A stretch of 64,000 nt of DNA, taken from Phenylobacterium sp. (lineage in GTDB: Bacteria > Pseudomonadota > Alphaproteobacteria > Caulobacterales > Caulobacteraceae). The position numbers and the translations under genes are program-made. Numbering within the stretch: the stretch's first letter is position 1; each line of letters begins with the position of its first letter. Below, piece by piece: positions 1-64,000 of this stretch. The stretch lies in assembly GCF_046590535.1 (NCBI RefSeq), contig NZ_JBKJTG010000251.1, positions 10,995 through 74,994 on the forward strand, read 5' to 3'. The notes under the pieces are model-generated. The model had not been told where the DNA came from, did no database searches, and worked only from the letters and a program-made list of their open reading frames with translations.

Positions 1-54
1 GTCGGCCCCAACCCTTTGCGGTCAACCAGACCCGCCGTGCTCGCAACCCCAGCT

Positions 55-336
55 ATGAGCGAGGCTCCGGCCTCGGGCGCCCTTTTGCTTCCACCTGACA
101 AGTCGAGACTGCCCAGCCGGCACACCACGGTCGGGCCAGAGCGGGCGCCGCATCGCTTCGAGAACGGTCCGCGCTTCTACGGCCTGCCACTCAACCCCGG
201 CTTCGTCGCCCTGGGGCGGACCTCATGGTGTGTGTGGGAGAGCTTGGCGGCGGCGGGCTCCGAGCTCGTACCGTTCCAGGCCGGCGCCAGGCTCGACTGG
301 AAGTTCGTCGGCCCGGTCGCCGCGGAAGGCCGCTGA
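55..336 (+). CDS. hypothetical protein (possibly the 3' part of a gene that begins upstream of the window)
   Basis: Frame 1 is open from position 1. GC3 becomes high only after about nt 150. The TGA at 334-336 overlaps the ATG of the next gene (TGATG), which suggests coupling. No recognisable motif. Confidence 0.25.
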   Translation: MSEAPASGALLLPPDKSRLPSRHTTVGPERAPHRFENGPRFYGLPLNPGFVALGRTSWCVWESLAAAGSELVPFQAGARLDWKFVGPVAAEGR

Positions 337-1172
337 TGCGGCCGCTGGCGGTGATCGCCACTATGCACGGCAAGGAGCGCGTCCTGGCGCCGCTGCTGGA
401 GACCGAGCTCGGCTTCGACACGACCCTGGCGCAGGGGCTGGACACCGATCTGTTCGGCACCTTCACCGGCGAAGTCGCGCGCCTGGGCACGCAACTGGAG
501 GCCGCTCGGGCCAAGGCGGAGCTGGCGCTGAGGCTTTCGCCGGACGCCCGCTTCGCGGTCGCCAGCGAAGGCAGCTTCGGGCCGCATCCGGCCATGCCGC
601 TGATCCCCGGCGGCCATGAACTCGTCCTGCTGCTCGACCGGGAAACCGGGCAGGAGGTGCTGGGCCACCACGTCACCGCCAAGACCAACTATCGGCAGGC
701 CCTGATCGCCAGCCCAGAGGAGGCCCTGCGCTTCGCCGAGCACGCTGGGTTCCCCACGCACGCCCTGGTGGTCGGCCGCTGCCCGAGCGGTGAGATCGCA
801 GCTGCCGAGCCTGTGGCCAAGGCCGTGCAAGCGCAGGACCGGCTCCTGGAGTTGGCGAACGACCTGATCGCCCGGGACGGCCATTTCGTCCTCAGCACGG
901 ATATGCGCGCCCACCTCAATCCTACCCGCATGACCGCCATCGAAGCCGCCGGCCGCGACCTCGTTACGGGCTATGCCTCGCGCTGCCGAGCCTGCGATCG
1001 ACCGGGGTTCGTGGTCAACGAGCGCATCCTGGGCCTGCCCTGCGGCGATTGCGGGACGCCGACGCGGATGACCCTCGCCGAAGTCCGCCGCTGCGTCGGC
1101 TGCGGGGAGACCGAACGGCGCGACATTCCTGGCATGGCCGATCCGACTTGGTGCGATGAGTGCAATCCCTGA
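336..1172 (+). CDS. conserved hypothetical protein with a C-terminal double zinc ribbon (possibly DUF6671-like)
   Basis: This is the internal ATG of the 225..1172 ORF and it overlaps the upstream stop. GC3 is high. The C-terminus carries four CxxC pairs: CRAC, CGDC, CVGC and CDEC. Confidence 0.7.
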   Translation: MRPLAVIATMHGKERVLAPLLETELGFDTTLAQGLDTDLFGTFTGEVARLGTQLEAARAKAELALRLSPDARFAVASEGSFGPHPAMPLIPGGHELVLLLDRETGQEVLGHHVTAKTNYRQALIASPEEALRFAEHAGFPTHALVVGRCPSGEIAAAEPVAKAVQAQDRLLELANDLIARDGHFVLSTDMRAHLNPTRMTAIEAAGRDLVTGYASRCRACDRPGFVVNERILGLPCGDCGTPTRMTLAEVRRCVGCGETERRDIPGMADPTWCDECNP

Positions 1173-1199
1173 CCCCTAAACGTGCGCAGGGGCCTACGC

Positions 1200-1442
1200 C
1201 CGCTAGGCCGAACTGCCAACTCAGCCACAGATAGAGCGGAATGCCGACGATGATGTCGAAGGGGAAGGTCGCGCCCAGCGAAAGCGGCAGGTAGACGCCG
1301 CCTGCGGCAGCGCCAGCCGCATGGCCTCCAGCACGGCGATATAGCAGGCGCTGGCCGCCAGCGTGGCCAGCAGCGCCCGGGCCTCTGGCGGGACGCCGAG
1401 CGCCGCGCACAGCGCGAACGCCGAGGTGAGCGGCATGAGCAA
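1200..1442 (-). pseudogene. frameshifted C-terminal remnant of a DUF897/SbtA-like (sodium-dependent bicarbonate transporter family) permease
   Basis: Two minus-strand frames together read ...LLATLAASACYIAVLEAMRLALPQAA / GGVYLPLSLGATFPFDIIVGIPLYLW. This resembles the conserved C-terminus of that permease family. There is no upstream continuation and a frame switch occurs near 1300. Confidence 0.35.
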
Positions 1443-1646
1443 GCCGAAGGCTAGGGGCCACCGCTGGACGTTTTCTGGAAGCGGGTGACATAGGTGGCCA
1501 AGGGGCCTGCCGTCCGGTGCTCGCGCTCCTCGTAGGCGCGCCGCCCCAGTGAACGCGAGATGAAGGGCGGGCTCACGTGACGCTCATTCGATGCGTGGCG
1601 TGTTGTAGGAACGGCCGTCTCGGCCATTCAGCAACGGATCGGCACG

Positions 1647-2075
1647 ATGAGAAAGCTTTTGAGTATCGTTCTAGCCACCGCCGCCATCGGCGCCGTCGGG
1701 GCTCCAGCCATAGCGCAACCGCACGAACACGAGGACCAGAACCAGCGTCAGTATGGTCAGTACTTCGGCGGTTATCAGAGCTTCGACAATCTCTACCAAC
1801 ATGACGTTGAGGGCATCCAGCACGGCCTTCGCGACGGGTCCTACACCCGCCAGGAGGCTCGCTACTTCATGGTTCAGCTGAGGCAGATTCGGCAGCGGGA
1901 ACTCTATTTTCGTTCGCGAGATGGCCTCCTGGACCCGCGCGAAGGTCAGGACATCCAGCGGCGACTGGAGCAACTGCATGACGTGATGCACGAAGCCCAT
2001 GAGGACGGCCACGACGCCCAGGACGACTGGAATGACGGTCGCCGCGATGACGGCCGCAACTATCCCCGTCGCTAG
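1647..2075 (+). CDS. secreted His/Asp/Arg-rich hypothetical protein
   Basis: The N-terminus is a Sec signal (MRKLLSIVLATAAIGAVGAPAIAQP). The mature part is charged and His-rich. GC3 is high and a strong hairpin follows the stop. Confidence 0.6.
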   Translation: MRKLLSIVLATAAIGAVGAPAIAQPHEHEDQNQRQYGQYFGGYQSFDNLYQHDVEGIQHGLRDGSYTRQEARYFMVQLRQIRQRELYFRSRDGLLDPREGQDIQRRLEQLHDVMHEAHEDGHDAQDDWNDGRRDDGRNYPRR

Positions 2076-2078
2076 GAC

Positions 2079-2115
2079 GGCAAGGCGGAGCGCGCACCGG
2101 GCGCTCCGCCTTGCC
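2079..2115 (+). terminator. stem-loop immediately after the stop of the 1647..2075 gene
   Basis: Perfect 15-bp inverted repeat GGCAAGGCGGAGCGC / GCGCTCCGCCTTGCC with a 7-nt loop, starting 4 nt after the TAG. There is no clear U-tract. Confidence 0.45.
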
Positions 2116-2403
2116 GCGGTCACACACGTGATGGCTCGCTAATCGCGGCCTCCCGAGGGGTCCCGCCCTGCGGCGCGTCTACAAACAGACCCCACCACCC
2201 ATGAGGACCTTACCTCCGGCGCCGCCCAAGCGGCATATTCGGAGAAGAGTTAGCGTTAGCCTGCCAGCACCTCGCGCAGCCAGCAGAATGCTCCAGACCG
2301 GACGTTGCAAGACTCTACGAAGTGGGCGGGTAACGCCATCGCACTTCAAACAACCAATCCATTCGATCTGGCGCTGCGCCACGCATGAGAGCCGCCCAGG
2401 CCC

Positions 2404-4659
2404 TCAACCCAGACGGTTGATCCCCGCGCCGTCAAGCACCAGACGCACCTTGATGGCCAACTGGTCGATGGTGAAGGGCTTGGCGATCAGCGCCACGCCG
2501 GGATCCAGGACGCCGTTGTGGACCACGGCATTGCGGGTGAATCCGGTCGTATAGAGCACCTTTAGGTCTGGGCGCGTTTCGCGGGCCCTGTCGGCGAGCT
2601 GGCGGCCATTCATGTCGGGCATGACGATGTCGGTGAACAGCAGGTCGACGCGCGGTGTCACCGCCAGGACCGCCAGCGCCTGGGCGGCGTCGCTGGCCTG
2701 CACGATCGTGTAACCGAAATCGCGCAAGGCTTCGACCGAGAGGAAGCGGATTTTCTCGTCGTCCTCGACGACCAGGATGACCTCGCCGGCCCTGGCTTGG
2801 GCCGTCTCGGCGCTGATCGCCGGCTTGTCCGCATCGAGGGCGCCCTCGGCGCCGACGTAGCGTTGCAGATAGAGCCGCAAAGTCGTGCCGTGGCCGGGCT
2901 CGGAGTAGATTTTCACATGGCCGCCGGACTGCTTGACGAAGCCATGCACCTGGCTGAGGCCGAGCCCCGTGCCCTTGCCGACCCCCTTGGTGGTGAAGAA
3001 GGGGTCGAACACCCGCTCAATGACGTCGGCCGGCATCCCGATCCCCGTGTCGGTGACCGAGACCAGGACGAACTGGCCCGCCGTAGCCTCCGGATTGGCC
3101 ACGGCATAAGCGTCGTCGAGGTGCGCGTTGGAGGTCTCCACCGTCAGCCTGCCGCCCTCCGGCATGGCGTCACGGGCGTTGATCACCAGGTTGAGGATTG
3201 CGTTCTCGAGCTGGCCCGGATCGACGAAGGCGCGCCAGAGTCCGCCAGCAAGTATGGTCTCCACCCGCAGGTGCTCACCGATCGTGTGCCGCAGCATCTC
3301 AGACATGCCGCCCACCAGCTTGCTGACGTCGAGCGCCTGTGGCTCGAGGGGTGTCTGGCGTGAGAAGGCAAGGAGGCGCGCGGTGAGCAGCGCCGCGCGG
3401 TGAGCGCCTTCCAGGGCGTTGTCGATACAGACCACGGCGCGGGCCCGGTCGGTGTCGAGCCGCCGCTTGGCGATGTCGAGCGAGCCGATGATGATCGACA
3501 GCATGTTGTTGAAGTCGTGGGCGATACCGCCGGTGAGCTGCCCGATGCTCTCCATCTTCTGCATCTGACGGACCTGGGCTTCAGCCGCTTGCCGGGTCTC
3601 CAGCTCTTCCTTCAGCTGGGCGTTCGCGGCTTTTAGATTCGCGGCCGAGACCTTCAGGTCGATGTTTGCAGCATTAAGCTCCGTCAGGTCCCTCGCGAAG
3701 CCGGTGAAGAACCGCCGGTCCCCAACCCTCATTTCGCCGACCGACAGCTCCATGGGGAAGGTCGAGCCGTCCCTGCGCTCGCCCACGACCATTCGGCCGA
3801 TGCCGATGATCCGCCGCTCCCCCGTGGTGAGATACCGGTCCAGATAGCTGTCGTGCTCATCACGGTAGGGGTTCGGCATCAGCATCCGGATGTTTCGCCC
3901 GATGGCTTCGTCACCCGGCCAGCCGAACAGGCGCTCGGCGGCAGCGCTGAAGGACTGCATGAGCCCGCGCTCGTCGATGACGATCATGGCGTCGGGCACG
4001 GTGTCCAGGATCGACTGCAGGTGCCTCTCGCGGGCCGTGAGATCCGCGAGCCGAAGATGCGCCTGGCGGAAGGTGACGAAAGCCAGGGCCGCGATGATCA
4101 CGCCGTTGAGGACCAAGGCCAGCTGGGCGAGCAGGGCCTGGCGTTCAGTGACCCGATCGCGGATCCGCAGCAGATCGCGCTGTTCGGCCTTCATCGCGAT
4201 CACGACGGCGCGGATCTCGTCCATCAGCGCTTTACCGCGATCCAGCCGGGCGGTCGCGCCCTGGCGACTGCCGGCCCGGTAGAGGGCGATGTTCTCGCGG
4301 AGGCCTTGCTGCCTGGCTGTCGAAAGCTCGCCCAGGCGTTTCAAGGAGGCTTGCTGACGAGGATTGTCGGCCGTGGTCACCGCGAGCGCCTTGACCTCGC
4401 GATCGATGACGGAGATCGCCGCCTCGTAGGGCTTCAGATAGCTGGCCTCGCCGGTGAGCAGGAAGCCGCGCGTGCCGGTCTCGGCGTCCTGTAACTGCGA
4501 GAAGACCGAAGAGAGTCGGTTCTCGACCTCGAGCGCGTGGCGCACGAGGGTGGAGCTCTGCTGTTGCTGATTGGCCAGCCACACGGAGCCGAAGACCATG
4601 ACGACCAGCAGAATGAACCCCAACAGGGGAGGAAGCATCGACCGATTGTCTAGGGGCAT
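2404..4659 (-). CDS. hybrid sensor histidine kinase (CHASE3-PAS-HisKA-HATPase-REC)
   Basis: Start chosen at [20 protein letters not shown], which is followed by a TM helix. There is a CHASE3-like periplasmic region. The H-box is IAHDFNNML; N/G boxes are [16 protein letters not shown] and GTGLGLS. The C-terminal receiver reads LVVEDDE...[11 protein letters not shown]...AKPF. Confidence 0.9.
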
Positions 4660-5049
4660 GGTCGAGGTGATGGGCGCGCCGGAAGATTTATGCAAAGACT
4701 CTACGATGAGGACTGGTGACGGGTTGCGGCCGGCATGCCCAGGGACATCGCCCGCTGGGCCGCCCACGCAAGCGGGACCCTGCGCCAGTCGGCGTCACTT
4801 TACGGCTTCGAAATCGCGCCGCGCAGCATCGCGCTCTGAATGTCGGGAGCCAGGGACGCCAGCTTCACGAGCCGAATGGCGGACCCTTGCGGCCTGAGCC
4901 CGACCCTCCCCTCCCCTCTTTGCTTGCCGGAGACGAGTTCGCATAAGACTGGCACCACCCCAGCCACATCCACCCCGGGGTGTCGGCCTTGCGTTCGGCA
5001 GGCGCCGCGCCCGCCCGCGGAACCTTGCGGACGGGCGCGGCGGAGGCGA

Positions 5050-5235
5050 TCAGCGGGCGGGGACGAGCAGCAGGCCGAGTTCAGCAGCCCAGAGTTGATC
5101 CTTCACCGACAGCTTGCGGAACTTGAGGCCGCGCAGCCGCGCCTCATCGGGCGCCGGGCGCCGGTTCTCCTCGACGATGGCCGCCTCGAGCTGCGTGTGC
5201 TCCACTCTCAGGCGGTGGACAAGATGGTGTTTCAT
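5050..5235 (-). CDS. DUF465 (YdcH-like) small protein
   Basis: 61 aa, with LEAAIVEE...PDEARLRGLKFRKLSVKDQL typical of the DUF465 coiled-coil family. An imperfect hairpin (5001-5040) lies downstream. Confidence 0.55.
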   Translation of the reverse strand: MKHHLVHRLRVEHTQLEAAIVEENRRPAPDEARLRGLKFRKLSVKDQLWAAELGLLLVPAR

Positions 5236-5558
5236 ATGAGCTCCTCTCTCAAGGGAGCGCTCGATGCAGCTCCGTCGGGGGAGAGGAGAGCCAGCATCGA
5301 GCGCGCCCGATGCGGTCCGACATCGCGATCACCTTGATCGCCAGAGGGGCCCGGTCCGCTCACCCTAGATGTGGGCCGTCTTCGCCCGGGCAAGGTGCGG
5401 CTTCATCAATTCGGCTCATGAGGGCGATGAGGTTCCTCAATGCCGCTCCATATCGGTCGCGTTGGGGCAGATCAGGCCCACTGCGCCAAACCGGAGACGA
5501 GTTGTCGTAGGACTGCCCGCACCAACTGGAACGTTTGGCGCCCCTAGCGAACCTTGGG

Positions 5559-6518
5559 CTATGAGTCCGGCAACCCAACGGGCGGCAGCGCCTGCAGAAA
5601 GGCTCGGAGGTCGCGGGCGCTCTCCTCCGGCATCTGTTCCATCGGAACGTGTCCGCCTTCGGCGTAGGTTACCAGCTTCGATCCCGGTATGCCGCCGACG
5701 AATCCGCGCGAGCGCTCCGGCGGGATCACTTGGTCCTTCAGCCCAACCATAACGAGGGTGGGCGTGCGAATCCGGGCGAAGCTTTGAGGCGGCGTCGTGG
5801 ACCTGCCGCCACTGCCGCTCGTCAGCAGGGCGCGATGCCCTGGCGCACGCGCCAGCTCCACGTAGCGGTCCACGAGCGCCTGCGTGACAAGGCGCTCGTC
5901 CTGGTAGGCCTGACGCAGGCCTCGGGCGGCGAGCGGCCGCGGGTCAAGATTGCGCAGCAGGACCCGGCCTGCCGGGTTGGTTAGCAGCTTGAAAACCGCG
6001 GGGCCGCCTGCGCCGCGCGCTTCCGACGGCCAGCCTGCGGCGTTGACCAGCACTAGGCCCTCGAGCCGCTCGGGATGGGCGAGCGCGTAAGACCAGGCCA
6101 CCGCCCCACCCATGGAATTCCCGGCCACCACAAACCGCTCGACCCCCACGCGGCGGGTAACCTCGTCGACGACGGCGACGTTGCCGGCCGTGGACGTCCG
6201 GTAGTCGGCCGGCGCCCGCGTAAGGCCGTGGCCCGGCAGATCCAACGTCAGAACCCGGTATTCGCCCCGGAGCCGCTCGGCCCAGGGCTCCCAGGCGTGC
6301 AGGGAGGCTGCGAAACCGTGCACCAGCACGACGACACGCGCATCCGTCGGGCCCTCGTCGCGATAGTGGACGCGCAGCCCGTCCGGCAACGTCATATAGC
6401 GCGAAGCGGGGCTAGCGTACTTACCCTCGAGTTGCGGGTACGGGATGTCCGCGGCTATACAGCCGGATAGCCAAGCCCCAGCCAGCACGACTGCGACCGA
6501 GCGGAGGAGGTGAGCCAT
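5559..6518 (-). CDS. alpha/beta-fold hydrolase, predicted lipoprotein
   Basis: Lipobox in the signal peptide (AWLSGC). HGF oxyanion region (LVHGFAAS). Nucleophile elbow GNSMGG. C-terminal GGH. Confidence 0.85.
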   Translation of the reverse strand: MAHLLRSVAVVLAGAWLSGCIAADIPYPQLEGKYASPASRYMTLPDGLRVHYRDEGPTDARVVVLVHGFAASLHAWEPWAERLRGEYRVLTLDLPGHGLTRAPADYRTSTAGNVAVVDEVTRRVGVERFVVAGNSMGGAVAWSYALAHPERLEGLVLVNAAGWPSEARGAGGPAVFKLLTNPAGRVLLRNLDPRPLAARGLRQAYQDERLVTQALVDRYVELARAPGHRALLTSGSGGRSTTPPQSFARIRTPTLVMVGLKDQVIPPERSRGFVGGIPGSKLVTYAEGGHVPMEQMPEESARDLRAFLQALPPVGLPDS

Positions 6519-7050
6519 CCGGGAACGCTAACACGCCCGCAGGATGACCTTGCGTCAGCTCTCGTAGGGTTGCCGAGGTTTGCCTTCCATCCGCCACCGC
6601 CGTACGCGCGTCCCTGCGCGGCGCGTGATGCCCGCGTCTATCAGATCCTGACGTGCTCGGACGCACAGGGCGCCGTCCGCTCGATCCTGAGGTACCTAAG
6701 CACCTGAACGCCGAAACTATGCCATGCGCGCCGGCGCCGCGAACTGCACGCGGCGCCTCTGGTCCGAAACACTCAACGGGTCCGTCAACGTCCGCATGAG
6801 GTCGAACTCGGCCTTCGCGCGCGGCACGAAGGTCCGACTGTGGGCAAGGCTAATGTCCAGAAATGGCGCGGCTGGCCCCGCTCCGAAGGGTGGAGGTGGG
6901 CTGAGCTGACGGCCGTGATCACCCGCTCTACCAACCCCTCCGCTAGTTCGACAGCTCGCCCGAAGTGATCCGTCTTGTGGATGTTGTACGTGAAGTACGG
7001 TGTGGATGACCTCGCGTCGGTCGACGGCCCGCCGCGTCGAGCTTCCGCGA

Positions 7051-7653
7051 TCAACCTCTGAAGCGCGACGACAACAGGAAGGTAAAGCCGCTCAGGACCT
7101 TTGCTCTAAGATCCGCCGCGGCGCCTGGGTCCGGCGCGCCGCTCGCCAAAGTGGCCGCGGCGATCCCCCGTCCCAGGACCCACAGCAGCAGCGCGACGCT
7201 CTCGACCTGCGCTGCCGGCACCCGGTCGTCTCCATCCAGCGAACTTCGGAACACGACGAAGGCTTCCTGCTCGGCGGCACGTGTGTGGGCGTCGCCTGTC
7301 AATATCGGGCATGACTGCATCAACGCGTAAAGCTGTGGGTGGTCTTGGATGAATTGGAGATAGGCGGAGGAAGCGGCGTCGACCTGATGGGGGGCCGCGC
7401 CACGGTCCATGGCCCGGGCGATCTTGATCCCCAGGTCGCGCCAACCCTGCTTCGCCAATTCCGTCAGCAAGGCGTCCTTGTCGGCGAAGTGATAGTAGAG
7501 GCTCGCGACCGCGCTGCCGGCCTTGTCAGCGATCACTCGCAGGTGAAGCCCCTCGACACCCGCCTCTTCCAGTAGCGTTTGCGCAGCGTCCAGGGCGCGG
7601 CGCCTAAGCGTGGCCCCGCTGGGGGAAAGCTTGAAATCCGCAGGGCGGTTCAT
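7051..7653 (-). CDS. TetR/AcrR family transcriptional regulator
   Basis: N-terminal HTH (LHLRVIADKAGSAVASLYYHFADKDALL). Divergent from the P450 gene. Confidence 0.85.
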   Translation of the reverse strand: MNRPADFKLSPSGATLRRRALDAAQTLLEEAGVEGLHLRVIADKAGSAVASLYYHFADKDALLTELAKQGWRDLGIKIARAMDRGAAPHQVDAASSAYLQFIQDHPQLYALMQSCPILTGDAHTRAAEQEAFVVFRSSLDGDDRVPAAQVESVALLLWVLGRGIAAATLASGAPDPGAAADLRAKVLSGFTFLLSSRFRG

Positions 7654-7777
7654 TTCAGTCCGAGGCTCCGCGATCGGCGATGTCGGCTTGCGCTATATTG
7701 CCAGGAAAGGGGCGCTTGCGTGAGGTAGCTCGAAACCGCAGCCGGGAAGATGCACTGAGGCGGGAGATAGTGCCTTG

Positions 7778-7792
7778 TCGAACAAAGTTCGA
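7778..7792. promoter_or_regulatory. candidate TetR operator in the tetR/P450 divergent intergenic region
   Basis: Perfect palindrome TCGAAC-AAA-GTTCGA, 42 nt upstream of the P450 ATG. Confidence 0.4.
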
Positions 7793-7833
7793 AGCCCGCA
7801 AGCTGCCGGTCACGCAGGGTCCGGAGCGACACC

Positions 7834-9129
7834 ATGGCAGACGGCATGATCGATGTGCTGAGCGAAAAGCGCGCTTTGGCCCATAAGCGGGCCTATGAAA
7901 CGCCCCTTGAAGAGTTGAACCCGGCATGGGCCTCGGCCTTCCGCGATGACGCGCACTGGGCCTACTTCGAGCGCCTCCGCCGGGAAGACCCGGTCCATTG
8001 GACGCCGGAGAGCAACTACGGCCCGTTCTGGTCGATCACCAAGTACAACGACATCATGGCGGTCGACACCAATCACGAGGTGTTTTCGTCGGCCAACGGC
8101 ATCGCGCTTCCGCCCAAGGCCAACCTCACTCCCGAGATGCTGAAAGCCCTTAATCGCGCTTCGGCGCCGAGCTTCATTGGCATGGACCCGCCGCGACACG
8201 ACGAGCAGCGCAAGACCGTGAGCCCGGCTTTGGCGCCGGCCGGTCTCGAACGGATGGCCCCACAGATCCGCGAGCGCGCGGGGCTGATCCTCGACTCTCT
8301 GCCGATCGGCGAGCCGTTCGACTGGGTCGACCTGGTGTCCAAGGAATTAACTACCATGACCCTGGCGACGCTGTTCGACTTCCCGTTCGGGGAGCGTCGC
8401 AAGCTGACCCACTGGTCCGACGCCATGACCACAGCGCCAGGGCACGGCCCGGTCGCCACCTTCCAGGAGCGCATGGCGACGCTCGCCGATTGTCGCGACT
8501 ACTTCGTGCGCCTCTGGAACGCGCGGGTGAACGCCGAGCCCGCCGGCGATCTGATCTCGATGCTGGCCCATGCTCCGCAGACGCGGAACCTGACCATGGA
8601 CGAGTATTTCAGCAACGTCGCTTTGCTGATCATTGGCGGCAACGACACCACGCGGAATACGATCTCGGGCTCGATCTTTGCCTTGAACCGCAGCCCCGAT
8701 CAGTACGACAAGCTGCGCGCAAACCCCGACCTGATCCCTTCGATGGTGTCCGAGACCATCCGCTGGCAGACGCCGCTGGCGCACATGGCGCGCACGGCGA
8801 CGCAGGACTACGATTTCCGGGGCAAGACCATCAAGAAGGGCGACAGGGTCGTCATGTGGTACGTCTCGGGCAACCGCGACGAAGAGGTGATCGAGAACCC
8901 TGACGCCTACATCATCGACCGCCCACGGCCACGCCAGCACCTGTCCTTCGGCTTCGGCATTCACCGCTGTGTCGGCAACCGGCTGGCGGAACTACAGCTG
9001 AAGATCATCTGGGAGGAGATACTGAAGCGCTTCCCGGAGGTACGCCTGCTCGAAGAGCCAAAGCGCAGCTATTCGATCTTCATCAAGGGCTACGAGGAGA
9101 TGAGGGTCCTCATCCCGGCGCGGCGCTGA
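7834..9129 (+). CDS. cytochrome P450, CYP153-like (terminal alkane/alkyl hydroxylase family)
   Basis: Haem-thiolate loop FGFGIHRCVGNRLA. I-helix LLIIGGNDTTRN. The N-terminal FWSITKYNDIMAVDTNHEVFSS is characteristic of CYP153. Confidence 0.9.
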   Translation: MADGMIDVLSEKRALAHKRAYETPLEELNPAWASAFRDDAHWAYFERLRREDPVHWTPESNYGPFWSITKYNDIMAVDTNHEVFSSANGIALPPKANLTPEMLKALNRASAPSFIGMDPPRHDEQRKTVSPALAPAGLERMAPQIRERAGLILDSLPIGEPFDWVDLVSKELTTMTLATLFDFPFGERRKLTHWSDAMTTAPGHGPVATFQERMATLADCRDYFVRLWNARVNAEPAGDLISMLAHAPQTRNLTMDEYFSNVALLIIGGNDTTRNTISGSIFALNRSPDQYDKLRANPDLIPSMVSETIRWQTPLAHMARTATQDYDFRGKTIKKGDRVVMWYVSGNRDEEVIENPDAYIIDRPRPRQHLSFGFGIHRCVGNRLAELQLKIIWEEILKRFPEVRLLEEPKRSYSIFIKGYEEMRVLIPARR

Positions 9130-9294
9130 AGTAAGGTGACACGCACTCTGCCATGAGGCCAGGCCGACGCGCCCGCGCCGCTGGCCCTCGCCGGCTACAA
9201 GAGCGGAGCGTCGCAACCGACGCGGTCGTCTGCACCAGCAACGGCAAGGCCAACTATTCCACCTCCGAGAGATCGACAAGAGGAGCGCCTGACC

Positions 9295-9999
9295 ATGATG
9301 AAGCTTTATTCCGGAGATCTCAGCCCGTACTCCGCTCGGGTGCGGATGCAGATTTACGCCAAGGGCATCACCGACATCACGCTGGAACGGCCAGCGCATT
9401 TCGGCATGCCGAAGTTCCGCGACGACCATCCGATCGGCCGTATCCCCGTGCTGGATATCGACGGCGACATGATGCCGGAATCTGAAGTGATCGCGGAGTT
9501 TCTTGAGCAGATCTACCCCGAGCCCTCGATGCTGGGCACGACGCCGCGCGAGACCGCGCACATCCGCACGATCGCCCGCATCGGCGACATCTACCTCATG
9601 AATAACATGTTCATGCTATCGCCCCAGAGCCGCGCCGCCACTCGAAACCAGGGGATTGTCGACCTGCTCGGCGGTCAGGTGGTGCGCAACATAAAAGCGC
9701 TCGACAAGCTTATTGGCAGTGATGGCTTCGCATGCGGCGGCCGGGTCACAATGGCCGACTGCGCCCTCGTCCCTGGCTTGTTCCTGGTCGAGAACGTCCT
9801 GCCGTCCGTGGGCGTCGACGATCCGATTCCCGCCAACGCGAACGTCGCTGCCTACTGGCGCGCGATCCAGAAGAACCAGCACGCCGCCAAGACCTTGACC
9901 GAACTCCACCGTGGCCTCGAAGAGCGCCGAGAGATGATCCGCAGCGGCGCGTTCGACAAAATGATGGCCGCCGCCGCAGCGGCCCACGCGGCCGCGTAG
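9295..9999 (+). CDS. glutathione S-transferase family protein
   Basis: GST N-domain pattern (KLYSGDLSPYSARVRM...IGRIPVL..ESEVIAEFL) followed by a helical C-domain. Confidence 0.8.
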   Translation: MMKLYSGDLSPYSARVRMQIYAKGITDITLERPAHFGMPKFRDDHPIGRIPVLDIDGDMMPESEVIAEFLEQIYPEPSMLGTTPRETAHIRTIARIGDIYLMNNMFMLSPQSRAATRNQGIVDLLGGQVVRNIKALDKLIGSDGFACGGRVTMADCALVPGLFLVENVLPSVGVDDPIPANANVAAYWRAIQKNQHAAKTLTELHRGLEERREMIRSGAFDKMMAAAAAAHAAA

Positions 10000-10442
10000 G
10001 TAAAACCGCCCTCAGTGAGTGGCGACCGCTCGGCCACTCGGACCGTCACGCGGGCTCTATGTTCCCTGGCAGAACGAACCGTTGCGGCCCTTCTTACCGG
10101 ATTGCCGGTTACAACAAGCTCGTCGGCGCCAGCCTCGGCGGTCGATCCAAAGGCATCCACGCCGCGGCCGCACAGGCCGGCGCTCCCTCCCCCGAACCCT
10201 CCGGTTGCGCCGGCGGGAATCGACAGGGGCAACCCGCGGAGCAGCGGGCGACGCCGCCGGTGCGCGCCAGCGGCCGCCCGAAAAGACGATGGCGGCGTCT
10301 TTCACCGAGGGGAACAGCCAGGCCTCGCGCAACGGAACTTGTCTCTGAAATAGGCCGCGGATGGCGTAAACTTGCCGTTCGTTCAGTAGGGGTTCAGGAC
10401 GGATCGGCTGAATCCTCCTCAAGTTCATCAAGGAGCGTCATC

Positions 10443-10814
10443 TTGCAAATTCGGAAACTGGTAGGCCTCGCCACCGCGGTCGGCGCCGGCGCCCTGCTTC
10501 TGGCAGGCCAGGCCGCAGCTCACGCCAAGCTGTTGACGTCTAACCCCGCAGCCAACGCTGTTGTAGCTGCACCGAAGGTCATAATCCTGAGGTTCAAGGA
10601 GAAGGTGACGCCCGCCTTCTCCGGCTTCGATCTGCTCATGGTCGAGCACAACAACATGAAGGTGCCTGTGACAACCGTGGTCTCAAAGAACGGCACGACG
10701 ATCACCGGAACGCCCCAAGGCGCCTTCATGGCGGGCAGCTACAAGATCAAGTGGCATGCGGCGTCATCCGATGGCCATCGGATGACCGGAGACGTCGACT
10801 TTAAGGTGAAATGA
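10443..10814 (+). CDS. copC: copper resistance protein CopC (periplasmic Cu chaperone)
   Basis: TTG start 7 nt after AAGGAG (10430-10435). Signal peptide ends AAAH|AKL, so His is the first mature residue. SSDGHRMTG lies near the C-terminus. Only the last 124 codons of the 9732..10814 ORF look real. Confidence 0.85.
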   Translation: MQIRKLVGLATAVGAGALLLAGQAAAHAKLLTSNPAANAVVAAPKVIILRFKEKVTPAFSGFDLLMVEHNNMKVPVTTVVSKNGTTITGTPQGAFMAGSYKIKWHAASSDGHRMTGDVDFKVK

Positions 10815-10818
10815 AGCC

Positions 10819-11751
10819 ATGCTTGAGGTCGCGCACGTCCTGGTCAGGCTGGCGCAGTATGCAGGAGCGATGACCCTCTTCGGGTCGTCGCTCTTCTTGC
10901 TCTACGGGCTGCCGCGGGCGGGACCCGCATCCGCGGCGAGCCTTCATTGGCCCCGGCCCCTGCTAATCTCCGGCGCGCTGGTTACGGTGTCCGCCGCCGC
11001 TGTCGGGCTCTTGACCCAGACATCGGTCATGGCGGGATCCCTGGCGGAAGGCCTCAAGGCAGAATCCCTCACCTTCGTCATCACAGGCACCGGGATTGGC
11101 CAAGCCGGCGTGCTCCGCGTTGTCGCCGGCGCCTCGGCCCTTGCCCTCCTGCTCACGCTACGCCCTAGTGGCCTGCTCTGGGGTCTGGTGAGCGCGCTTG
11201 GCGCCGCCGGATGCGCCAGCCTGGCCTGGATGGGACACGGCGCGGCCACTCAAGGCCTGGCCGGACGCGTGCATCTGGTCGCCGACATCCTCCACAGCCT
11301 GGCCGCCGCGGCTTGGACGGGGGCCCTCGTCGCCTTCCTACTCCTCTGCTGGCCGAGATCAGCCACCTCGCCTGAACATCAGCGCTCGCTGCACGGCGCC
11401 CTGCACGGCTTTGCGGGGGTTGGCGCCGCACTGGTGGGCGTGATCGTGGCGACAGGTGCGGTCAACGGCTGGTTCCTGGTCGGGCCGGACAGGCTGGACG
11501 GCCTATGGACGACCACCTATGGCCGGCTGCTTCTGGCGAAGCTTGGGCTGTTCGCGGTGATGCTCATTTTGGCGGCCTCGAACCGCTTCAGGCTCACGCC
11601 CGCCCTCGCGCGCAGCTTGGACGGCAGCGCCCAGACCCCATACGCGCTGACAGACCTGCGACAGAGCCTCATCCTCGAGACGGCCGCGGCGGGCGCCATC
11701 CTGGTCCTGGTGGCCTGGCTCGGCACACTGGCTCCGGTTTCAGCCGTCTGA
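10819..11751 (+). CDS. copD: copper resistance protein CopD (inner-membrane)
   Basis: Polytopic membrane protein starting 5 nt after the copC stop, with CopD-like helices carrying conserved His residues. Confidence 0.85.
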   Translation: MLEVAHVLVRLAQYAGAMTLFGSSLFLLYGLPRAGPASAASLHWPRPLLISGALVTVSAAAVGLLTQTSVMAGSLAEGLKAESLTFVITGTGIGQAGVLRVVAGASALALLLTLRPSGLLWGLVSALGAAGCASLAWMGHGAATQGLAGRVHLVADILHSLAAAAWTGALVAFLLLCWPRSATSPEHQRSLHGALHGFAGVGAALVGVIVATGAVNGWFLVGPDRLDGLWTTTYGRLLLAKLGLFAVMLILAASNRFRLTPALARSLDGSAQTPYALTDLRQSLILETAAAGAILVLVAWLGTLAPVSAV

Positions 11752-11771
11752 GAGGCGCCGCCATCCTGCGA

Positions 11772-12863
11772 TCAGAACCACGCCCGAAGTCCGGCCACGA
11801 AGCGGGTGTCGCCGACATCCTCGCCGTTTCCACGGGCGAAATCGGCGGTGCGCCCCAGGCTCCGCTCATAGCTGACGCCTATGTAGGGCGCGAACTCCCG
11901 GCGGATTTCGTAACGCAGCCGCAGGCCTAGTTCCGCTGAGTACAAGCCGGAGCCGATATCGGAGGCGCGCACGTCCTGGGCCGCAAACTCCAATTCCGCG
12001 CTGGGCTGCAGGATGAGCCTCTGCGTCAGCCGGAAGTCGTAGCTGCCTTCTACCCGCCCGAGGAGGTCGCCGTCCTGCGACAGGAAGAGGGCGCCCTCGG
12101 CGTCGAACCAGTAGGGAAAGAGCGTTTCGGCGCCGAGCGTCAGGTAGGTGACGGACCGGGGCTCCAGGTCATGACGAAGACCGATCTGCAGGTCGGTATA
12201 CCGGGTCACGGCGCGCGAAAAGAGGGCCTGGATCTCTGCCTCGTGGACACCTTCGCGTCGGCCGCCCTCACCCTCGGACTTGAGGACGAAGCGGTTGATG
12301 TCGCCCCCCCACCAGCCTTCGACATCCCAGCGGTAACCTCCGCCGCCCGGCCTTGATTGATACTCCGCGAGGTTCGCCATCACCTGGGAAAGCCTGGCGC
12401 CCCCGTGCTCCTCACGCAGAAGGTCACGGGCCCGCGCCATCTGGTCAGCCGAATAGATGCTATCCGCCAGATTGTCGGTCGGCGGCGGCGGGGGCGGGGA
12501 GGACCCCACCGGCAGTTGCGCCGCGCTCGTCACCGATGCTGCGCCAGGCATGACGTGGCCCGCGTGAGGGTCGGCGGCTGGCGCCGCGGGCATGACGTGG
12601 CCGGCATGCGGGTCAGCCGCGGTGGCGGGCGGGGCCGTCATCATATGCCCCGCGTGGGGGTCGGTCGCTGGAGCGGCCGGCATCGTGTGGCCCGCATGAG
12701 GGTCGGCGGCTGGCGCAGCCGGCATGTTGTGGCCGGCATGCGGATCTGCCGGTTGGGCGGCCGGTGTCGCCGCCCGGTGAGCCGCGTGAGGATCCGGTGT
12801 CTGCGCCCCCGCCTGGGTGGCGAACACGGCGGACGCCAGGCAGAGAAGGGCGAGCCGGCTCAT
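11772..12863 (-). CDS. copB: copper resistance protein B (CopB/PcoB outer-membrane protein)
   Basis: Signal peptide, then Met/His-rich repeats, then a beta-barrel ending ...GLRAWF. The start overlaps the copA stop (ATGA). Confidence 0.85.
   Translation of the reverse strand: MSRLALLCLASAVFATQAGAQTPDPHAAHRAATPAAQPADPHAGHNMPAAPAADPHAGHTMPAAPATDPHAGHMMTAPPATAADPHAGHVMPAAPAADPHAGHVMPGAASVTSAAQLPVGSSPPPPPPTDNLADSIYSADQMARARDLLREEHGGARLSQVMANLAEYQSRPGGGGYRWDVEGWWGGDINRFVLKSEGEGGRREGVHEAEIQALFSRAVTRYTDLQIGLRHDLEPRSVTYLTLGAETLFPYWFDAEGALFLSQDGDLLGRVEGSYDFRLTQRLILQPSAELEFAAQDVRASDIGSGLYSAELGLRLRYEIRREFAPYIGVSYERSLGRTADFARGNGEDVGDTRFVAGLRAWF
12546..12794 (-). repeat. in-frame tandem repeats encoding six DPHA(G/A)H-x-MP(A)APA Cu-binding motifs in CopB
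   Basis: D24, D40, D54, D68, D84 and D98 each begin a DPHAGH unit. The period is 14-16 codons and is visible at the DNA level. Confidence 0.75.
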
Positions 12864-14686
12864 GCGGCTGCTCCCGCGCCGGCGCGCACCTTGAACACCT
12901 GAAACATGCCAGCGTGCATGTGGTAGAGCATGTGACAGTGGAACGCCCAGTCACCCGCCTCTCCGGTGACGTCAAAGGTGACTTTCCCGCCCGGCAAGAC
13001 GTTGACGGTGTGCTTGCGTGGCAGGTGACCCACGGGCCCATGGACCAGTTCGAAGAAGTGGCCGTGCAGGTGGATCGGGTGGGTCATCATGGTGTCGTTG
13101 ACCAGCGTGACGCGCACACGCTCGCCGTGACGTAGGGAATAGGGCGGCGGGTTCTCGCTGAATTTCCGGCCATCAAAGCCCCACATGAACCGTTCCATGT
13201 TGCCGGTGAGCCGGATCTCCATGGCGCGGGAGGGCGCGCGCTGGTCAGGATTCGCGGCCAAGGCGACGAGGTCCTGGTAGACCAGCACGCGATGCCCGAC
13301 GCTCTCCAGTCCCTGGCCGGCGTCCCCGGTGCGATCCATGGGCATCGGCGAGATCATCTGCACGCCCGGTCCTATCTTCACCTGCGGCGCCTTGTTCGGG
13401 TCGAGCATGTTCATGTCCATGCCCGCCATGTCGCCCATCACGTCAGAGCCCCGCGGGCGCGAAGGCGCCATGCCCGGTCCGGCCGCCGACGCTGGTGCAT
13501 GGCCCATGGCGGCGTGATCCACCGTGGCGACCGCACCGGGCGCACCGCCGTGTCCGGCATGCGCGGACATGTCCATGCCCATGTCCTTCATGGTGGCCAG
13601 CGGTCGCTCGCGCAGCGGCGGCACGGGAGCGGTCATCCCCGACCTGGGCGCCAGGGTCGCCCGGCCCATACCGGAACGGTCCACAGCTTCCGAGACGATG
13701 GTGAACGCCTGGTCGTCGGTCGGCTGCACGATCACATCGTAAGTCTCGGCGTTACCGATCTGGAACTCGTCGACCTCCACGGGGCGGACGTTCTGGCCGT
13801 CCGCGGCGACAATGGTCATTCGCAGGCCGGGGATGCGGACGTTGAAGATCATCTGGGCGGCGGCGTTGATGAACCGCAGCCTGACCCGCTCCCCGGGCTT
13901 GAACAGTCCGGTCCAGTTCTCCTGCGGCCCATGACCGTTGACCAGGAACTCAAGCGCCGCGCCGGTCACATCGGAAATGTCGGTGGGATCCATGAGCATC
14001 TTCGCCCACTCAATCCGCTCGGCCAGGGTCTGGTCCTTGCCGGCCAGCAGCCCTGCAATGGTCTGCCGCTGGTGATTGAAGACCCCGCCCTGCTGCTTCA
14101 GCTTCTGGAAGATCTTGTGCGGGTGCATGAAGCTGAAGTCGGAGAGCACCAGGACATGCTCGCGGTCGAACGCCACGGGATCGACGCCAGCCGGGTCGAT
14201 GACGAGCGGCCCATAGTGCCCTTCCTGCTCCTGCAGGCCCGAGTGGCTGTGATACCAGTATGTGCCGGACTGAATGATTGGAAACTCATAGACGAAGGTC
14301 TCGCCTGGGCGGATGCCGGGGAAGCTGACGCCGGGCACACCATCCATCTGGAACGGGACGAGCAGGCCGTGCCAGTGGATGGAGGTTTCCTCGGCCAGGT
14401 TATTGGTCACCGACAGCCGGGCCTTCTGGCCCTCCTTCAGGCGGATCAGCGGGCCCGGGACTGTTCCGTTGATCGCCAACGCATGACCTGAACGGCCGCC
14501 AACATTGATCGCCGAGTGGCCGATCGTGAGACGGATGTCCTCGCCGGACAGGGTCGGCAGGGTGGCCAGGCCCGGCGTCGCGCTCCGCGCCCACCCGGGC
14601 AGAAGCGAGGCCGCCGCGCCGCCGCCGAGCATGGCTGAGGCCCGCAACAACTGGCGGCGGTCGAGGTCGGTCGTAAGCGGGCGCAT
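12860..14686 (-). CDS. copA: multicopper oxidase CopA/PcoA
   Basis: Start set at the Tat signal MRPLTTDLDRRQLLRASAML. Copper ligand motifs are HWHG, HSH, HPIHLHGH and HCHMLYHMHAGM. Confidence 0.9.
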   Translation of the reverse strand: MRPLTTDLDRRQLLRASAMLGGGAAASLLPGWARSATPGLATLPTLSGEDIRLTIGHSAINVGGRSGHALAINGTVPGPLIRLKEGQKARLSVTNNLAEETSIHWHGLLVPFQMDGVPGVSFPGIRPGETFVYEFPIIQSGTYWYHSHSGLQEQEGHYGPLVIDPAGVDPVAFDREHVLVLSDFSFMHPHKIFQKLKQQGGVFNHQRQTIAGLLAGKDQTLAERIEWAKMLMDPTDISDVTGAALEFLVNGHGPQENWTGLFKPGERVRLRFINAAAQMIFNVRIPGLRMTIVAADGQNVRPVEVDEFQIGNAETYDVIVQPTDDQAFTIVSEAVDRSGMGRATLAPRSGMTAPVPPLRERPLATMKDMGMDMSAHAGHGGAPGAVATVDHAAMGHAPASAAGPGMAPSRPRGSDVMGDMAGMDMNMLDPNKAPQVKIGPGVQMISPMPMDRTGDAGQGLESVGHRVLVYQDLVALAANPDQRAPSRAMEIRLTGNMERFMWGFDGRKFSENPPPYSLRHGERVRVTLVNDTMMTHPIHLHGHFFELVHGPVGHLPRKHTVNVLPGGKVTFDVTGEAGDWAFHCHMLYHMHAGMFQVFKVRAGAGAAA

Positions 14687-14923
14687 CCAGATGTCCTGGT
14701 TCACTTCAGCGGCTTCGAGATGGGCTTCCCGCCGTGGAGGCTCAAGGTGGGATGCGTCCGGGCGGTGGAGTAGCAATATGGGGCGGCGACCCTCAGCTCT
14801 CAAGCCTGCGGATGCTGGAGTTGCACTGCTTCACCCCGGGCAACGTTGAGCACCGGCTGTTGGAACGCGGCGGCGCCATGAGATGGTTCGGCTGCGGTGG
14901 GACAGGGTCTTCCTGATCGGAGA

Positions 14924-15766
14924 CTAGCCGCCGGCCATATCGCGCAGGTCGCACTCCGCGGCGATGTAGCCGAAGGCGAATCGGCTGCGACCCTGGAGGA
15001 TCTGCTCGAACACCTCGCGGGCGCGGTCCGTCTCCCCGTTGTAGAGATGCCAGTTGCCCACGCCGTAGCCCTGGGTCGCGTAGAGGGTCTCCAGATCGTG
15101 GATCACCTGGGAGCCCTTGTCAGGGTTCAGCAGGTCCTCGGGCCGAAGCTCCCCGCGGTACATCCGCAGGCGGCGATAGTAGGAGGGCCCCTCGACGAAC
15201 GCCTCGTCCGGCAGGCCTTCGGGGATCGCCGCCAGCACCTGGTCCGCCCCAGCCTCGTCGCCCTTGCGGCGCAGGGTCATGTAGAGCCAGTCATTGCAGG
15301 CGGTGAGCCCGTCGTGGTCCTCGGGGCGCACCCATTCCAGGCACCGCCGGTAGCCGGCTTCCGCCGCGTCCCATTCCCTCAGCAGGTAGTGGGCCAGGGC
15401 CAGGTGATACCAGGTGTTGAACTGGATGCTGGTGGCCGGCACAGGAAGCTCGTTGCCCTTCCCGTCCGGCTCAATCCACTCCGGCCTGCCCTCGATCAGC
15501 TCCGCGGCGCGCGCCAGGTCGGCCTGCCCCTCGGCGAACCGCCGGGTCGACAGATAGCGATGGCCGCGCTGGCGCAGGAGTTCGAAGGAACCGGGATACC
15601 GCTCCAGTCTCTCGCTGAACACCGCGATAGCCTCGTCTATCCGGTAGCGGAACCCCAGCACCCGGCCGTACCACACGGTGTTGGGCAAGGAGGGGTCGTC
15701 CTCGTAGTTTGATCGGGCGCTGTCCAGGGTGCGGCGGGAGCGATCACGGAGACTGTCTTCGGTCAT
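14924..15766 (-). CDS. TPR-like repeat hypothetical protein
   Basis: Only the C-terminal 280 codons of the 653-aa ORF have coding character (start MTEDSLRD). The helical-repeat composition is TPR-like. Confidence 0.6.
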   Translation of the reverse strand: MTEDSLRDRSRRTLDSARSNYEDDPSLPNTVWYGRVLGFRYRIDEAIAVFSERLERYPGSFELLRQRGHRYLSTRRFAEGQADLARAAELIEGRPEWIEPDGKGNELPVPATSIQFNTWYHLALAHYLLREWDAAEAGYRRCLEWVRPEDHDGLTACNDWLYMTLRRKGDEAGADQVLAAIPEGLPDEAFVEGPSYYRRLRMYRGELRPEDLLNPDKGSQVIHDLETLYATQGYGVGNWHLYNGETDRAREVFEQILQGRSRFAFGYIAAECDLRDMAGG

Positions 15767-16000
15767 GGCGGCAGTGGAGCGGCTGGAGCCGTCCGTTGCA
15801 AGATCGCGCGCACCGCAAAACCGATTGGCGCTGATTGCGGGATCGAAGCGACAGTCCCTGGTATCCCTAGATGATCCTGGTTCGGGAGAAGGGCAGCGAG
15901 ATAGAGCGGGATCGTCACGCGGCGATCCACCGCCCGCGGAATTGACGGCCCGGATGCCGCCACTAGAGTTTTGCGCGACCAGCATCACAGGGGCGCCGCC

Positions 16001-16978
16001 ATGAAAACCCGCATCACCGAACTGTTCGCGATTGAACATCCGATCATCCAGGGCGGCATGCACTTCGTCGGTCTGGCGGAACTGGCCGCCGCGGTGTCCA
16101 ACGCCGGCGGCCTGGGGATCATCACCGGCCTGACCCAACGAACCCCCGAAGCGCTCGGCAAGGAGATCGCCCGCTGCCGGGAGATGACCGACATGCCGTT
16201 CGGCGTGAACCTGACCTTCCTGCCCTCGGTCACGCCGCCGGACTACCCGGGCTATGTGACGGCGATCATCGACGGCGGGGTGAAGGTGGTGGAGACCGCG
16301 GGGAACAATCCCCAGAAGTGGATGCCGGCGCTCAAGGAAGCCGGGATCAAGGTGATCCACAAGTGCACCTCGGTGCGTCACTCCCTGAAGGCGGAGTCCA
16401 TCGGCTGCGACGCGGTCAGCGTCGACGGCTTCGAGTGCGGCGGCCATCCGGGCGAGGATGACGTGCCGAACTTCATCCTGCTGCCCCGCGCCGCCGAGGA
16501 GCTGAGGATTCCCTTCGTGGCCTCTGGCGGCATGGCCGACGGACGCTCGCTGGTGGCCGCCCTGGCGCTGGGCGCGGAGGGCATGAACATGGGCACCCGT
16601 TTCATGGCCACGAAGGAAGCGCCGATCCATGAGAACGTGAAACAGGCCCTGGTGGCGGCCTCGGAACTCGACACCCGCCTGATCATGCGCCCGCTGCGCA
16701 ACACCGAGCGCGTGCTGGCCAATGCGGCCGTGGACCGCCTGCTGGAAAAGGAGCGGACCCTGGGCGCCGACCTGAAGTTCACCGACATCATCGCCGAGGT
16801 CGGCGGGGTCTATCCGAAGATCATGCAGCAGGGGGACATGGACGCCGGCGCCTGGTCCTGCGGCATGGTGGCCGGCCTGATCCACGACGTGCCGACCTGC
16901 AAGGAACTGATCGACCGAATCATGGTCGAGGCGGACGCCCTGATCCGGCAGCGACTGAGCCGGCTCGTCGCCGCGTGA
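16001..16978 (+). CDS. nitronate monooxygenase / FabK-like FMN oxidoreductase
   Basis: HPIIQGGMHFVGLAELAAAVSNAGGLGIITG, GFECGGHPG and ASGGMADGR are typical of the NMO (2-nitropropane dioxygenase) family. Confidence 0.85.
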   Translation: MKTRITELFAIEHPIIQGGMHFVGLAELAAAVSNAGGLGIITGLTQRTPEALGKEIARCREMTDMPFGVNLTFLPSVTPPDYPGYVTAIIDGGVKVVETAGNNPQKWMPALKEAGIKVIHKCTSVRHSLKAESIGCDAVSVDGFECGGHPGEDDVPNFILLPRAAEELRIPFVASGGMADGRSLVAALALGAEGMNMGTRFMATKEAPIHENVKQALVAASELDTRLIMRPLRNTERVLANAAVDRLLEKERTLGADLKFTDIIAEVGGVYPKIMQQGDMDAGAWSCGMVAGLIHDVPTCKELIDRIMVEADALIRQRLSRLVAA

Positions 16979-17087
16979 AGGTCGTCGTCGCCGGTCAGAG
17001 TGCGTCGCCAGATTTGCGCTGGACTGACCCTACGGCGGGTCGCCAACTGATCGTCGGCGAACCCGCGCCGCTCTGAAGGACGAGACC

Positions 17088-18326
17088 ATGCCCGAAGCCC
17101 TGATCATCGACGCCTGCCGCACGCCCCGCGGCATCGGCAAGGTCGGCAAGGGCGCCCTCGCCGAAATTCATCCCCAGCAGCTCGCCGCTACCGTCCTCAA
17201 GGGCCTAGCCGAGCGCAACAACCTCAACACCGCCGAGGTGGACGACATCATCTGGGGCACCTCCAGCCAGCGCGGCAAGCAGGGCGGCGACATGGGCCGG
17301 ATGGCGGCGCTGGACGCCGGCTACGACGTGCGCGCCAGCGGCATGACCCTGGACCGGTTCTGCGGCTCCGGCATCACGGCGGTGAACATCGCGGCGGCCA
17401 ACATCATGTCGGGCATGGAAGACCTGGTGATCGCCGGCGGCTGCGAGATGATGAGCTACACCGCCGCCATCGCCGACCCTAGCAGCATGACCTTGATGGA
17501 CGGCGGCAACATGCGCCTGCGCGCCCGCCACCCGCAGTCGCACCAGGGGGTCTGCGCCGACGCAATCGCCACTCTGGAGGGCATCGAGCGCGAGGCGCTG
17601 GACGAGCTCGCCCTGGTCAGCCAGCAGCGCGCCGACCACGCCATCCGCAACGGCCACTTCGATCGGGCCCTGGTCCCCGTCTACAACGAGGACGGGACGC
17701 TCGCCCTGGATCGCGAGGAGTTCCCCCGCCCGCAGACCACGATGGAGGGCCTGTCGGGCCTGAAGGCGTCCTTCGCCGCCTACGCCGCCATGCCCATCGA
17801 CGCCGAGGGGACCACCCTGGGCGGCCTGATCCAGAAGGTCTATCCGGACCTGGTGTTCAACCACGTGCACCACGCCGGCAACTCGTCGGGCGTGGTCGAC
17901 GGCTCGGGCGCCCTGCTGCTGGCCTCGCCGGAGTACGCGGCCAAGCACGGCCTGAAACCCCGCGCCAGGGTGGTGGCCATGGCCAACATCGGCGACAGCC
18001 CGACCCTGATGCTCAACGCGCCGGTTCCGGCGGCCCGCAAGGTGCTGGCCAAGGCCGGCCTCACCGTCGACGACATCGACCTGTGGGAAATCAACGAGGC
18101 GTTCGCGGTGGTGGCCGAGAAGTTCATCCGCGACCTGGGGCTCGACCGCGACAAGGTCAACGTCAACGGCGGCGCCATGGCGCTGGGCCACCCGATCGGC
18201 GCCACCGGCGCGATCCTGATCGGCACCCTGCTGGACGAGCTGGAACGCCGCGACCTGAAGCGCGGCCTGGTGACCATGTGCGCCGCCGGCGGCATGGCCC
18301 CGGCGATCATCATCGAGCGGGTCTGA
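17088..18326 (+). CDS. acetyl-CoA C-acyltransferase (thiolase)
   Basis: Acyl-Cys region DRFCGSGI. C-terminal NVNGGAMALGHPIGATG and MCAAGGMA. Confidence 0.9.
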   Translation: MPEALIIDACRTPRGIGKVGKGALAEIHPQQLAATVLKGLAERNNLNTAEVDDIIWGTSSQRGKQGGDMGRMAALDAGYDVRASGMTLDRFCGSGITAVNIAAANIMSGMEDLVIAGGCEMMSYTAAIADPSSMTLMDGGNMRLRARHPQSHQGVCADAIATLEGIEREALDELALVSQQRADHAIRNGHFDRALVPVYNEDGTLALDREEFPRPQTTMEGLSGLKASFAAYAAMPIDAEGTTLGGLIQKVYPDLVFNHVHHAGNSSGVVDGSGALLLASPEYAAKHGLKPRARVVAMANIGDSPTLMLNAPVPAARKVLAKAGLTVDDIDLWEINEAFAVVAEKFIRDLGLDRDKVNVNGGAMALGHPIGATGAILIGTLLDELERRDLKRGLVTMCAAGGMAPAIIIERV

Positions 18327-18392
18327 CCGCAGCGCTTCGCCGTTTTCAAGCCGCGCACACGGGATCATTCTGGGCTAAGGCCGTTGCGGCCC

Positions 18393-19013
18393 ATGGATGA
18401 CCCGGACTTGAGCACCGACCTGACTTTCAACGCTGCCCGGGAAGGGCGCCGCAAGCGGCTGGTGTGGGTGCGCGTCCTTCGGCTCGGACTGCCGCTGGCC
18501 GCCGCGACCGTGGTCGCCGGCGTGGCCGGCCAGATCGCCTGGCGCTCGCTGGCGGTCCTGCGCGCTCCGCCGCCGGTGGCCGCCGAGACCGCGGTGCGCA
18601 TGATCAATCCCTCGTTCCGGGGCCAGGGGCGCGACGGCAGCCGCTATGTGGTCACCGCCCGATCCGGCGTCCGGGACGCCGGTGACGCGGCCCGCATCCT
18701 GCTGGACAGCCCGACGGTGTTCATCGGCCGGGCCGGAGAGCCCGACGGCGCGCGCAGCGTCGCTCAGCGCGGCGTGTTCCGCGAGGACGACCTGACCCTG
18801 CGTCTGGAGGGCGACGTACGCCTGGAGCGGGGCGGATCTCGGTTCGTCGCCAAGGTCGCCACCATCAACACGGCCACCGGCCAGATCAGCGGCGAAGGGC
18901 TGAAGGGCGCCGGCGACACGGGCGCCGTGCAGGCCGACAGCTACGCCATCGATGGCGCCGGCGACCGCATGGTCCTGAAGGGCGGCGTCCGCGCCCGGAT
19001 CAGTGGACGCTGA
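18393..19013 (+). CDS. LptC-like protein (N-terminal membrane anchor plus beta-jellyroll)
   Basis: TM helix LRLGLPLAAATVVAGVAG. It is followed by MINPSFRGQGRDGSRYVVTARSG..D....ILLDSP.V.......A..G.F.....L.L.GDV.L, an LptC-type pattern. An alternative TTG start exists at 18384. Confidence 0.55.
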   Translation: MDDPDLSTDLTFNAAREGRRKRLVWVRVLRLGLPLAAATVVAGVAGQIAWRSLAVLRAPPPVAAETAVRMINPSFRGQGRDGSRYVVTARSGVRDAGDAARILLDSPTVFIGRAGEPDGARSVAQRGVFREDDLTLRLEGDVRLERGGSRFVAKVATINTATGQISGEGLKGAGDTGAVQADSYAIDGAGDRMVLKGGVRARISGR

Positions 19014-20166
19014 TCCCTTGCGCGCGGACGCTCAGGCCGCCCGGCGCAAGGTCTGCTTCCTGTTCATCGCCCAGCCGCACCAGGTTTTCCACAGCCTGCC
19101 TATCGCCCTGGCGCTCGCCAGAGGCTGGCCGCAGATCGATGTGGAAGTGGCCGCCACCACCCAGGCCCAGCTGGACCTGATCGACGACCTGACAGTGCGA
19201 ACTGAGGCAGCGCCGCTTAAGCAGCGCCTGCTAGGCCCGGGCTGGCTGCGCGGCTTCCGGCCCAACGGCGCTTCGGTGCCGCCCAAGGCCGCCATGCTGG
19301 CCGCCAACCTCGGGGTGTTGGCCGGCTATGACGCCATCGCCTGTCCCGAGCGGACCACCACCCTGATCCGCCGGCTGGGCCTGAAGCGACCGCTGTTGAT
19401 CTACACCCAGCACGGGGCAGGAGACCGGGGTGGCACCTTCGAGCCGCGTCTGGGGCTGTTCGACCTGGTGATGGCCTCGGGGCCCAAGACCCGGGACAGG
19501 ATCGTGGAGCCCGGCCTGGCCAGACCCGAGAACTGCGTCAGCGTGGGCTATCCGAAGTTCGACATGGTCGAGGCCCTGCCGCCGCCCCGGCTGCCGGCGT
19601 TCGCGCAGGTCCGGCCGGTGGTGCTCTACAATCCGCACTTCGACCCGGCGCTGAGTTCCTGGCCGGGCGAGGGGCTGAAGGTGCTGGAGGCGTTCGCCGC
19701 CGACGACCGCTACAACCTGATCTTCGCCCCGCACGTGCGCCTGTTCGACGCCCACCACCCCGACCGGGCAAAGCTGGCCTGGTTCGCGGACGCCCCCAAC
19801 ATTCACATCGACCTGGGCGGCCCGGCGATGATGGACATGAGCTACACCCGCCTGGCCGACGTGTACCTGGGCGACGTCTCCAGCCAGGTCTACGAATTCC
19901 TCCTCGAGCCCCGCCCCTGCGCCTTCCTCAACACCCACCGCGTCGCCTGGCGCGGTCACGAGGACTACCTCTGCTGGACCTACGGCCCGGTGGTGGAGCA
20001 CGCCGCCCACGTCATCGACTCCATCGACCGGTCCCGCGCCGACCACACGCGCCTGTATCGCGCCCCGCAGGAGGCCGGCTTCGCCGAGACCTTCGACCTG
20101 GAGGGCGCGTCCTCCTCCCAGCGGGCGGCGCAGGCGATCGTTCGCCTGCTGGAGCGGGCGCCATGA
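19003..20166 (+). CDS. GT-B-like protein, possibly a TagF-type CDP-glycerol glycerophosphotransferase
   Basis: The GTG start overlaps the LptC-like stop. The layout has two Rossmann-like halves. The C-terminal ...YLGDVSSQVYEFL... resembles the TagF-family donor-binding region. The functional call is tentative. Confidence 0.45.
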   Translation: MDADPLRADAQAARRKVCFLFIAQPHQVFHSLPIALALARGWPQIDVEVAATTQAQLDLIDDLTVRTEAAPLKQRLLGPGWLRGFRPNGASVPPKAAMLAANLGVLAGYDAIACPERTTTLIRRLGLKRPLLIYTQHGAGDRGGTFEPRLGLFDLVMASGPKTRDRIVEPGLARPENCVSVGYPKFDMVEALPPPRLPAFAQVRPVVLYNPHFDPALSSWPGEGLKVLEAFAADDRYNLIFAPHVRLFDAHHPDRAKLAWFADAPNIHIDLGGPAMMDMSYTRLADVYLGDVSSQVYEFLLEPRPCAFLNTHRVAWRGHEDYLCWTYGPVVEHAAHVIDSIDRSRADHTRLYRAPQEAGFAETFDLEGASSSQRAAQAIVRLLERAP

Positions 20167-21527
20167 CCGCCGCCGCTGAACGCTCCCTGCTCAGCCGGGT
20201 GCTGGCCAACGCCGGCGTGCTCTTGAGCGGCAAGGCCGCCAACGCGGTCCTCAGCCTGGCCTACATCGCCGTCGCCGCCCGGGCCCTGGGGGTGCGCGAG
20301 GTCGGCGTGTTAATCCTGATCAACGCCTTCGCCCAGCTGATCGGCGAGGTGGTCAAGTTCAACGCCTGGCAGACCGTCCTGCACTATGGGGCCGCCCCGG
20401 TGGCCGAAGGCGACCGGCCACGCTTCCAGCAGGTGATGCGCTTCACCCTCTTCCTCGACGCGGTCAGCGGCCTGGTGGGCGTTACCCTCGCGGTGGCCTG
20501 CGCCCTGGCGTTCGGGCCACGGCTCGGCTGGACCCCGGCGGACAGCCCCGCCGCCGCCCTGTACGGCCTGACCATCCTGGTCATGGCGCCCTCCACCGCC
20601 ATCGGCCTGCTGCGCCTTTTTGACCGTTTCGACCTGATCGCCGCCCAGGCGCCGGTGAGCTCCGTCGTGCGGCTGGCGGGCAGCGGCGCGGCGCTTCTTG
20701 CCGGCGCCTCCCTGACGGGATTCCTGGCCGCCTGGGCGCTCGGGACCGTGGTGGCCTTTGTCTACTTGGCCGTGGCCGCCGTCCGCGAGACCCGCCGACG
20801 CGGCCTGCTGGCCGGGTTCCGCTGGCGTGGGCCGATGGTGGCGGGGCTCCCCGGCGCCTGGCGGTTCGCCTGGGCCACCAACCTCGCCAGCAGCCTGGAC
20901 GCCGCCTTCACCCACGCCATCACCCTGATGGTCGGCGCCCTGATGGGGCCTGCCCCCGCCGCCCTGTGGCGGATCGGCCGCCAGGTCGCCGATGCGCTGG
21001 CCAAGCCCGCGCGGCTGCTGATCCCGGCGCTCTATCCGGAACTCGCCCGGTTGCATGTCACCGAGGGCGAAGGAGCTATGCGGCGCCTGGCCCTCCAGGT
21101 CGGGCTGATCGGAGGCGGCGTAGGCGTGCTCCTGCTGGTCATCACCGCCCTGTTCGGTCGGCCCCTCCTGAGCCTGGTGATGGGCGAGGCCTTCGCTGCG
21201 GCGGGGACCGTGATGACCTGGCAGGTGGCGGCCGCGGTGATCGGCATCCTGGCCCTGCCAATGGAGCCGCTGCTGGTCTCCCTGGGCCGCCCTGGCGACG
21301 TGGTGAAGGTGCGCTTGGCGGTGGCCGTGATCCTGCTGGCCGCCCTGCCCGCGGCCGTGAGCGCCTGGGGTCTCACCGGGGCGGGTGCGTCCCTGGTTGC
21401 GGCGATGGCGGCCCTTGCCCTGGGCATGTTCGCCATGTTGCAGAGACGGGCAGGGCGCGCGACGGTTGGCGCGCCACAGGAAAGGGCTTGCGCCGACGAC
21501 CCGGCGCAGGCGAAGGGCGGCAAGTGA
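20163..21527 (+). CDS. Wzx/MOP-superfamily polysaccharide-type flippase
   Basis: About 12 predicted TM helices. The N-terminus (NAGVLLSGKAANAVLSLAYIAVAARALG) is typical of oligosaccharide flippases. ATGA overlap with the upstream gene. Confidence 0.75.
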   Translation: MTAAAERSLLSRVLANAGVLLSGKAANAVLSLAYIAVAARALGVREVGVLILINAFAQLIGEVVKFNAWQTVLHYGAAPVAEGDRPRFQQVMRFTLFLDAVSGLVGVTLAVACALAFGPRLGWTPADSPAAALYGLTILVMAPSTAIGLLRLFDRFDLIAAQAPVSSVVRLAGSGAALLAGASLTGFLAAWALGTVVAFVYLAVAAVRETRRRGLLAGFRWRGPMVAGLPGAWRFAWATNLASSLDAAFTHAITLMVGALMGPAPAALWRIGRQVADALAKPARLLIPALYPELARLHVTEGEGAMRRLALQVGLIGGGVGVLLLVITALFGRPLLSLVMGEAFAAAGTVMTWQVAAAVIGILALPMEPLLVSLGRPGDVVKVRLAVAVILLAALPAAVSAWGLTGAGASLVAAMAALALGMFAMLQRRAGRATVGAPQERACADDPAQAKGGK

Positions 21528-23239
21528 TGATCCTTCCCACCGCAGCGGATCGCGCCGTCCGGCTCGCTGACTTCGCGACCCTCACCGAGGCCCTGGATTT
21601 CGCCGCCACCGGCGAGACCGGCCTCACCCTCCACGCCATGCGCGGCGACGTGGCCGAGGCGCTCTCCTATGGTCGCCTGCGCGAGGACGCCCTGGCCCTG
21701 GCCCCGCGCCTGCTGGCCGCGGGTCTTGAGCCCGGCGAACGGGTCGGCCTGGTGGCCGAGACCGACGGCGACTTCCTGCGCGCCTTCTTCGCCTGCCAGT
21801 ATGCCGGCCTGATCCCCGCGCCTCTGCCGCTGCCCGCCCCGCTGGGCGGACGCGAGGCCTATGTGGCGCAGGTCACCCGGATGCTGGAGGCCGCCGACGC
21901 CGCGGCCGTCGTGGGTCCTGCGGCTATTACCGCCTGGATGGCCGACGCGCCGCCGGCCGCGGTCCGCTTCGTGGGCGCCCTGACCGACCTGCCCCCGGCC
22001 GCGGGGGCGCCCCTTCCTGACATACGTCCGGACGATCCCTGCTACTTGCAGTTCTCCTCGGGCAGCACGCGCTTTCCCACCGGCGTGCTGGTGACCCATC
22101 GGGCCCTGATGGCCAACGCCCAGGCGATCGTGCGCCACGGCCTGCAAGTGCGGCCCGCCGACCGGGCGAGTTCGTGGCTGCCGCTTTATCATGACATGGG
22201 GCTGGTGGGCTTCGTGCTGACCCCGCTGGCCTGCCAGATGTCGGTGGACCTGCTGCCAACCGGCGCCTTCGTCCGCCGCCCCTTGTTGTGGCTGGAGCTG
22301 ATCAGCCGCAACGGCGCGACCATCTCCTACAGCCCGACCTTCGGCTATGAGCTCTGCACCCGGCGCGCCGACCGCGCCGGGCCCGAGGCCCTGGACCTCT
22401 CGCGCTGGCGCATCGCCGGCCTCGGCGGCGACATGATCCGCTCCGGACCCTTGCGCGACTTCGCCCGCCAGTTCGGCCCCGCCGGCTTCTCGGCGGACGC
22501 CTATGTGACCAGCTACGGCATGGCCGAGGCCACCCTGGCGCTGAGCATGGCGCCCCTGGGCCGCGGCCTGGCGGTGGAGACCCTCGACATCGGCAGGCTG
22601 GAACGCGAAAGCCTGGCTGTCACCGGCGCCGCCTCGGATCGCACCCGCGACTTCGCCCGCTGCGGCCCCGCCCTGCCCGGCCACGAGCTGCAGGTGCGCG
22701 GCGACGACGGCCGGCCCCTGGCCGAGCGCGCCGTGGGCCGCATCTTCGCCCGCGGCCCCAGCCTGATGCGCGGCTATTTCCGCCAGCCGGAGGAGACCGG
22801 GCGGGTGCTCTCCGCCGACGGCTGGCTGGACACTGGCGACCTGGGCTTCCTCGACGGCGGCGAGATCGTGCTAACCGGCCGCAGCAAGGACCTGATGATC
22901 GTCAACGGCCGCAACATCTGGCCGCAGGACCTGGAGTGGACCTGCGAGGACGAGTTGCCTGCCGTGCGCAACGGCGACGTGGCCGCCTTCTCCGTACCCG
23001 GGGCTGACGAGGAGCAGGTGGTGGTTCTCGTGCAGGCCCGGGGCCCTGATCTCGCGGTACGCGACGCCCTGCGCGCCGAGGTCGGCCGCGTGCTGCGCCA
23101 GCGGCACAGCGTTGAGGCGGAGGTCAGGCTGGTGGGCCCCCACGCCCTGCCGCAGACCTCGTCGGGCAAGCTCAGCCGCGCGAAGGCGCGCCAGGCCTAT
23201 CTGGCGGGCGCCTTCGATCTGGAGCGCACCCGGGCGTGA
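21527..23239 (+). CDS. fatty acyl-AMP ligase / acyl-ACP synthetase-like adenylating enzyme
   Basis: The ATG overlaps the flippase stop. AMP-binding motifs are YLQFSSGSTRFPTGV, YGMAE, TGDLG, GRSKD and SSGKLSR. Confidence 0.85.
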   Translation: MILPTAADRAVRLADFATLTEALDFAATGETGLTLHAMRGDVAEALSYGRLREDALALAPRLLAAGLEPGERVGLVAETDGDFLRAFFACQYAGLIPAPLPLPAPLGGREAYVAQVTRMLEAADAAAVVGPAAITAWMADAPPAAVRFVGALTDLPPAAGAPLPDIRPDDPCYLQFSSGSTRFPTGVLVTHRALMANAQAIVRHGLQVRPADRASSWLPLYHDMGLVGFVLTPLACQMSVDLLPTGAFVRRPLLWLELISRNGATISYSPTFGYELCTRRADRAGPEALDLSRWRIAGLGGDMIRSGPLRDFARQFGPAGFSADAYVTSYGMAEATLALSMAPLGRGLAVETLDIGRLERESLAVTGAASDRTRDFARCGPALPGHELQVRGDDGRPLAERAVGRIFARGPSLMRGYFRQPEETGRVLSADGWLDTGDLGFLDGGEIVLTGRSKDLMIVNGRNIWPQDLEWTCEDELPAVRNGDVAAFSVPGADEEQVVVLVQARGPDLAVRDALRAEVGRVLRQRHSVEAEVRLVGPHALPQTSSGKLSRAKARQAYLAGAFDLERTRA

Positions 23240-24168
23240 ACCGCGGCCTGGCCGCGGTCACCGGCGCCACGGGGTTCCTGGGCCAGCATGTGGTGCGCGC
23301 CCTGGCCGACGCCGGCTGGCGGGTGCGCATCCTGGCCCGGCGCGATCCTGTAAGCCTGTTCTGGAGCGGCCTGACTCCCGAAGTCATCCCGGGCGACCTC
23401 GGCGACGCGACCGCCCTGGCCCGCCTCTGCACGGGCGCCGACCTGGTGGTCCATGTGGCGGGATTGATTTCCGGCCGCCGTGGCGACCTGCAGCGGGTCA
23501 ATGTCGAGGGGACCCGACGTCTGGCGCAGGCCGTCCTGGGGGCGGCCGTTCCCCGGGTGCTGCACATCTCGAGCCTGGCGGCCCGCGCGCCGCACCTGTC
23601 GGCCTACGCCGCCAGCAAGCGGGCGGGGGAAGACGTGGTGGAGGCCCTGCTGGGCGGGCGGGTGACCCTCGTGCGGCCGCCCGCCGTCTATGGTCCCGGC
23701 GACCGCGAGACGCTGAGGCTGTTCGCTCTTGCGGCCTCAAGTCCCATGTTGCCGGTGCTGGACCCCGCCGCCCGGGTGGCGGTTGTGCACGTCCAAGACG
23801 CGGCGCGGCAGATCGCATGGCTGGTGGATTTCCCGCACGTGGGCCCCTTCTCGCTCAGCGGCGCCCGCCCGGCGGGCTATGAATGGCGCGAGTTGATGCA
23901 GACAGCGGCCACCGCCCTGGACCGGCCCGCGCGGCTCTTGCGCATCCACCCTGTGGCGCTTTACGGCATGGCGTCGCTGGAGGGTATCGCGAATAGCTGG
24001 CGTCAAAGAACGCCCGTGATTACATTCGGCAAGGTCAGGGAACTGACATATTTGGATTGGGGGATCCGGTCGGCCGAGCGCGCCCCAGGCGCGCCGGCGC
24101 CCGAGTTCGACCTGTTGTCGGGGTTCCGGCAGACGATCGGCTGGTATCGATCGCAGGGTTGGCTCTAG
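23236..24168 (+). CDS. NAD(P)-dependent epimerase/dehydratase-family reductase (CerR-like ceramide reductase candidate)
   Basis: The GTG overlaps the upstream TGA (GTGA). Rossmann motif VTGATGFLGQHV. Catalytic YAASK (YxxxK). Confidence 0.8.
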   Translation: MNRGLAAVTGATGFLGQHVVRALADAGWRVRILARRDPVSLFWSGLTPEVIPGDLGDATALARLCTGADLVVHVAGLISGRRGDLQRVNVEGTRRLAQAVLGAAVPRVLHISSLAARAPHLSAYAASKRAGEDVVEALLGGRVTLVRPPAVYGPGDRETLRLFALAASSPMLPVLDPAARVAVVHVQDAARQIAWLVDFPHVGPFSLSGARPAGYEWRELMQTAATALDRPARLLRIHPVALYGMASLEGIANSWRQRTPVITFGKVRELTYLDWGIRSAERAPGAPAPEFDLLSGFRQTIGWYRSQGWL

Positions 24169-24256
24169 CGCATCCGGCCCGGAGTCTCCTGCGTATAGGC
24201 CTGGGCGCTTGCAAGCGCTCAGCAGGAAAGTCGAGGGGCCGTTGGGGGTAGATCAG

Positions 24257-24508
24257 ATGGAGTTGGTGACCGACCTTACGGTCCGGCAGATCGGGCGGAC
24301 GGCCAGCGTCGTCATGCAACGCAACGTCGAAGTAACCCCGGAATCGGACATTGGCCGTGACCTGGGCGTGGATTCACTGACCTTGATGAACATCGTCATG
24401 GAGCTCGAGGACGTGTTCGAGCTGTCCATTCCACTCGATCGCCTGGCGGACGTGGAGACCGTCGGCGACCTGGCGGGACTGATCAACGAATTGCGGGCGA
24501 GGGCGTAA
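24257..24508 (+). CDS. acyl carrier protein
   Basis: 83 aa, acidic, with the phosphopantetheine site LGVDSLTLM. It ends 2 nt before the spt ATG. Confidence 0.85.
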   Translation: MELVTDLTVRQIGRTASVVMQRNVEVTPESDIGRDLGVDSLTLMNIVMELEDVFELSIPLDRLADVETVGDLAGLINELRARA

Positions 24509-24510
24509 GA

Positions 24511-25728
24511 ATGGGGCTTCTCGACAAGCACCTGGGCTATCGGGCCCCGCTGGACCTCATCCGCAGCGTCGGCGCGGACCCGTCCAACGTTCGGTTCGAC
24601 GCCGTCCTGTCGCCCACTGAGGGCATGCTGGACGGCCGCAAGGTCATCTTGCTGGGCACCAACAATTACCTGGGCCTGACCTTCGACCCGGCCTGTATCG
24701 AGGCCTCGGCCGCCGCGGTGCGCAAGTGGGGCACCGGCACCACCGGTTCGCGGTTCGCCAACGGCACCTTCGCCGGCCACCTGGCGCTGGAAGAGGCGCT
24801 GGCCAAATTCTACGGCCGCAAGCATGCCATGGTGTTCACCACCGGCTACCAAGCGAACCTGGGCGTGATGTCCGGCCTCGTGGGCCGCGGCGACCACCTG
24901 ATTCTCGACGCAGACAGCCACGCCAGCATTTACGACGGCGCCCGGCTCTCACAGTCCGAAGTGATCCGCTTCCGCCACAACGACCCGGAAGACCTCTACA
25001 AGCGCCTGAAGCGCCTGGGCGACCGGCCGGGCGGTCGGCTGATCGTCGTGGAAGGCATCTATTCCATGATGGGCGACGTGGCGCCGCTGAAGGAGATCGT
25101 CGCGGTCAAGCGCGAGATGGGCGCCTATCTGCTCGTCGATGAGGCCCACTCCATGGGCGTCCTGGGCGAGAAGGGCCGCGGCCTGGCCGAGGCCGCCGGC
25201 GTCGAGGATGGCGTCGATTTCATTGTCGGCACCTTCTCCAAGAGCCTCGGCAGCGTCGGCGGATTCGTGGTCTCCGACGAAGACGACTTCGACCTGCTGC
25301 GCATCGTCAGCCGGCCTTACATGTTCACCGCTTCCCTGCCCCCCGCCGTGGTCGCCTCGACGCTGACGGCCCTGACCCGCCTGGAGGAGGACTCCGACCT
25401 TCGCCTCAGGCTTGACGAGAATGCCCGCCACCTGTTCGAGGGCCTGCGCGCCCTGGGTTTCGCCATGGGACCGCAGGCCAGCCCGATCGCGGCCGTGGTG
25501 ATGCCCGACCAGGCCACCGCCGTGGGCATGTGGAACGCCCTGATGGCCAACGGCGTCTACCTGAACCTGGCGGTGCCGCCGGCGACGCCGGAGAACCGCT
25601 CGCTGCTGCGCTCCAGCGTCAGCGCCGCGCACTCCCGCGAACAGCTCGACGAGGTACTCCGTGTGTTCGGGCGGCTCGGCCAGGAATTCGGCCTCCTGCC
25701 GAAGCGCGCGCGCCAAGCCTCAGCCTAG
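24511..25728 (+). CDS. spt: serine palmitoyltransferase (alpha-oxoamine synthase family)
   Basis: GTNNYLGL, DEAHSMG and the PLP-lysine motif TFSKSLGSVGG. Adjacent genes are an ACP, a ligase and a reductase rather than biotin genes. Confidence 0.85.
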   Translation: MGLLDKHLGYRAPLDLIRSVGADPSNVRFDAVLSPTEGMLDGRKVILLGTNNYLGLTFDPACIEASAAAVRKWGTGTTGSRFANGTFAGHLALEEALAKFYGRKHAMVFTTGYQANLGVMSGLVGRGDHLILDADSHASIYDGARLSQSEVIRFRHNDPEDLYKRLKRLGDRPGGRLIVVEGIYSMMGDVAPLKEIVAVKREMGAYLLVDEAHSMGVLGEKGRGLAEAAGVEDGVDFIVGTFSKSLGSVGGFVVSDEDDFDLLRIVSRPYMFTASLPPAVVASTLTALTRLEEDSDLRLRLDENARHLFEGLRALGFAMGPQASPIAAVVMPDQATAVGMWNALMANGVYLNLAVPPATPENRSLLRSSVSAAHSREQLDEVLRVFGRLGQEFGLLPKRARQASA

Positions 25729-25770
25729 AGCCTATCCCGTCCAAATGGACCCATTTGAATGGGATAAAAT

Positions 25771-25839
25771 GGCTCCAAATCAAAAGTTTAGAGCATCTTT
25801 CGTCCGAGAACCGCGTCACACTTCTCGGAAGATGCTCTA
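25771..25839 (-). repeat. dispersed hairpin element, copy A (TAGAGC-stem-loop-GCTCTA-AACTTTTGA-N3-TGGAGCC)
   Basis: On the minus strand it reads TAGAGCATCTTCCGAGAA...TTCTCGGACGAAAGATGCTCTAAACTTTTGATTTGGAGCC. The TAG of the arm is the stop codon of the 25837..26745 gene. It sits between convergent genes and a related copy lies at 52428-52498. Confidence 0.6.
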
Positions 25840-26745
25840 GCGACCCGCCCGCCACATCCGCCACAGGACCCCGGGCGCCGCCAGGATCGGGTGGCGCTCA
25901 CGCCAGGGCGTCACCTCGATCGCGAGGCCGGTGTGCCGCTCGAGCTTCCACGCCGCATAGCTGGCCGCGCCGTCGAAGGTGAAAGCCGCCTTTACCAGCC
26001 TTGCGATGTTCAGCGGCCGCCCCAGCGCCCGGCGTAGGCGCCAGGCGCGCACCAGGCGCCGCCGCTCCGGCGCGGATATCTGCGGGGTCAGCGCTCCGTC
26101 GTCCCCGGCCTCCACGGCGATTCCGCCGGCGCGCCAGGCGGCGGCCACCAGCCGGTTGTAGCGGTCGCCGTCGGCGACCAGCAGGGTAGCTTCCCGGCCG
26201 CGCTCCACCCGGAACTCGGCGGCGTAGGTTTCGCGAAACAGGCTCGTCCAGAAGTCGACCGGCCGTCCCTGGACCGGGCCGAGGGCGGCGGCGAACCGGG
26301 CCGCCGTCTTGGCGGCCTCCGCGACCGCGTCGGCCACCGCCTGGGCGGTCTCGGGGCTGTCGCTCCACACCAGGGCGGCCGGTTGGACAAAGCGGGTCCA
26401 GATGGTGGTGTCGGCGCCACGACCCGTAACGGCGCGCCGGAACTGGGTCAGCGTCATGGCCGCGACCTTGGCCCGCAGCTGCCCCTGGTCATCGGAAGTC
26501 TCGCGATAGCTGACGTCCGGCCACAGGCCGCGGCTGGCGATCCCGCGCAGGCCTCGGGGCGAAGTGCGGGTGAGGACATAGAAATCCAGCACCCCGTCGC
26601 GGTCTCCGGTGCGCAGGGCCGAGCCGTAGAACAGCACCGCCACCGGGTCGTCGAAGGCCTCGGCCAGCGTGCGGGCGAAGGCCACCGCGGAGGCCGGCGC
26701 CGGCTGGGCAAGGTCTTCGCCGATGATCTGCGCCAGGTCGGTCAC
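25837..26745 (-). CDS. hypothetical protein with a nucleotidyltransferase-fold motif (possibly Tam41/Mmp37-like cytidylyltransferase; CpgC-position gene)
   Basis: The GTG start forms a GTGA overlap with the kinase stop. LFYGSALRTGDRDGVLDFYVL resembles a G-S...D-x-D NTase motif. Only the last 302 codons of the 505-aa ORF are used. Confidence 0.55.
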   Translation of the reverse strand: MTDLAQIIGEDLAQPAPASAVAFARTLAEAFDDPVAVLFYGSALRTGDRDGVLDFYVLTRTSPRGLRGIASRGLWPDVSYRETSDDQGQLRAKVAAMTLTQFRRAVTGRGADTTIWTRFVQPAALVWSDSPETAQAVADAVAEAAKTAARFAAALGPVQGRPVDFWTSLFRETYAAEFRVERGREATLLVADGDRYNRLVAAAWRAGGIAVEAGDDGALTPQISAPERRRLVRAWRLRRALGRPLNIARLVKAAFTFDGAASYAAWKLERHTGLAIEVTPWRERHPILAAPGVLWRMWRAGR

Positions 26746-27647
26746 GGAGTCAGGAACCGCAGGGGCGGCGCCTCGGTCACGGTCAGGTCGCCACCGGGAT
26801 AGACCTCGCCATCGAGAACGAAGGGGCTGTCGAGGGTAAGCCGTAGGGACGCGGCGTCGCCGCGCCGGTAGCCATGGCGCTCCAGCCAGCGGTCGCGCCG
26901 GGTCCACAGCAGCGCCGGCAACGCCTGCGCCAGGCGTTGCGGCGGGGCCTGTACGTCCAGGTACTTCAACCCCGGCCGGGCGGGGCCGAAGGGCCGAAGC
27001 GCGAAGGGCAGTCGGTGCAGGGTGGTGGCCATGGTGATCAGCCGGGGGCCGGACCGCGCGGGGCCGTCGTCGACGGTGAGCGTCAGGGGCGCCCCGCGAC
27101 GCCAGGCGCCGCGCGCGTTCTCCGCCGCGAACTGGGCGACGGCGCCGGCCAGGGTCAGGCCCACCGACGCGTTCTGGAAAACCCCCGCCCGATGGACGCC
27201 GGCGGCAAGGGCCGTGGCTCTCACCAAGCCCGCGGCGCCGAAGACGAAGCCCTGCAACGGCGGCTGGCCGTCGCGGTTGACCTGCAGCGGCGCGCGGACC
27301 CGCACTTTGGGCTTCACTTTCCCGGCCGCCGCCCGGGCGTCGGCGAGGGTCCATGATCGCCGGACGCCCAGGTCGAAGGCCAGGATGTTTGTCTTGCCGG
27401 ACGGGATCACCGAGAGCAGCGGCGCCTCGCCGAACGCAGCCGGCAGGGCGCTAAGCACCTCGCGCACGGTGCCGTCGCCGCCATCGATGACCAGCAGTTC
27501 GACGCCCTCGGCCACGAACCGCGCCAGGTCTGCCGCCAAGGCCCCCGGGGACAGGGGCTCGGCGAATAGCAGGCCGGGTTCGCTGGGCGCAGCGGGGGCG
27601 CCTCGGTTCCCATGGCTGCGCGGATTGCGGATCACGCCGGTGCGCAT
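26742..27647 (-). CDS. DAG-kinase-fold lipid kinase (ceramide kinase CpgB-like)
   Basis: Start MRTGVIRNPRSHGN overlaps the upstream stop (TGATG). DAGK catalytic motif LLVIDGGDGTVREV. Second motif IPSGKTNILAFDLG. Confidence 0.8.
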   Translation of the reverse strand: MRTGVIRNPRSHGNRGAPAAPSEPGLLFAEPLSPGALAADLARFVAEGVELLVIDGGDGTVREVLSALPAAFGEAPLLSVIPSGKTNILAFDLGVRRSWTLADARAAAGKVKPKVRVRAPLQVNRDGQPPLQGFVFGAAGLVRATALAAGVHRAGVFQNASVGLTLAGAVAQFAAENARGAWRRGAPLTLTVDDGPARSGPRLITMATTLHRLPFALRPFGPARPGLKYLDVQAPPQRLAQALPALLWTRRDRWLERHGYRRGDAASLRLTLDSPFVLDGEVYPGGDLTVTEAPPLRFLTP

Positions 27648-28780
27648 CAGCGGGAGAGCCAGGACACCACCGCGCCGCGCGGGACTGCCGCCGCCTGGAC
27701 GCATTGCGCCAAATGCACCACGAAGCTGATCACCGTCCAGACGGCCACGGCCAGGATGCCGATGTCCGGCCGCCCGGCGAGGACCGCCAGGGTGAGCAGG
27801 ATCAGGTTCGGATTGCGCCGGGCGGTGATCAGCCGGAAGAAGCTGTCAAACGGCCGCCAGGCGTGCATCTCCACCTTGAAGGCGCCCAGGAAGATCCCTT
27901 CCAGCACCCGCTGCGCCACGTAGCCGCCGACGACGATCCAGATGACCGCGCCCGGAGCGGTGAGCGGGTGCGGGCCGGCCTGCGCGCCCATCACCCAGGC
28001 GGCCCACCAGAACGGTGGATGAATCAGGTCGATGCCGTGGTCGAAGACGTTGCCCAGGGGCGAAGATTTCAGGGTCACCCGGGCGAGCTTGCCGTCGACG
28101 GTGTCCAGGAAGGTCATCACCCACGCCGCCGCCAGGCCCCAGCCGAACTGGCCGGTCCAGAACAGCCAGAGCGCCGCCAGCACCAGCAGCAGGCTGGCGA
28201 AGGTCACCTGGTTGGGGGTGATCCCGGCCAGGGCGCACCAACGGGTCACCACCCGGGCCGGCGCGGGCCAGACATACTTGGTCACCAGGTCCGTGACGCC
28301 CTTGTAGGAACCCTGGAACAGCCGCTTCTCCACCTGGCGGACATTGTCGGCGGTAAGCCGTTCCAGCACCGGCGGCTCGCGCTTGCGCAGCGTGCTGTTG
28401 TAGGCGCCCAGCAGGTCCAGGGCGGTGAGCCGCTGGGCGAGATCATGGCCGAGGTCGCCGGCGTCCAGGCCCTGCGCCGCCGCGGCCGCCAAAGGGCCTG
28501 CAATATGCGCCGCCACCGGCCGGCCGGTGGTGTCAACCAGCACGGCCCCGGGACGTTCCGCCAGGGCGCGGATCAGGGCTTCGTCGAACACCCAGCCGGC
28601 ATGGGCCAACACCACCGTCGCGTCGGCGGCTGCATCCCCAGGCTGGACTTCGGCCAGGTCCAGGCGGGCGAAGGTGCGGCTCAGCCGGGCGCTGGAGCTG
28701 GCGCCCCACACCCGCACGCCGGAGGCGCCGACGGTCGCCGCCAGCGGCCTCGCCGGGCCCGCACGCAACGCATTGGTCAA
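27647..28780 (-). CDS. CDP-alcohol phosphatidyltransferase family protein with an N-terminal soluble extension
   Basis: Exact family signature D-x2-DG-x2-AR-x8-G-x3-D-x3-D in DTVDGKLARVTLKSSPLGNVFDHGIDLIH. Polytopic C-terminal half. The start is uncertain: TTG at 28780 is preferred, and ATG at 28897 would overlap the divergent gene. Confidence 0.85.
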   Translation of the reverse strand: MTNALRAGPARPLAATVGASGVRVWGASSSARLSRTFARLDLAEVQPGDAAADATVVLAHAGWVFDEALIRALAERPGAVLVDTTGRPVAAHIAGPLAAAAAQGLDAGDLGHDLAQRLTALDLLGAYNSTLRKREPPVLERLTADNVRQVEKRLFQGSYKGVTDLVTKYVWPAPARVVTRWCALAGITPNQVTFASLLLVLAALWLFWTGQFGWGLAAAWVMTFLDTVDGKLARVTLKSSPLGNVFDHGIDLIHPPFWWAAWVMGAQAGPHPLTAPGAVIWIVVGGYVAQRVLEGIFLGAFKVEMHAWRPFDSFFRLITARRNPNLILLTLAVLAGRPDIGILAVAVWTVISFVVHLAQCVQAAAVPRGAVVSWLSR

Positions 28781-28858
28781 GATCGCTCGCCCCTGTAAAC
28801 GCTTATCCGCTGTCTTACGCCGCTCCGGCGCGGACTGGCCACAAGCTACGGACCACCC

Positions 28859-29761
28859 TTGCCTTTGTTTCGCCTGGCCCACCTCTCTGACCCGCACCTG
28901 CCGTCACCCCTGACCCTGGGACCGGCCGGCGAGCTGGTCTCCAAGCGGACGCTCAGCCGGCTGGCCTGGCGACGCAAGCACCGGCAACACGATCCGGCGG
29001 TCCTGGGGCAGATCAGCGCCGACATCACCGCCTACGCCCCCGACCACATCGCGCTCACCGGCGACCTGACCAACTTCTCCACCCAGGCCGAATTCGCCGC
29101 CGCCCGCACATGGCTGGAGTCGCTAGGCCCCGCAGACCGAGTGACCGTCAGCCCCGGCAACCACGACGCCCTGACTGCGGACGCGCAGGCCGACCGGGTC
29201 GCGGCGTTCGGGCCCTGGTTCGGCGATGGTGGCGAGGCGCACTTTCCCAGGGTTCGCCGGCGCGGCCCCGTCGCGCTGGTCAACCTCTGCTCGGCGGTCC
29301 CCACGCCGCCGCTCTTGGCCAGCGGCCGGCTGGGCGAGGCGCAGCTCGAACGACTTTCGCAGGCGCTGGACGACCTGGGCCGCGAAGGCCTGTTCCGCGT
29401 CGTGTTGCTGCACCATCCGGCGGGCGCCGGCGTGGTGTCGCGGCGCAAGGCGCTGGCGGACGGGCCCGAGTTTCGGGAGGTGTTGCGGCGTCATGGGGCT
29501 GAGCTGGTGCTGCACGGCCACGCCCACGAGGCGGTGTTCGGCGTGGTGGCGGGTCCACACGGGCCGATCCCGGTGCTGGGCGTCCCCTCCGCCTCGGCGC
29601 CTTCAGGAACGCAACACGCCGCCGCCCGCTGGCACGCCATCGAGATCGAGCCGGGTGAGGGCCTGCGGGTGATCGCCCGCGGTCTGGAAGCCCGGTCCGG
29701 CGAGGTCGGCGAGCTGGGCCGGTACGCCCTGCCCGGCCTCAGCGCAGGTATCGCAGCCTGA
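28859..29761 (+). CDS. metallophosphoesterase
   Basis: Motifs HLSDPH, TGDLTN, GNHD, HHP and GHAH occur in canonical order. TTG start. Confidence 0.8.
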   Translation: MPLFRLAHLSDPHLPSPLTLGPAGELVSKRTLSRLAWRRKHRQHDPAVLGQISADITAYAPDHIALTGDLTNFSTQAEFAAARTWLESLGPADRVTVSPGNHDALTADAQADRVAAFGPWFGDGGEAHFPRVRRRGPVALVNLCSAVPTPPLLASGRLGEAQLERLSQALDDLGREGLFRVVLLHHPAGAGVVSRRKALADGPEFREVLRRHGAELVLHGHAHEAVFGVVAGPHGPIPVLGVPSASAPSGTQHAAARWHAIEIEPGEGLRVIARGLEARSGEVGELGRYALPGLSAGIAA

Positions 29762-30212
29762 TGCGGATGGTGTTGTCCCCCGGTCCGACCGGAAAGCGCA
29801 CGGCCCGCAGGGGCGGCAGGGCGGCGGGCGTCGGCGGATCGTTGGAGAACCCGAACCCTTCCGCCGGCAGGCCCACCACCGTGCGGTCGAAATCGCTGTC
29901 GGCGTCGGCGTCATGATAGACCGCCACCGCATAGTATCCGGGCCGCGCCAGGTTGAAGCAGGCGGACGTGACCGGCGCCTGGGCCTTGGGCCGCACCCGC
30001 GCCAGCTTGCCGCCCGGCGCCAGGAAGCGCGTCGCCATGTCGGGATAGACGGTCATGGCCACCTGGCCGCGGGCCGCGCGCACGCCGCTGACCTGGACCG
30101 TGAGGGTCGAGGCGCCCGGCTGGCCCTCGCAATCGGCGGCCACGGCTGCGGGCGCCCACAGGCCAAGGGCGGCGGCCAGGGGGATCAAGGCCGATGTCCT
30201 TGCTGATTTCAC
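29739..30212 (-). CDS. DUF2141-like secreted protein
   Basis: Signal peptide. Then VAMTVYPD...F........., YAVAVYHDADADSDFDRTVVGLPAEGFGFSND, typical of DUF2141. Confidence 0.7.
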   Translation of the reverse strand: MKSARTSALIPLAAALGLWAPAAVAADCEGQPGASTLTVQVSGVRAARGQVAMTVYPDMATRFLAPGGKLARVRPKAQAPVTSACFNLARPGYYAVAVYHDADADSDFDRTVVGLPAEGFGFSNDPPTPAALPPLRAVRFPVGPGDNTIRIRLRYLR

Positions 30213-30273
30213 GGGGATGGACGAGCCTCTCGATGTATCAACCGCTGCACGTTACGGCAGGCAAGACGCCCAG

Positions 30274-30711
30274 ATGACCAACGCCACCGCCGTCAGCTTC
30301 GGCTTCCCCGAAACCTTGGTGGGCGAGACCAGGTCCTGGCTGGTGCTCGCGCGTCCCAAGCAGCCGACATTTGGCGCGCTCGTGCTAATTTGCAAGGAGG
30401 AGGCCCAGGCCTTCTCTGACCTCAGCGCCACAGCCTTCGCCGATCTTGGCCTCGCCGTGAGCGCCGTCGAGACCCTGCTTCGCAAGGTCGTGGGCTACCA
30501 GCAGATCAACTACCTGATGCTGATGATGGTCGACCGCGATGTCCATTTCCACGTGATCCCGCGCTACCAGGGCGAGCGCGTCCACGAGGGCATGAGCTTC
30601 CCCGACGCCGGCTGGCCGGGCCAGCCCGACCTGGGCGCCGCGATGGACCTGGGTCCCGAGGGCGCCGCGCGCCTGGCGGCGTTCCTGCGGCAGCAATGGC
30701 CCGCAGCTTGA
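30274..30711 (+). CDS. HIT-family (histidine triad-like) nucleotide hydrolase/transferase
   Basis: DRDVHFHVIPRY is a degenerate HxHxH motif, and the size fits the family. An alternative ATG lies at 30217. Confidence 0.65.
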   Translation: MTNATAVSFGFPETLVGETRSWLVLARPKQPTFGALVLICKEEAQAFSDLSATAFADLGLAVSAVETLLRKVVGYQQINYLMLMMVDRDVHFHVIPRYQGERVHEGMSFPDAGWPGQPDLGAAMDLGPEGAARLAAFLRQQWPAA

Positions 30712-31934
30712 GCCGAAAGCCGAGATCCGAGGGGGCGGCGCCGCATCTGGCCCTGATCGACCGCTACGTGCTGCGCATGACGGCCTGGCCTATGTTGGGC
30801 TGCCTGGGGGTCACCGTCACCTCCCTGCTCTTGGAGCGCACCTTGCGGCTGCTGGACCTCCTGTCGCAGTCCAATAGCCGGTTCGGATCGGTCCTGGAGC
30901 TGACCGCCAACCTGCTGCCCCACTACCTGGGCCTGGCCCTGCCGGTGGCCTTCTTCGTGGCCCTGTTCATCGTCATCACCAAGCTGGATGACGGCTCGGA
31001 GATCGAGGCCTTCCTGGCCAGTGGCGTGCCGCTCACCCGGCTGGCGGCGCCCTATGTGGCCCTGGGTCTGGTGCTGATGTCGATCAGCCTGGTGGTGTTC
31101 GGCTACCTGCAGCCCTACAGCCGCTACGCCTATCGCGCGGTGCTGCACGCCGCCGTCAACGCCGGCTGGGACGGTCGCCTGCACGGCGGGGCCTTCGTCA
31201 GCGACGGCGACAACATCATGACCGCCGACAGCGCCAGCCTCGAGGGCCGACGTCTGCAGCACGTGTTCATCCGCCGCGCCACGCCCGGCGGCGGCGAGGA
31301 GGTTCTGACCGCCCGCTCGGCGCAGCTCTCCCCCCAGCCGGATGGCAAGACCGTCACCCTGGTCCTGCAGAACGGGGCCCGGCTCAGCGAGAACCGCTCG
31401 GGCGACTTCGACAGCCTGCGCTTCGACACCTTCACCATGCAGACCAATGTGGCGGACGCCGCGGCGCTGCTGCGGTCACGGGGCGGCGACGAGCGCGAGC
31501 TGACGCTTACGGAACTGGCCATCCGCGCCGGATCGCCCATGCCGGTGATCCCGCGCGAGACCCTGCTGGCCGAGCTCTATGGCCGGCTGGCGCGGTCCGT
31601 CGTCCTGCCGTTCCTGCCGCTGATCGCCCTGCCGCTGGGACTGGCCGCCAAGCGCCGCCGCAGGACCGCGGGGCTGCTGCTGGCCGGCGCGCTCCTCCTG
31701 GGTTTCCAGCACGGGCTGCAGTTCGGCCAGGGTCTGGCCGAGACCGGCCGGGTGTCCCCGGAGATCGGCGTCGGCGCCCCCTTCTTCCTGTTCACCGGCT
31801 TCTGCCTGTGGATGTTCGCCGGCAGCCGCCGGCGACCGGGTGAGACGCCCATCGGGCGCTTCGTGCAGGCCCTGGGGGATTCCATAGAACGGCTCCAGGC
31901 GTTGCTCCGCCCGCGCAAGGCGGCAGCCTCATGA
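30696..31934 (+). CDS. LptF/LptG-family (YjgP/YjgQ) permease, LptF-like
   Basis: IDRYVLRM start region, six TM segments and a large periplasmic beta-jellyroll insert between TM3 and TM4. Confidence 0.8.
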   Translation: MARSLSRKPRSEGAAPHLALIDRYVLRMTAWPMLGCLGVTVTSLLLERTLRLLDLLSQSNSRFGSVLELTANLLPHYLGLALPVAFFVALFIVITKLDDGSEIEAFLASGVPLTRLAAPYVALGLVLMSISLVVFGYLQPYSRYAYRAVLHAAVNAGWDGRLHGGAFVSDGDNIMTADSASLEGRRLQHVFIRRATPGGGEEVLTARSAQLSPQPDGKTVTLVLQNGARLSENRSGDFDSLRFDTFTMQTNVADAAALLRSRGGDERELTLTELAIRAGSPMPVIPRETLLAELYGRLARSVVLPFLPLIALPLGLAAKRRRRTAGLLLAGALLLGFQHGLQFGQGLAETGRVSPEIGVGAPFFLFTGFCLWMFAGSRRRPGETPIGRFVQALGDSIERLQALLRPRKAAAS

Positions 31935-32992
31935 GGCTTGGCGGCTACGTCCTTCGGCTGGTGGCCCTGCGCATCCTGGGCGCCGCCGCCATCCTGCTGG
32001 CCGTCCTGCAGATCCTCGACCTCCTGGAAGTCACTCCGGAGATCGTCGAGCGCGGCCTGGGCCTGGCCGGGATCGTGCAGTACGCGGCCCTGCGCCTGCC
32101 GCGGCTGATCGACCAGGCGGCGCCCCTGGCGGTTCTGGCCGGGGGCATCTTCGCCTTCATGAAACTGGCTGGCGACAGCGAGATCGTCGCCATGCGCGCC
32201 TCCGGCGTCTCCGCCTACAAGCTGGTGGCCATGGCCCTGCCGGCGGCTTTGGCGGTGGTGGTGATCGACTTCGCCGCGGTCGAGCTCGTGGCGCCCAGGA
32301 CCGATCCGGCGCTGCAGTCCTGGTGGCGCGCCACCGCCCCGCCAGCGCCCGCCGCGGACCCCAAGCCGAAGGCCTTCCGGGTGGGCGGAGACGTGGTCTC
32401 GGCCGCCACCACCGACCTGACCGGCCGCAGTCTGAAGGACGTGCGGATCTACCGGCGCGACGCAGGCGGCCGCCTCACCGAGCGGATCGACGCGGCCAAC
32501 GCCACCTGGGCGCCCGGCGGCTGGCGGCTGGCCAACCCGCGCTTCGTCAGGTTCAACGCCGCCGGCGCCTCCAGCGGCCAGGCGGCCACCATCACCTGGA
32601 CGGCAGCCTTCGAGCCGGCCGACGTGCAGTCCCTGTTCTTCGGGGAGCAGACCATCTCCGCGGCCTCCGCGGGGCGCGCCCTGGCCGGCGGCGGAGCGCA
32701 GCGGCCGGACAGCTACTACGCCACGCGGCTGCAGCGCTCCATTGCCAGCCCCCTGGGCGGCCTGATCATGCTGCTCCTGGCCGCGCCCATAGCCCTGGCC
32801 AGCTTCCGCTCCAGCCAGGGGGCGATGTTCGTCACCGCCAGCCTGGGCGCGGGCCTGATGTTCCTGGTGGCGGATGGCCTGCTGGCGGCCCTGGGCGAGA
32901 GCGGCGCGGTGTCGCCCCTGCTGGCCGCCTGGACCGCCCCCCTGGTGTTCGCGGCGCTGGGAGCCACGGCGCTGATCCAGTTGGAAGGCTGA
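31931..32992 (+). CDS. LptF/LptG-family permease, LptG-like
   Basis: ATGA overlap with the preceding gene. Architecture is the same as the LptF-like gene. GDSEIVAMRASGVS motif. Confidence 0.8.
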   Translation: MRLGGYVLRLVALRILGAAAILLAVLQILDLLEVTPEIVERGLGLAGIVQYAALRLPRLIDQAAPLAVLAGGIFAFMKLAGDSEIVAMRASGVSAYKLVAMALPAALAVVVIDFAAVELVAPRTDPALQSWWRATAPPAPAADPKPKAFRVGGDVVSAATTDLTGRSLKDVRIYRRDAGGRLTERIDAANATWAPGGWRLANPRFVRFNAAGASSGQAATITWTAAFEPADVQSLFFGEQTISAASAGRALAGGGAQRPDSYYATRLQRSIASPLGGLIMLLLAAPIALASFRSSQGAMFVTASLGAGLMFLVADGLLAALGESGAVSPLLAAWTAPLVFAALGATALIQLEG

Positions 32993-34125
32993 TGGGCGGC
33001 CTCGCGCTCAGCCCGGTGCGCACCAAGGCCGAGCTCGAACGGTTCATCCGCTTGCCCATGCGCCTGAACGCCCACGACCCGGCCTGGGTCGCGCCGCTCC
33101 TGATGGAACGCCGAGAGGCGCTCTCGGCCAAATCCAACCCGTTCTTCGCCCACGCCGAGGTGGAGATGTGGCTGGCCACCCGCGACGGCGTCGACGTGGG
33201 CCGGATCAGCGCCCAGATCGACCGGCTCGCCCCCCAGGACCGGCAACGTCCCGCCGGCGCCTTCGGCCTGATCGCGGCGGAGGATGACTCGGCCACTTTC
33301 GGCGCCCTGTTCGAGGCGGCGGAAGCCTGGCTGAAGTCTCGTGGGATGGCCGCCGCCATGGGGCCCCTGAACCTGTCGGTGAACGAGGAGGTGGGGCTGC
33401 TGGTGGACGGCTTCCAGACGCCGCCCATGCTGATGATGGGCCACGACCAGCCCTATGTCGCCGGCCGCATTGAGGAACAGGGCTACGTCAAGGCCAAGGA
33501 CATCTACGCCTACATCGGCAGCCTGCACCACGGCCTGGCGCGGCTGTTCGACCGGGCCCGCCGCGACCCCATGCCGGGGGTGGTGCTCCGCCCGCTGGAC
33601 ATGTCGCGATATGCGGCCGAGGTCGCCACTCTCACCGAGATCCTCAATGACGCCTGGCGTGAAAACTGGGGGTTTACGCCCACCACTGAGGCGGAGACCC
33701 GCCACCTGGCCCAGGCGCTCAGGCCAGTGATCGACCCGGGGCTAATCTGGTTCGCCGAGATCGACGGCGAGCCGGCCGGCGTGCTGGTGGGCCTGCCCAA
33801 CGTCAACGAGGCCATCGCGGACCTGGACGGACGGCTGTTCCCGTTCGGCTGGGCCAAGCTTCTCTGGCGGCTGAAGGTGCGCGGCGTGAAGAGCGCCCGG
33901 GTGCCGCTGATGGGCGTGAAGCGCGCCTACGCCGGCACGCTCCGGGGCCAGCGCCTGCCGTTCCTGATGATGGGCGCTGTGATCACGCAGGCCCAGGCGC
34001 GGGGCTATGAACGCTACGAGTACTCCTGGATCCTGGAGGAAAACCTGGCCATGCGACGGATCTGCGAGGCGGCCCACGCGCGCATCTACAAGACCTACCG
34101 GATCTACCAGAAGGCCCTGGCTTGA
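32992..34125 (+). CDS. GNAT-like N-acyltransferase (bacterial ceramide synthase bCerS candidate)
   Basis: The ATG overlaps the lptG-like stop (TGATG). About 377 aa. The N-terminal LERFIRLPMRLNAHDPAWVAPLL region and the acyltransferase-like C-half fit the family. It is co-localised with spt. The assignment rests on context plus family resemblance. Confidence 0.6.
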   Translation: MGGLALSPVRTKAELERFIRLPMRLNAHDPAWVAPLLMERREALSAKSNPFFAHAEVEMWLATRDGVDVGRISAQIDRLAPQDRQRPAGAFGLIAAEDDSATFGALFEAAEAWLKSRGMAAAMGPLNLSVNEEVGLLVDGFQTPPMLMMGHDQPYVAGRIEEQGYVKAKDIYAYIGSLHHGLARLFDRARRDPMPGVVLRPLDMSRYAAEVATLTEILNDAWRENWGFTPTTEAETRHLAQALRPVIDPGLIWFAEIDGEPAGVLVGLPNVNEAIADLDGRLFPFGWAKLLWRLKVRGVKSARVPLMGVKRAYAGTLRGQRLPFLMMGAVITQAQARGYERYEYSWILEENLAMRRICEAAHARIYKTYRIYQKALA

Positions 34126-34904
34126 ACGGCTTCACCGCCCTGGTGCTGGCCGGGTCACGGGTCGGCGCCGATCCCGTGGCGGCCTATGCGGGCGTCACCC
34201 ACAAGGGGCTCATCGTCCTGGATGGCCAGACCCTGTTGGCCCGCGTGCTCCACGCCCTGGACGCCGCCGGCGCGGCGCGCATCTGCGTGTCCTCCAACGA
34301 CCCCGCCATCGACACCGAACTGGCCGCCATCAGCCTCAACGCCAGTGTCGAGAGGATCGAGGCGGGGGCCAGCCCAAGCCTTAGCGTCGCGCAGGCGCTG
34401 GAACACCTGGGCGCGCCGCTGCTCGTGACCACCTGCGACCACGCGCTCCTGCGCCCGGAGTGGATCCGGCAGTTCCGCAAGGACGCGCCGGCCGAGGCCG
34501 ACATCGCGGTCCTGCTCGCCCCTGAAGACGCCGTGCGCGCCGCCGCGCCGCAGACTGAACGGACCTATCTGGCCTTCCGCGATGGGCGCTATTCGGGGTG
34601 CAACCTCTTCCTGCTGCGGACGTCCCGGGCGCGGGCGGCGGTGGATCTCTGGCGCCGCGTCGAGGCGCACCGCAAGCAGCCTTGGCGGATCGCCCTGATG
34701 CTGGGTCCGGCGATGCTGTTCGGCTTCATCCTGCGGCGGCTGACCCTCGACGGGGCTGTTCGCCGGCTGGGCCGCCGTGCAGGGGTGGCGGCCACGGCCG
34801 TCCTGACGCCCTTCGGCCTGGCGGCGGTGGACGTGGACAAGCCCGCCGATCTCGATCTGGTGCGCGCCCTGGTGGCCGCCGGCGATCCGGCTCAGCGCAC
34901 GTAG
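34122..34904 (+). CDS. MobA-like NTP-transferase domain protein
   Basis: The TTG overlaps the upstream TGA. N-terminal ALVLAGSR...KGLIVLDGQTLL nucleotide-binding pattern. Confidence 0.65.
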   Translation: MNGFTALVLAGSRVGADPVAAYAGVTHKGLIVLDGQTLLARVLHALDAAGAARICVSSNDPAIDTELAAISLNASVERIEAGASPSLSVAQALEHLGAPLLVTTCDHALLRPEWIRQFRKDAPAEADIAVLLAPEDAVRAAAPQTERTYLAFRDGRYSGCNLFLLRTSRARAAVDLWRRVEAHRKQPWRIALMLGPAMLFGFILRRLTLDGAVRRLGRRAGVAATAVLTPFGLAAVDVDKPADLDLVRALVAAGDPAQRT

Positions 34905-35608
34905 CTGGCGCCGTTGATGTCGAGCACCGCGCCGGTCATCGACGCCGGCGCCTCCAGCGCCAGGTAGGCGGCGGCGCTGGCCACCTCCGCCGGGTCCGCC
35001 ACCCGGCCCAGCGGGATGTCCGCCAGGAGCTTGTCGCCGCCGCGGCTGGCCACATAGTCGTCCGCCATGCCGGTCATCACGAAGCCCGGGCAGATGGCGA
35101 AGCACAGGATCCCCTGGCCGGCGTAGCCGCGGGCGATCGACTTGCTCATGCCAATCAGGCCGGCCTTCGACGCTGCATAGTGCCAGTGCTGGGGCGAGTC
35201 GCCGCGATAGGCTGCGCGGCTGGCGATATTGACGATCCGCCCGCCGCCGGTGTCCTGGAAGTGCAGCACCGCGCGCCGGCTAAGGTCGGCGGCGGCCTGG
35301 AGATTGATCTGCAGGGTGTTCGCCCAGCCGGCCCGCCAGGCTTCGGGCTCAGCATCCACCGGCAGGGCCTCGAACACGCCGGCGTTGTTCACCAGCACGT
35401 CGATCCGGCCGCCCAGCCGCGCCAGCGCCCGGTCCCACAGGCGGTCGGCCTCGCCGGGCCGGGAAAGGTCGGCGCCCAGAACGCCCCCCCCGTCCGTGCG
35501 GCCGTGGCCGATCACCCGCGCGCCGCGCTCGGCCAGGGTGGCGACGATGGCGGCGCCGATCCCCCGCGTGGAGCCGGTGACGAGGATGTGTCGCGGATCG
35601 GACGTCAC
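34892..35608 (-). CDS. SDR-family oxidoreductase
   Basis: TGSTRGIGAAI (TGxxxGIG), NNAG and YAASKAG (YxxxK). Confidence 0.9.
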   Translation of the reverse strand: MTSDPRHILVTGSTRGIGAAIVATLAERGARVIGHGRTDGGGVLGADLSRPGEADRLWDRALARLGGRIDVLVNNAGVFEALPVDAEPEAWRAGWANTLQINLQAAADLSRRAVLHFQDTGGGRIVNIASRAAYRGDSPQHWHYAASKAGLIGMSKSIARGYAGQGILCFAICPGFVMTGMADDYVASRGGDKLLADIPLGRVADPAEVASAAAYLALEAPASMTGAVLDINGASYVR

Positions 35609-35620
35609 GGAGTTGAGGCC

Positions 35621-36376
35621 CTAGCCGGCCATCGCCCGGGCCGCCCAGCGCTCGGTGAGCGCCAGGTTGCGCGGCAGGTCGGCGGGGAAGTCCATCTCCG
35701 CCCATCCCAGGCCCTCGATGGAGGCGACGCGCACGCAGCCGCTTTCCCGGGCGATCTGGTCGATGACGCTGAGGTACCAGCGCTTCAGGCCCTCGGGACG
35801 GCGCAGCGCGGCTTCCACGTTCGCCCGGAACCGGTCGGCCCCGGGGGCGGAGAACCTCAGGAAGCCGATCGATTCGCCGTTGAACTCGGCGATGGTCTTG
35901 CCGATCGCCAGCAGCACGTCACCGTCGGTCAGCACCCGCATGTCGTCGTCGTCGTAATTGGCCTTGCGGTCGATGGTGACGGTGATCTCGGCGGCGGGGG
36001 CGGCCAGCAGCCGCTCGGCCACGTCGGGCTCGAACAGGGTGTCGCCGTTGAGCAGCAGCACCTCGCCACGCAGTTCCTCGCGCACCAGCCAGCAGGTCGC
36101 GAGGTTGTCGGTGAGCGCATAGAACGGATTGAACAGGGTCCGCACGGTCAGGCCGGGCAGGTCGAGGCCGGCGACTTCAGCGTCCACCGCGTCGGCGCCG
36201 AAGCCGGTGACCACCACCGCCTCGCGCACCCCCACGGCGTGCAGGTTGGCCAGCTGCCAATGCAAGACGGTGCGACCGGAGAGCCCGATCAGGCACTTGG
36301 GCTTGTCGTCGGTCAGCGGCGACAGCCTGCGCCCCTGGCCGGCGCTCAGGATGACGACCTTGGAAACCTTACTCAC
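35621..36376 (-). CDS. sugar/alcohol-phosphate cytidylyl- or nucleotidyl-transferase (LicC/PntC-like)
   Basis: VILSAGQGRRLSPLTDDKPKCL (GxGxRL...KP). The size and C-terminal region resemble phosphocholine/phosphonate cytidylyltransferases. The start is GTG at 36376 or ATG at 36409. Confidence 0.7.
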   Translation of the reverse strand: MSKVSKVVILSAGQGRRLSPLTDDKPKCLIGLSGRTVLHWQLANLHAVGVREAVVVTGFGADAVDAEVAGLDLPGLTVRTLFNPFYALTDNLATCWLVREELRGEVLLLNGDTLFEPDVAERLLAAPAAEITVTIDRKANYDDDDMRVLTDGDVLLAIGKTIAEFNGESIGFLRFSAPGADRFRANVEAALRRPEGLKRWYLSVIDQIARESGCVRVASIEGLGWAEMDFPADLPRNLALTERWAARAMAG

Positions 36377-36668
36377 GGAAAGACCGCCCCCATCGCGACG
36401 CCGTTGCAACGCGCCATTCTACCAGCCACCAGCCGGTTCCGACAGGCGTGGCGGGCAGCCTTTGCGCTGGTGTTCTCGCCAATCGTCGGCCCGCGGCGCA
36501 ATTCCTCGAGCCGGTGCTTGCCCGAGGCAGCTTGGATGGGCCAGATGCTTCTCGTTCGGGGTCGGGTTCGGGTAGGCGTATGACAGGCATGACGAGATGG
36601 CTGCGGAGGGCGGACGCCCTGGCCGCCGTGCTCATCCGGGCCGCCGCGCCGGGAAGCAGTTTTCGCAG

Positions 36669-39425
36669 ATGATCAGCCACTTGACCCTGAAGCGCCGCGC
36701 CGCCGTCCTGGCCCTGTGCGCGGGCCTCGCCGCGCCGCTGGCAGCGCCCGCCCAGCCCAGGCTGACCACGCCGAAGGAGGCCTTCGGCCACGACATCGGG
36801 GCGGACTACCGGCTGGTGAACTACACCCAGACCGAAGCCTATCTGAAGACCCTGGCCAGCCAGTCCGACCGCATGAAGCTGGTGGACATCGGCCCCACCG
36901 AGGAGGGTCGCCGCGAGTACGTGGCCATCGTCTCCTCGCCGGCCAACCTGGCGAAGCTCGACCGCTACCGCGAGATCGCGCGGCGGATGGCCAAGGCCAA
37001 GGGCGTCGACGAGGCGGCCGCGAAAGCCATGGCCCGGGAAGGCAAGGCGGTGGTCTGGATCGACGGCGGCCTCCACGCCAACGAGACGGTCCCGACACAA
37101 GCGCTGATCGCGGCGCTCTACCAGACGCTGAACGCCCGGGACGCCGAGACCCTGCGCATCCTCGACGACGTGATCATCCTGTTCGCCGAGGTGAACCCGG
37201 ACGGCCAGGAGATGATCTCCAACTGGTACATGCGCAACGAAGATCCGAAGAAGCGAGAATTCCACAGTCTTCCGATGCTATATCACAAGTACATCGGCCA
37301 TGATAACAACCGCGACTACTTTCTATCTGCAATGAAAGAGACTACCAACGTCAACCGGATGTTCTTCCGGGAGTGGTTTCCACAGATCGTCTACAACCAG
37401 CATCAGACGGGGCCCGCCGGGACGGTGGTGTTTGTCCCGCCGTTCCGCGACCCCTTCAACTATCATTACGACCCCCTGGTGATGACCACCTTGAGCGAGA
37501 TCGGCGCGGCCATGCACAGCCGGCTGATCGAGGAGGGCAAGCCCGGCTCCACCATGCGCAGCGGCGCCACCTACTCCACCTGGCACAACGGGATGGAGCG
37601 CTCGGTCATGTACTTCCACAACGCCGTGGGCCTGCTCACCGAGATCATCGGCCACCCCACGCCCATGAGCATCCCCCTGGTGGCCAGGAACCAGATCGCC
37701 CGCAACGACCTGCCCGCGCCCATCGCGCCGCAGGAATGGAAGTTCGCCCAGTCCATCGACTACTCGCTGACCCTGAACCACGCGGTGCTGGACTATGCCT
37801 CGCGCAACCGCGAGCGGCTGTTGATGAACATCTGGCGGATGGGCGCCAACTCCATCAGCCGCGGCCAGAAGGATTCCTGGACGGTCACGCCCAAGCGGAT
37901 CGCCGCCCTCGAGGCCGCCGCCAAGGGCAAGCCCCTGGTGGGGACCGGGCGCAACGCCGGCCTGCAGCCTGACCTCTACGCATCCGTCCTACGCGACCCG
38001 GCGATGCGCGACGCCCGCGGGTACATCCTGCCCGCCGACCAGGCCGACCTGCCCACGGCGGTGAAGTTCCTCAATTCGCTGATCAAGACCGGCGTCGACG
38101 TGGAGCGCGCCACCCGGGACTTCACGGTGGCCGGCAAGACCTATCCCGCCGGCTCCTATGTGGTGAAGGCCGACCAGGCCTACCGCCCGCACCTGCTGGA
38201 CATGTTCGAGCCGCAGGACCATCCGCACGACGTGGAGTATCCCGGCGGCCCGCCGGTCGCCCCCTACGACGTCGCCGGCTACACGCTGGCCCTGCAGATG
38301 GGCGTGAAGTTCGACCGCGTGCTGGAGGGGTTCGACGGGCCGTTCGAGCCGGTGGCCGACGTCATGGCGCCACCGCCGGGCCGGATGGTCGGGTCCGGCC
38401 GCGCCGGCTGGCTGGTCAGCCACGCGCAGAACGACAGCTTCATCCTTTCCAACCGCCTCCTGAAGGCGGGCCAGCCGGTCTATTGGGTCAAGGCCGCCAC
38501 GCGGGCCGGGCGGCAGGCCTTTGCGCCCGGCGCCCTGTGGATCCCCGCCAGCCCCGCCAGCCGCGCCGCGGTCGAGGCGGCGGTCACGGGCCTGGGCCTT
38601 GACGCCCACGCGGTGGGCCGCGCGCAGGCTGGCGAAACGCTGAAGCTGAAGCCCGTCCGGGTGGGGCTGGTGGACAAGTACGGGGGCGTGATGACCGCCG
38701 GTTGGACCCGCTGGCTGCTGGAGCAGTTCGAGTTCGACTACGCAGATGTCTATCCGCAGCGCCTGGACGCCGGCGACCTGAACCGCGACTTCGACGTCCT
38801 GGTGTTCACCAACGGCGTGCTGGCCGCGGGCGAGGGTGAGGGCTTCACCTCGCGTCAGCCGAAGCCCGAGGATATCCCAGCAGAATTCCACCCCTGGTTG
38901 GGCGAGATCACCCCGCAGAAGACCTGGCCGCAGGTGGCCGCCTTCCTGCGCGCCGGCGGTACGGTGGCGGCCATCGGGCCCTCGACCCGCCTGGCGGCGG
39001 CGGTGAGCGCGCCGGTGACCGACGTCCTGGCCACCACCGCGGGCCTGCCCCTGCCGCGCACGCAGTTCTATATCCCGGGCTCGCTGCTGGAGGTGGCGGT
39101 GGACAACAGCCAGCCGCTGGCGTTCGGCGCGCCGGCGACCATGAACGTGTTCTTCGACCGCAGCCCGGCGTTCCGGGTGGCGCCCGGCTCGGCCGCCGCG
39201 CGGGCGGCCTGGTATCCGCAGGGCGACGTGCTGCGCAGCGGCTGGGCGGTGGGCCAGGACAGGCTCAATGGCGCGGCCGCCGTGGTCGACCTGGACGTGG
39301 GCCGGGGCAAGCTCTTCCTGCTGGGCCCGGAGGTGGCGCAACGGGCGCAACCGCACGCGTCCTTCCGGTTCCTGTTCAACGGCCTGCAGTACGGGCCGGC
39401 CGTTTCAAGGGCAGCGGTCAACTAG
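36669..39425 (+). CDS. secreted M14-family zinc carboxypeptidase-like protein with a large C-terminal extension
   Basis: Signal peptide (MISHLTLKRRAAVLALCAGLAAPLAAPAQP). Zn-binding GGLHANE (HxxE). Confidence 0.8.
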   Translation: MISHLTLKRRAAVLALCAGLAAPLAAPAQPRLTTPKEAFGHDIGADYRLVNYTQTEAYLKTLASQSDRMKLVDIGPTEEGRREYVAIVSSPANLAKLDRYREIARRMAKAKGVDEAAAKAMAREGKAVVWIDGGLHANETVPTQALIAALYQTLNARDAETLRILDDVIILFAEVNPDGQEMISNWYMRNEDPKKREFHSLPMLYHKYIGHDNNRDYFLSAMKETTNVNRMFFREWFPQIVYNQHQTGPAGTVVFVPPFRDPFNYHYDPLVMTTLSEIGAAMHSRLIEEGKPGSTMRSGATYSTWHNGMERSVMYFHNAVGLLTEIIGHPTPMSIPLVARNQIARNDLPAPIAPQEWKFAQSIDYSLTLNHAVLDYASRNRERLLMNIWRMGANSISRGQKDSWTVTPKRIAALEAAAKGKPLVGTGRNAGLQPDLYASVLRDPAMRDARGYILPADQADLPTAVKFLNSLIKTGVDVERATRDFTVAGKTYPAGSYVVKADQAYRPHLLDMFEPQDHPHDVEYPGGPPVAPYDVAGYTLALQMGVKFDRVLEGFDGPFEPVADVMAPPPGRMVGSGRAGWLVSHAQNDSFILSNRLLKAGQPVYWVKAATRAGRQAFAPGALWIPASPASRAAVEAAVTGLGLDAHAVGRAQAGETLKLKPVRVGLVDKYGGVMTAGWTRWLLEQFEFDYADVYPQRLDAGDLNRDFDVLVFTNGVLAAGEGEGFTSRQPKPEDIPAEFHPWLGEITPQKTWPQVAAFLRAGGTVAAIGPSTRLAAAVSAPVTDVLATTAGLPLPRTQFYIPGSLLEVAVDNSQPLAFGAPATMNVFFDRSPAFRVAPGSAAARAAWYPQGDVLRSGWAVGQDRLNGAAAVVDLDVGRGKLFLLGPEVAQRAQPHASFRFLFNGLQYGPAVSRAAVN

Positions 39426-39657
39426 ACGGTCGCCCGACCGGCGAGGCGAACCGTCGCCGCGCACCTGATCGGCTTCTATCGCCAGCCTTCGCCGGCCATC
39501 ACGGCGCTGCTGGCGGCGCGGGCGGCGGGGACCATCAACGCCGGCGCCACCATCTGCGGAGGCGGCGCCTGCGCAAACTCTGACTTCTGTTGTAGGGTCG
39601 CCCTTCGCTGCGGCCTTAGGGGGCACTGGCCGTCGCGTTGCCTGGACTGAGCCCGGA

Positions 39658-40056
39658 ATGCCTATGAGCACGCGCCAACTTACCGTCCTCGTCGCCGACG
39701 ACGATCCCCTTCTGCGAGCCATCCTGGAGCACAAGCTGAGCGCGGCCGGCTACGCCGTGCACAGCGTCGAGGACGGGCAGGCGGCGCTGGACGCCGCGGC
39801 GCGGCTGCGGCCGGACCTCCTCGTACTCGATGGCATGATGCCGATCATGGACGGCTTCGAGGTCCTGCGGCGGCTGAAGGCCGACGGTGACCTGTGCAAG
39901 ATCATCGTGGTGATGCTGACGGCCCTCAAACGTCAGGAAGACGTCCTGGGGGCGCTCAAGCTGGGGGCGGATGACTACCTCGCCAAGCCGTTCAACCCCG
40001 ATGAACTCGTCGCGCGGCTCGACCGACTCTCAGCGCCGTTGCGGATGGGCCCGTGA
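39658..40056 (+). CDS. single-domain response regulator (REC only)
   Basis: VLVADDD...LLVLDGMMPIMDG...T...AKPF. The stop overlaps the next start (GTGA). Confidence 0.9.
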   Translation: MPMSTRQLTVLVADDDPLLRAILEHKLSAAGYAVHSVEDGQAALDAAARLRPDLLVLDGMMPIMDGFEVLRRLKADGDLCKIIVVMLTALKRQEDVLGALKLGADDYLAKPFNPDELVARLDRLSAPLRMGP

Positions 40057-41168
40057 GAACGTTCCTGCTCGGGGTCGTGCTCGTGCTGGCGGCGAGCGCC
40101 GCGCACGCCCAGGCGCCCGAATCCGCCCCGACCACCGGCGATAGCCTGGCCAGGGGCTCGGCCCTGCGCGCCAGCGGCCGTGCGGCGGAGGCCGTTCCCC
40201 TCCTGGAGGCGGCCATCCGCGAGAGCCCCGCCGACGCCGACGCCTGGCTGAACCTGGGCCTCGCCTACACCGCCACCGGCCGCTACGACGACGCCGAGCG
40301 GGTGCTGGACTACGCCCTGCGCCTGTCCCCCGACTATGCCGACGCGCATGTCGCCCGCGCGAGACTGGCCTTTTTCCGGGAGGATCTCCGGGAGGCGCGC
40401 CGCCGGCTGGCGCCTGCGCTCGCCGCCCGGCCGCAGAACCCCGACGCCCTGGCGCTGCAGGCGCAGCTCCTGCAGGCGCTGGCGGCAGCGTCCGCCCGGT
40501 GGCGGCTTGACGCCAACGTCAACACCGCGCGGCTCAGCGACGGACTCCCCGCCGCGCGCGGTGTGGCCGTCTTCCTGGGCCGCACCTTCGAGGGCGGCCT
40601 GACCCTTTCGGGCGGGATCGAGCGCCAGCGTCAGTTCGGCGCCACCGACACCTATCTGGAGGGCCAGTTCGGCCATCGCTTGGGCTATCTGGCGCTTGGC
40701 GGGACGGCCCATGCCGACTTCCGCCCGGAGGCGAGCGTGCGCGGCGGCCTCTATGCCCGGCCCAGGTCTCTGGGGGCGGGGTGGACCGCCCAGGCGGGCG
40801 CGGACGCGGGATGGTCGCGCTATGCGGCCGGCGACGTGCGGACCCTTACGCCGCTGATCACCCTGGCCCGCGGCGAGGCCCTGACGCTCACGGCGCGATG
40901 GATAAATGTGCTGGACGAGACCGACACGCGCAGGTCCGGCTACGGTCTGGCCGCCGCCTTTCGACCCCGCCCGCGTCTGCAACTCCTGGCCGGCTGGACC
41001 GACGCACCGGAGTCCAGCGACGGCGTGACCGTCGATGTGCAGGCCGTCAGCCTGGGCGTGGCCGTGGATGTGGCCGAGGACTTCACCCTGCGGCTGGGCG
41101 GGACCCGGGAGATACGCCGGGCCTATGACCGCGAAGATGTCTCCGCCGGCCTGACCCGCCGTTTCTGA
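40053..41168 (+). CDS. outer-membrane protein: N-terminal TPR repeats plus a YaiO-like beta-barrel
   Basis: Signal peptide ...AAHAQA. TPR segment (ADAWLNLGLAYTATGRYDDAERVLDYALRLSPDYADAH). The C-terminal half has alternating beta-strand character and ends in ...GLTRRF. Confidence 0.65.
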   Translation: MRTFLLGVVLVLAASAAHAQAPESAPTTGDSLARGSALRASGRAAEAVPLLEAAIRESPADADAWLNLGLAYTATGRYDDAERVLDYALRLSPDYADAHVARARLAFFREDLREARRRLAPALAARPQNPDALALQAQLLQALAAASARWRLDANVNTARLSDGLPAARGVAVFLGRTFEGGLTLSGGIERQRQFGATDTYLEGQFGHRLGYLALGGTAHADFRPEASVRGGLYARPRSLGAGWTAQAGADAGWSRYAAGDVRTLTPLITLARGEALTLTARWINVLDETDTRRSGYGLAAAFRPRPRLQLLAGWTDAPESSDGVTVDVQAVSLGVAVDVAEDFTLRLGGTREIRRAYDREDVSAGLTRRF

Positions 41169-41170
41169 CG

Positions 41171-42217
41171 GTGAGCCTGCTCAGCCTCATCTGGTCGGTC
41201 GCCCTGGCGCTATGCGCCGCGGCGGTCCTGTGGATGTCGGCGCTGATCGTCCTGCGGGTCTTCTCGGATCGTGCAGCGCGCCGCCGGGCGGAGGATCGCC
41301 GGGCGGTGGAGCGGTGCTTCGTGGGCATTCTGCAAGGCCGCTCCGACGTGGTGCGGGACCTGGCGCCCTACCGCGGCCGGGCGCGCCTGATGGCCGAGTC
41401 CCTGCTGGACTTCCTGACCCTGGTGCGCGGGGTGGATCTGGAGATCGTGCTGGGCGCCCTGGAGAGCGTCGGGGTCGACAAGGTCCTGGCGGCGCGCCTG
41501 AACCGCGGTTCCCTGGCCGGGCGCCTGGCGAGCGTCGAGGCCCTGGGCGCCTTTGCCGGCGAAGCGACCCGCGCCGCCCTGGTGCAGGCGGCCGCCCGCG
41601 GTCCGGCCACCGTGCGGCTGGCCGCCCTGCGCTCGCTGCTTCAGGCCGGCGGCGAGGTCGATATCGCGCGCCTGCTGCAGCACCTCGCCCGCGGCGAACT
41701 GCGGCACAGCGGTCCGCTGACGGATCTGGCGCACCTGGTCATCGCGGCCGACCCGACGGCCGCCATGGGCGTGCTGGCGCAGCCTGACCTCGCCCCCGCG
41801 ACCCGCATCCTGATCGTCGAGGGCCTGGGCGCGGCCGGGGCCTACGCCGCCCTGCCGATCATCAACGCTCACGCGGAGGCCGGACGCGCGGATGTCCGGG
41901 CAGCGGCGATCTCCACCCTAGGGCGGATGATGCACCCCGCGGCTGAACCCGCGCTTGAGCGGGCGTTGACGGACCCGGCCTGGGAAGTTCGGTCGGCGGC
42001 GGCCGCGGCGATCGGCGAGGCGCGCCTGGCGTCGCTTGTCGGACCCCTCGCGGCGCAGCTATCCGACAGCGTGTGGATCGTGCGGTTTCAAAGTGCTGGC
42101 GCCTTGCTGAAGCTGGGTGAATCCGGCCTCGAGCGGCTCCGGGCGGCCGCCTTGGGCGCTGACGCCAGGGCCGAGCAGACGGCGTCCCTGATGCTGGCCG
42201 AACGCGGGCTGGCGTGA
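41171..42217 (+). CDS. membrane-anchored HEAT/armadillo-repeat protein
   Basis: One N-terminal TM helix, then repeated ...VR.AA..ALG..G... units (for example DPAWEVRSAAAAAIGEA and DSVWIVRFQSAGALLKLG). Confidence 0.65.
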   Translation: MSLLSLIWSVALALCAAAVLWMSALIVLRVFSDRAARRRAEDRRAVERCFVGILQGRSDVVRDLAPYRGRARLMAESLLDFLTLVRGVDLEIVLGALESVGVDKVLAARLNRGSLAGRLASVEALGAFAGEATRAALVQAAARGPATVRLAALRSLLQAGGEVDIARLLQHLARGELRHSGPLTDLAHLVIAADPTAAMGVLAQPDLAPATRILIVEGLGAAGAYAALPIINAHAEAGRADVRAAAISTLGRMMHPAAEPALERALTDPAWEVRSAAAAAIGEARLASLVGPLAAQLSDSVWIVRFQSAGALLKLGESGLERLRAAALGADARAEQTASLMLAERGLA

Positions 42218-43641
42218 TGGACCTCATGTCCGCCGCCCTCGTGCTGACCCGGTCCGCGGAGTCCGTCGCCGGGTTCGTCATCGCCGCAGGCGTTGCCCAG
42301 AACGCCTTCCACCTTCTGCAGTTGGTAGTGGCCGGCGTGGCGCTTCGGCGGACCCGCGGCGCGGTCGAGCCGGCGCAGCTGTGGCGCCGCTATGCGGAGA
42401 ACGCGCCGCCCATCAGTCTTCTGGTGCCCGCCTACAACGAGGAAATGTCGATCGTTGAAAGCCTGCGCTCCCTGCTGGCTCTGCAGTATCCGACCTTCGA
42501 GGTCGTGGTCGTCAATGACGGGTCGAAGGACGGAACCCTGGCGGCGCTGATCGCCGCGTTCGACCTGGCGCCGGTGGAGCGCAGCTACGACACCGTCGCG
42601 CCCCATGCCCGCATTCGTAGACTTTATGGCTCGCCGCACCAACCCAGACTGCTCGTGGCGGACAAGGAGAACGGTGGCAAGGCGGACGCGCTCAACGCCG
42701 CCATCAACCTCTCCCGGGCCCCCATCGTCTGCTCGATGGACGCGGACTCCCTGCTGGAGCCGGACGCGCTGCTGCGCGGGGTGCGGCCGTTCGTCGAGGA
42801 TCCACAGCGGGTGGTGGCGGCCGGCGGGACGGTGCGCGTGGTCAACGGCTGCAAAATCCAGCACGGCCGGGTCACGCGGGTGGGCACCCCCCGCAACCTG
42901 CTAGCTCTCTTGCAGACCATCGAGTATCTGCGCGCCTTCCTGATGGCGCGCCTGGCCTGGAGCGAGATGGGGTCGCTGCTGATCATCTCCGGCGCCTTCG
43001 GGCTGTTCCGCCGCGACGCGGTCCTCGAGGTGGGCGGCTACAGCCTGGGGACGGTGGGCGAAGACATGGAGTTGGTGGTCAAGCTGCACCGCCACTTCCG
43101 GCGCGCGAAACGCCCCTATCGCATCGCCTTCGTCCCCGAACCCGTCTGCTGGACAGAGGCCCCCGAGACCCTCTCCGTGCTGGGGCGCCAACGGGCCCGC
43201 TGGCACCGCGGGGCGCTGGAGACCTTCGTGCGCCACAGGGCGATGGTCCTGAATCCGCGCTATGGCCGGGTCGGTCTCTTGGGTTTCGGCTATATCCTTC
43301 TGGTCGATGTTCTGGGGCCCTTCGTCGAGTTGGCGGGCTACATGTTGGTCCCCGCCCTTTGGCTGCTGGGCGTCCTTCACGTGGACTATCTGTACGCCTT
43401 CCTGGCGATCAGCTTCGGCTTCGGGGTCATGCTCAGTATCGGCGCCCTGGCGCTGGAGGAAACCGAGCTGCGTCGCTTCCCGCTGGTCCGCAACCTCGTG
43501 CTTCTGATGTTCGCCGCCATCATTGAGAACTTCGGCTACCGGCAGCTCAACAACCTTTGGCGACTTCACGGAACCTGGCAGTTCATCACCCGGCAGCACG
43601 GCTGGGGGACCATGACCCGGCGAGGATTCACCCGTGCTTGA
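42214..43641 (+). CDS. processive family-2 glycosyltransferase (PgaC/IcaA/YaiP-like polysaccharide synthase)
   Basis: TM helices flank a GT-A domain. Motifs are VPAYNEE, NDGS.D, DAD, GED and QRARWHRG (QxxRW). The start overlaps the HEAT protein stop. Confidence 0.9.
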   Translation: MMDLMSAALVLTRSAESVAGFVIAAGVAQNAFHLLQLVVAGVALRRTRGAVEPAQLWRRYAENAPPISLLVPAYNEEMSIVESLRSLLALQYPTFEVVVVNDGSKDGTLAALIAAFDLAPVERSYDTVAPHARIRRLYGSPHQPRLLVADKENGGKADALNAAINLSRAPIVCSMDADSLLEPDALLRGVRPFVEDPQRVVAAGGTVRVVNGCKIQHGRVTRVGTPRNLLALLQTIEYLRAFLMARLAWSEMGSLLIISGAFGLFRRDAVLEVGGYSLGTVGEDMELVVKLHRHFRRAKRPYRIAFVPEPVCWTEAPETLSVLGRQRARWHRGALETFVRHRAMVLNPRYGRVGLLGFGYILLVDVLGPFVELAGYMLVPALWLLGVLHVDYLYAFLAISFGFGVMLSIGALALEETELRRFPLVRNLVLLMFAAIIENFGYRQLNNLWRLHGTWQFITRQHGWGTMTRRGFTRA

Positions 43642-43891
43642 GGCAAACGGACTCCAGCTCGCGCAGCAGGGCCGCCATCTCGGCCGCGTCCGGTTGACCG
43701 GCGTGCCGGCGGTCGTCGACGGCGCCGGCCAAGCGGCTCAACTCATCGAAGCCGAACACGCCCGCCGTGCCGGAGAGCCGGTGGATGAGCACCCCCGCCG
43801 CCTCGGGCTCAAGCCCGCCCCGCAGCTTCGCCAGATCGTCCGCGGCCCTGGCCAGGAAGCGGGCCCTGAGCGGAGCCATCGGATCGCTCAC
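43628..43891 (-). CDS. Hpt (histidine phosphotransfer) domain protein
   Basis: 87 aa with IHRLSGTAGVFGF (HxLxGxAG). ATGA overlap with the upstream REC gene. Confidence 0.7.
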   Translation of the reverse strand: MSDPMAPLRARFLARAADDLAKLRGGLEPEAAGVLIHRLSGTAGVFGFDELSRLAGAVDDRRHAGQPDAAEMAALLRELESVCLKHG

Positions 43892-44259
43892 AGGCCAGCC
43901 AGGCGCCGGACCTCGGCCGCCAGCCCAATCGGGTCGAAGGGCTTGGTGATCACCCCGGCCACGCCCAGGGCCATCAGCTGCGCCAGTTCATCGGGCAGCA
44001 CGCGCGCGGTGATGAACAGCGCCGCGGGCTGGACGCCGGCGCGCGCACGGATCTCGGCCAGCAGCATCGGCCCATCCATCTGTGGCATCATCACATCCAG
44101 CATGACGATGTCGGCTTTCCAACTTTCGAGCAGGGTGAGCGCCTCGGGACCGGAAGCGGCGATCCGGACCTCGAGGTCCTCGTCCATCTGCAGGCACAGC
44201 TCCGCCACTTCCCGGATGTCCGCATCGTCGTCGACGTACAGCACCTTCAACGGCGACAT
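43888..44259 (-). CDS. single-domain response regulator
   Basis: VLYVDDD...IVMLDVMMPQMDG...T...TKPF. Confidence 0.9.
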   Translation of the reverse strand: MSPLKVLYVDDDADIREVAELCLQMDEDLEVRIAASGPEALTLLESWKADIVMLDVMMPQMDGPMLLAEIRARAGVQPAALFITARVLPDELAQLMALGVAGVITKPFDPIGLAAEVRRLAGL

Positions 44260-44349
44260 GACGGCTCCCAGCTACCCAGACCTACCGATAGCACCCCCGC
44301 ACGAAAGCCGTCACGGACCCCGGTCCGAACGGCTGCAACAGGCGCACCC

Positions 44350-46389
44350 ATGACCGACGCAGAAGCCGCCCGCCTCGCCACCTTGCGGGAATACCAGATC
44401 CTGGACACCGGCCCGGAGGCCGTGTTCGACCGCATCACCGAACTGGCGGCCGACCTGTTCGACGCCCCCATCGCCCTGGTGTCGCTGGTGGACAAGGACC
44501 GTCAGTGGTTCAAGTCGATGGTGGGGCTGGACGTCCACGAAACGCCGCGAGAGCAGGCCTTCTGCGCCCACACCATCCTCACCGACGAGGTGATGGTGGT
44601 GCCTGACGCGGAGCTGGACGAGCGATTCCGCGACAACCCCCTGGTCCTGGACGATCCTCTGATCCGCTTCTATGCCGGCGCGCCCCTGACCATGCCCAAC
44701 GGTCAGCGGCTGGGGTCGCTGTGCATCATCGATCGCAACCCGCGGCCGCCGCTCACCCCGACCGAGCGCCGGCGCCTCCAGATTCTGGCGGAGATCGTGG
44801 TCAGCGAGATGAACCTGCGCCTGACACGCGAGCGGCTGGAACTGGCCAACAAGGAGGCCGAGACCGCCCGCGCCGCTATCGCCGAGCGGGAGAAGATGTT
44901 CCACGAACTGGCGGACTCCGCGCCGGACATGGTGCTGAAAGTCGATCAGACCTACACCATCGTCTACGCCTCTCCGTCGGTCAGCCAACTCGGCTATGTT
45001 CCTGAGGACCTGGTCGGGCAGCCCGGGCTCAGCCTGGTCCACCCTGACGACCTGTCCAGGATCACCACCCAGCTCGCCGGGCTGATGCAGGGCGGCGAAG
45101 CGGGGGCGGCGAAGGAACGCAGCTATCGCGTGCGCACCCGCCAGGGCGACTATGCGTGGGTGGAGGGCAACCCGAGCATGTTGCGCGAGGCCGATGGCTC
45201 CATCAGCGGCCTGGTCACCCAGTTGCGCGACATCACCCTGCGACGGGCGGCCGAGGAGGCCCTTGAGGCCAGCGAGGCGCGCTACCGCCTGCTGGCCGCG
45301 AACTCGAGCGACGTGATCGGCTGCTACGGCAAGAACGCCATCTTCACGTTCATCTCACCGGCGATCTACCGCGTGCTGGGCTACCGGCCCGAGGAGCTGG
45401 TCGGGCGCCATACCAGCGAGTTCATGCACAAGGACGACGTGCCCCACATCATGCGCATGTTCCGGGACTACATGGCGGCGGGGGAAGGCGCGGAGCCGAT
45501 CCGCTTCGAGTACCGGGCCTTCCGCAAGACCGGGGAACCGATCTGGCTGGAGGGGCATCCGCGGGCGATCTATGAGAACGGGACGTTCGTCGAGTTCCAG
45601 GACGTGGTGCGCGACATCTCCCTGCGTAAGGCGAACGAACGCGCGCTCGCCGAGGCGCGCGACGCCGCCGAGGCCGGGGCCGCGGCGAAGACCGAGTTCC
45701 TGGCCAACATGAGCCATGAGCTGCGCTCGCCGCTCACCAGCATCATCGGGTTCGCGGGCATCCTGGGCGCCTCCCCCACCCTGGGTGAGAGGGAGCGGCG
45801 CTTCACTGAGCGGATCGGCGCGGCGTCGAACAACCTCCTGACCATCGTCAACGACGTCCTCGACCTCGCCCGCCTGGACTCCGGCGAACTGTCGATCAAG
45901 CCGGAGGCGACGGACCCGCGGGAGGTGGTGGCCGGTGTCCTTGAGATGCTGGCCGAACAGGCTGCCGCCAAGGGTCTCGTGCTGACCATGGAATCGAAGG
46001 CTGACCTGCCGAAGGTGCTGGCGGATCCGGCGAGGCTGCGGCAGGTGGTCCTGAACCTGGTCAGCAACGCCGTGAAGTTCACCGAGAAGGGCTCCATCAC
46101 AGTTTGCCTGCGCCGGCAGGCCGAGACCCTGACCATCGCGGTGGTGGACACCGGCATCGGCATAGCGCCCGACCGCGTCGACCAGGTCTTTGAGCGGTTC
46201 GTCCAGGCGGACGCGTCGATCACCCGGAAGTTTGGCGGAACGGGACTGGGCCTCGCCATCTCACGGCGTCTCGTCGACCGCATGGGCGGTGATATTGAAG
46301 TGGCCAGCAAGATCGGCGAAGGCGCCACGTTCACGGTGCGCCTGCCGTTGTCGCTGCAGCCGGCCGCCCTCGCAGCGGAGGCCCATTGA
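44350..46389 (+). CDS. cytoplasmic GAF-PAS-PAS histidine kinase (no receiver domain)
   Basis: N-terminal GAF (ALVSLVDKDRQWFKS...FCAH), two PAS modules, H-box SHELRSPLTSI, and NLVSNAVKFT, DTGIGI, GTGLGLAIS boxes. Confidence 0.9.
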   Translation: MTDAEAARLATLREYQILDTGPEAVFDRITELAADLFDAPIALVSLVDKDRQWFKSMVGLDVHETPREQAFCAHTILTDEVMVVPDAELDERFRDNPLVLDDPLIRFYAGAPLTMPNGQRLGSLCIIDRNPRPPLTPTERRRLQILAEIVVSEMNLRLTRERLELANKEAETARAAIAEREKMFHELADSAPDMVLKVDQTYTIVYASPSVSQLGYVPEDLVGQPGLSLVHPDDLSRITTQLAGLMQGGEAGAAKERSYRVRTRQGDYAWVEGNPSMLREADGSISGLVTQLRDITLRRAAEEALEASEARYRLLAANSSDVIGCYGKNAIFTFISPAIYRVLGYRPEELVGRHTSEFMHKDDVPHIMRMFRDYMAAGEGAEPIRFEYRAFRKTGEPIWLEGHPRAIYENGTFVEFQDVVRDISLRKANERALAEARDAAEAGAAAKTEFLANMSHELRSPLTSIIGFAGILGASPTLGERERRFTERIGAASNNLLTIVNDVLDLARLDSGELSIKPEATDPREVVAGVLEMLAEQAAAKGLVLTMESKADLPKVLADPARLRQVVLNLVSNAVKFTEKGSITVCLRRQAETLTIAVVDTGIGIAPDRVDQVFERFVQADASITRKFGGTGLGLAISRRLVDRMGGDIEVASKIGEGATFTVRLPLSLQPAALAAEAH

Positions 46390-46393
46390 CAAC

Positions 46394-47425
46394 ATGCCCA
46401 CGATGACCCGCGCCGAGTTCATCGCCGGCCTGCCGAAGGCCGAGCTGCACCTGCATATCGAGGGCAGCCTCGAGCCTGAGCAGATGTTCGAATTCGCCCG
46501 GCGCAACCGCATCGACCTGCCGTTCAAGTCGGTGGAAGAGGTCCGCGCGGCCTACGCCTTTTCCAACCTGCAGGACTTCCTGGACATCTACTACCAGGGC
46601 GCCGACGTGCTGCGGACCGAGGCGGACTTCCGCGACCTGGCGCTGGCCTACTTCCGGCGCGCGGCGGACGATGGGGCGCGCCACGTGGAGCTGTTCTTCG
46701 ACCCGCAGACCCACACGGCCAGGGGCATCCCCTTCGCCGTGGCCGCCGACGGCCTGCTGGCCGGGATGGCGGAGGCCGGGACCAGCCTGGGCGTCTCCTC
46801 CAAGTTGATCCTCTGCTACCTGCGCCATCTTTCCGAGGACGAGGCTTTCACCACCCTGCGCCAGGCTGAGCCTTACCTCGACCGGATCGCCGGCGTCGGC
46901 CTGGATTCGTCGGAGGTCGGCCACCCGCCCACGAAGTTCGCCAAGGTCTATGCGGCGTCGCGTGAGCGCGGGCTGAAGCTGGTCGCCCACGCCGGCGAGG
47001 AAGGCCCGCCGGCCTATGTCTGGGAGGCGCTGGACGAGCTGCGGGTGGACCGCATCGACCACGGCAACCGCTCGCTTGAGGACGACCGGCTGGTGGCCCG
47101 GCTGGTGGCCGACGGCATGACCCTGACGGTCTGCCCGCTCTCCAACCTCAAGCTATGCGTGGTCGACGACCTGGCGACGCACCCCTTGAAGCGGATGCTG
47201 GACCTGGGGCTGAAGGCGACCATCAATTCCGACGACCCGGCCTATTTCGGCGGCTATCTTGGCGAGAACTGGACCGCCACGGCGGGCGCCCTGGACCTGA
47301 CCCGCGAGGCGCTGATCACCCTGGCCCGGAACAGCTTCACCGGCTCGTTCCTGGCGCCGCCGGAGATCGCGGCGCACCTGGCGGCCATTGACGCCTATGC
47401 GCTGGCCAACCCGGCGGTTGCGTGA
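46394..47425 (+). CDS. adenosine/adenine deaminase family protein
   Basis: LPKAELHLHIEGSL, HAGE and NSDDPAYF metal and catalytic motifs. Confidence 0.9.
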   Translation: MPTMTRAEFIAGLPKAELHLHIEGSLEPEQMFEFARRNRIDLPFKSVEEVRAAYAFSNLQDFLDIYYQGADVLRTEADFRDLALAYFRRAADDGARHVELFFDPQTHTARGIPFAVAADGLLAGMAEAGTSLGVSSKLILCYLRHLSEDEAFTTLRQAEPYLDRIAGVGLDSSEVGHPPTKFAKVYAASRERGLKLVAHAGEEGPPAYVWEALDELRVDRIDHGNRSLEDDRLVARLVADGMTLTVCPLSNLKLCVVDDLATHPLKRMLDLGLKATINSDDPAYFGGYLGENWTATAGALDLTREALITLARNSFTGSFLAPPEIAAHLAAIDAYALANPAVA

Positions 47426-47495
47426 GCCGCGGGAATGGCGCCACCCTTGCGGTGAGCGGCGCGAGACGACGCCGGCCAATCCGGGAAGAACCACC

Positions 47496-48716
47496 ATGCT
47501 GAAGCTACGCGCCGCGCTGATGGGCGCCACGGCCGCCACCCTGATCGCCGGCGCCGCCCAGGCCGCGACCCTGGCGGTGGGCCCCGGCCCCAACGCCCAG
47601 GAGCGGCTGCAGACCGCGCTGCTGGACGCCAAGGCCGGGGACGTGGTGCGCCTGGCGGCCGGCCGCTACGAACTCACCGACGGCCTCTCCCTCGACATCG
47701 ACGGGGTCACCGTCCAGGGCGCGGGGCCGGGCGCCACCATCCTGTCGTTCAAGGGCCAGAAGGGCGCCGGCGAGGGCCTGCTGATCACCTCGGACCGGGT
47801 CACGGTGCGCGACTTCGCCATCGAGGACAGCCGCGGCGATGGGATCAAGTCCAAGGGCGCCGACCAGATCAGCTTCGTGAACCTGCGGGTGGAATGGACC
47901 GGGGGGCCGAAGGAAACCAACGGCGCCTATGGCGTCTATCCGGTGACCTCAACCAATGTGCTGATCGACAAGGTGGTGGTAAAGGGCGCGTCGGACGCCG
48001 GCATCTATGTGGGACAGTCGAAGAACATCATCGTCAAGCGCAGCCGCGCCGAGTTCAACGTGGCCGGCATCGAGATCGAGAACTCGATGAACGCCGACGT
48101 GTTCGACAACGTCGCCACCCACAACACCGGCGGCATCCTGATCTTCGACCTGCCCGGCCTGCCGCAGATGGGCGGTCACTCCACCCGGGTGTTCCGCAAC
48201 AAGGTGGTCGACAACGACACGCCAAACTTCGCGCCCAAGGGCAATATCGTCGCCGGCGTGCCGATGGGCACCGGCATCATGGTGATGGCCAACCGCAACG
48301 TGCACCTGTTCGACAACGAGATCAGCGGCAACCAGTCCACCGCGGTGACCCTGGTCGCCTATCGCTTCAAGTTCGACGACAAGACCTATAACCCCCTGCC
48401 GCGCGACATCGTGGTGCGCGATAACAAGATCGGCCGCAACGGCTGGGACCCCAAGTTCGATGGCGGCGCCATGCTGGCCAAGGCCATGGGCGGAAGCGTG
48501 CCACCGGTGATGTGGGACGGGGTCACAACCTTCCCCGGCACGACGGAGCCGGTCCGCCTGCGGCTCTCCGACGGTCCCGTCGCCAACCTTCGGCTGCCGG
48601 CGCCCGGCGCCATGGACAAGGCCAATCCGGAGGTGACGGCCACCTACGGCGACGCCGTCCTGCCGGAGCCCAAGGCCGTCGTGCTGCCCGCCGCGCAGGC
48701 CGCGCTGGGCGCATGA
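47496..48716 (+). CDS. secreted parallel beta-helix repeat protein (partner of the SO_2930-type cytochrome)
   Basis: Signal peptide. Repeated beta-helix rungs (IDGVTVQG, VTVRDFAIEDS, NVLIDKVVVKG, NIIVKRSRAEFN, ADVFDNVATHN...). Confidence 0.8.
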   Translation: MLKLRAALMGATAATLIAGAAQAATLAVGPGPNAQERLQTALLDAKAGDVVRLAAGRYELTDGLSLDIDGVTVQGAGPGATILSFKGQKGAGEGLLITSDRVTVRDFAIEDSRGDGIKSKGADQISFVNLRVEWTGGPKETNGAYGVYPVTSTNVLIDKVVVKGASDAGIYVGQSKNIIVKRSRAEFNVAGIEIENSMNADVFDNVATHNTGGILIFDLPGLPQMGGHSTRVFRNKVVDNDTPNFAPKGNIVAGVPMGTGIMVMANRNVHLFDNEISGNQSTAVTLVAYRFKFDDKTYNPLPRDIVVRDNKIGRNGWDPKFDGGAMLAKAMGGSVPPVMWDGVTTFPGTTEPVRLRLSDGPVANLRLPAPGAMDKANPEVTATYGDAVLPEPKAVVLPAAQAALGA

Positions 48717-49768
48717 GGCTGGGCCTGGCGGCCCTGGCGGCTGCGGCTCTGCTGACCGGCGCGGCGCCCCAGACCCCGCCGGTGGCCCTCGACCGGCTCC
48801 TGGCCCCCACGCCTGAGCCAACCCTGGACGCCTACCGCCTGTTCACCGACCAGGCCGGGGCGCGGCCGAACGCCGGGCTGACGCCCTATGGCCTGAACAC
48901 GCCGCTGTTCAGCGATTACGCCGAGAAGGAACGCTTCCTCTACCTGCCGCCGGGAACCCGGGCGCAGTACCGGGCCGATGCGGCGTTCGAGTTCCCGGTG
49001 GGCGCGACCCTGGTCAAGACCTTCGCCTATCCCGCCGACCTGCGCCGCCCGGCCGAGAAAATCCGCCGGCTGGAAACCCGCCTGCTGATCCGCCGGCGCG
49101 AGGGCTGGACGGCGCTCACCTATGTCTGGAACGTCCAGCAGACTGAGGCGGTCCTGAAGCGCGCCGGCGCGCGGCTGGACGTCAGCTTCATCGACCTGGC
49201 CGGGGCCACCCGCCAGGTGGACTATGCCGTGCCCAACACCAACCAGTGCAAGGAGTGCCATCAGGTCTTAGGCGTGCTGACGCCCATCGGGCCCAAGGGC
49301 CGCAACCTCAACGGCGACTTCGCCTATGCCGACGGGCGGGAGAACCAGCTGGTCCGCTGGCGGCGGGCGGGCCTCCTGGCGGGCGCGCCGGACCCGGGCA
49401 AGGCGCCGCGCACCGCCGTCTGGGACGCCCCCGCCGAGCCCCTGGCGGCGCGGGCCCGGGCCTACCTCGACAGCAACTGCGCCCACTGCCACAGCCCCAC
49501 GGGCATCGCCTCCAACAGCGGCCTCTTCCTGCAGCTGGAGGAGACCCGTCCCGGCGCGCTGGGGGTCGACAAGCGCCCGGTGGCGGCCGGCCGCGGGTCC
49601 GGCGGCCTGGAGGTGTCCATCGCGCCGGGACGCCCGCAGGACTCGATCCTGCTGCACCGCATGGTCTCCACCGAGCCCGGCGTGATGATGCCCGAGCTCA
49701 GCCGGTCCCTGCGGCACGACGAGGGCGTGGCGCTGATCTCCGCCTGGATCGCGGGCACGAAGCCCTGA
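48713..49768 (+). CDS. dihaem c-type cytochrome (SO_2930-like family)
   Basis: ATGA overlap with the beta-helix gene. Two CxxCH sites, CKECH and CAHCH. Confidence 0.8.
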   Translation: MRLGLAALAAAALLTGAAPQTPPVALDRLLAPTPEPTLDAYRLFTDQAGARPNAGLTPYGLNTPLFSDYAEKERFLYLPPGTRAQYRADAAFEFPVGATLVKTFAYPADLRRPAEKIRRLETRLLIRRREGWTALTYVWNVQQTEAVLKRAGARLDVSFIDLAGATRQVDYAVPNTNQCKECHQVLGVLTPIGPKGRNLNGDFAYADGRENQLVRWRRAGLLAGAPDPGKAPRTAVWDAPAEPLAARARAYLDSNCAHCHSPTGIASNSGLFLQLEETRPGALGVDKRPVAAGRGSGGLEVSIAPGRPQDSILLHRMVSTEPGVMMPELSRSLRHDEGVALISAWIAGTKP

Positions 49769-49836
49769 GTTCGACGCCGCTGGACCTGCCCACTTTGCCG
49801 GCGCAGGCTGGCCGGCAGGCAGGTGGGAGGCGCGCG

Positions 49837-50457
49837 ATGACGCTGTCGGTGATCGGGGCCGGGTTCGGCCGCACGGGGACGCTTTCCCTGAAGCTCGCCC
49901 TCGAGGAGCTCGGCTTCGGCCCCTGCTATCACATGATGGAAGTGTTCAAGAATCCGTCGGCCTTCGGCTGGTGGGAAGCCGCCGCCGACGGCGGACCGGT
50001 CGACTGGGCGCGGATATTCGAAGGCTACCGGTCCACCGTCGACTGGCCCAACGCCACCTTCTACCGCGAGCTCGCTGAGGCCTACCCCGAGGCCAGGGTG
50101 ATCCTCACCGAGCGCGACCCGGAGACCTGGTTCGCCTCAACCCAGGCCACCATCTTCGCCCGCGAGATCGACCCGGCCACCGAGGATCCGTTCGAGCGCA
50201 TGATCCTCAAGGTGGTCTACGGCCTGTTCGACCGGCGGATGCATGACAAGGACCACGTGATCTCGGTGTTCAAGGCGCACAACGCCCGGGTCCGCGAGGT
50301 GATCGCGCCGGAACGCCTGCTGGTCTACGAGGTCACCCAGGGCTGGGCGCCGCTGTGCGAATTCCTCGGCGTGCCTGTCCCCGACGGGCCGATGCCGAAG
50401 GTCAACGCCCGCGAGAACTTCCCCCGCGACATCGGCCGGGCGGCGGTGGGAAGTTAA
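49837..50457 (+). CDS. sulfotransferase-family protein
   Basis: N-terminal PAPS-loop-like GFGRTGT. The ...RDPETWFAS... and ...YEVTQGWAPLCEFLG.PVP pattern is typical of the small soluble sulfotransferase family. Confidence 0.7.
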   Translation: MTLSVIGAGFGRTGTLSLKLALEELGFGPCYHMMEVFKNPSAFGWWEAAADGGPVDWARIFEGYRSTVDWPNATFYRELAEAYPEARVILTERDPETWFASTQATIFAREIDPATEDPFERMILKVVYGLFDRRMHDKDHVISVFKAHNARVREVIAPERLLVYEVTQGWAPLCEFLGVPVPDGPMPKVNARENFPRDIGRAAVGS

Positions 50458-50501
50458 GCTGAACGCTCTGGGGAACGGGCGCGCGGCGCAGCCGTGCCGC
50501 C

Positions 50502-51062
50502 TCAAGCCTCCAGCTCGATGTCCCAGTAGAGGTAGTCGAGCCAGCTCTCGTGCAGGTGGTGAGGTGGGAACCGGCGGCCGCTTTGCTGTAGCTCGTAGGC
50601 CGTGGGCCGGCGTGGCTTATGGCGCGGGTGCATGCCGGCCTGGTGCGGGGTGCGCCCGCCCTTGGTCAGGTTGCAGCGCGCACAGGCGGTGACGATGTTC
50701 TCCCAGGTGGTCCGCCCGCCCCGCGAGCGCGGGATCACATGGTCGAAGGTCAATTCCTCAGCGGCCCGGCAGTACTGGCAGCAGAAGGCGTCGCGCAGAA
50801 AGAGGTTGAACCGCGTGAAGGCCGGCGGCCGGTCCTGGGTCACGTAGTGCTTCAGCGACACGACGCTGGGCAGCTGCATCTCGAAGGAGGGCGAGTGGAC
50901 GACCTGATCGTAGGTGGAGACCACGTCCACGCGGTCAAGGAAGACCGCCTTGATCACCTCCTGCCACGGCCACAGCGACAGGGGATAGTAGCTGAGCGGC
51001 CGGTAGTCCGCGTTCAGCACCAGGCAGGGCCAGCCAGAGGGCGCGCGGCTAAGCACCTGCAT
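50502..51062 (-). CDS. HNH endonuclease-domain protein (conserved alphaproteobacterial type)
   Basis: CQYC...DHVIPRSRGG...WENIVTACARCN. Confidence 0.85.
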   Translation of the reverse strand: MQVLSRAPSGWPCLVLNADYRPLSYYPLSLWPWQEVIKAVFLDRVDVVSTYDQVVHSPSFEMQLPSVVSLKHYVTQDRPPAFTRFNLFLRDAFCCQYCRAAEELTFDHVIPRSRGGRTTWENIVTACARCNLTKGGRTPHQAGMHPRHKPRRPTAYELQQSGRRFPPHHLHESWLDYLYWDIELEA

Positions 51063-51257
51063 GGCCGGGCCTCCCGGAACGCCCTTGGGCGTCTATGCAA
51101 TTCGTCTTGGGACTGAAGACCAAACCCCTGCTGCCGGAGCTATGACGATGGGGGAACTATAGGGGAGATTCGGAGACATCTCCATGACGCTGGGTTCCCA
51201 GGAGCCGTCGCCTCGCCCACGGTCTTGAACGGACGAGGCTCAGCGGCTTCGCATCAA

Positions 51258-51359
51258 TCAGGCGCCGACGATGGCGGTGGCGCCGGCCAGCGTCAGGGCC
51301 AGGCCGACGATCGCGTAGGCAGCCAGGGTATCGAGGATGCGGTTAATCTGGATCGACAT
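51258..51359 (-). CDS. 33-aa hydrophobic peptide (paralogue 1)
   Basis: MSIQINRILDTLAAYAIVGLALTLAGATAIVGA. AAAGGA lies 8 nt upstream of the ATG. GC3 is high. It shares the pattern RI.D.L...L..T.A.ATA..G with the 51576..51680 peptide. Confidence 0.5.
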   Translation of the reverse strand: MSIQINRILDTLAAYAIVGLALTLAGATAIVGA

Positions 51360-51424
51360 GGGGTAGTCCTTTCTTCGGGTTTGCGGTCCGGTCCATCCGG
51401 GCCGCCTGTCCAACTGGACGATGT

Positions 51425-51443
51425 TTAGATAGCACTTATCTGA
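51425..51443. promoter_or_regulatory. operator-like motif 1 (TTAGATAGCACTTATCTGA)
   Basis: 14/19 identical to the motif at 51741-51759. Contains AGAT-N7-ATCT dyad symmetry. Lies upstream of peptide gene 1. Confidence 0.35.
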
Positions 51444-51520
51444 ACGCTGTCTAGATACACATTTACGCTGTACTGTTATGCGTTTTTGCATGGGTAATTG
51501 AGGCGGCTCGGGACCCCGCG

Positions 51521-51548
51521 ACGAAAAAGGGCCCCGCGAGGGGGCCCT
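51521..51548 (-). terminator. rho-independent terminator after peptide gene 2
   Basis: Perfect 9-bp stem AAGGGCCCC/GGGGCCCTT with a GCGA loop. On the minus strand it is followed by TTTTCGTC. Confidence 0.6.
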
Positions 51549-51575
51549 TGGCCGTGCGACAGAGGTCGGGGAGCC

Positions 51576-51680
51576 TCAGAAGCCCAGGGCCGCCGTAGCC
51601 GCCGCGGCGGTGAAGCCGAGGAACAGCAGGAAAGCCGGGGTGAGCCGGTCGAAAATGCGTTCGAACTGCGGGAGAGTCAT
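51576..51680 (-). CDS. 34-aa hydrophobic peptide (paralogue 2)
   Basis: MTLPQFERIFDRLTPAFLLFLGFTAAAATAALGF. AAAGGTG lies upstream. GC3 is high and a terminator lies downstream. Confidence 0.5.
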   Translation of the reverse strand: MTLPQFERIFDRLTPAFLLFLGFTAAAATAALGF

Positions 51681-51740
51681 GACACACACCTTTGAGTTTG
51701 AACCCGGAGGGAGCCGGGACGTTTCTTATTTTAACAACGC

Positions 51741-51759
51741 TAAGATAGCGTCGATCTGA
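51741..51759. promoter_or_regulatory. operator-like motif 2 (TAAGATAGCGTCGATCTGA)
   Basis: Lies in the divergent region between peptide gene 2 and the TetR gene. Related to motif 1. Confidence 0.35.
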
Positions 51760-51812
51760 GCGGCGTCAAGATCATCTTTACGGCGCCTAGATTGAGATTT
51801 ATGGTGAGCGTG

Positions 51813-52430
51813 ATGAGAGAATCTCAAGCCGTCGAAGCCCGGCCCTATCACCACGGCGACCTCAGTCGCGGGCTGATCGACGCCGCCCGCCGCCTGCTGG
51901 AGGCCGAGGGGCCCAATGCGCTGTCCCTGCGCGCCGTGGCCCGCGAAGCCGGGGTCAGTCCGGCGGCGCCCTACCACCACTTCAAGGACAAGGGCGAACT
52001 GCTGGACGCGGTGGCGCAGGAAGGCTGGATGATGCTCGACCAGGCCATGGTCGAGTCCAAGGCCAAGGCCGCGCCGAAGGACCAGCTCACCTCGCTGGGC
52101 ATCGCCTACGTCTGTTTCGCCCGCGAGAACCCGGCGCTCTACCGGGTGATGTACGACGCGGCCCGCGACAAGGAAGCCCTCCCCGACGAGGGTGAGGACA
52201 GCGCTTACTGCCAGGTGCGCGACACCATGATCGAGATGGGCGCCGACCCTGACAATGCGGTCGAACTGGAGTTGACCACCACCGCCGCCTGGTGCGCCGC
52301 CCACGGCCTGGCTGAGATGGCCGGATTCAAGCAGTTCGATCACCTCAAGGAGACCCTCGGCGGCGAGAAGGCCTTCCTCTACGCGGTGCTCAACCACGTG
52401 GGCCTGTTCCAGGGCGACCATCGCCGGTAG
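51813..52430 (+). CDS. TetR/AcrR family transcriptional regulator
   Basis: YHHGDLSRGLIDAARRLLEAEGPNALSLRAVAREAGVSPAAPYHHFKDKGELL. Alternative starts lie between 51792 and 51810. Confidence 0.85.
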   Translation: MRESQAVEARPYHHGDLSRGLIDAARRLLEAEGPNALSLRAVAREAGVSPAAPYHHFKDKGELLDAVAQEGWMMLDQAMVESKAKAAPKDQLTSLGIAYVCFARENPALYRVMYDAARDKEALPDEGEDSAYCQVRDTMIEMGADPDNAVELELTTTAAWCAAHGLAEMAGFKQFDHLKETLGGEKAFLYAVLNHVGLFQGDHRR

Positions 52431-52498
52431 AGCGTGACAGCCGAAAGTGGATGCCGGTTTCGGCGCTCGTCACGCTCTAAACTTTTGAAGATGGAGCC
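52428..52498 (+). repeat. dispersed hairpin element, copy B
   Basis: TAGAGCGTGAC...GTCACGCTCTA (11-bp outer stem, with inner stem GCCGAAA/TTTCGGC), followed by AACTTTTGAAGATGGAGCC. The TAG of the arm is the TetR stop codon. Confidence 0.6.
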
Positions 52499-52503
52499 GC
52501 CGG

Positions 52504-53358
52504 GTGGCCCTGCCCTTCGTCACCCGCTTCGCGCCCTCGCCCACCGGCTACCTGCACCGGGGCCACGCCTTTTCCGCACTGACCGCCGAGACCGCCGCCC
52601 GCCAGGCCCACGGGCGCTTTCTGCTGCGCATCGAGGATATCGACGCCGGCCGCTGCCGGCCTGAGTTCGAGGCCGCCATCCTCGAGGACCTGGCCTGGCT
52701 GGGCCTCCAGTGGGAGGAACCCGTCCGGCGACAGTCCGACCACCTGAGCGACTACGCCGACGCCCTGCGCGATCTGGCTGGCCGCGGCCTGGTCTATCGC
52801 TGCTTTCGCACCCGTCGCGAGGTGTCCGGGGAGATCGGCGGCGCCCCGCACGGCGCCATGGAGGTGTTCCGCGGCCAGGCCCTGCCGCCTGGAGAGGAAG
52901 CCCGACGCCTCGACGCCGGCGAGGCCTTTGCCTGGCGCCTCTCCCTGGAGGCGGCGGAACGCGCCCTGGGCGGCTTTGGCGGACTAGCCTTCATCGAGCT
53001 GGGCCAGGGGTCCGGCGGGGAGCACGGCGAGATCGTGGCGCGGCCGGAACTCGGCGGCGACGTGGTGCTGGGCCGCAAGGACCTGGGGGTCGCCTATCAC
53101 CTGGCGGTGGTCTGCGACGACGCGCGCCAAGGCGTGACCCAGGTGATCCGCGGCCAGGACCTGTTCGAGGCCGCCCATGTGCAGCGCCTGCTGCAGGCCC
53201 TGCTGGGCCTGCCAACGCCGGTCTATCGCCACCACCGCCTGCTCACGGCTCCCAATGGCAAGCGGTTCGCCAAGCGCGACCAGGCCCAGACGCTGCGCGA
53301 GCTGCGTGCGCGCGGTATGACGCCCACGGAGATTCGACGGGAGATGGGCTTTGATTGA
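52504..53358 (+). CDS. gluQ: glutamyl-Q tRNA(Asp) synthetase
   Basis: GTG start. RFAPSPTGYLHRGH (class I HIGH region). About 284 aa, a truncated GluRS-like catalytic domain with no anticodon-binding domain. Confidence 0.9.
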   Translation: MALPFVTRFAPSPTGYLHRGHAFSALTAETAARQAHGRFLLRIEDIDAGRCRPEFEAAILEDLAWLGLQWEEPVRRQSDHLSDYADALRDLAGRGLVYRCFRTRREVSGEIGGAPHGAMEVFRGQALPPGEEARRLDAGEAFAWRLSLEAAERALGGFGGLAFIELGQGSGGEHGEIVARPELGGDVVLGRKDLGVAYHLAVVCDDARQGVTQVIRGQDLFEAAHVQRLLQALLGLPTPVYRHHRLLTAPNGKRFAKRDQAQTLRELRARGMTPTEIRREMGFD

Positions 53359-54265
53359 GGCTACGGCCGCCACGGGCAGGCCGCGCTGGGAGGCGCTGGC
53401 GGTGCTGGTGTTCGGCGCCTGCGTGATCGGCCTGTCGCCGATCCTGGCGCGGCTTGCCGACACCGGCCCGGCGGCGGCCGGGTTCTGGCGGCTGGCCTTC
53501 GCGCTCCCGCTGCTGTCGATCATGACGGTGCGGACCTCGGGGCCCCTGGGGCGTCCATCGGGCCTGGCGCTGTTCGCCGGCCTGATGTTCGCCCTCGACC
53601 TGGGCTTCTGGCACTACGGGATCAAATACACCTCCGTCACCAACGCCACGGTGCTGTCGAACCTGACCCCGGTGGTGGTCACGGCGTTCGCCTGGATTTT
53701 CCTGCGGCAGCGGCCGCGGGCCCTGTTTGTGCTGGCCGTGGCCATCGCCGTCAGCGGCGCCTGGCTGATGGCCATGAGCAAGGGCGGCGGCGACCGGCTG
53801 ATCGATCCGCCGCTGGGCAACGCGCTGTCCGCCACCACCGCCCTTTGGTACGCCCTCTACTTCCTGGCCATCGGCGAGGGCCGCAAGCGAGAGGGCGCCA
53901 GCCGCCTGATGTACTGGTCAAGCCTCACCGGCACGCCGCTTTTGCTAGCGGCCGCCCTGGTGCTTGGGGAGCAGATCATCCCCGGCTCAGCCGGCGGGTG
54001 GGCGGCCTGTATCGGCCTGGGGCTGATGCACGTGGCCGGTCAGGGCTCGATCGCCTGGGCCATGGGACGGCTGCCCACGTCCACCGCCTCGGTGGTGGTG
54101 CTGGTCCAACCCATCGTGGCCGGCTACCTGGGCTGGGTGCTGTTCGCCGAGGCCCTGGGCCCCTTGCAGGGGGTGGGCGCAGGCGTCGCCCTGGCCGGGG
54201 TCGTCCTGGCGCAGTGGGTTACGCGGCCCGGGGCTGGGCCTCAGCCGATCAGTCCCACGAAGTAA
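53351..54265 (+). CDS. DMT-superfamily (EamA-like) transporter
   Basis: Ten predicted TM helices in two EamA-type halves. The start is uncertain (TTG at 53351). Confidence 0.8.
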   Translation: MIEATAATGRPRWEALAVLVFGACVIGLSPILARLADTGPAAAGFWRLAFALPLLSIMTVRTSGPLGRPSGLALFAGLMFALDLGFWHYGIKYTSVTNATVLSNLTPVVVTAFAWIFLRQRPRALFVLAVAIAVSGAWLMAMSKGGGDRLIDPPLGNALSATTALWYALYFLAIGEGRKREGASRLMYWSSLTGTPLLLAAALVLGEQIIPGSAGGWAACIGLGLMHVAGQGSIAWAMGRLPTSTASVVVLVQPIVAGYLGWVLFAEALGPLQGVGAGVALAGVVLAQWVTRPGAGPQPISPTK

Positions 54266-54318
54266 CCCAGCAACAGGATCGGCAGCACCACCAGGGTCCA
54301 GACGAGCGCGGCTTTCAT
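54241..54318 (-). CDS. possible 25-aa membrane peptide downstream of selO
   Basis: MKAALVWTLVVLPILLLGYFVGLIG. GC3 is high but no clear RBS is visible. It lies 25 nt after the selO stop. Confidence 0.3.
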   Translation of the reverse strand: MKAALVWTLVVLPILLLGYFVGLIG

Positions 54319-54343
54319 GGCGACGCAACCGCTGTCGGAAGAC

Positions 54344-55771
54344 TCAGGTTCCTTGGGCGGGCAGGCCCCAGGCGACCCGCTGGGTCTCGATGGCGCCAAG
54401 CTTGGCGTGGAACGCCGACCAGTCGTCGTCCGTCGCGATCCGCGCCCAGATGGCCTCGATCTCGTCGTAGAGCAGTTCCTCGGGATCAGGCTGGGCAAAC
54501 CGCGGATCAGCCAGCCGCTCCGGACGGTCGGCCTCATAGGCGCCGATCGCCGCGCGGAAAGCGGCGAACCCCTCGCCGGCGTAGAGCCCGCCCCGCGGAC
54601 CCGCCAGGGCGCGGCCGGCGTCGCCGCAGAACCAGTCGAAGAAGAACGGCTCCCACCGCAGGGCCTCGCCGCCTTCGGCCAGGGCGGCGAAGGCGGCCTG
54701 CACCAGGGCGGCGTCCATCTCGTCGCCCCGCTGCCGCACGCCCAGCCTGGCCAGCATCGCGCTCACCAGTTCCAGCCGATAGGCCGGGCCGAAGCCGTTG
54801 AGCGCCGCCACCAGGAGGTCGGTCTCCGTCGTCAGGCTGAGCGCGCCGGCCAGTTGCTGCAGGTTCCAGAACACCGCTTCCGGCTGGCGCCCGAAGCTGT
54901 ACAGGCCCTGGTGGTCGAAATAGGCGGCGGTGAAGTTCGGATCGGATTGCGGCAGGAACCGGTAGGGCCCGTAATCGAAGCTCTCCCCGGTCAGGCTCAT
55001 GTTGTCGGTGTTGAGCACCCCGTGGACAAATCCCGCCGCCATCCAGCGCGCGGTGAGCCTGGCCATCCGCGCGACCACAGCCAGCAACAACGCGGCCGGG
55101 CGGTCGGCAGCGTCGGCCTGCTCAGGATAGTAGTTTTCGAGCACATGGTCGGTGAGCGCCGTGACCCGGTCCGGCCGCTCGAAGAAGGCGTGCCGCTGGA
55201 AGGTCCCGAAGCGGATGTGGCTGTGCGACAGGCGCACAAGCACCGCGGATCGCGTCGGGCTGGGCTCGTCGCCGCGCACCAGATCTTCGCCGGTCTCCAC
55301 CAGGGAGAACGAGCGCGAGGTGGGCACGCCCAGGGCCTCCAGCAGCGCCGTGGCCAGCACCTCGCGCACCCCGCCCTTCAGCGTCAGCCGCCCGTCCCCG
55401 GACCGCGACCAGGGCGTGCGGCCCGAGCCCTTGGTCCCCAGGTCGAGCAGCCGGCCGGACCCGGCCTCGCGAAGCTGCGCGAAGACGAAGCCGCGGCCGT
55501 CGCCGATTTCGGGGTTGTAGGTGCGGAACTGGTGGCCGTGATAGCGCTGCGCCAGCGGCGGATCGAGGTTTCCGGGCAAAGGCTCAAAGCGGCCGAAGTG
55601 GGCGATCCACTCGGCGTCGCTCAGCGTCTCCAGGCCGACGCTCTGCGCGGCCCGGTGATTGCGGAAGCGGAGGTCGGTCTGCGGAAAGGCCTCGGCCAGC
55701 ACCGGATCGGCGAACTCGGGGCCGAGCACCTGGAACTTGGGGTCGGGCCGGTAGGCGGGCGAGACGGGCAT
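54344..55771 (-). CDS. selO: protein adenylyltransferase SelO (YdiU)
   Basis: The size and the motifs HGHQFRTYNPEIGDGRG, GVLNTDNMSL and FDYGPYRF are characteristic of SelO pseudokinases. Confidence 0.9.
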   Translation of the reverse strand: MPVSPAYRPDPKFQVLGPEFADPVLAEAFPQTDLRFRNHRAAQSVGLETLSDAEWIAHFGRFEPLPGNLDPPLAQRYHGHQFRTYNPEIGDGRGFVFAQLREAGSGRLLDLGTKGSGRTPWSRSGDGRLTLKGGVREVLATALLEALGVPTSRSFSLVETGEDLVRGDEPSPTRSAVLVRLSHSHIRFGTFQRHAFFERPDRVTALTDHVLENYYPEQADAADRPAALLLAVVARMARLTARWMAAGFVHGVLNTDNMSLTGESFDYGPYRFLPQSDPNFTAAYFDHQGLYSFGRQPEAVFWNLQQLAGALSLTTETDLLVAALNGFGPAYRLELVSAMLARLGVRQRGDEMDAALVQAAFAALAEGGEALRWEPFFFDWFCGDAGRALAGPRGGLYAGEGFAAFRAAIGAYEADRPERLADPRFAQPDPEELLYDEIEAIWARIATDDDWSAFHAKLGAIETQRVAWGLPAQGT

Positions 55772-55811
55772 CTAGAGGCAGATGGACCGCCGCGCCCTCC
55801 AGGGCAACCGA

Positions 55812-55886
55812 TCAGCGCAGCCCGAAGAAGCCCAGGACGACCAGGACGACGACGACGAGACCGACGATATAGATGATGCTGTTCAT
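55812..55886 (-). CDS. 24-aa membrane peptide upstream of selO
   Basis: MNSIIYIVGLVVVVLVVLGFFGLR. AGGAG lies 6 nt upstream. GC3 is high. Confidence 0.55.
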   Translation of the reverse strand: MNSIIYIVGLVVVVLVVLGFFGLR

Positions 55887-55995
55887 GGAGTGCTCCTGAA
55901 GTTTCCCGAGGTTCCGAACGCCGGGGCGCGCTTACTGTTCCGCTGGCGCCACACTTAAGCTTGCCCAGCCGTCCCGTGCGCCTAAGGCTCGCCCG

Positions 55996-57237
55996 ATGAC
56001 GCGCGCGCCTCAGCCAGCCCCCCAGCCCCGCACCGCCGCCGTGATCGGCGCGGGCCCCGCCGGGCTGATGGCCGCCGAGGTGCTGGCCGCGGCGGGTGTT
56101 CGGGTGACCGTGTTCGAGCGCATGCCCTCGCCGGGGCGCAAGTTGCTGATGGCCGGCCGCGGGGGATTGAACCTGACCCACGCCGAGCCCTTCGAAAGCT
56201 TCCTTCCGCGCTATGGCGAGGCGCCGGCGCTACAGCCCGCGCTGGAGGCGTTCCCGCCGGCCGCGCTGGTGGCGTGGGTGGAGGCCCTGGGCCAGCCCAC
56301 CTTCGTCGGCTCCAGCGGCCGGGTGTTTCCCAAGGCCCTGAAGGCCTCGCCCGTGCTGCGCGCCTGGCTTCGCCGGCTGGAGGCCCTGCGCGTCGAGATC
56401 CGCACCCGCCACACCTGGACGGGCTGGGACGCAGCCGGGGCCCTCACCTTCGCCGAGGCGCCCGCCGTGCGCCCCGAGGTCACGGTCCTGGCCCTGGGCG
56501 GCGCCAGTTGGCCCAGGCTCGGGTCCGACGGGGCCTGGACAGCTGTGCTGTCGGCGGAGGGGATCGCGGTCACGCCGCTGCAGCCGGCCAACGTCGGCTT
56601 CGACGTGGCCTGGAGCCCCCTGTTCCGCGACCGTTTCGCCGGGACGCCGCTGAAGGGCCTGGCCCTCGCCCATGCCGGACGGGGCGCCCGCGGCGAGGTG
56701 ATGATCACCGCCTATGGCCTGGAAGGCGGGGCCCTCTATGCGCTGGCCGCCCCGCTGCGCGACGCGATCGCGGCGGACGGCGGGGCCCTGCTGGAGGTCG
56801 ATCTGCGGCCCGACCAAAGCGTCGGCCAGCTCACCGGCAGGCTCGCCGCAACGCGGCAGGGCGAGACCGCCAGCCACCGCCTGCGCCGCACCCTCAATCT
56901 GTCGCCCGCCGAGACCAGCCTGCTGCGCGAGGGCCATGGGGTCGCCTTGCCGTCGGAGCCAGGGGCGCTGGCCCGGGCGGTCAAGTGGGTCCCGATCAAG
57001 CTCACCGGCGTCCAGCCGATCGGCCGGGCCATCTCCACGGCGGGCGGCGTGGCCTTCGCGGGCCTCGACGCAGCCCTGATGTTGCGGGCCCGGCCGGGGG
57101 TCTTCGTGGCCGGTGAGATGCTCGACTGGGAGGCGCCCACCGGGGGCTATCTGCTGCAGGCGAGCTTCGCCACCGGCGTCGGCGCCGCCACGGGCGCTCT
57201 GGCTTGGCTGGAGGGTGGCGGCCCCGCCCGCCCATGA
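55996..57237 (+). CDS. BaiN/RdsA-like NAD(FAD)-utilising flavoprotein
   Basis: AAVIGAGPAGLMAAEVLA dinucleotide fold, and GRKLLMAGRGGLNLTH typical of the HI0933/BaiN family. Confidence 0.85.
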   Translation: MTRAPQPAPQPRTAAVIGAGPAGLMAAEVLAAAGVRVTVFERMPSPGRKLLMAGRGGLNLTHAEPFESFLPRYGEAPALQPALEAFPPAALVAWVEALGQPTFVGSSGRVFPKALKASPVLRAWLRRLEALRVEIRTRHTWTGWDAAGALTFAEAPAVRPEVTVLALGGASWPRLGSDGAWTAVLSAEGIAVTPLQPANVGFDVAWSPLFRDRFAGTPLKGLALAHAGRGARGEVMITAYGLEGGALYALAAPLRDAIAADGGALLEVDLRPDQSVGQLTGRLAATRQGETASHRLRRTLNLSPAETSLLREGHGVALPSEPGALARAVKWVPIKLTGVQPIGRAISTAGGVAFAGLDAALMLRARPGVFVAGEMLDWEAPTGGYLLQASFATGVGAATGALAWLEGGGPARP

Positions 57238-57249
57238 TAGGCAAGGCCC

Positions 57250-58431
57250 ATGTCGACGCGGTCCACCCTTGAGTTCCTGAAGACCGAGACCGGGTCCGGC
57301 CTGCTGCTGGCGGCCGGTGCGTTCCTGGCCATCGCCTGGGCCAATTCACCGGCGGCCGGCTCTTACGCCCTGATCGTCGACTACCCGATCCTCGTCCAGC
57401 TCGGCCCGTTCTCCGAACAGATGTCCCTGGGCGGCTGGGTGAAGACCGCGCTGATGCCGATCTTCTTCTTCATCGTCGGCCTGGAGATCAAGTACGAGGT
57501 TCTACGCGGCGAGCTCTCCAACCCCCGCAGGCTGGCCTTGCCGGTGGTGGCGGCGCTGGGGGGCGTCGCGGTCCCGGCGGCCATCTACCTGGCGCTGAAC
57601 GCCGGACCCGGGGGATCGCCGCAGGGTTGGCCGACCCCGGCCGCCACCGACATCGCCTTCGCCCTGGCCGCCCTGTCGCTGGTGGCCGCCCGCCTGCCGC
57701 CGACCCTGCGCATCTTCCTGCTGACCGTGGCCATCGCCGACGACCTGGCTGCGGTGGTCCTGATCGCCGTCCTGTTCACGTCCGACATCCGCCCCTGGAT
57801 GCTGGCCGGCGCCGCCGCGACCCTGGCCGTGCTGGGGGCCATGTCCCGTTGGCGCGGCGCGCCCTACGTGTTCTGGGCGGTAGGGGCGATCCTGCTCTGG
57901 GGCTTCACCCTGAAGTCGGGGGTCAACACCTCCCTCGCCGGCGTCGCCGCGGCCCTGTGCGTTCCGCTGGAGCCCAAGCGCCCAGGCGGCCAGGGCGTGC
58001 TGCAGGAACTCATGGACGCGCTGCATCCCTACGTGGCCTTCCTGATCCTGCCGCTGTTCGCCTTCACCGCCGCGGGCTTCTCGGCGCAGGGCCTGCCGCC
58101 AGCGGCCTTCACCGGGCCCATCGCCCTGGGCATCGCCACCGCGCTGTTCGTCGGCAAGGCGGTGGGCGTGTTCGGCGCGGCGTCGCTGATGATCGGGCTG
58201 AAGCTGGTGCGCCGGCCCACCGGCGCGACGTGGCTGGAGCTGTTCGGTGTCTCGGTGCTCTGCGGCATCGGCTTCACCATGAGCTTCTACATCGGCGCCC
58301 TGGCCTTCCCGGAGACCGACGCCCTGGCGCAGACCCAGGTGCGCATCGGCGTGCTGATGGGCTCGCTGGCCTCGGCGGCGGTGGGCATGGCCGTGCTGGG
58401 CTGGTGTCAGGCCCGGCGGGACGCAGTCTAG
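57250..58431 (+). CDS. nhaA: Na+/H+ antiporter NhaA
   Basis: FFFIVGLEIKYE, and TDIAFALA...IADDLAAV (conserved Asp pair). Confidence 0.9.
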   Translation: MSTRSTLEFLKTETGSGLLLAAGAFLAIAWANSPAAGSYALIVDYPILVQLGPFSEQMSLGGWVKTALMPIFFFIVGLEIKYEVLRGELSNPRRLALPVVAALGGVAVPAAIYLALNAGPGGSPQGWPTPAATDIAFALAALSLVAARLPPTLRIFLLTVAIADDLAAVVLIAVLFTSDIRPWMLAGAAATLAVLGAMSRWRGAPYVFWAVGAILLWGFTLKSGVNTSLAGVAAALCVPLEPKRPGGQGVLQELMDALHPYVAFLILPLFAFTAAGFSAQGLPPAAFTGPIALGIATALFVGKAVGVFGAASLMIGLKLVRRPTGATWLELFGVSVLCGIGFTMSFYIGALAFPETDALAQTQVRIGVLMGSLASAAVGMAVLGWCQARRDAV

Positions 58432-58433
58432 CC

Positions 58434-58793
58434 ATGCCGATCACCGCCACCTGCCATTGCGGCGTCTGCGCGATCACCCTGGCCCAGGCGCCGGCCACGG
58501 TCACCGACTGCAACTGCTCGATCTGCCGCCGGTACGGGGTGCTGTGGGCTTACTACGCGCCCGGCGACGTGGACCTTTCGGCCATGGGCGCGACCGACGT
58601 CTACATGTGGAACGACCGGGCGATCGAGTTCCACCGGTGCCGCCAATGCGGCTGCCTAACCCACTGGAGCCCTGTCGATCGGTCCTTGGGGCGCATGGGC
58701 GTCAACGCCCGCCTGCTGCCCCTGGAAACCCTGGAGACGCTGAGGATCCGTCGCCTCGATGGCGCCCGGACCGAGACCTACCTGGACGACTAG
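58434..58793 (+). CDS. GFA-family (CENP-V/glutathione-dependent formaldehyde-activating-like) Zn protein
   Basis: CHCGVC...CNCSIC...CRQCG cysteine pattern. 119 aa. Confidence 0.8.
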   Translation: MPITATCHCGVCAITLAQAPATVTDCNCSICRRYGVLWAYYAPGDVDLSAMGATDVYMWNDRAIEFHRCRQCGCLTHWSPVDRSLGRMGVNARLLPLETLETLRIRRLDGARTETYLDD

Positions 58794-59728
58794 CCCAGGG
58801 CGACCTTGAGAGCCGCGGCCGTCTCGGCGGCCGCCTGCGCCACCGCCGGCGAGACATCGGCCATCAGGAAGAAATCGTGGACCAGGGCGGGGTAGTCCAC
58901 GTGCTCGGCGCCCACCCCGGCGGCCCGCAGGCGCAGGGCGTAGTCGCGGCCCTCATCCTTCAACGGGTCGTAGCCCGCCGTCACCACCAGCGCCGGCGCC
59001 ACGCCCGCCAGATCCTTGGCGCGCCCCAGCATGGCCCGGTGGACGTCCTTGTGGGTGATCGCCGCCAGGCACTTGTCGAACCAGGCGATCGCCGCCTTGG
59101 TCAGGATCGGTCCGTCCAGGTCACGGCGCGAGGCGGTCTCGGCGTCAGGCCAGATGCCGGGGTAGAGCAGCAGTTGGAACGCCAGCTTGCGCGCCGCGTC
59201 GTCCCTCAGGTCGAGCGCCACCGAGGCTGCCAGGTTGCCGCCGGCGCTGTCGCCGCCCACCGCGATGCGGGACGGGTCGAAGCCGATCTCCGCGGCATGG
59301 TCGAAGGCCCACCGGGTCGCCGCCAGGGCGTCGTCATGGCCGGCCGGGAACGGGTGTTCGGGCGCCAGCCGATAGTCCACCGCCAGCACCCGCGCGCCGG
59401 ACCCCGCCGCCAGCCGGCGACAGTGGCCGTCGTGGGTCTCCAGGTCGCCGATCACGAAGCCGCCGCCGTGGAAATAGACCAGGCCGGGGGTCTGCGCCCC
59501 GGCGCCCGCCGGGGTGTAGAGCCTGGCCGCGATCTCGCCCGAGGCGCCGCCGACCCGCAGGTCGCGGGCCGCCACGTCCCTCGGCGCGTTCTGGTCCTGC
59601 GCCTGGCGCTGCATCCGATAGCCGGCGCGGATCATGTCCGGCGGCAGGTCGTCCAGCGCCGGCTGCGGCTGGTCCTCCAGGGCCTTGGCCTGTTCGGCGA
59701 TCATCGCGGCGAAGAGCGGGTCGAGCAT
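58790..59728 (-). CDS. alpha/beta hydrolase, hormone-sensitive-lipase-type esterase
   Basis: HGGGF oxyanion motif and GDSAGG nucleophile elbow. Confidence 0.85.
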   Translation of the reverse strand: MLDPLFAAMIAEQAKALEDQPQPALDDLPPDMIRAGYRMQRQAQDQNAPRDVAARDLRVGGASGEIAARLYTPAGAGAQTPGLVYFHGGGFVIGDLETHDGHCRRLAAGSGARVLAVDYRLAPEHPFPAGHDDALAATRWAFDHAAEIGFDPSRIAVGGDSAGGNLAASVALDLRDDAARKLAFQLLLYPGIWPDAETASRRDLDGPILTKAAIAWFDKCLAAITHKDVHRAMLGRAKDLAGVAPALVVTAGYDPLKDEGRDYALRLRAAGVGAEHVDYPALVHDFFLMADVSPAVAQAAAETAAALKVALG

Positions 59729-59749
59729 GAGGGGTCCCCCAGAACGAAG

Positions 59750-59776
59750 AAGGGGCCGCCCTGCGGGCGGCCCCTT
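59750..59776 (-). terminator. rho-independent terminator after the aldehyde dehydrogenase gene
   Basis: 12-bp perfect stem AAGGGGCCGCCC/GGGCGGCCCCTT with a 3-nt loop. On the minus strand it is followed by TCTTCGTTC. Confidence 0.6.
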
Positions 59777-59792
59777 GCCGTGGCGCTGCGGT

Positions 59793-61229
59793 CTATTCCG
59801 CGGCTTGCTTCGGCGCGTAGCCGAGGATCGCCTTGGTCTCCAGGAACTCGTGGAAGGCGTAGTCGCCCCACTCGCGCCCGTTGCCGCTCATCTTGTAGCC
59901 GCCGAACGGCGCGGTCATGTCGGACCCACCGTTGATCGACACCTGGCCGGCGCGCAGCCGCGAGGCGACCTTGCGGGCTTGCTCCAGGTCGGCGCCGTTC
60001 ACATAGGCGGCCAGGCCGTACTCGGTGTCGTTACCAACGGTGATCGCCTGGTCGAGGCTGTCGTACCCGAGGATCGAGAGCACGGGGCCGAAGATCTCTT
60101 CCTTGGCGATGGTCATCTCGTTGGTGACGTTGGCGAACACCGTGGGCTTCACGAAGTAGCCCTTGTCCAGGCCGTCCGGCCGGCCGACGCCGCCGGTGAC
60201 CAGGGTGGCGCCCTCGTCGATGCCCTTCTGAATCAGGGCCTGGATCTTGTCGAACTGCACCTTGGAGACCACCGGGCCCAGCATGGCGTTGCCGTTGGGG
60301 TCGCCCACCGTGATCGTCTCGGCGGTTTCCTTGGCGGCGGTGATCGCCTCGCCCATGCGCTTGGTGGGGACCAGCATCCGCGTGGGCGCGTTGCAGGACT
60401 GGCCGGAGTTGGTCATCACGTGCTGCACGCCGCGGGCGACGCTCTTGGCCAGCACGTCGTCGTCCAGGACGATGTTGGGGCTCTTGCCGCCCAGTTCCTG
60501 GTGCACGCGCTTGACGGTGGGGGCGGCGTTCTTGGCGACCTCGATGCCGGCCCGGGTCGAGCCGGTGAAGGAGACCATGTCCACTTCCGGATGGGTGGAG
60601 AGCGGCACGCCCACGCCCAGGCCGTCACCGTGGACCAGGTTAAACACGCCGGCCGGGACGCCCGCCGCATGCATGATCTCGGCGAAAATCTGGCCGGAGA
60701 ACGGGGCCACTTCCGAAGGCTTCAGCACCATGGTGCAGCCCGTGGCGATGGCCGGGGCCACCTTGCAGGCGATCTGGTTCAGCGGCCAGTTCCAGGGGGT
60801 GATGAAGCTGCAGACGCCGATCGGTTCCTTGACGATCATCGTCTGGCCGCGGTCGTCCTCGAACTTGAAGTCCTTCAGGATAGCGGCGGCGGTGGCCAGG
60901 TGGCCCATGCCGGCCGGGACCTGCGCGCGCTGCGCCAGCGAGGCGGGGGCGCCCATCTCCTCGGTCACCGCGGTGACCAGGTCGCCGAAGCGCTTCTGGT
61001 ACTCGGCGAGGATGCGTCCGAGGACTTCCAGCCGTTCTTCGCGGCTGGTCTGCGACCAGCTCTCGAAGGCCCGGCGGGCGGCCATCACGGCCTTGTCCAC
61101 GTCGGCGGCGGCGCCCAGGGCGATCTTGCCGACCACCTGCTCGGTGGCCGGGTTCTCGACGTCCAGCGTCTTCAGGACGACCGGGTCGACCCACTTACCG
61201 TCGATGTAGAACTTAAGGTACTCGCGCAT
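59793..61229 (-). CDS. NAD(P)+-dependent aldehyde dehydrogenase
   Basis: ELGGKSP, catalytic GQSCNAP, and FTGSTRAG. Confidence 0.9.
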   Translation of the reverse strand: MREYLKFYIDGKWVDPVVLKTLDVENPATEQVVGKIALGAAADVDKAVMAARRAFESWSQTSREERLEVLGRILAEYQKRFGDLVTAVTEEMGAPASLAQRAQVPAGMGHLATAAAILKDFKFEDDRGQTMIVKEPIGVCSFITPWNWPLNQIACKVAPAIATGCTMVLKPSEVAPFSGQIFAEIMHAAGVPAGVFNLVHGDGLGVGVPLSTHPEVDMVSFTGSTRAGIEVAKNAAPTVKRVHQELGGKSPNIVLDDDVLAKSVARGVQHVMTNSGQSCNAPTRMLVPTKRMGEAITAAKETAETITVGDPNGNAMLGPVVSKVQFDKIQALIQKGIDEGATLVTGGVGRPDGLDKGYFVKPTVFANVTNEMTIAKEEIFGPVLSILGYDSLDQAITVGNDTEYGLAAYVNGADLEQARKVASRLRAGQVSINGGSDMTAPFGGYKMSGNGREWGDYAFHEFLETKAILGYAPKQAAE

Positions 61230-61334
61230 GGTTTCCTCCTGAAGCTTCGTTGTGCCGGCCGGAGCTTGTGCCGCGCCCCGAGTTCAAACGCTCATTTTAG
61301 TGATCGGCGATAAGGGGGGAAGCCCCTTCGCGAA

Positions 61335-62267
61335 TTACAGTTGATGCACCTGTGGCTGTCCCGCAACCGGGGACCTCACCTTGAGCACATAATCCGCGCG
61401 GATCGAGCCGATGTAGAGGTCCTTCAGGTCGCCGCCGCCCCAGGTGACGTTGGTGGGGTGGTTGACGGTCTGGCCCGAGGGATCGTGGATCACCGTCACC
61501 ACCTCCTGCCGCGGCGTGATCGCCACCACCTTGTTGGCCGCCGGCAAGCAGACCCACAGGTTGCCGTCAGCGTCGAACCCGATCCCGTCGGTGTAGCCCA
61601 GGGCGCCATGCTCAGGGGCCGGCTCGCCCGGACGCTGCAGCAATCCAAGCTCCGGGCCGTAGCGCTCGCCCTTGCCCAGCAGCTGCTCTGCCAAGACCGG
61701 GAAGCGCAGCACGTCGGCGCCGCTGGTCTGGGCGCAGTAGAGGAACCGTTCGTCGGCCGACAGGGCCATGCCGTTGGGGAATTTCAGGCCCTTCGCCACC
61801 ACCGACGCCGAGCCATCGGGTCGCAGCACGAAGATGAAGCCGTCCGCGCGCCCGTCCAGCGCCTGGGGCCAGGTCTCCGCATGGGTGGAGTTGGCGCACC
61901 AGATGTTCCCGGCCCGGTCGATCACCGGATAGTTCGACGAGGTCAGCCGCAGGCCTTCCACCTCGGCCAGCAGGGTCTCATGGAGACCGGTGGCGGGGTC
62001 GAACCGCTGCAGGGGGCCATCCTCGCGGTCATAGATACCGAAGTTGGCGATCACGATGCGCCCCTGGGCGTCCATGTTGATCCCGTTGGGCGCGCCGCCC
62101 CTGGGCCCCATCCGGCGGAAGGCCCCACCGGGCAGGAGCTCGGCCACCGCGCACTGGTGGTCGGCGGCGAAGATGCGGCCGTCCTTGGACACCACCACAT
62201 CCTCCGGCCGGTCGATGCCCATGGCGATCTTCTCGAAGGCCTGGGTGGGAATGGGCTGCGGCGGCAT
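61335..62267 (-). CDS. SMP-30/gluconolactonase/LRE-family beta-propeller protein
   Basis: Repeated propeller blades (DGRIF, DAQGRIVIAN, DRAGNIWC, DADGNLWV). Confidence 0.85.
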   Translation of the reverse strand: MPPQPIPTQAFEKIAMGIDRPEDVVVSKDGRIFAADHQCAVAELLPGGAFRRMGPRGGAPNGINMDAQGRIVIANFGIYDREDGPLQRFDPATGLHETLLAEVEGLRLTSSNYPVIDRAGNIWCANSTHAETWPQALDGRADGFIFVLRPDGSASVVAKGLKFPNGMALSADERFLYCAQTSGADVLRFPVLAEQLLGKGERYGPELGLLQRPGEPAPEHGALGYTDGIGFDADGNLWVCLPAANKVVAITPRQEVVTVIHDPSGQTVNHPTNVTWGGGDLKDLYIGSIRADYVLKVRSPVAGQPQVHQL

Positions 62268-62332
62268 GGTCGGGTCCTTCCCGCGGGCGTCGGCGAAACT
62301 TGACCGTGTCTTTGGCGCGAGGACAAGCCGGC

Positions 62333-62361
62333 TTGCAGGTATGGGCCAGCCTCGCTAAAGC
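62333..62361 (+). promoter_or_regulatory. candidate Caulobacter-type sigma-70 promoter
   Basis: TTGCAGG-N14-GCTAAAGC compared with the published Caulobacter consensus TTGaCgS-N10-14-GCtANAWC. It lies 28 nt upstream of the small ORF. Confidence 0.3.
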
Positions 62362-62388
62362 CCGGGCATTGGTTTTTCCGGAGTCCCC

Positions 62389-62469
62389 ATGATCGGGATC
62401 TACGCCATCGGCATCTTCCTCATCGTGTTCGCCGCGCTCAACTATTTCGAGTTCGGCCGGTTCGACTGA
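62389..62469 (+). CDS. 26-aa membrane peptide
   Basis: MIGIYAIGIFLIVFAALNYFEFGRFD. GGAG lies 7 nt upstream. GC3 is high. It leads the SDR-folB unit. Confidence 0.55.
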   Translation: MIGIYAIGIFLIVFAALNYFEFGRFD

Positions 62470-62489
62470 GCTGAACGGGAGCCTGCCCC

Positions 62490-63218
62490 ATGGCTAGCCG
62501 TGGCGCGGCGCTGGTCACCGGCGGCGCGCGGCGGATTGGCCGGGCCCTGGTCGCCCAGGCCGCCGAGGCCGGCTTCGACGTCGCCATCCATGTGCGCTCG
62601 CCCGGCGACGAGGCCGAGGCCGCCGCGGCCGACGTCCGCGCCCGGGGCCGCAAGGCCGTGATCCTGGCCTGCGACCTGCGCAGGGAATCCACCACCGTGG
62701 CCCTGGTGGGCGAGGCGGAGGCCGAACTGGGCCCCGTCACCCTGCTGGTCAATTCGGCCAGCGTCTTCGAGGACGACGCCTTCGCGGCCATGAACCGCGC
62801 CTCCTGGGACCTGCACATGGAGACCAACCTGCGCGCGCCCCTGGTGCTGGCCCAGGTGTTCGCCAGGCGCCTGCCCGCCGACCGTGACGGCCTGATCGTC
62901 AACATCCTCGACCAGCGGGTGCTCGACCCGACGCCGGAGTTCTTTTCCTATTCCTTGAGCAAAGCCGCCCTGTGGGACGCCACCCGCATGCTGGCCAGGG
63001 CCCTGGGCCCCCGCATCCGGGTGAACGCCATCGGGCCCGGCCCCACCCTGCCCTCGATCCACCAGGATGCCGACGCCTTCGCCGCGGAAGCCGCCGCCAC
63101 CCTGCTGGGCCGCCCGGTGACCCCGGCGGAGATCGCCCAAGCCCTGCGCTACCTGATCGACGCGCCCTCGGTCACCGGCCAGATGATCGCCGTCGACGCG
63201 GGACAGCACCTTGCCTGA
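62490..63218 (+). CDS. SDR-family oxidoreductase (pteridine-reductase/FolM-like context)
   Basis: ALVTGGARRIG, NSAS and YSLSKAAL (YxxxK). Immediately upstream of folB. Confidence 0.85.
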   Translation: MASRGAALVTGGARRIGRALVAQAAEAGFDVAIHVRSPGDEAEAAAADVRARGRKAVILACDLRRESTTVALVGEAEAELGPVTLLVNSASVFEDDAFAAMNRASWDLHMETNLRAPLVLAQVFARRLPADRDGLIVNILDQRVLDPTPEFFSYSLSKAALWDATRMLARALGPRIRVNAIGPGPTLPSIHQDADAFAAEAAATLLGRPVTPAEIAQALRYLIDAPSVTGQMIAVDAGQHLA

Positions 63219-63231
63219 GGCCCGCGTGGTG

Positions 63232-63576
63232 ATGACCAAGGTGTTCGTCACCGGCCTGAAGGTGCAGGCCGAGATCGGCGTCTATCGCCACGAGATCGGC
63301 CGGGTGCAGCCCCTGGTGGTCGATGTGGAGCTGGACGTGCCCACGGCCGGCGCCGAACGGCTGGCCGACACCTTGAACTACGAGACCATCCTGGACGCCG
63401 CCCGCGCCGTGGCCGCCCAGGGCCATATCGAACTGGTGGAGACCTTCGCCGAACGGCTGGCGCGGGCCTGCCTGGCCGATCCGCGGGTGACCCGGGCCCG
63501 GGTGCGGGTGGAAAAGCCCCTGGCCCTGGCGCCCGACGCCGTGGGCGCCGGCGTCGAGATCACCCTGGTCCGCTGA
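63232..63576 (+). CDS. folB: dihydroneopterin aldolase
   Basis: IGVYRHE......VVDVEL...........D.LNYE, typical of FolB. 114 aa. Confidence 0.85.
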   Translation: MTKVFVTGLKVQAEIGVYRHEIGRVQPLVVDVELDVPTAGAERLADTLNYETILDAARAVAAQGHIELVETFAERLARACLADPRVTRARVRVEKPLALAPDAVGAGVEITLVR

Positions 63577-63653
63577 GGCGGCCCCTTTACGTCCGCCTCT
63601 TCCGTTCCGACATCAATGGGGCGCATGATCGCGCCGGGACGGAGGGCCAACAA

Positions 63654-64000
63654 ATGTCGGATCGACTGGGTTTCGGGGCTGTGGAAGACCGCACCATGCC
63701 GGCGGTGGTCTATGGGCTGTACTTTCTTGCCTTCGCCACGGGCGTGACCGCGCTCATCGGGCTGGTCATCGCCTATTCGGCGCGCGGGTCCGCCGGCGCC
63801 CGGACGCAGACCCACTACGACTTTCTGATCCGCACCTTCTGGATGGGGATCGGCTGGGCGATCCTCGGCGGCTGCCTGCTGCTGTTCGGCATCCCGCTCA
63901 GCATCATCCTGGTGGGCATTCCCCTGGTGCTGGTGGGGGGTCTGATCCTCAGCCTGCTGGGCGTCTGGTTCGCCATCCGCCTGATCGTCGGCGTGGTCTA
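63654..64000 (+). CDS. membrane protein (DUF4870-like), 3' end beyond the window
   Basis: ATG at 63654 with the frame open to the window end. TM helices VVYGLYFLAFATGVTALIGLVIAY and FWMGIGWAILGGCLLLFGIPL. Confidence 0.55.
   Translation, partial: MSDRLGFGAVEDRTMPAVVYGLYFLAFATGVTALIGLVIAYSARGSAGARTQTHYDFLIRTFWMGIGWAILGGCLLLFGIPLSIILVGIPLVLVGGLILSLLGVWFAIRLIVGVV

Follow-up and report, generated by a model that had tools for sequence, protein, structure and literature searches.

The question raised by this locus is whether 19 consecutive genes, packed into about 18 kb (positions 18393-36409) of the 64-kb window, by which we mean the whole stretch of DNA analysed, are devoted to a single lipid pathway. 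The first-pass annotation had proposed that at least 19 genes here make ceramide, add an anionic head group and export the product to the outer membrane. GC3-based gene calling reproduces those coordinates exactly, with most junctions being overlaps of 1–16 bp or gaps of 2–40 bp; nearly all of the gene labels are upheld by HMM, structural or synteny tests, and two likely starts are corrected, that of the CDP-alcohol transferase gene to about 28780 (its longest ORF extends to 28897) and that of the HIT gene to 30274 (longest ORF from 30055).

A 17-gene "biosynthesis and transport" locus of Caulobacter crescentus, CC_1168-CC_1152, was published in 2024 (PMC11324152), and the literature on it is now considerable (Olea-Ozuna 2021/2024; Stankeviciute 2022; Zik 2022; Dhakephalkar 2023/2025; Uchendu 2026 preprint); the enzymes of the Caulobacter cluster synthesize ceramide and turn it into ceramide (di)phosphoglycerate (CPG/CPG2), and its genes also encode LptC2, LptF2, LptG2 and a flippase resembling Wzx. 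All 17 of these genes are present here in the same order and on the same strands as in C. vibrioides L056, and 51 full-length loci from Caulobacter and Phenylobacterium keep the gene order; the arrangement is therefore not due to chance. Judged by sequence and synteny, the region is the orthologue of CC_1168-CC_1152 (CCNA_01226-01210), carried by a Phenylobacterium-like bacterium of the family Caulobacteraceae, and it very probably works in anionic sphingolipid synthesis and outer membrane transport. The functional assignments in the source organism depend on orthology, at 39–72% protein identity to Caulobacter, with orthologue functions taken from PMC11324152, PMC9393093, PMC12275187 and bioRxiv 10.64898/2026.04.12.717747. 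The functional reading offered earlier matches what genetics, and in part biochemistry, has established for the C. crescentus orthologue, although newer work has overtaken its view that no role is assigned to the genes for transport and nucleotide activation (PMC11324152, PMC12275187, bioRxiv 10.64898/2026.04.12.717747). What we see here is a further copy of a system already described and partly tested in C. crescentus, transport and nucleotide-activation genes included.

Ceramide synthesis

HMM matches and synteny agree with the core labels of ligase, epimerase-family SDR, acyl carrier protein, serine palmitoyltransferase and GNAT-like synthase. The plus-strand gene aasR (CC_1165; 21527..23239), encoding a fatty acyl-AMP ligase of the acyl-ACP synthetase type, matches NF006624 at 846 bits (cut-off 600) and is found in 50 of the 51 loci. 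It is followed on the same strand by cerR (CC_1164; 23236..24168), an epimerase-family SDR and ceramide reductase orthologue (Pfam Epimerase, E 7e-25) that is syntenic in all 51; by acpR (CC_1163; 24209..24508), a dedicated acyl carrier protein (PP-binding, E 9e-12) with a DSL motif at residue 55; and by spt (CC_1162; 24511..25728). The Spt product groups with the solved serine palmitoyltransferases and not with BioF or Kbl (best PDB match 2x8u, from S. wittichii, 462 bits, versus about 240 bits for Kbl/BioF); it scores 655 bits with the NCBIfam equivalog NF047599, for which the cut-off is 500, and retains the FSKS lysine. The GNAT-like bacterial ceramide synthase orthologue, bcerS/cerS (CC_1154; 32992..34125, plus strand), has weak GNAT matches (E 2e-3), and is 63% identical to, and syntenic with, its L056 counterpart. 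By orthology with Caulobacter, where these steps have been shown, the acyl-ACP synthetase would charge the dedicated carrier protein, Spt would condense serine with the acyl-ACP, and the product would be N-acylated by bCerS and reduced by CerR to ceramide.

Head-group addition

Downstream of spt is a convergent intergenic region (25729..25836) with visible inverted repeats and a terminator-like site at 25794-25772 on the minus strand, and these hairpins are likely the terminators of the spt and cpg operons. The first gene beyond it, cpgC (CC_1161; 25837..26745, minus strand), encodes a protein with no match in Pfam or NCBIfam, and its label as a Tam41-like nucleotidyltransferase fold comes from its predicted structure: the top Foldseek matches of the AF2 model (pLDDT 89, pTM 0.87) are the Tam41 CDP-DAG synthases 6ig4, 6ig2 and 7ecd (E 1e-8 to 8e-6, TM 0.52–0.57). 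A Tam41-like (CDP-diacylglycerol synthase) fold for a CpgC orthologue is new here, the model is a confident one, and it suggests that CpgC may act by way of a CDP-ceramide intermediate.

The other head-group labels, lipid kinase and CDP-alcohol phosphatidyltransferase, are also supported. The ceramide kinase orthologue cpgB (CC_1160; 26742..27704, minus strand) matches DAGK_cat (E 7e-10) and is syntenic in 50 of 51 loci, while cpgA (CC_1159; 27647..28780, minus strand) encodes a membrane protein of the CDP-alcohol phosphatidyltransferase family (PF01066, E 7.5e-11; 65% identity to L056) in which the motif D-x2-DG-x2-AR...G-x3-D-x3-D is intact (DTVDGKLAR...G...D...D at residue 265). The calcineurin-like metallophosphoesterase orthologous to CC_1158 (28859..29761, plus strand; Metallophos, E 5.7e-11) lies between cpgA and lptF2 in 52 of 54 loci. 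The two nucleotidyltransferases named earlier both match NTP_transf_3: the CC_1153 orthologue (34122..34904, plus strand; E 1.4e-15) is MobA/CofC-like, with weak matches to each, and the phosphoglycerate cytidylyltransferase orthologue cpgD (CC_1152; 35621..36409, minus strand) also matches NTP_transferase, and is 68% identical to, and syntenic with, L056. We note that three nucleotidyltransferases, a HIT protein, a metallophosphoesterase, a CDP-alcohol transferase and a TagF-like GT-B protein all lie within the cluster.

The expected route, following Caulobacter, would begin with phosphorylation of ceramide to ceramide-1-phosphate (C1P) by CpgB, as shown biochemically, and continue with conversion of C1P to ceramide phosphoglycerate by CpgC, as shown genetically; from its fold, we infer that CpgC would do this by cytidylylating C1P to CDP-ceramide. 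CpgD, for which phosphoglycerate cytidylyltransferase activity was shown biochemically in 2025 (PMC12275187), would supply CDP-glycerate, and CpgA, which adds a second phosphoglycerate to form CPG2 according to Caulobacter genetics, is thought to use it. The MobA-like nucleotidyltransferase would be required for CPG2, with a contribution from the metallophosphoesterase, again by analogy with Caulobacter genetics.

Transport and accessory genes

The LptC-like, LptF-like and LptG-like labels are also borne out. The inner-membrane anchored LptC2 (CC_1168/CCNA_01226 orthologue; 18393..19013, plus strand) reaches a marginal 21.9 bits against a Pfam LptC cut-off of 21, has an N-terminal hydrophobic helix (residues 23–41), and is 39% identical to, and syntenic with, its L056 counterpart. 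The adjacent plus-strand genes lptF2 (CC_1156; 30696..31934) and lptG2 (CC_1155; 31931..32992) match PF03739 strongly (E 2.6e-63 and 1.3e-70), yet with the equivalog models of canonical LptF and LptG they do not reach the cut-offs (184 bits against 230, and 226.7 against 240), as would be expected of paralogues. The putative Wzx/MOP-type flippase (CC_1166 orthologue; 20163..21527, plus strand) matches Polysacc_synt below the Pfam cut-off (E 1.8e-5, 24.8 bits), has about 10–12 hydrophobic segments, and is present in 50 of 51 loci. A Pfam scan of the roughly 55 GC3-supported ORFs across the window yielded no ABC ATPase, which fits a model in which LptB is shared. In Caulobacter, LptF2 and LptG2 purify together, and also with LptB; binding of LptC2 to LptF2G2 could not be demonstrated (bioRxiv 10.64898/2026.04.12.717747). 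The Wzx-like protein may be pictured as flipping the lipid, and LptF2G2 with LptC2, powered by the housekeeping LptB ATPase, would pull it out of the inner membrane in the direction of the outer one, as the genetics and pull-downs of that preprint indicate for Caulobacter.

It could be argued that only the ceramide core and cpgABC form the pathway, and that the Lpt-like, Wzx-like, HIT, metallophosphoesterase, DUF2141 and nucleotidyltransferase genes are unrelated envelope genes lying nearby by chance. One gene is clearly a passenger of this kind, the FabG-like SDR (34892..35608, minus strand; adh_short_C2, E 4e-40), a lineage-specific insertion found between CC_1153 and cpgD in none of 32 informative related loci; its orthologues (77–81% identity) sit in unrelated gene neighbourhoods, and it is thus probably outside the pathway. 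Two more observations point the same way, namely that CC_1157 (HIT) mutants have no cofitness with the cluster and that DUF2141 is missing from the C. vibrioides locus L056. However, LptF2, LptG2, HIT, the metallophosphoesterase, bCerS and CC_1153 remain linked in 45–51 of 51 loci, S. wittichii has its HIT gene between cpgA and cpgD (Swit_1306-1309), CC_1152, CC_1153 and CC_1158 have roles in forming CPG2 (PMC11324152), and lptF2, lptG2 and lptC2 can be deleted only when CPG2 is not made (bioRxiv 10.64898/2026.04.12.717747). Chance neighbourhood is thus highly improbable. Because the SDR lacks conserved linkage, the pathway set is 17–18 genes, and the single-pathway claim holds for these and not for all 19.

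Three further proteins, HIT, TagF-like and DUF2141, are conserved in the cluster. The HIT gene (CC_1157 orthologue; 30274..30711, plus strand) is present in 53 of 53 loci, and its product (profile match 2oik, E 4e-8, and also Fhit) has the motif DVHFHVIPR with H110 and H112 invariant. The secreted DUF2141 protein (29739..30212, minus strand; PF09912, E 1e-22) has a signal-peptide-like N-terminus, and 41 of 54 related loci carry its gene between those for the metallophosphoesterase and the HIT protein, but it was not found at the equivalent position in L056. These matches agree with the earlier HIT, metallophosphoesterase and DUF2141 names.

The TagF-like label for the CC_1167 orthologue (19003..20166, plus strand) stands less firmly. 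Its AF2 model (pLDDT 86.9) has a GT-B fold, a profile search reaches E 0.03 with TarL and with Cps3D, itself TagF-like, and NCBI names its homologues 'glycerophosphotransferase', but PF04464 scores 14 bits, below cut-off, and UDP-GlcNAc 2-epimerases match the model about as well as TagF (TM 0.63). Such an enzyme might build a poly(phosphoglycerate)- or sugar-decorated ceramide from CDP-glycerate or a nucleotide sugar, which the Wzx-like protein would flip and LptF2G2C2 would then receive, with CPG and CPG2 being merely the extractable intermediates. The cluster holds more nucleotide-handling enzymes (those listed above) than seem necessary for adding two phosphoglycerates, lipid-linked oligomers are typical cargo of Wzx/MOP flippases, CC_1167 mutants cofit with CC_1168, CC_1158 and CC_1159, and the high polarity and poor extraction of CPG2 have been remarked on (Zik et al.). 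We nevertheless think a larger or different product unlikely: no such lipid has been reported, CC_1167 was judged probably unrelated to the pathway (Olea-Ozuna et al.), in most Phenylobacterium loci the genes for the TagF-like protein and LptC2 do not lie next to the cluster, and the fold search does not separate TagF from 2-epimerase-like GT-B proteins. CPG2 is the end product that we favor.

Comparison with known systems

The closest relative is Caulobacter CC_1168-CC_1152, whose 17 genes recur here in the same layout: a run from lptC2 to spt, a divergent cpgA-B-C, a lone metallophosphoesterase, HIT-lptF2-lptG2-cerS-CC_1153, and cpgD on the opposite strand, with lptB absent from both loci. 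The differences are that the proteins are just 39–72% identical, the flanking genes are unlike, and there are two extra genes, the SDR and a DUF2141 gene that many other species of Caulobacter and Phenylobacterium share but the representative C. vibrioides locus L056 lacks. The LptB2FGC lipopolysaccharide extractor likewise has two adjacent LptF/LptG-family permeases and an anchored LptC-like protein; the permeases here differ in their sub-equivalog scores, in being encoded inside a sphingolipid locus that lacks an ATPase of its own, and in their substrate, which from Caulobacter genetics would be an anionic sphingolipid. The predicted CpgC fold matches Tam41/Mmp37 (PDB 6ig4, 7ecd) over about 280 of 302 residues, and CpgC acts on a lipid phosphate in Caulobacter genetics, but with sequence identity of only 10–12%, no Pfam match, and C1P as the putative substrate. 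Finally, although the acceptor here would be a sphingolipid and CpgD is of the COG1213 type and not homologous to TagD (PMC12275187), the locus resembles the TagD/TagF pathway of wall teichoic acid in its putative TagF-like GT-B protein and in its CDP-activated three-carbon donor, CDP-glycerate in place of CDP-glycerol.

Gene content, transcription units and boundaries

The GC content of the window is about 70%, so that raw lists of open reading frames are crowded with spurious frames, and these were filtered by third-position GC together with GC3 windowed along each ORF. Calling genes in this way yields 19 consecutive genes at 18393–36409, with exactly the coordinates proposed in the first-pass annotation. 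The genes from lptC2 to spt form a plus-strand unit (18393–25728) whose junctions are either overlaps of 1–11 bp or gaps of 2–40 bp, and this is followed by a minus-strand unit of cpgA, cpgB and cpgC (about 28780 down to 25837). The metallophosphoesterase gene (plus strand) and the DUF2141 gene (minus strand) are each single-gene units; a second plus-strand unit extends from the HIT gene to the orthologue of Caulobacter CC_1153 (30274–34904), and cpgD and an SDR gene make up a final minus-strand unit (36409 down to 34892). The convergent gap between spt and cpgC (25729–25836) is AT-richer and contains hairpins, one of which is terminator-like. A sigma-70 scan of the promoters gave one match, which is the number expected by chance; no 9-mers are shared among the four promoter-bearing intergenic regions of the cluster, and Rfam and tRNA scans identified no RNA gene inside it.

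The cluster is flanked downstream by an M14 peptidase gene and upstream by nitronate monooxygenase and thiolase genes. The flanking genes on both sides are not conserved among related loci, which supports 18393 and 36409 as the ends of the cluster. A copper-resistance group just upstream, at 10819–14803, includes a copD-like gene (plus strand), copB (minus strand) and the multicopper oxidase gene copA (minus strand). Further away, there is a terC RNA motif at 5308–5362 on the minus strand (RF03067, 59.8 bits with a gathering score of 39.9), with a small ORF downstream of it on the same strand (5050–5235). At 39658–46389, consecutive genes for a response regulator, one TPR and one HEAT-repeat protein and a family-2 glycosyltransferase precede those for an Hpt protein, another receiver and a GAF-PAS histidine kinase; a regulated exopolysaccharide module is a possible reading of this stretch. 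We also note an HNH endonuclease gene at 50502–51062 (minus strand), with a GC content of 0.65 at 50001–52000 and about 0.70 elsewhere, and a second FabG-like SDR gene (242 aa) directly upstream of, and overlapping, the gene for FolB, a dihydroneopterin aldolase (62490–63576).

The ceramide core and head-group enzymes

Gene assignments were made using HMM scans, motif checks, PDB searches and two structure predictions, one for the CpgC orthologue and one for the TagF-like protein. Several of them score under curated thresholds and are carried by synteny, and nearly all of the gene labels in the first-pass annotation are upheld. That annotation had named a grouping of the Spt-like protein with BioF or Kbl as the first result that would speak against a ceramide locus. 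This comparison was run, and the protein is a true serine palmitoyltransferase: among NCBIfam models it scores 655 bits with the equivalog NF047599 (cut-off 500), against 343 for bioF and 328 for Kbl, and in the PDB it scores 462 bits with 2x8u (SPT), about twice the score with Kbl or BioF (about 240 bits). The context of the PLP lysine is kept. A dedicated ACP, with a PP-binding domain and a DSL serine, and an acyl-ACP synthetase, a fatty acyl-AMP ligase scoring 846 bits, adjoin spt; the GNAT matches of the bCerS orthologue are weak.

The GC content of spt is 3–5 points below that of its neighbors, and horizontal transfer, as the dip might imply, is rejected because the same dip recurs in all seven loci checked. 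The Spt proteins of the window (24511–25728) and of L003-type Phenylobacterium loci are 85% identical, and those of loci L003 and L038 are 77% identical; for nearly every gene neighboring spt, L003 is closer to L038 than to the window. In this comparison, which also took in L056, the identities raise the possibility that spt could have been exchanged by recombination within the cluster. Its low GC content, being common to all loci checked, is no evidence for such recombination.

The head-group genes cpgA, cpgB, cpgC and cpgD are all present with the expected domains. CpgA has a complete CDP-alcohol transferase catalytic motif, CpgB has a DAGK_cat domain, and CpgD has an NTP_transferase domain and is 68% identical to its orthologue in L056, the Caulobacter vibrioides representative. 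Neither the CpgC orthologue nor 11 further orthologues has a Pfam match (PF09139 included), and the window protein has no NCBIfam match and no match in PDB sequence and profile searches; its predicted structure (pLDDT 89) alone revealed a family resemblance. The top five Foldseek matches are all Tam41 CDP-diacylglycerol synthases (probability 1.0, E values from 1e-8 to 8e-6, TM scores of 0.52–0.57), and the Tam41 fold spans the entire model. This fold suggests that CpgC cytidylylates ceramide-1-phosphate (C1P) to give CDP-ceramide, much as phosphatidic acid is turned into CDP-diacylglycerol; the term CDP-ceramide is absent from the sphingolipid papers returned by our literature search. We note that Caulobacter CC_1161 carries InterPro IPR015222 (PMC11324152). 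A Tam41-like fold makes a structural case for a lipid-phosphate cytidylyltransferase, and offers a testable mechanism for the single head-group step that has been termed "yet unidentified" (PMC12275187). This is the one step at which the present analysis, by way of the predicted model, contributes new evidence. The orthologue of CC_1153 (34122–34904), a MobA-like nucleotidyltransferase, has a weak match to CofC, a 2-phospho-L-lactate guanylyltransferase (E 4e-4); the substrates of CofC are similar to phosphoglycerate, and the orthologue may be a second phosphoglycerate-activating enzyme next to CpgD.

Transport and accessory genes

The adjacent genes lptF2 and lptG2 encode LptF_LptG-family permeases (PF03739, E 1e-63 and 1e-70, respectively). 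They score under the cut-offs of the canonical LptF and LptG equivalogs (184 vs 230 for LptF2 with TIGR04407; 226.7 vs 240 for LptG2 with TIGR04408), as is expected of paralogues. LptC2 scores 21.9 bits with Pfam LptC, marginally above the cut-off of 21, and has a hydrophobic helix at residues 23–41 as an N-terminal membrane anchor; the Wzx-like protein scores under its cut-off. No ABC ATPase is present among the approximately 55 GC3-supported ORFs scanned (of about 63 listed) in the 64-kb window, which fits a model in which LptB is shared. It has been reported that lptC2 seems to be restricted to Caulobacter (bioRxiv 10.64898/2026.04.12.717747), and LptC2-like sequences in the window and at the related loci L050 and L065 suggest a somewhat wider range. 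At L050 the LptC2-like gene (20615–21163) is at the opposite end of the cluster.

The TagF-like protein reaches 14 bits with PF04464, in its C-terminal part only (gathering threshold 22.1), and has no Pfam match at E<=0.01; its PDB profile matches are to TarL and Cps3D only, with an E value of 0.03. The predicted structure is a GT-B fold that matches TagF (3l7j, 3l7l and 3l7m; E 1e-10, TM 0.63), with UDP-GlcNAc 2-epimerases matching equally well or better, and NCBI names the homologues "glycerophosphotransferase". Profile searches with the HIT protein find 2oik (E 4e-8) and Fhit (E 4e-4 to 1e-3), and a single-sequence Pfam search gives 19.1 bits, under the cut-off. In its D-x-H-x-H-x-x motif, triad histidines two and three are invariant.

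The DUF2141 protein is a clear family member (PF09912, 80.6 bits with a threshold of 24.4) and has a signal-peptide-like N-terminus. In 41 of 54 informative loci its gene has the identical position and strand, but it was not found in L056; it is thus a common accessory member that the cluster of the model organism appears to lack. The sole literature link that we found for this family is to the carotenoid gene crtG, with which it is co-located in Sphingomonadales. A candidate role, which the protein might have, is that of a periplasmic lipid-handling factor.

Conservation and comparison with the Caulobacter system

A genome scan with Spt identified 80 loci, all of them in Phenylobacterium, Caulobacter or Caulobacteraceae MAGs; the best full-length match is 85% identical, and one partial match is 92% identical. 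An exact-sequence look-up of Spt gave no record. Synteny was compared by mapping the proteins encoded in the window with tblastn to L056 and a further six loci, and conservation was counted over a wider locus set. C. vibrioides is the species that includes C. crescentus, and the synteny proposed as a check in the first-pass annotation is borne out there, with 17 of 17 reference genes in the 17-gene L056 locus being collinear with the window and having the same strand pattern.

In the 51 loci whose flanks cover the full 10 kb, the genes from the Wzx-like gene through cpgB are present in 50–51, cpgA and CC_1153 in 46 each, the metallophosphoesterase gene in 45 and bCerS in 47; cpgD is present in 29, a figure bounded by flank length. 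Immediately upstream, lptC2 (23/51) and the TagF-like gene (21/51) occur in Caulobacter-type loci only, and in most Phenylobacterium loci (including L003, L004 and L038) they do not adjoin the Wzx-like gene. The accessory genes had been proposed to be linked to spt, and this holds for most of them, including HIT (47/51) and LptF2 and LptG2 (49/51 each), but not for the SDR gene, which is at this position in none of 32 loci. SDR orthologues, 77–81% identical, are widespread in Phenylobacterium beside unrelated genes, such as a set of cupin, spermine-synthase-like and P-type ATPase genes, or Ku/LigD. We therefore read the SDR gene as a passenger that entered the cluster between CC_1153 and cpgD; a role as a head-group or sphingoid-base reductase is unsupported after three orthologue neighborhoods were checked. 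The closest relative found is L044 (1–10984), from Phenylobacterium MAG H1-B2, with Spt 92% and LptF2 85% identical. Its locus carries an insertion of about 5.4 kb separating spt from cpgC and is without the metallophosphoesterase gene, indicating that the cluster rearranges even between close relatives.

The Caulobacter genes CC_1168–CC_1152 have been drawn as a region for "biosynthesis and transport of sphingolipids", with LptC2, LptF2, LptG2 and the flippase assigned to transport; ceramide phosphoglycerate (CPG) needs CC_1161 and CC_1160, and CC_1159, CC_1158, CC_1153 and CC_1152 are required for or contribute to ceramide diphosphoglycerate, CPG2 (PMC11324152). The domain calls in that study coincide with those of the first-pass annotation (TagF-like IPR007554, Tam41-like IPR015222, HIT, calcineurin-like and MobA/CofC-like), and it describes conservation of the cluster in Hyphomonas, Sphingomonas, Zymomonas, Nitrosomonas, Azotobacter and Pseudomonas luteola (PMC11324152). 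Zik et al. defined cpgABC and CPG/CPG2 (PMC9393093), and CDP-glycerate is the product of CpgD (PMC12275187). Deletion of lptF2, lptG2 and lptC2 is possible only in spt or cpgB mutants, and LptF2 co-purifies with LptG2, as both do with the single LptB (bioRxiv 10.64898/2026.04.12.717747). The functional reading in the first-pass annotation is correct and matches the orthologous Caulobacter system, but its central claim, that the embedded transport and nucleotide-activation genes had no assigned role, fails because the 17-gene region and these roles are already published (PMC11324152, PMC12275187, bioRxiv 10.64898/2026.04.12.717747).

A more extended reading is that CpgC is a C1P cytidylyltransferase and that conserved genes also build and export a product beyond CPG2, and we consider this combination improbable. 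The genes concerned would be those for the TagF-like GT-B protein, the Wzx-like flippase, the HIT protein, the MobA/CofC-like nucleotidyltransferase and the secreted DUF2141 protein. A candidate for the product is a poly(phosphoglycerate) ceramide, similar to teichoic acid, that would escape standard lipid extraction. The Caulobacter pathway, carried over by orthology, is the best-supported account.

The cluster is real, and it is a further copy of a known and actively studied system. The anionic sphingolipid CPG2 allows Caulobacter to live without lipid A and is the polymyxin target there; that an Lpt-like exporter of CPG2 connects sphingolipid and LPS transport is already in the literature. 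What is added here is that the complete Caulobacter-type layout, including lptC2, is found in a Phenylobacterium-like genome too, and that a secreted DUF2141 protein is encoded by a frequent member of the cluster. Compared with CC_1168–CC_1152, the window has all 17 genes in the same order and on the same strands, and the DUF2141 gene and the SDR passenger are small variations on it.

Follow-up and report, generated by a model that had tools for sequence, protein, structure and literature searches.

The closest described system is the cpgA-cpgB-cpgC operon of Caulobacter crescentus (CCNA_01217-01219 / CC_1159-1161). Deletion of cpgA (CC_1159) leaves ceramide phosphoglycerate (CPG) in place and abolishes CPG2 alone, as two laboratories found independently (PMC9393093; PMC11324152), while deletion of cpgC causes ceramide phosphate to build up, with CPG absent (PMC9393093). 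Furthermore, a delta-CC_1159/1160 double mutant regained CPG when just the kinase was expressed in it (PMC11324152). Ceramide kinase activity has been established for the C. crescentus CpgB enzyme only (PMC10331486), which is able to phosphorylate DAG too. CpgD makes CDP-glycerate, and its deletion mutant keeps CPG (PMC12275187); thus, the statement in a sequence-only reading of the present DNA, that the kinase step alone has a biochemical definition, is outdated. The same reading regarded a bacterial CDP-ceramide as new biochemistry. As an idea it is not new, since Olea-Ozuna et al. 2024, who noted a Tam41 InterPro domain in CC_1161 homologues, already proposed a nucleotide-activated ceramide. 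Neither CpgC nor CpgA has been assayed biochemically in the literature searched, and a May 2026 preprint still describes the mechanism of CpgC as unidentified. The CpgD paper (PMC12275187) draws an analogy with teichoic-acid synthesis by the CDP-glycerol synthase TagD and the glycerophosphotransferase TagF, in which a lipid-anchored acceptor receives phosphodiester repeats from a soluble three-carbon acid or alcohol in CDP-activated form.

The window, by which we mean the whole 64-kb stretch of DNA analysed here, comes from a different species and holds the following features.

18384..36409, no strand: whole sphingolipid cluster, about 18 kb
24511..25728, plus strand: serine palmitoyltransferase (spt), from the ORF translation, convergent with the triad
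25729..25836, no strand: AT-rich spacer separating spt from the cpgC-like gene, the two being convergent
25794-25772, minus strand: terminator-like hairpin, a consensus match only, of which about 1.3 would arise by chance over the region scanned
25837..26745, minus strand: cpgC-like Tam41-fold nucleotidyltransferase, 302 aa (GTG 26745-26743, stop TAG 25839-25837)
26584..26628, minus strand: nucleotidyltransferase core motif Y40-G41-S42 ... D54 (LFYGSALRTGDRDGVLDFYVL), aligning to the Tam41 YGS and the Asp of IDFIF
26742..27647, minus strand: cpgB-like lipid (ceramide) kinase, 301 aa (ATG 27647-27645, stop TGA 26744-26742)
27468-27479, minus strand: GDGT motif of the kinase
27647..28780, minus strand: cpgA-like CDP-alcohol phosphotransferase, 377 aa (TTG 28780, stop TGA 27649-27647)
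28028..28096, minus strand: CDP-alcohol phosphotransferase signature DGKLARVTLKSSPLGNVFDHGID (D-G-x2-A-R-x8-G-x3-D-x3-D)
28859..29761, plus strand: CC_1158-like metallophosphoesterase, divergent from the triad (Pfam Metallophos, 5.7e-11)
34122..34904, plus strand: CC_1153-like MobA/CofC-type nucleotidyltransferase (Pfam NTP_transf_3, 1.4e-15)
35621..36409, minus strand: cpgD-like CTP:phosphoglycerate cytidylyltransferase (Pfam NTP_transf_3 and NTP_transferase)

All 17 of the 17 published genes CC_1152-CC_1168 are present at 18384-36409, in the published order. The cluster runs from LptC-like, CC_1167-like, flippase, acyl-ACP synthetase, cerR, acp and spt to cpgC/B/A, and on through phosphoesterase, DUF2141, HIT, lptF/G-like, bcerS, CC_1153-like, SDR and cpgD. 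A PF01066 transferase, a DAGK-fold kinase and a CC_1161-type protein, all co-directional, adjoin and converge on spt, their order and their strand with respect to spt being those of C. crescentus. The flanks are shared as well, with the metallophosphoesterase, HIT, lptF/G paralogues, bcerS, CC_1153-like gene and cpgD on one side and acp, cerR, acyl-ACP synthetase, flippase, CC_1167-like and LptC-like genes on the other. The window differs in having an extra SDR between the CC_1153-like gene and cpgD, plus the DUF2141 gene. The same layout recurs in 40-odd Caulobacteraceae loci (Caulobacter, Phenylobacterium, Brevundimonas; 45–87% protein identity), and the spt of the window is 66–82% identical to the proteins at the spt position of related loci. 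Sphingomonad loci carry the CC_1153-like gene directly 3' of cpgC. Because the triad lies beside spt inside a cluster that matches CC_1152-CC_1168 gene for gene, we take its members for the cpgA, cpgB and cpgC orthologues, on the basis of synteny and of 49–72% identity of the three proteins to those of Caulobacter species other than C. crescentus itself. The triad is a known system, and the CDP-ceramide hypothesis is already published.

Read from the sequence, the transferase stop and the kinase start have one base in common (TGATG), and the kinase stop overlaps the start of the 302-aa gene by 4 bases (GTGA). Among 80 related genome loci, 78 have the kinase gene immediately 5' of the cpgC-like gene, and 65 of these 78 show the 4-nt overlap between kinase stop and cpgC-like start. 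Homologues of the 302-aa protein number more than 3,800. Taken together, the homologues, the adjacency and the overlap argue that the triad consists of real genes. The CpgC-type family is widespread (981 clusters at 50% identity), and the closest named relatives of the 302-aa protein are from Phenylobacterium and Caulobacteraceae MAGs (63–73% identity). On these points the sequence-only reading proves accurate: it had described three minus-strand genes chained by 1-nt and 4-nt overlaps, with a place beside spt matching that of Caulobacter cpgABC, a perfect CDP-alcohol phosphatidyltransferase signature in the first and a DAG-kinase GDGT motif in the second, and both families score above their Pfam cut-offs.

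The transferase matches Pfam PF01066 with 42.9 bits (cut-off 22, E 8.4e-11). Its signature was found once in the whole 64-kb window, with no second PF01066 signature when all six frames were scanned for D-G-x2-A-R-x(7,12)-G-x3-D-x3-D. About 180 aa of soluble N-terminal sequence precede an integral membrane domain, with hydrophobic segments at 189-212 and 326-363 in a Kyte-Doolittle scan. Alignments of homologues start at residues 1-17 counted from TTG 28780; the ORF is open further 5', up to GTG 28897. In PDB and NCBIfam it is matched best by PIP synthases (including the PIP synthase/AF2299 fusions), IPCT/DIPPS and the choline/ethanolamine phosphotransferases CHPT1/CEPT1, and the full signature is common to IPCT/DIPPS, AF2299, PIP synthase, CHPT1/CEPT1 and the window protein. 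Unlike the IPCT/DIPPS and PIP synthase group, however, the window transferase has NCBIfam scores that all fall far under the equivalog cut-offs, which rules out its identification as a PIP, PS or CL synthase.

The kinase matches Pfam DAGK_cat (39.1 bits, cut-off 23.6, E 6.4e-10) and, weakly, YegS/lipid kinase entries of NCBIfam; the hydropathy scan found no hydrophobic segment in it.

The 302-aa protein has no Pfam or NCBIfam match, and none to Pfam even at E <= 1; among its family, 17 of 120 members match the Tam41 entry PF09139 (best E 1.1e-6), with the window protein under the gathering threshold. Its AlphaFold2 model (pLDDT 95.6, pTM 0.91), compared with the PDB by Foldseek, places Tam41 CDP-DAG synthases (6ig4, 6ig2, 7ecd) at all of ranks 1-5, with E-values of 5.9e-9 to 5.1e-7, TM-scores of 0.50-0.60, a probability of 1.00 and alignments of about 280-295 columns; ANT(4'), the family ranked next, has a TM-score of only about 0.30. 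The agreement extends over the nucleotidyltransferase domain and the helical/winged-helix domain that follows. On this model, the protein is structurally a Tam41-type nucleotidyltransferase, and so a CDP- or NDP-ceramide product is a reasonable proposal. The Tam41 resemblance had been suggested earlier, together with the structural comparison that now substantiates it.

The sequence comparison points in the same direction. In hhalign against Tam41 PDB sequences (76% probability, E 2.2e-5, 163 columns), all the family motifs, YGS, the single Asp, KYG, GRFQKP and SYxGDxR, are aligned. Y40-G41-S42 pairs with YGS, D54 with the Asp of IDFIF, K93 with the K of KYG, R118..P122 with GRFQKP, and T173-Y174..E177-x-R179..E181 with SYxGDxR..AEN, so that the two proteins have in common YGS, one catalytic Asp, the Lys in KYG, R..P from GRFQKP and the pattern [ST]Y-x-[AG]-[DE]-x-R. 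Five residues, G41, D54, K93, R118 and R179, are invariant across 120 diverse homologues, and the remaining aligned positions vary very little. The G-S...D-x-D motif of the sequence-only reading therefore holds in its first part (G41 invariant, S42 kept in 114/120) and not in its second: D48 is Asp in 32/120 and D50 in 55/120, against the invariant D54, which excludes D-x-D as a conserved motif. Tam41 retains just one of the three nucleotidyltransferase acids (PMC11646218), and CpgC does likewise. Among the five annotated CTP-binding residues of human TAMM41, K109 and R133 (PMC8935507) correspond to the conserved K93 and R118, whereas an invariant Gln (Q121) takes the place of K136 and Ala (A175) that of T199, and N208 is without a clear counterpart in the hhalign alignment.

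Both proteins are soluble or peripheral, with no predicted TM segment. Their sequence identity is about 10–12%, and a profile search of PDB sequences did not retrieve Tam41; the homology is therefore remote. Further differences lie in the presumed lipid substrate, ceramide-1-phosphate rather than phosphatidic acid, and in the C-terminal 70 residues, which are highly conserved, family-specific and unlike Tam41. Invariant or near-invariant polar residues in the C-terminal third are R249, K252, Y263, K267, R270 and H271.

We consider it likely, with some reserve, that the triad is the Caulobacteraceae orthologue of the cpgABC operon making the anionic outer-membrane sphingolipids CPG and CPG2, and that it works as two modules and not as a linear chain. 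In the first module, the kinase (CpgB) would phosphorylate ceramide, as is biochemically established for the Caulobacter orthologue. CpgC would then most likely use an NTP, probably CTP, to activate ceramide-1-phosphate, with CDP-ceramide and PPi as products, as suggested by the fold, the conserved active-site residues and the mutant phenotypes. A glycerate-type acceptor would be joined to the activated phosphate to yield CPG, the candidate enzyme being CpgC itself or another protein. In the second module, CpgD would make CDP-glycerate, as established for Caulobacter, and CpgA may move phosphoglycerate from it onto CPG to give CPG2 and CMP, a step suggested by genetics and family chemistry. 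The division into modules is supported by the cpgB-cpgC adjacency in 78/80 loci, by sphingomonad loci where cpgB-cpgC travel without cpgA and cpgA is placed with cpgD (L042, L063, L072, L076, L080; L066, L067, L075), and by Z. mobilis, which is reported to have cpgB/C without cpgA.

The mutant genetics and the cpgD linkage favour CDP-glycerate as the proposed donor of the transferase. The PDB matches of the cpgD-like protein are 1jyk (CTP:phosphocholine cytidylyltransferase) and 4jd0 (IMPCT), the latter being the homologue also reported for CpgD (PMC12275187); given this resemblance, the pairing of CpgD with CpgA mirrors that of IPCT with DIPPS. The proposed CDP-glycerate donor and sphingolipid head-group acceptor would nevertheless be unique to the Cpg pathway. 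With regard to TagD/TagF, the cluster holds a weak TagF-like gene (CC_1167-like; sub-threshold, E 0.024), but the transferase of the triad belongs to PF01066 and not to the TagF family.

That CpgC makes a nucleotide-activated ceramide is plausible, and we would put it slightly above even. The fuller proposal, in which CpgC-type proteins are ceramide-1-phosphate cytidylyltransferases, and CDP-ceramide, previously unobserved, is made by a bacterial Tam41 offshoot and used by a still-unknown transferase, we regard as evenly poised.

An alternative that we judge unlikely, but worth keeping in view, is that CpgC releases no free NDP-ceramide. It could be a self-contained ligase, activating ceramide-1-phosphate transiently and joining glycerate in the same active site, or a LicD/fukutin-like phospho-alcohol transferase using CDP-X donors. 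Members of the LicD/FKRP family carry out phospho-alcohol transfer with the nucleotidyltransferase fold, the genetics found no separate condensing enzyme, and the conserved C-terminal polar residues exceed the needs of a simple membrane anchor. Against this alternative, however, Tam41 stands far above any other nucleotidyltransferase in Foldseek, and LicD/FKRP are absent among the 50 matches listed. Moreover, a CDP-glycerate donor for CpgC is improbable since delta-cpgD keeps CPG (PMC12275187), and adding phosphoglycerate to ceramide-1-phosphate would be expected to yield a pyrophosphate, not the observed CPG mass.

Considerably less probable is the linear route from ceramide through ceramide-1-phosphate (kinase) and CDP-ceramide (the 302-aa protein) to ceramide-phospho-X, with the adjacent transferase using CDP-ceramide to add the first head group, as the sequence-only reading had it. 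The three genes are translationally coupled, their A-B-C order and overlaps recur even in a lineage (L082) whose CpgC is only about 31% identical, and a CDP-activated lipid, CDP-DAG, is the classical PF01066 donor; Zik et al. (PMC9393093) noted a PgsA-like domain in CpgA, and the Tam41 fold would supply the needed CDP-lipid. The production of CDP-ceramide by the nucleotidyltransferase is thus retained as plausible from the fold. The transferase as last step is not, given that delta-cpgA keeps CPG and loses CPG2 (PMC9393093), that the kinase alone brings CPG back (PMC11324152), and that the proposed donor is CDP-glycerate from CpgD. Moreover, many sphingomonad loci, and L081 too, have cpgB-cpgC with no cpgA beside them, and cpgA is reported missing altogether from Z. 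mobilis; where the cluster is split, cpgA co-localises with the CDP-glycerate synthase gene; and the 64-kb window has only the one PF01066 signature. Finally, it is very improbable that the 302-aa protein is simply a bacterial CDP-DAG synthase of the ordinary Tam41 type, acting on phosphatidic acid and linked to sphingolipids only indirectly: such bacterial homologues exist (7ecd) and CpgB can also phosphorylate DAG, but delta-cpgC specifically builds up ceramide phosphate without CPG (PMC9393093), 78/80 loci link the gene with spt and the ceramide kinase gene, and the family has diverged so far from PF09139 that the window protein does not score.

The window therefore contributes no new system; what it adds is one more orthologue and, for a hypothesis in print, computational support in the form of a fold match of high confidence and of catalytic residues that are conserved, and its kinase, nucleotidyltransferase and transferase gene order is not to be taken as the reaction order. 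CPG2 enables Caulobacter to live without lipid A and is the target of polymyxin/colistin in it, and the conversion of ceramide-1-phosphate to CPG is the one pathway reaction without an assigned mechanism. If CpgC does make CDP-ceramide, this would be a second lipid substrate for a bacterial Tam41 relative and the first nucleotide-activated sphingolipid, the counterpart of CDP-diacylglycerol.

Three minus-strand genes make up the triad at 25837–28780, and a sequence read of 25700–28960 places them as follows.

TTG 28780 to TGA 27649–27647, minus strand: cpgA-like transferase
ATG 27647 to TGA 26744–26742, minus strand: cpgB-like kinase
GTG 26745 to TAG 25839–25837, minus strand: cpgC-like gene, 302 codons

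The transferase stop and the kinase start have one base in common (TGATG), and the kinase stop overlaps the cpgC-like start by four (GTGA), exactly the chain of 1-nt and 4-nt overlaps described in the sequence-only reading. The motifs it named in the first two genes are present as well. The CDP-alcohol signature of the transferase, DGKLARVTLKSSPLGNVFDHGID, is a complete D-G-x2-A-R-x8-G-x3-D-x3-D and the protein scores over the Pfam cut-off for PF01066; the kinase carries GDGT and scores over the cut-off for DAGK_cat. A six-frame search of the whole 64-kb window found the signature once, in the transferase, and hence no second PF01066 enzyme as a CDP-ceramide user. A promoter scan found no sigma-70-like sites in the triad region. 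The triad genes are genuine and conserved, since homologues of the 302-aa protein number more than 3,800; all are annotated ‘hypothetical’, and the nearest named ones are from Phenylobacterium and Caulobacter. At 50% identity the family counts 981 clusters.

The triad is convergent with spt (24511–25728) and both lie within an 18-kb cluster (18384–36409), which runs in this order.

First part: LptC-like, CC_1167-like (weak TagF-like match), flippase, acyl-ACP synthetase, cerR, acp, spt, triad
After the triad: metallophosphoesterase, DUF2141, HIT protein, two LptF/G paralogues, GNAT-like bcerS candidate
End: MobA/CofC-like nucleotidyltransferase, SDR, nucleotidyltransferase resembling IMPCT and CTP:phosphocholine cytidylyltransferase 1jyk

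Gene content and order are those published for Caulobacter crescentus CC_1168–CC_1152, where CC_1159 is cpgA (PF01066), CC_1160 cpgB (ceramide kinase), CC_1161 cpgC and CC_1152 cpgD (PMC11324152). This bears out the earlier match of the spt-adjacent triad to Caulobacter cpgABC, and the triad is almost certainly its orthologue, the system being the known cpg pathway. To place it among relatives, one genome per species was scanned, giving 588 relatives of the 302-aa protein, and the best 80 loci (L-numbered below) were examined. The sample leans towards Caulobacterales and Sphingomonadales, as the scan was seeded with the alignment A1, the diverse alignment A2 being without a conserved stretch; the contigs of two distant representatives, P0133 and P0249, are too short for gene context. 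Among these best 80 of 588, the loci from Caulobacter, Phenylobacterium and Brevundimonas keep the entire cluster collinear, the kinase lies directly 5′ of the cpgC-like gene in 78 of the 80, and in 65 of those 78 the kinase stop and cpgC start overlap by 4 nt.

Several local features of the cluster deserve mention. The SDR gene (34892–35608, minus strand) follows the cpgD-like gene after 13 nt, in the same orientation, and has the CC_1153-like gene on its other side; it looks like a lineage-specific insertion, since in L002 and L024, related loci reaching cpgD, no gene stands between the two nucleotidyltransferase genes. Convergent spt and cpgC are separated by a spacer (25729–25836) that is conspicuously AT-rich against a genome of ~70% GC and holds a terminator-like hairpin at 25794–25772 on the minus strand, a consensus match only. 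The two genes are ~100 nt apart in the window, and 2.5–3.7 kb of extra DNA lies between them in three Caulobacter loci (L021, L027 and L035). Lastly, the phosphoesterase and cpgA are missing at about 6800–8900 in five loci from Phenylobacterium MAGs (L010–L014), where the kinase match is short, 42% identical and starts ~700 nt before cpgC, which suggests that a deletion took the second of the two modules proposed below and part of the kinase.

The 302-aa protein matches nothing in Pfam or NCBIfam. Against the PDB, a single-sequence search returned noise only, a 34-sequence family profile nothing, and a 120-sequence profile a weak generic NTase (9xbd, E 0.018), Tam41 not being retrieved; 17 of the 120 family members individually match Pfam Tam41_Mmp37 (best E 1.1e-6). 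An AlphaFold2 model was built with A2, an alignment of 120 diverse homologues, and has a mean pLDDT of 95.6 and a pTM of 0.91. In a Foldseek comparison of this model with the PDB, Tam41 CDP-diacylglycerol synthases take the first five places (6ig4/6ig2 from S. pombe and a Firmicutes enzyme, 7ecd; E 5.9e-9 to 5.1e-7, probability 1.00, TM 0.50–0.60), so that the resemblance to Tam41 suggested from sequence, for which a structural comparison had been proposed, is confirmed. The alignments extend over ~280–295 columns and hence cover both the NTase domain and the domain that follows; the next-ranked family, the aminoglycoside ANT(4′) nucleotidyltransferases, reaches a TM of only ~0.30. Profile–profile alignment of A2 with Tam41 sequences from the PDB (76% probability, E 2.2e-5, 163 columns) pairs the residues as follows.

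Y40-G41-S42: Tam41 YGS
D54: Asp of Tam41 IDFIF
K93: K of Tam41 KYG
R118-F-V-Q-P122: Tam41 GRFQKP
T173-Y174-A-A-E177-F-R179-V-E181: Tam41 SYxGDxR..AEN

G41, D54, K93, R118, Q121 and R179 are invariant in all 120 sequences, and E177 and E181 are each kept in 119. K93 and R118 are the counterparts of K109 and R133 of human TAMM41, both annotated as CTP-binding (PMC8935507), whereas the invariant Q121 stands in the place of TAMM41 K136 and an Ala in that of T199, so that CpgC may prefer CTP or another nucleotide. Only a single canonical acid out of three survives in Tam41, which is unusual for an NTase (PMC11646218), and the CpgC-like protein shares this peculiarity. The D-x-D motif singled out earlier does not hold up: D48 and D50 are present in 32 and 55 of the 120 sequences, respectively, which rules it out as the catalytic motif.

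At the other end of the protein, the C-terminal 70 residues (235–302; window 25840–26043) rank with the best-conserved stretches of the family, with R249, K252, Y263, K267, R270 and H271 invariant or nearly so in the 120 sequences. This conservation exceeds what is expected of a simple membrane-binding tail, and the segment may serve substrate binding or a second reaction.

The order of intermediates is fixed by published Caulobacter genetics. [quoted passage not shown] CC_1160 alone restores CPG in a ΔCC_1159/1160 mutant (PMC11324152). ΔcpgD likewise keeps CPG, and purified CpgD makes CDP-glycerate, the proposed CpgA donor (PMC12275187). The sequence-only reading had arranged the triad linearly, from the kinase through CDP-ceramide made by the NTase to the adjacent CDP-alcohol transferase as its consumer. 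Its Tam41-like activation step by CpgC is plausible, given the fold and residues; the transferase as consumer is contradicted by the published genetics, in that the ΔcpgA and complemented strains make CPG. The separate donor proposed for CpgA and the loci where cpgB and cpgC lack a neighbouring cpgA also speak against it, and we regard the linear route as quite improbable.

Making a phosphodiester from ceramide-1-phosphate needs activation of the phosphate, and a Tam41-type enzyme activates phosphatidic acid in this way, which leads to two modules as the best-supported reading of the pathway. In the first, CpgB, whose kinase step is shown in Caulobacter, would supply the ceramide-1-phosphate that CpgC would convert to CDP- or NDP-ceramide, followed by a presumed condensation with a glycerate-type acceptor. 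In the second, CpgD, whose activity is shown, would supply the donor from which CpgA, to judge from genetics and family chemistry, would move phosphoglycerate onto CPG. For CpgC itself, we lean slightly towards NDP-ceramide as its product.

Gene context agrees with the two modules. In Sphingomonas and Novosphingobium the co-directional unit is not cpgA-cpgB-cpgC but cpgB-cpgC-CC_1153-like (a MobA/CofC-type nucleotidyltransferase), at about 7000–9700 in each of L040, L047–L049, L057–L059 and L062–L080. CC_1153, placed in CPG2 formation by Caulobacter genetics (PMC11324152), is thus physically tied to the first module. In split clusters, cpgA lies within cpgD-CC_1167-like-cpgA in Sphingomonas (L042, L063, L072, L076 and L080), and adjoins the HIT gene in Novosphingobium (L064, L066, L067 and L075), with cpgD there too in all but L064. 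Hence cpgA tracks cpgD rather than cpgC. The kinase-CpgC pair of L081 (GCA_004843165.1, CP039459.1; 4261–7930), from a 1.9-Mb genome and with a CpgC only 31% identical, adjoins spt; a fatty-acid hydroxylase and an NTP_transf_3 protein are also encoded there, and a PF01066 gene is absent for 7 kb around. In Z. mobilis, cpgA is reported absent and cpgB/C kept. Tight A-B-C coupling is seen in the window and in L082, and also in Caulobacter, where genetics separate the roles, so that coupling is no evidence for consecutive steps.

The linkage of cpgA in the split clusters makes TagF-like CC_1167 and also the HIT protein, both set aside as probably unrelated in the Caulobacter paper, candidates for CDP-glycerate-dependent steps or further polymerisation.

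19003–20166, plus strand: CC_1167-like; sub-threshold match to TagF-type CDP-glycerol glycerophosphotransferases (E 0.024, C-terminal 96 residues)
30274–30711, plus strand: HIT-family protein, CC_1157 homologue; motif HFHVIPR, Pfam HIT E 8e-4, just below cut-off

As a TagF-type candidate the CC_1167-like protein shows only that sub-threshold Pfam match and no match to PDB sequences. HIT enzymes act on nucleotide α-phosphates, and the small HIT protein sits in a pathway with three nucleotidyltransferases.

The claim that a CDP-ceramide intermediate would be new biochemistry stands in part. The most recent source found, a May 2026 preprint, still calls the CpgC mechanism unidentified, and the term ‘CDP-ceramide’ and its variants were not found in the literature searched; the hypothesis of a nucleotide-activated ceramide, however, is already known, ‘NDP-activated ceramide’ being in print in Olea-Ozuna et al. 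2024, whose S1 Text also reports a Tam41 InterPro domain in CC_1161 homologues. To this the current work adds a high-confidence Tam41 fold assignment with residue-level mapping for CpgC, quantifies the coupling of cpgB to cpgC, and shows that the partner cpgA follows is cpgD, not cpgC.

Follow-up and report, generated by a model that had tools for sequence, protein, structure and literature searches.

[quoted passage not shown] The pair lies in a stretch of 64,000 nucleotides (the window) on a 76.8-kb contig from a Phenylobacterium-like bacterium of the Caulobacteraceae that has not been cultured; the nearest species representative is only 78-79% identical. A first-pass annotation of this DNA had proposed that the permeases might be a dedicated extractor of anionic sphingolipids, and had called the route of these lipids to the outer membrane unresolved. 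The second statement is now partly out of date (PMC11324152; 10.64898/2026.04.12.717747). In C. crescentus, the products of CC_1168, CC_1156 and CC_1155 were named LptC2, LptF2 and LptG2 and proposed to export phosphosphingolipids, and published cofitness data accompany the earlier export hypothesis for these genes (PMC11324152, Olea-Ozuna 2024). Each of the three genes could later be deleted only in a Δspt or ΔcpgB background; LptF2 and LptG2 co-purified with each other and with LptB, the LPS ATPase, while LptC2 did not co-purify with them (10.64898/2026.04.12.717747, Uchendu 2026 preprint). This support consists of genetics and pull-downs, and in Caulobacter the sphingolipid set is a duplicate that exists beside the canonical LptFGC (10.64898/2026.04.12.717747). 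The idea of a dedicated exporter is right but no longer new, because the C. crescentus genes were proposed for this role in 2024, and genetic work of 2026 showed that sphingolipid export requires them. The system in the window is an ortholog, itself uncharacterised, of one already known, and contributes comparative support, not discovery.

Both proteins encoded at 30696-32992, which the first-pass annotation had called LptF- and LptG-like, are full-length LptF- and LptG-type permeases (Table 1). Their matches to the Pfam profile cover positions 1-351 (LptF2) and 2-351 (LptG2) of 353, with scores far above the cut-off of 27.9. Sequence searches of the PDB returned LptF chains for LptF2 and ranked LptG chains first for LptG2. 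The AF2 model of LptF2 (pLDDT 89.7) contains helices at residues 17-156, strands at 167-251 and helices at 287-404, and all of its 28 top matches in a fold search against the PDB were LptF or LptG. Hydropathy plots gave five to six segments in each protein; LptF2 is modelled as six transmembrane helices with a periplasmic β-jellyroll between TM3 and TM4. The top NCBIfam matches were LptF for LptF2 (184.4 bits) and LptG for LptG2 (226.7 bits), both under the equivalog cut-offs of the canonical LPS proteins (230 and 240, respectively; TIGR04407 and TIGR04408), and close homologs carry the NCBI label 'LptF/LptG family permease'. These cut-offs separate canonical from sphingolipid-linked copies only softly, since a more distant homolog in a sphingolipid context scores 233, and the spt-linked copies of Sphingomonas and E. 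coli are annotated as LptF and LptG.

Table 1. Genes of the sphingolipid cluster, in window coordinates
Feature	Coordinates	Strand	Basis of assignment
LptC2-like protein, N-terminal membrane helix and β-jellyroll	18384..19013	+	Pfam LptC, 21.8 bits; fold
CC_1167-position gene	19003..20166	+	No Pfam match; placed by cluster position (PMC11324152)
Wzx/polysaccharide-biosynthesis-type flippase-like membrane protein (CC_1166-like)	20163..21527	+	Pfam Polysacc_synt, 24.8 bits, below cut-off 28.2
Acyl-CoA/ACP synthetase (aasR-like)	21524..23239	+	Pfam AMP-binding, 178.9 bits
NAD-dependent epimerase/dehydratase-family reductase (CerR-like)	23236..24168	+	Pfam Epimerase, 88.2 bits
Acyl carrier protein (acpR-like)	24209..24508	+	Pfam PP-binding, 45.5 bits
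Serine palmitoyltransferase (Spt)	24511..25728	+	NCBIfam NF047599, 655 bits, cut-off 500
CC_1161-like protein	25837..26790	-	No Pfam match; 52-67% identical in related loci
Ceramide kinase-like (CC_1160/CpgB-like)	26742..27704	-	Pfam DAGK_cat, 39 bits
CDP-alcohol phosphatidyltransferase-family protein (CC_1159-like)	27647..28897	-	Pfam CDP-OH_P_transf, 43.1 bits
Metallophosphoesterase (CC_1158-like)	28859..29761	+	Pfam Metallophos, 43.6 bits
HIT-like protein (CC_1157-like)	30055..30711	+	Pfam HIT, 20.4 bits, below cut-off 21.5
LptF2, LptF-type permease	30696..31934	+	412 aa; Pfam LptF_LptG PF03739, 214.6 bits
LptG2, LptG-type permease	31931..32992	+	353 aa; Pfam PF03739, 238.6 bits
bCerS-like N-acyltransferase (CC_1154-like)	32992..34125	+	No Pfam/NCBIfam match; position and identity
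MobA-like nucleotidyltransferase (CC_1153-like)	34122..34904	+	Pfam NTP_transf_3, 58.2 bits
Short-chain dehydrogenase (SDR)	34892..35608	-	Pfam adh_short_C2, 138 bits
Nucleotidyltransferase (CC_1152-like)	35621..36409	-	Pfam NTP_transf_3 and NTP_transferase

In common with the canonical LptB2FGC complexes of E. coli, Shigella and Enterobacter (PDB 6MIT, 6MHU, 6S8H), the pair has the PF03739 domain, the predicted six transmembrane helices plus β-jellyroll, overlapping genes for the F/G heterodimer, a coupling-helix glutamate and an LptC-type partner. It differs from them in sequence (∼14-22% identity in structural alignments), in its setting, which is among sphingolipid genes and not next to pepA, and in its proposed substrate, a two-chain phosphosphingolipid instead of a hexa-acyl lipid A. 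In E. coli, the coupling-helix glutamates that dock on LptB are reportedly LptF E84 and LptG E88. The equivalent of the former, E102 of LptF2, is invariant in 78 of 78 sequences. At the equivalent of the latter, E84 of the window LptG2, 22 of 71 orthologs have Glu and 49 have Ala; the window protein retains the canonical residue (in the context DSE), while Caulobacter-type LptG2 lacks it (ESA). As for the substrate cavity, the LptG phosphate ligands in E. coli and Shigella are K34 and R136 (PMC6744409), and LptG proteins of the window clade align Asp and Trp, respectively, at these positions. A charge-reversal signature of the substrate was considered on this basis and rejected: canonical LptG controls (Methylobacterium, Pseudorhodobacter, Ralstonia, Neisseria, Pseudomonas) also have Asp, Glu or Ala at 34 and are variable at 136. 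Among the cavity residues examined, none separated spt-linked from canonical LptG, and no sequence feature predicting the substrate was found.

The LptC-like anchor and jellyroll protein that had been noted at the other end of the locus proved to be well founded, on the evidence of its fold. Its Pfam LptC match (PF06835) is marginal (cut-off 21), and a sequence search against the PDB found nothing, the match coming from fold comparison only. The AF2 model (pLDDT 83) shows a helix at residues 11-59, which includes the single hydrophobic segment (residues 26-44), followed by an all-β domain of 14 strands. The five best PDB matches obtained with Foldseek were all LptC chains (6mit_C, E = 1.8e-6), and superposition on the crystallised LptC jellyroll domains 4b54 and 3my2 gave TM scores of 0.77-0.79 (rmsd ∼2.5 Å). 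The gene encodes a real LptC-fold protein, whose start might alternatively lie at ATG 18393 or at ∼18408. The gene is the first of an operon that runs from lptC2 to spt, as CCNA_01226 heads its cluster, and homologs occupy the same leading position in the related loci L041, L052 (C. vibrioides OR37) and L081. LptC2 occurs in Phenylobacterium-like Caulobacteraceae, beyond the genus Caulobacter.

The overlaps ATGA, TGATG and TTGA that had been described for the lptF-lptG-bCerS-MobA run can all be read in the sequence, although the run comprises five genes and not four. The start of lptG2 overlaps the stop of lptF2 (ATGA, 31931-31934); a TGATG at 32990-32994 joins lptG2 to the bCerS-like gene, which consequently begins at 32992; and the TTG start of the MobA-like gene overlaps the bCerS stop (TTGA, 34122-34125). 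The fifth member is the HIT-like ORF, since it overlaps the start of lptF2, either by 16 nt if translation begins at ATG 30696 or by 4 nt (TTGA) if the in-frame TTG at 30708 is used. Overlaps of -4, -4, -1 and -4 are conserved across related loci. A second overlapping run at the lptC2 end includes lptC2, the CC_1167-position gene (an 11-nt overlap), the flippase-like gene, aasR (joined to the flippase gene by a GTGA or TGATG overlap) and cerR (GTGA). A scan of positions 17000-36700 for promoters and terminators gave nothing above the shuffled expectation.

The cluster matches the 17-gene C. crescentus cluster CC_1168-CC_1152 gene for gene and in order, with one SDR gene in addition. In comparison with C. 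vibrioides DSM 9893, identities are 58% for LptF2, 53% for LptG2, 63% for bCerS and 71% for Spt; for LptC2, the identity to the C. vibrioides loci is 38%. In neighbour-joining trees (49 sequences, 200 bootstraps; indicative only), the window LptF2 and LptG2 grouped with those of Caulobacter in 200 of 200 replicates in both cases, within an spt-linked clade (200/200 for F, 193/200 for G) that stood apart from the canonical LptFG sampled. Judged by these trees and by the shared gene order, the genes at 30696-32992 are orthologs of C. crescentus lptF2 (CCNA_01214/CC_1156) and lptG2 (CCNA_01213/CC_1155). The first-pass annotation had reasoned that a lack of linkage to spt and bcerS in other genomes would speak against a sphingolipid role; the linkage turned out to be conserved. 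lptG2 lies directly downstream of lptF2 in 70 of 71 related loci, bcerS comes next after the pair in 65 of 66, and spt is upstream in 60 of 66. The spt/bcerS linkage is kept in 60-70 loci that represent alpha- and gammaproteobacterial lineages and one betaproteobacterial plasmid. Gene order and overlaps are beyond chance, because both recur identically in ∼70 independent genomes. The genes for exporter and ceramide synthase are translationally coupled in many genomes. The possibility that a duplicated lptFG landed in the locus incidentally, has no specific role there and is perhaps decaying is therefore extremely improbable, and is effectively refuted by these conservation data, which extend over several orders. 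In addition, both ORFs are intact with a GC3 of 0.92-0.94, the catalytically relevant coupling glutamate is conserved, and two plasmids of IncP type, of which one has been typed as conjugative, carry similar spt-lptFG clusters.

These data are best explained if the window pair, like its C. crescentus orthologs, is an extractor for anionic sphingolipids, a reading to which we assign a probability of about 80% and in which the function is carried over by orthology. On one side of both clusters the order is HIT-lptF2-lptG2-bcerS-CC_1153, on the other lptC2 leads the flippase, aasR, cerR, acpR and spt genes, and the window locus, like that of C. crescentus, appears to lack an ATPase gene: no Walker A or LSGGQ/E motif was found in any ORF of ≥150 aa in the 64-kb window. 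LptF2 and LptG2 would pair up as the membrane heterodimer of an ABC extractor of the LptB2FG type, with the anchored LptC2-like protein as the likely first acceptor. The ATPase would be encoded outside the window and would presumably be LptB, taken over from the LPS system of the cell in the manner of C. crescentus. Translational coupling along HIT-lptF2-lptG2-bcerS-mobA-like, and from lptC2 through spt, may tie the supply of exporter to ceramide synthesis, plausibly because anionic sphingolipid trapped in the inner membrane is toxic. What is established for the window is the identity, orthology and conserved linkage of the genes, their overlaps and the folds of the proteins; the analogy with C. 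crescentus would add what is transported and in which direction, the part played by LptC2, and the involvement of LptA and LptDE. The locus would then be an independent example of the published answer, in which a duplicated LptFG(C) moves anionic sphingolipids with power from the LPS ATPase.

Published evidence on the identity of the substrate is indirect, and the pair might instead export some other envelope lipid or glycolipid made by its neighbours (the CC_1167-position gene or the glycosyltransferases at 40053-43641), the adjacency of bcerS reflecting shared regulation only. This is very unlikely. Deletion of the C. crescentus orthologs succeeds only if spt or cpgB, the gene for the ceramide kinase, is missing, which ties them to an anionic sphingolipid (10.64898/2026.04.12.717747), and the linkage found in the 60-70 loci is specifically to bcerS and spt, while flanking genes vary. 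On the other hand, a related LptF-like gene in one locus (L058) lies beside a myo-inositol-1-phosphate synthase gene, with no spt within 10 kb, so the family may also serve other lipids.

A further alternative is that the pair is the only LptFG of the organism, and either transports sphingolipids along with LPS or works in an envelope that has no LPS, as proposed for Sphingomonas; one or the other would have to apply if the genome lacked a separate canonical lptFG. S. wittichii, which is LPS-free, has only a sphingolipid-linked lptFG (10.64898/2026.04.12.717747), the Sphingomonas pair falls in the large clade that contains the window pair, and no second lptFG paralog was found within the 64 kb of the window. 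The Sphingomonadales loci (S. wittichii Swit_3905/3906; S. parapaucimobilis, L089) also share the linkage to spt, ACP, reductase and bCerS-type acyltransferase genes. However, they differ from the Caulobacter arrangement in that the lptFG is the sole one and not a duplicate, in the NCBI names LptF and LptG, and in the lack of an LptC2 at the locus. The window pair is closest to the Caulobacter copies (200/200), and Caulobacter, the nearest characterised relatives, hold the set as a duplicate beside the canonical LptFGC; both window proteins also fall below the equivalog cut-offs, a soft criterion. A sole LptFG is accordingly unlikely, and a dedicated sphingolipid extractor remains the preferred reading. 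The top 150 cluster representatives sampled among the homologs were still sphingolipid-context copies.

Of 5426 complete E. coli genomes, 4132 also carry a second, spt-linked lptFG, in the glcC-pitB region with yghO; the canonical lptFG is present in K-12 and can be presumed in the other strains since it is essential. In this second copy, as in the similar one on plasmid pPNP1 of Pseudomonas sp. JS425, lptF-lptG adjoins genes for a fatty acyl-AMP ligase, a reductase, an ACP, an Spt-like aminotransferase and YghO. This lineage grouped with beta- and gammaproteobacterial canonical LptFG (200/200 for F, 198/200 for G), outside the window clade, which indicates a separate recruitment. The spt-linked lptFG thus appear, from these trees, to have at least two origins, one represented by the Caulobacter/Azospirillum/Nevskia/Sphingomonas clade and the other by the E. 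coli/Pseudomonas clade. The two IncP-type plasmids with spt-lptFG clusters are pDCB2 of Diaphorobacter, which is conjugative, and pPNP1, which has an IncP replicon; the pPNP1 cluster has a different arrangement and the E. coli-type lptFG. The spt/bcerS-lptFG set may form an outer-membrane lipid module that is self-contained, can move horizontally and plugs into the LptB of its host.

The HIT-like protein, which the literature dismisses as probably unrelated, may have a function within the operon, in export or in synthesis. Its conserved portion begins near 30271, the motif MVDxDVHFHV[IL]PRY is almost invariant in 76 orthologs, and the gene immediately precedes lptF2 in 75 loci, an overlapping start being possible in 66. 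Taken jointly, a mobile module plugging into LptB, at least two recruitments of Lpt permeases and a functional HIT-like protein make up a tentative picture, somewhat less probable than even odds.

Of the remaining genes, the flippase-like one is 48-63% identical to its counterparts in Caulobacter loci. A glycerophospho- or glycosyltransferase has been suggested in the literature for CC_1167, whose equivalents fall outside the 10-kb flank in most comparison loci. The CC_1159-like gene may truly start downstream of the first start codon of its ORF. The role given to CC_1160 follows the S1 Text of PMC11324152, which also identifies CC_1154 as bCerS; the bCerS-like protein of the window is 61-72% identical to the product of the same-position gene in Caulobacter and Caulobacterales loci. 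The SDR gene, which the C. crescentus cluster lacks, is an insertion peculiar to the window cluster: none of the 80 related loci has a counterpart. Beyond it, the CC_1152-like nucleotidyltransferase is 64-79% identical in Caulobacterales loci.

The LptF-like and LptG-like genes of the window, which the first-pass annotation had described as sharing one operon with a ceramide synthase candidate and, in its more interesting option, as a dedicated or dual-substrate sphingolipid extractor, add a further member, itself uncharacterised, to a known system. In C. crescentus, LptC2, LptF2 and LptG2, together with the CC_1166 flippase, have been proposed to carry phosphosphingolipids to the outer membrane; the same work pointed to cofitness with the sphingolipid genes and to orthologous clusters in Hyphomonas, Sphingomonas, Nitrosomonas, Azotobacter and Pseudomonas luteola (Olea-Ozuna et al. 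2024, PMC11324152). According to a later preprint (Uchendu, Isom and Klein, 13 April 2026, 10.64898/2026.04.12.717747), deletions of lptF2, lptG2 and lptC2 could be obtained in strains already lacking spt or cpgB, not in the wild type; F2 and G2 co-purified, both with one another and with the single LptB; LptC2 was absent from the co-purification; and S. wittichii has the sphingolipid-type lptFG only. Given this 2024 proposal and the deletion genetics and F2/G2/LptB co-purification of 2026, the extractor option coincides with the published model: the original observation is confirmed and its interpretation supported, the idea having already been published.

Positions, lengths and matches of the window features discussed
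Feature	Position	Strand	Length	Match or context
LptC2	18384-19013			Pfam LptC, 21.8 bits (cut-off 21)
Spt	24511-25728			NCBI serine palmitoyltransferase equivalog 'SerpalmtaseBetaP' passed, 655 bits vs 500
HIT-like	30055-30711			directly 5' of lptF2
LptF2	30696-31934		412 aa	Pfam LptF_LptG PF03739 end to end, 214.6 bits
LptG2	31931-32992		353 aa	Pfam LptF_LptG PF03739 end to end, 238.6 bits
Short-chain dehydrogenase (SDR)	34892-35608	-		between MobA-like gene and CC_1152-like nucleotidyltransferase
TPR, HEAT-repeat and family-2 glycosyltransferase genes	40053-43641			downstream of the cluster and of its flanking M14 peptidase; three overlapping
GAF-PAS-PAS histidine kinase	44350-46389			after the preceding group

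The annotation of the two permeases was borne out by their Pfam matches and by the NCBIfam models, which split them into one F-type protein (LptF2: TIGR04407, 184.4 bits, versus 92.6 with the LptG model) and one G-type protein (LptG2: TIGR04408, 226.7 bits, versus 77.4 with the LptF model), both scores lying under the curated equivalog cut-offs (230 for LptF, 240 for LptG). A PDB sequence search returned LptF chains for LptF2, and LptG chains first for LptG2. The AlphaFold2 model of LptF2 (pLDDT 89.7, pTM 0.80) had three long helices, then a beta domain of six strands (residues 167-251), then more helices; all of its top 28 PDB fold matches were LptF or LptG chains.

In this window of ∼70% G+C, the gene order over 18384-36409 matches that of C. 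crescentus CC_1168-CC_1152 as described in PMC11324152. Common to both are LptC2, the CC_1167 gene, flippase, aasR, cerR, acpR and spt on the + strand; a divergent group comprising a CC_1161-like gene, a ceramide-kinase-like gene and a CDP-alcohol phosphatidyltransferase; and metallophosphoesterase, HIT, LptF2, LptG2, bCerS and MobA-like genes followed by a divergent nucleotidyltransferase. The sole extra gene in the window's cluster is the SDR, a counterpart of which was found in none of 80 related loci (the best 80 of 539). The best protein matches were metagenome sequences (80-82% identity), with 77% for Phenylobacterium sp. proteins and 61-64% for Caulobacter spp.; the nearest species-representative genomes were a Phenylobacterium MAG and Caulobacterales MAGs (70-79%). 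These matches place the 76.8-kb source contig in an uncultured, Phenylobacterium-like bacterium of the Caulobacteraceae. Spt fell under the cut-off of the 'AlphaP' model (491 bits versus 670) despite the alphaproteobacterial host. The cluster is flanked by an M14 peptidase.

A scan for LptF2 relatives, taking one genome per species, yielded 539 loci, the best 80 of which were searched with the proteins of the window's locus. Among these 80, lptG2 lay directly 3' of lptF2 in 70 of the 71 loci with enough flank, bcerS came next after lptG2 in 65 of 66, and in 60 of 66 the available flank upstream contained spt. The linkage of lptFG to spt and bcerS thus holds outside the source genome, in loci spanning Caulobacterales, Azospirillum, Niveispirillum, Oleisolibacter, Aerophototrophica, Euryhalocaulis, Nevskia, Stagnimonas and unclassified MAGs. 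In a Caulobacteraceae MAG (L058; DATJIO010000039.1, 8114-11221), a gene for an LptF-like protein with 43% identity to the window LptF2 adjoins genes for myo-inositol-1-phosphate synthase and a nucleotidyltransferase, with neither spt nor bcerS within 10 kb; this may be an Lpt-type permease tied to another lipid (inositol). Among the 150 best cluster representatives at 50% identity, about 15 are 750-780 aa long, most of them with two matched stretches, and look like LptF2-LptG2 fusions in one polypeptide (homologs P0160, P0161, P0167, P0172, P0174, P0177, P0185, P0196 and others; also comparison locus L085).

The overlaps reported earlier (ATGA at 31931-31934, TGATG at 32990-32994 and TTGA at 34122-34125) can all be read in the sequence. 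Since the upstream HIT-like ORF also runs 16 nt into the lptF2 start (4 nt with the in-frame TTG at 30708 as start), the overlapping run comprises five genes. This junction geometry is conserved among the best 80 of the 539 loci: an overlapping start is available at the HIT-lptF2 junction in 66 loci (usually -4), the lptF2-lptG2 junction is -4 or -1 (73 of 77 allow an overlapping start), lptG2-bcerS is -1 or 0 in Caulobacterales, and the junction of bcerS with the MobA-like gene is mostly -4. In loci of the Azospirillum, Niveispirillum and Oleisolibacter type (L061-L063, L066, L071-L074, L078) lptG2 and bcerS are separated by ∼0.8-1.0 kb, and the TGATG coupling is therefore lost there; in an annotated Diaphorobacter plasmid this position is occupied by a CDP-alcohol phosphatidyltransferase. 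The HIT-like gene directly precedes lptF2 in 75 of these best 80 loci. Its motif MVDxDVHFHV[IL]PRY, nearly invariant in 76 orthologs, has Ile or Leu in place of the third histidine of the classical HxHxHxx triad. The C. crescentus counterpart, CC_1157, was described as "probably unrelated" to sphingolipids (PMC11324152).

At the other end of the locus, the LptC-like assignment was upheld by a narrow Pfam pass and by fold. A PDB sequence search gave no match for LptC2; its AlphaFold2 model (pLDDT 83), a long N-terminal helix plus an all-beta domain, had LptC chains as its best five fold matches, with TM 0.77-0.79 and rmsd ∼2.5 Å for the crystallised jellyroll domains. lptC2 leads a second run, in which the genes overlap or lie close together (lptC2, the CC_1167-position gene, flippase-like, acyl-CoA synthetase, CerR-like reductase, ACP and, last, spt). 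Lying 12 kb upstream of lptF2, it is beyond most 10-kb flanks; it heads the cluster in loci L041, L052 (C. vibrioides OR37) and L081, and, among the best 80 of 539, loci from outside the Caulobacterales showed no LptC2 in the 10 kb on either side of lptF2. The 35 LptC2 homologs detected were each at least 49% identical, one being assigned to Phenylobacterium sp. The range of lptC2, which "appears to be restricted to Caulobacter species" (10.64898/2026.04.12.717747), is thereby widened to Phenylobacterium-like relatives.

In canonical transporters a coupling-helix glutamate docks on LptB. E102 of LptF2 is invariant (78 of 78 sequences), and the window LptG2 keeps E84 (codon ∼32180-32182), the equivalent of E. 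coli LptG E88, as do Phenylobacterium-like, Azospirillum and Nevskia copies. Caulobacter-type LptG2 (49 of 71 orthologs) instead has Ala at this place and Glu two residues earlier (ESA, against DSE in the window); C. crescentus LptG2 binds LptB nonetheless (10.64898/2026.04.12.717747). Of the lipid A phosphate ligands defined in LptG by cryo-EM (PMC6744409), K34 is replaced by Asp and R136 by Trp almost throughout the window's clade. As a substrate signature these residues were rejected: canonical non-enterobacterial LptG also lacks K34, and position 136 is variable. They allow no substrate inference, so the mechanism with the best support is that transferred from the orthologs: an LptB2F2G2 extractor would take anionic ceramide phosphoglycerates out of the inner membrane, with LptC2 and, after it, the shared LptA and LptDE bridge as probable acceptors; gene overlap would hold exporter supply in step with ceramide synthesis. 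No Walker A or LSGGQ/E motif was found in any ORF of at least 150 aa across the window, nor any further LptF, LptG or LptC paralog in it, which fits with the ATPase being borrowed from another part of the genome. Sphingolipid export by the window pair is predicted through orthology, the C. crescentus support being genetics and co-purification.

The most useful by-products were comparative. In a joint alignment of 24 LptF and 25 LptG sequences (neighbour-joining, 200 bootstraps; among them the canonical pairs of E. coli K-12, P. aeruginosa, Legionella, Neisseria, Ralstonia and Pseudorhodobacter, and the LptG of Methylobacterium), the window F2 and G2 joined those of Caulobacter (200/200) inside a large spt-linked clade (200/200 for F, 193/200 for G) that also holds Azospirillales, Nevskiales, the Diaphorobacter plasmid copy and Sphingomonas. 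The second, spt-linked lptFG carried by E. coli and by Pseudomonas plasmid pPNP1 instead joined the beta/gamma canonical LptFG (200/200 for F, 198/200 for G); the trees for F and for G are congruent. Because these copies and the window's group apart, the trees suggest that LptFG was recruited to sphingolipid loci at least twice, a result that is indicative only, given the simple method and small sampling.

The spt-lptFG module looks horizontally mobile, since clusters are found on two plasmids. The conjugative IncP plasmid pDCB2 of Diaphorobacter sp. JS3051 (L087; NZ_CP065408.1, 2594-24759) bears a window-like cluster with a metallophosphoesterase, HIT, two LptF/LptG-family permeases, a CDP-alcohol phosphatidyltransferase, a bCerS-sized hypothetical protein and a nucleotidyltransferase, as well as a fatty acyl-AMP ligase, ACP, Spt-like aminotransferase and ABC ATP-binding protein. 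pPNP1 of Pseudomonas sp. JS425 (L094; NZ_CP073662.1, 1-20000), an IncP replicon typed as non-mobilizable, has a differently arranged cluster of the E. coli-type lineage. F2-like genes also occur on Roseomonas megaplasmids. In E. coli PN43 (L090; NZ_MG591698.1, 8937-16716) a second lptF-lptG pair, named LptF and LptG by NCBI, lies between pitB and glcC, alongside yghO and genes for a fatty acyl-AMP ligase, an epimerase-family reductase, ACP and an Spt-like aminotransferase. Of 5426 complete E. coli genomes, 4132 carry this second pair, which belongs to a different lineage from the window pair.
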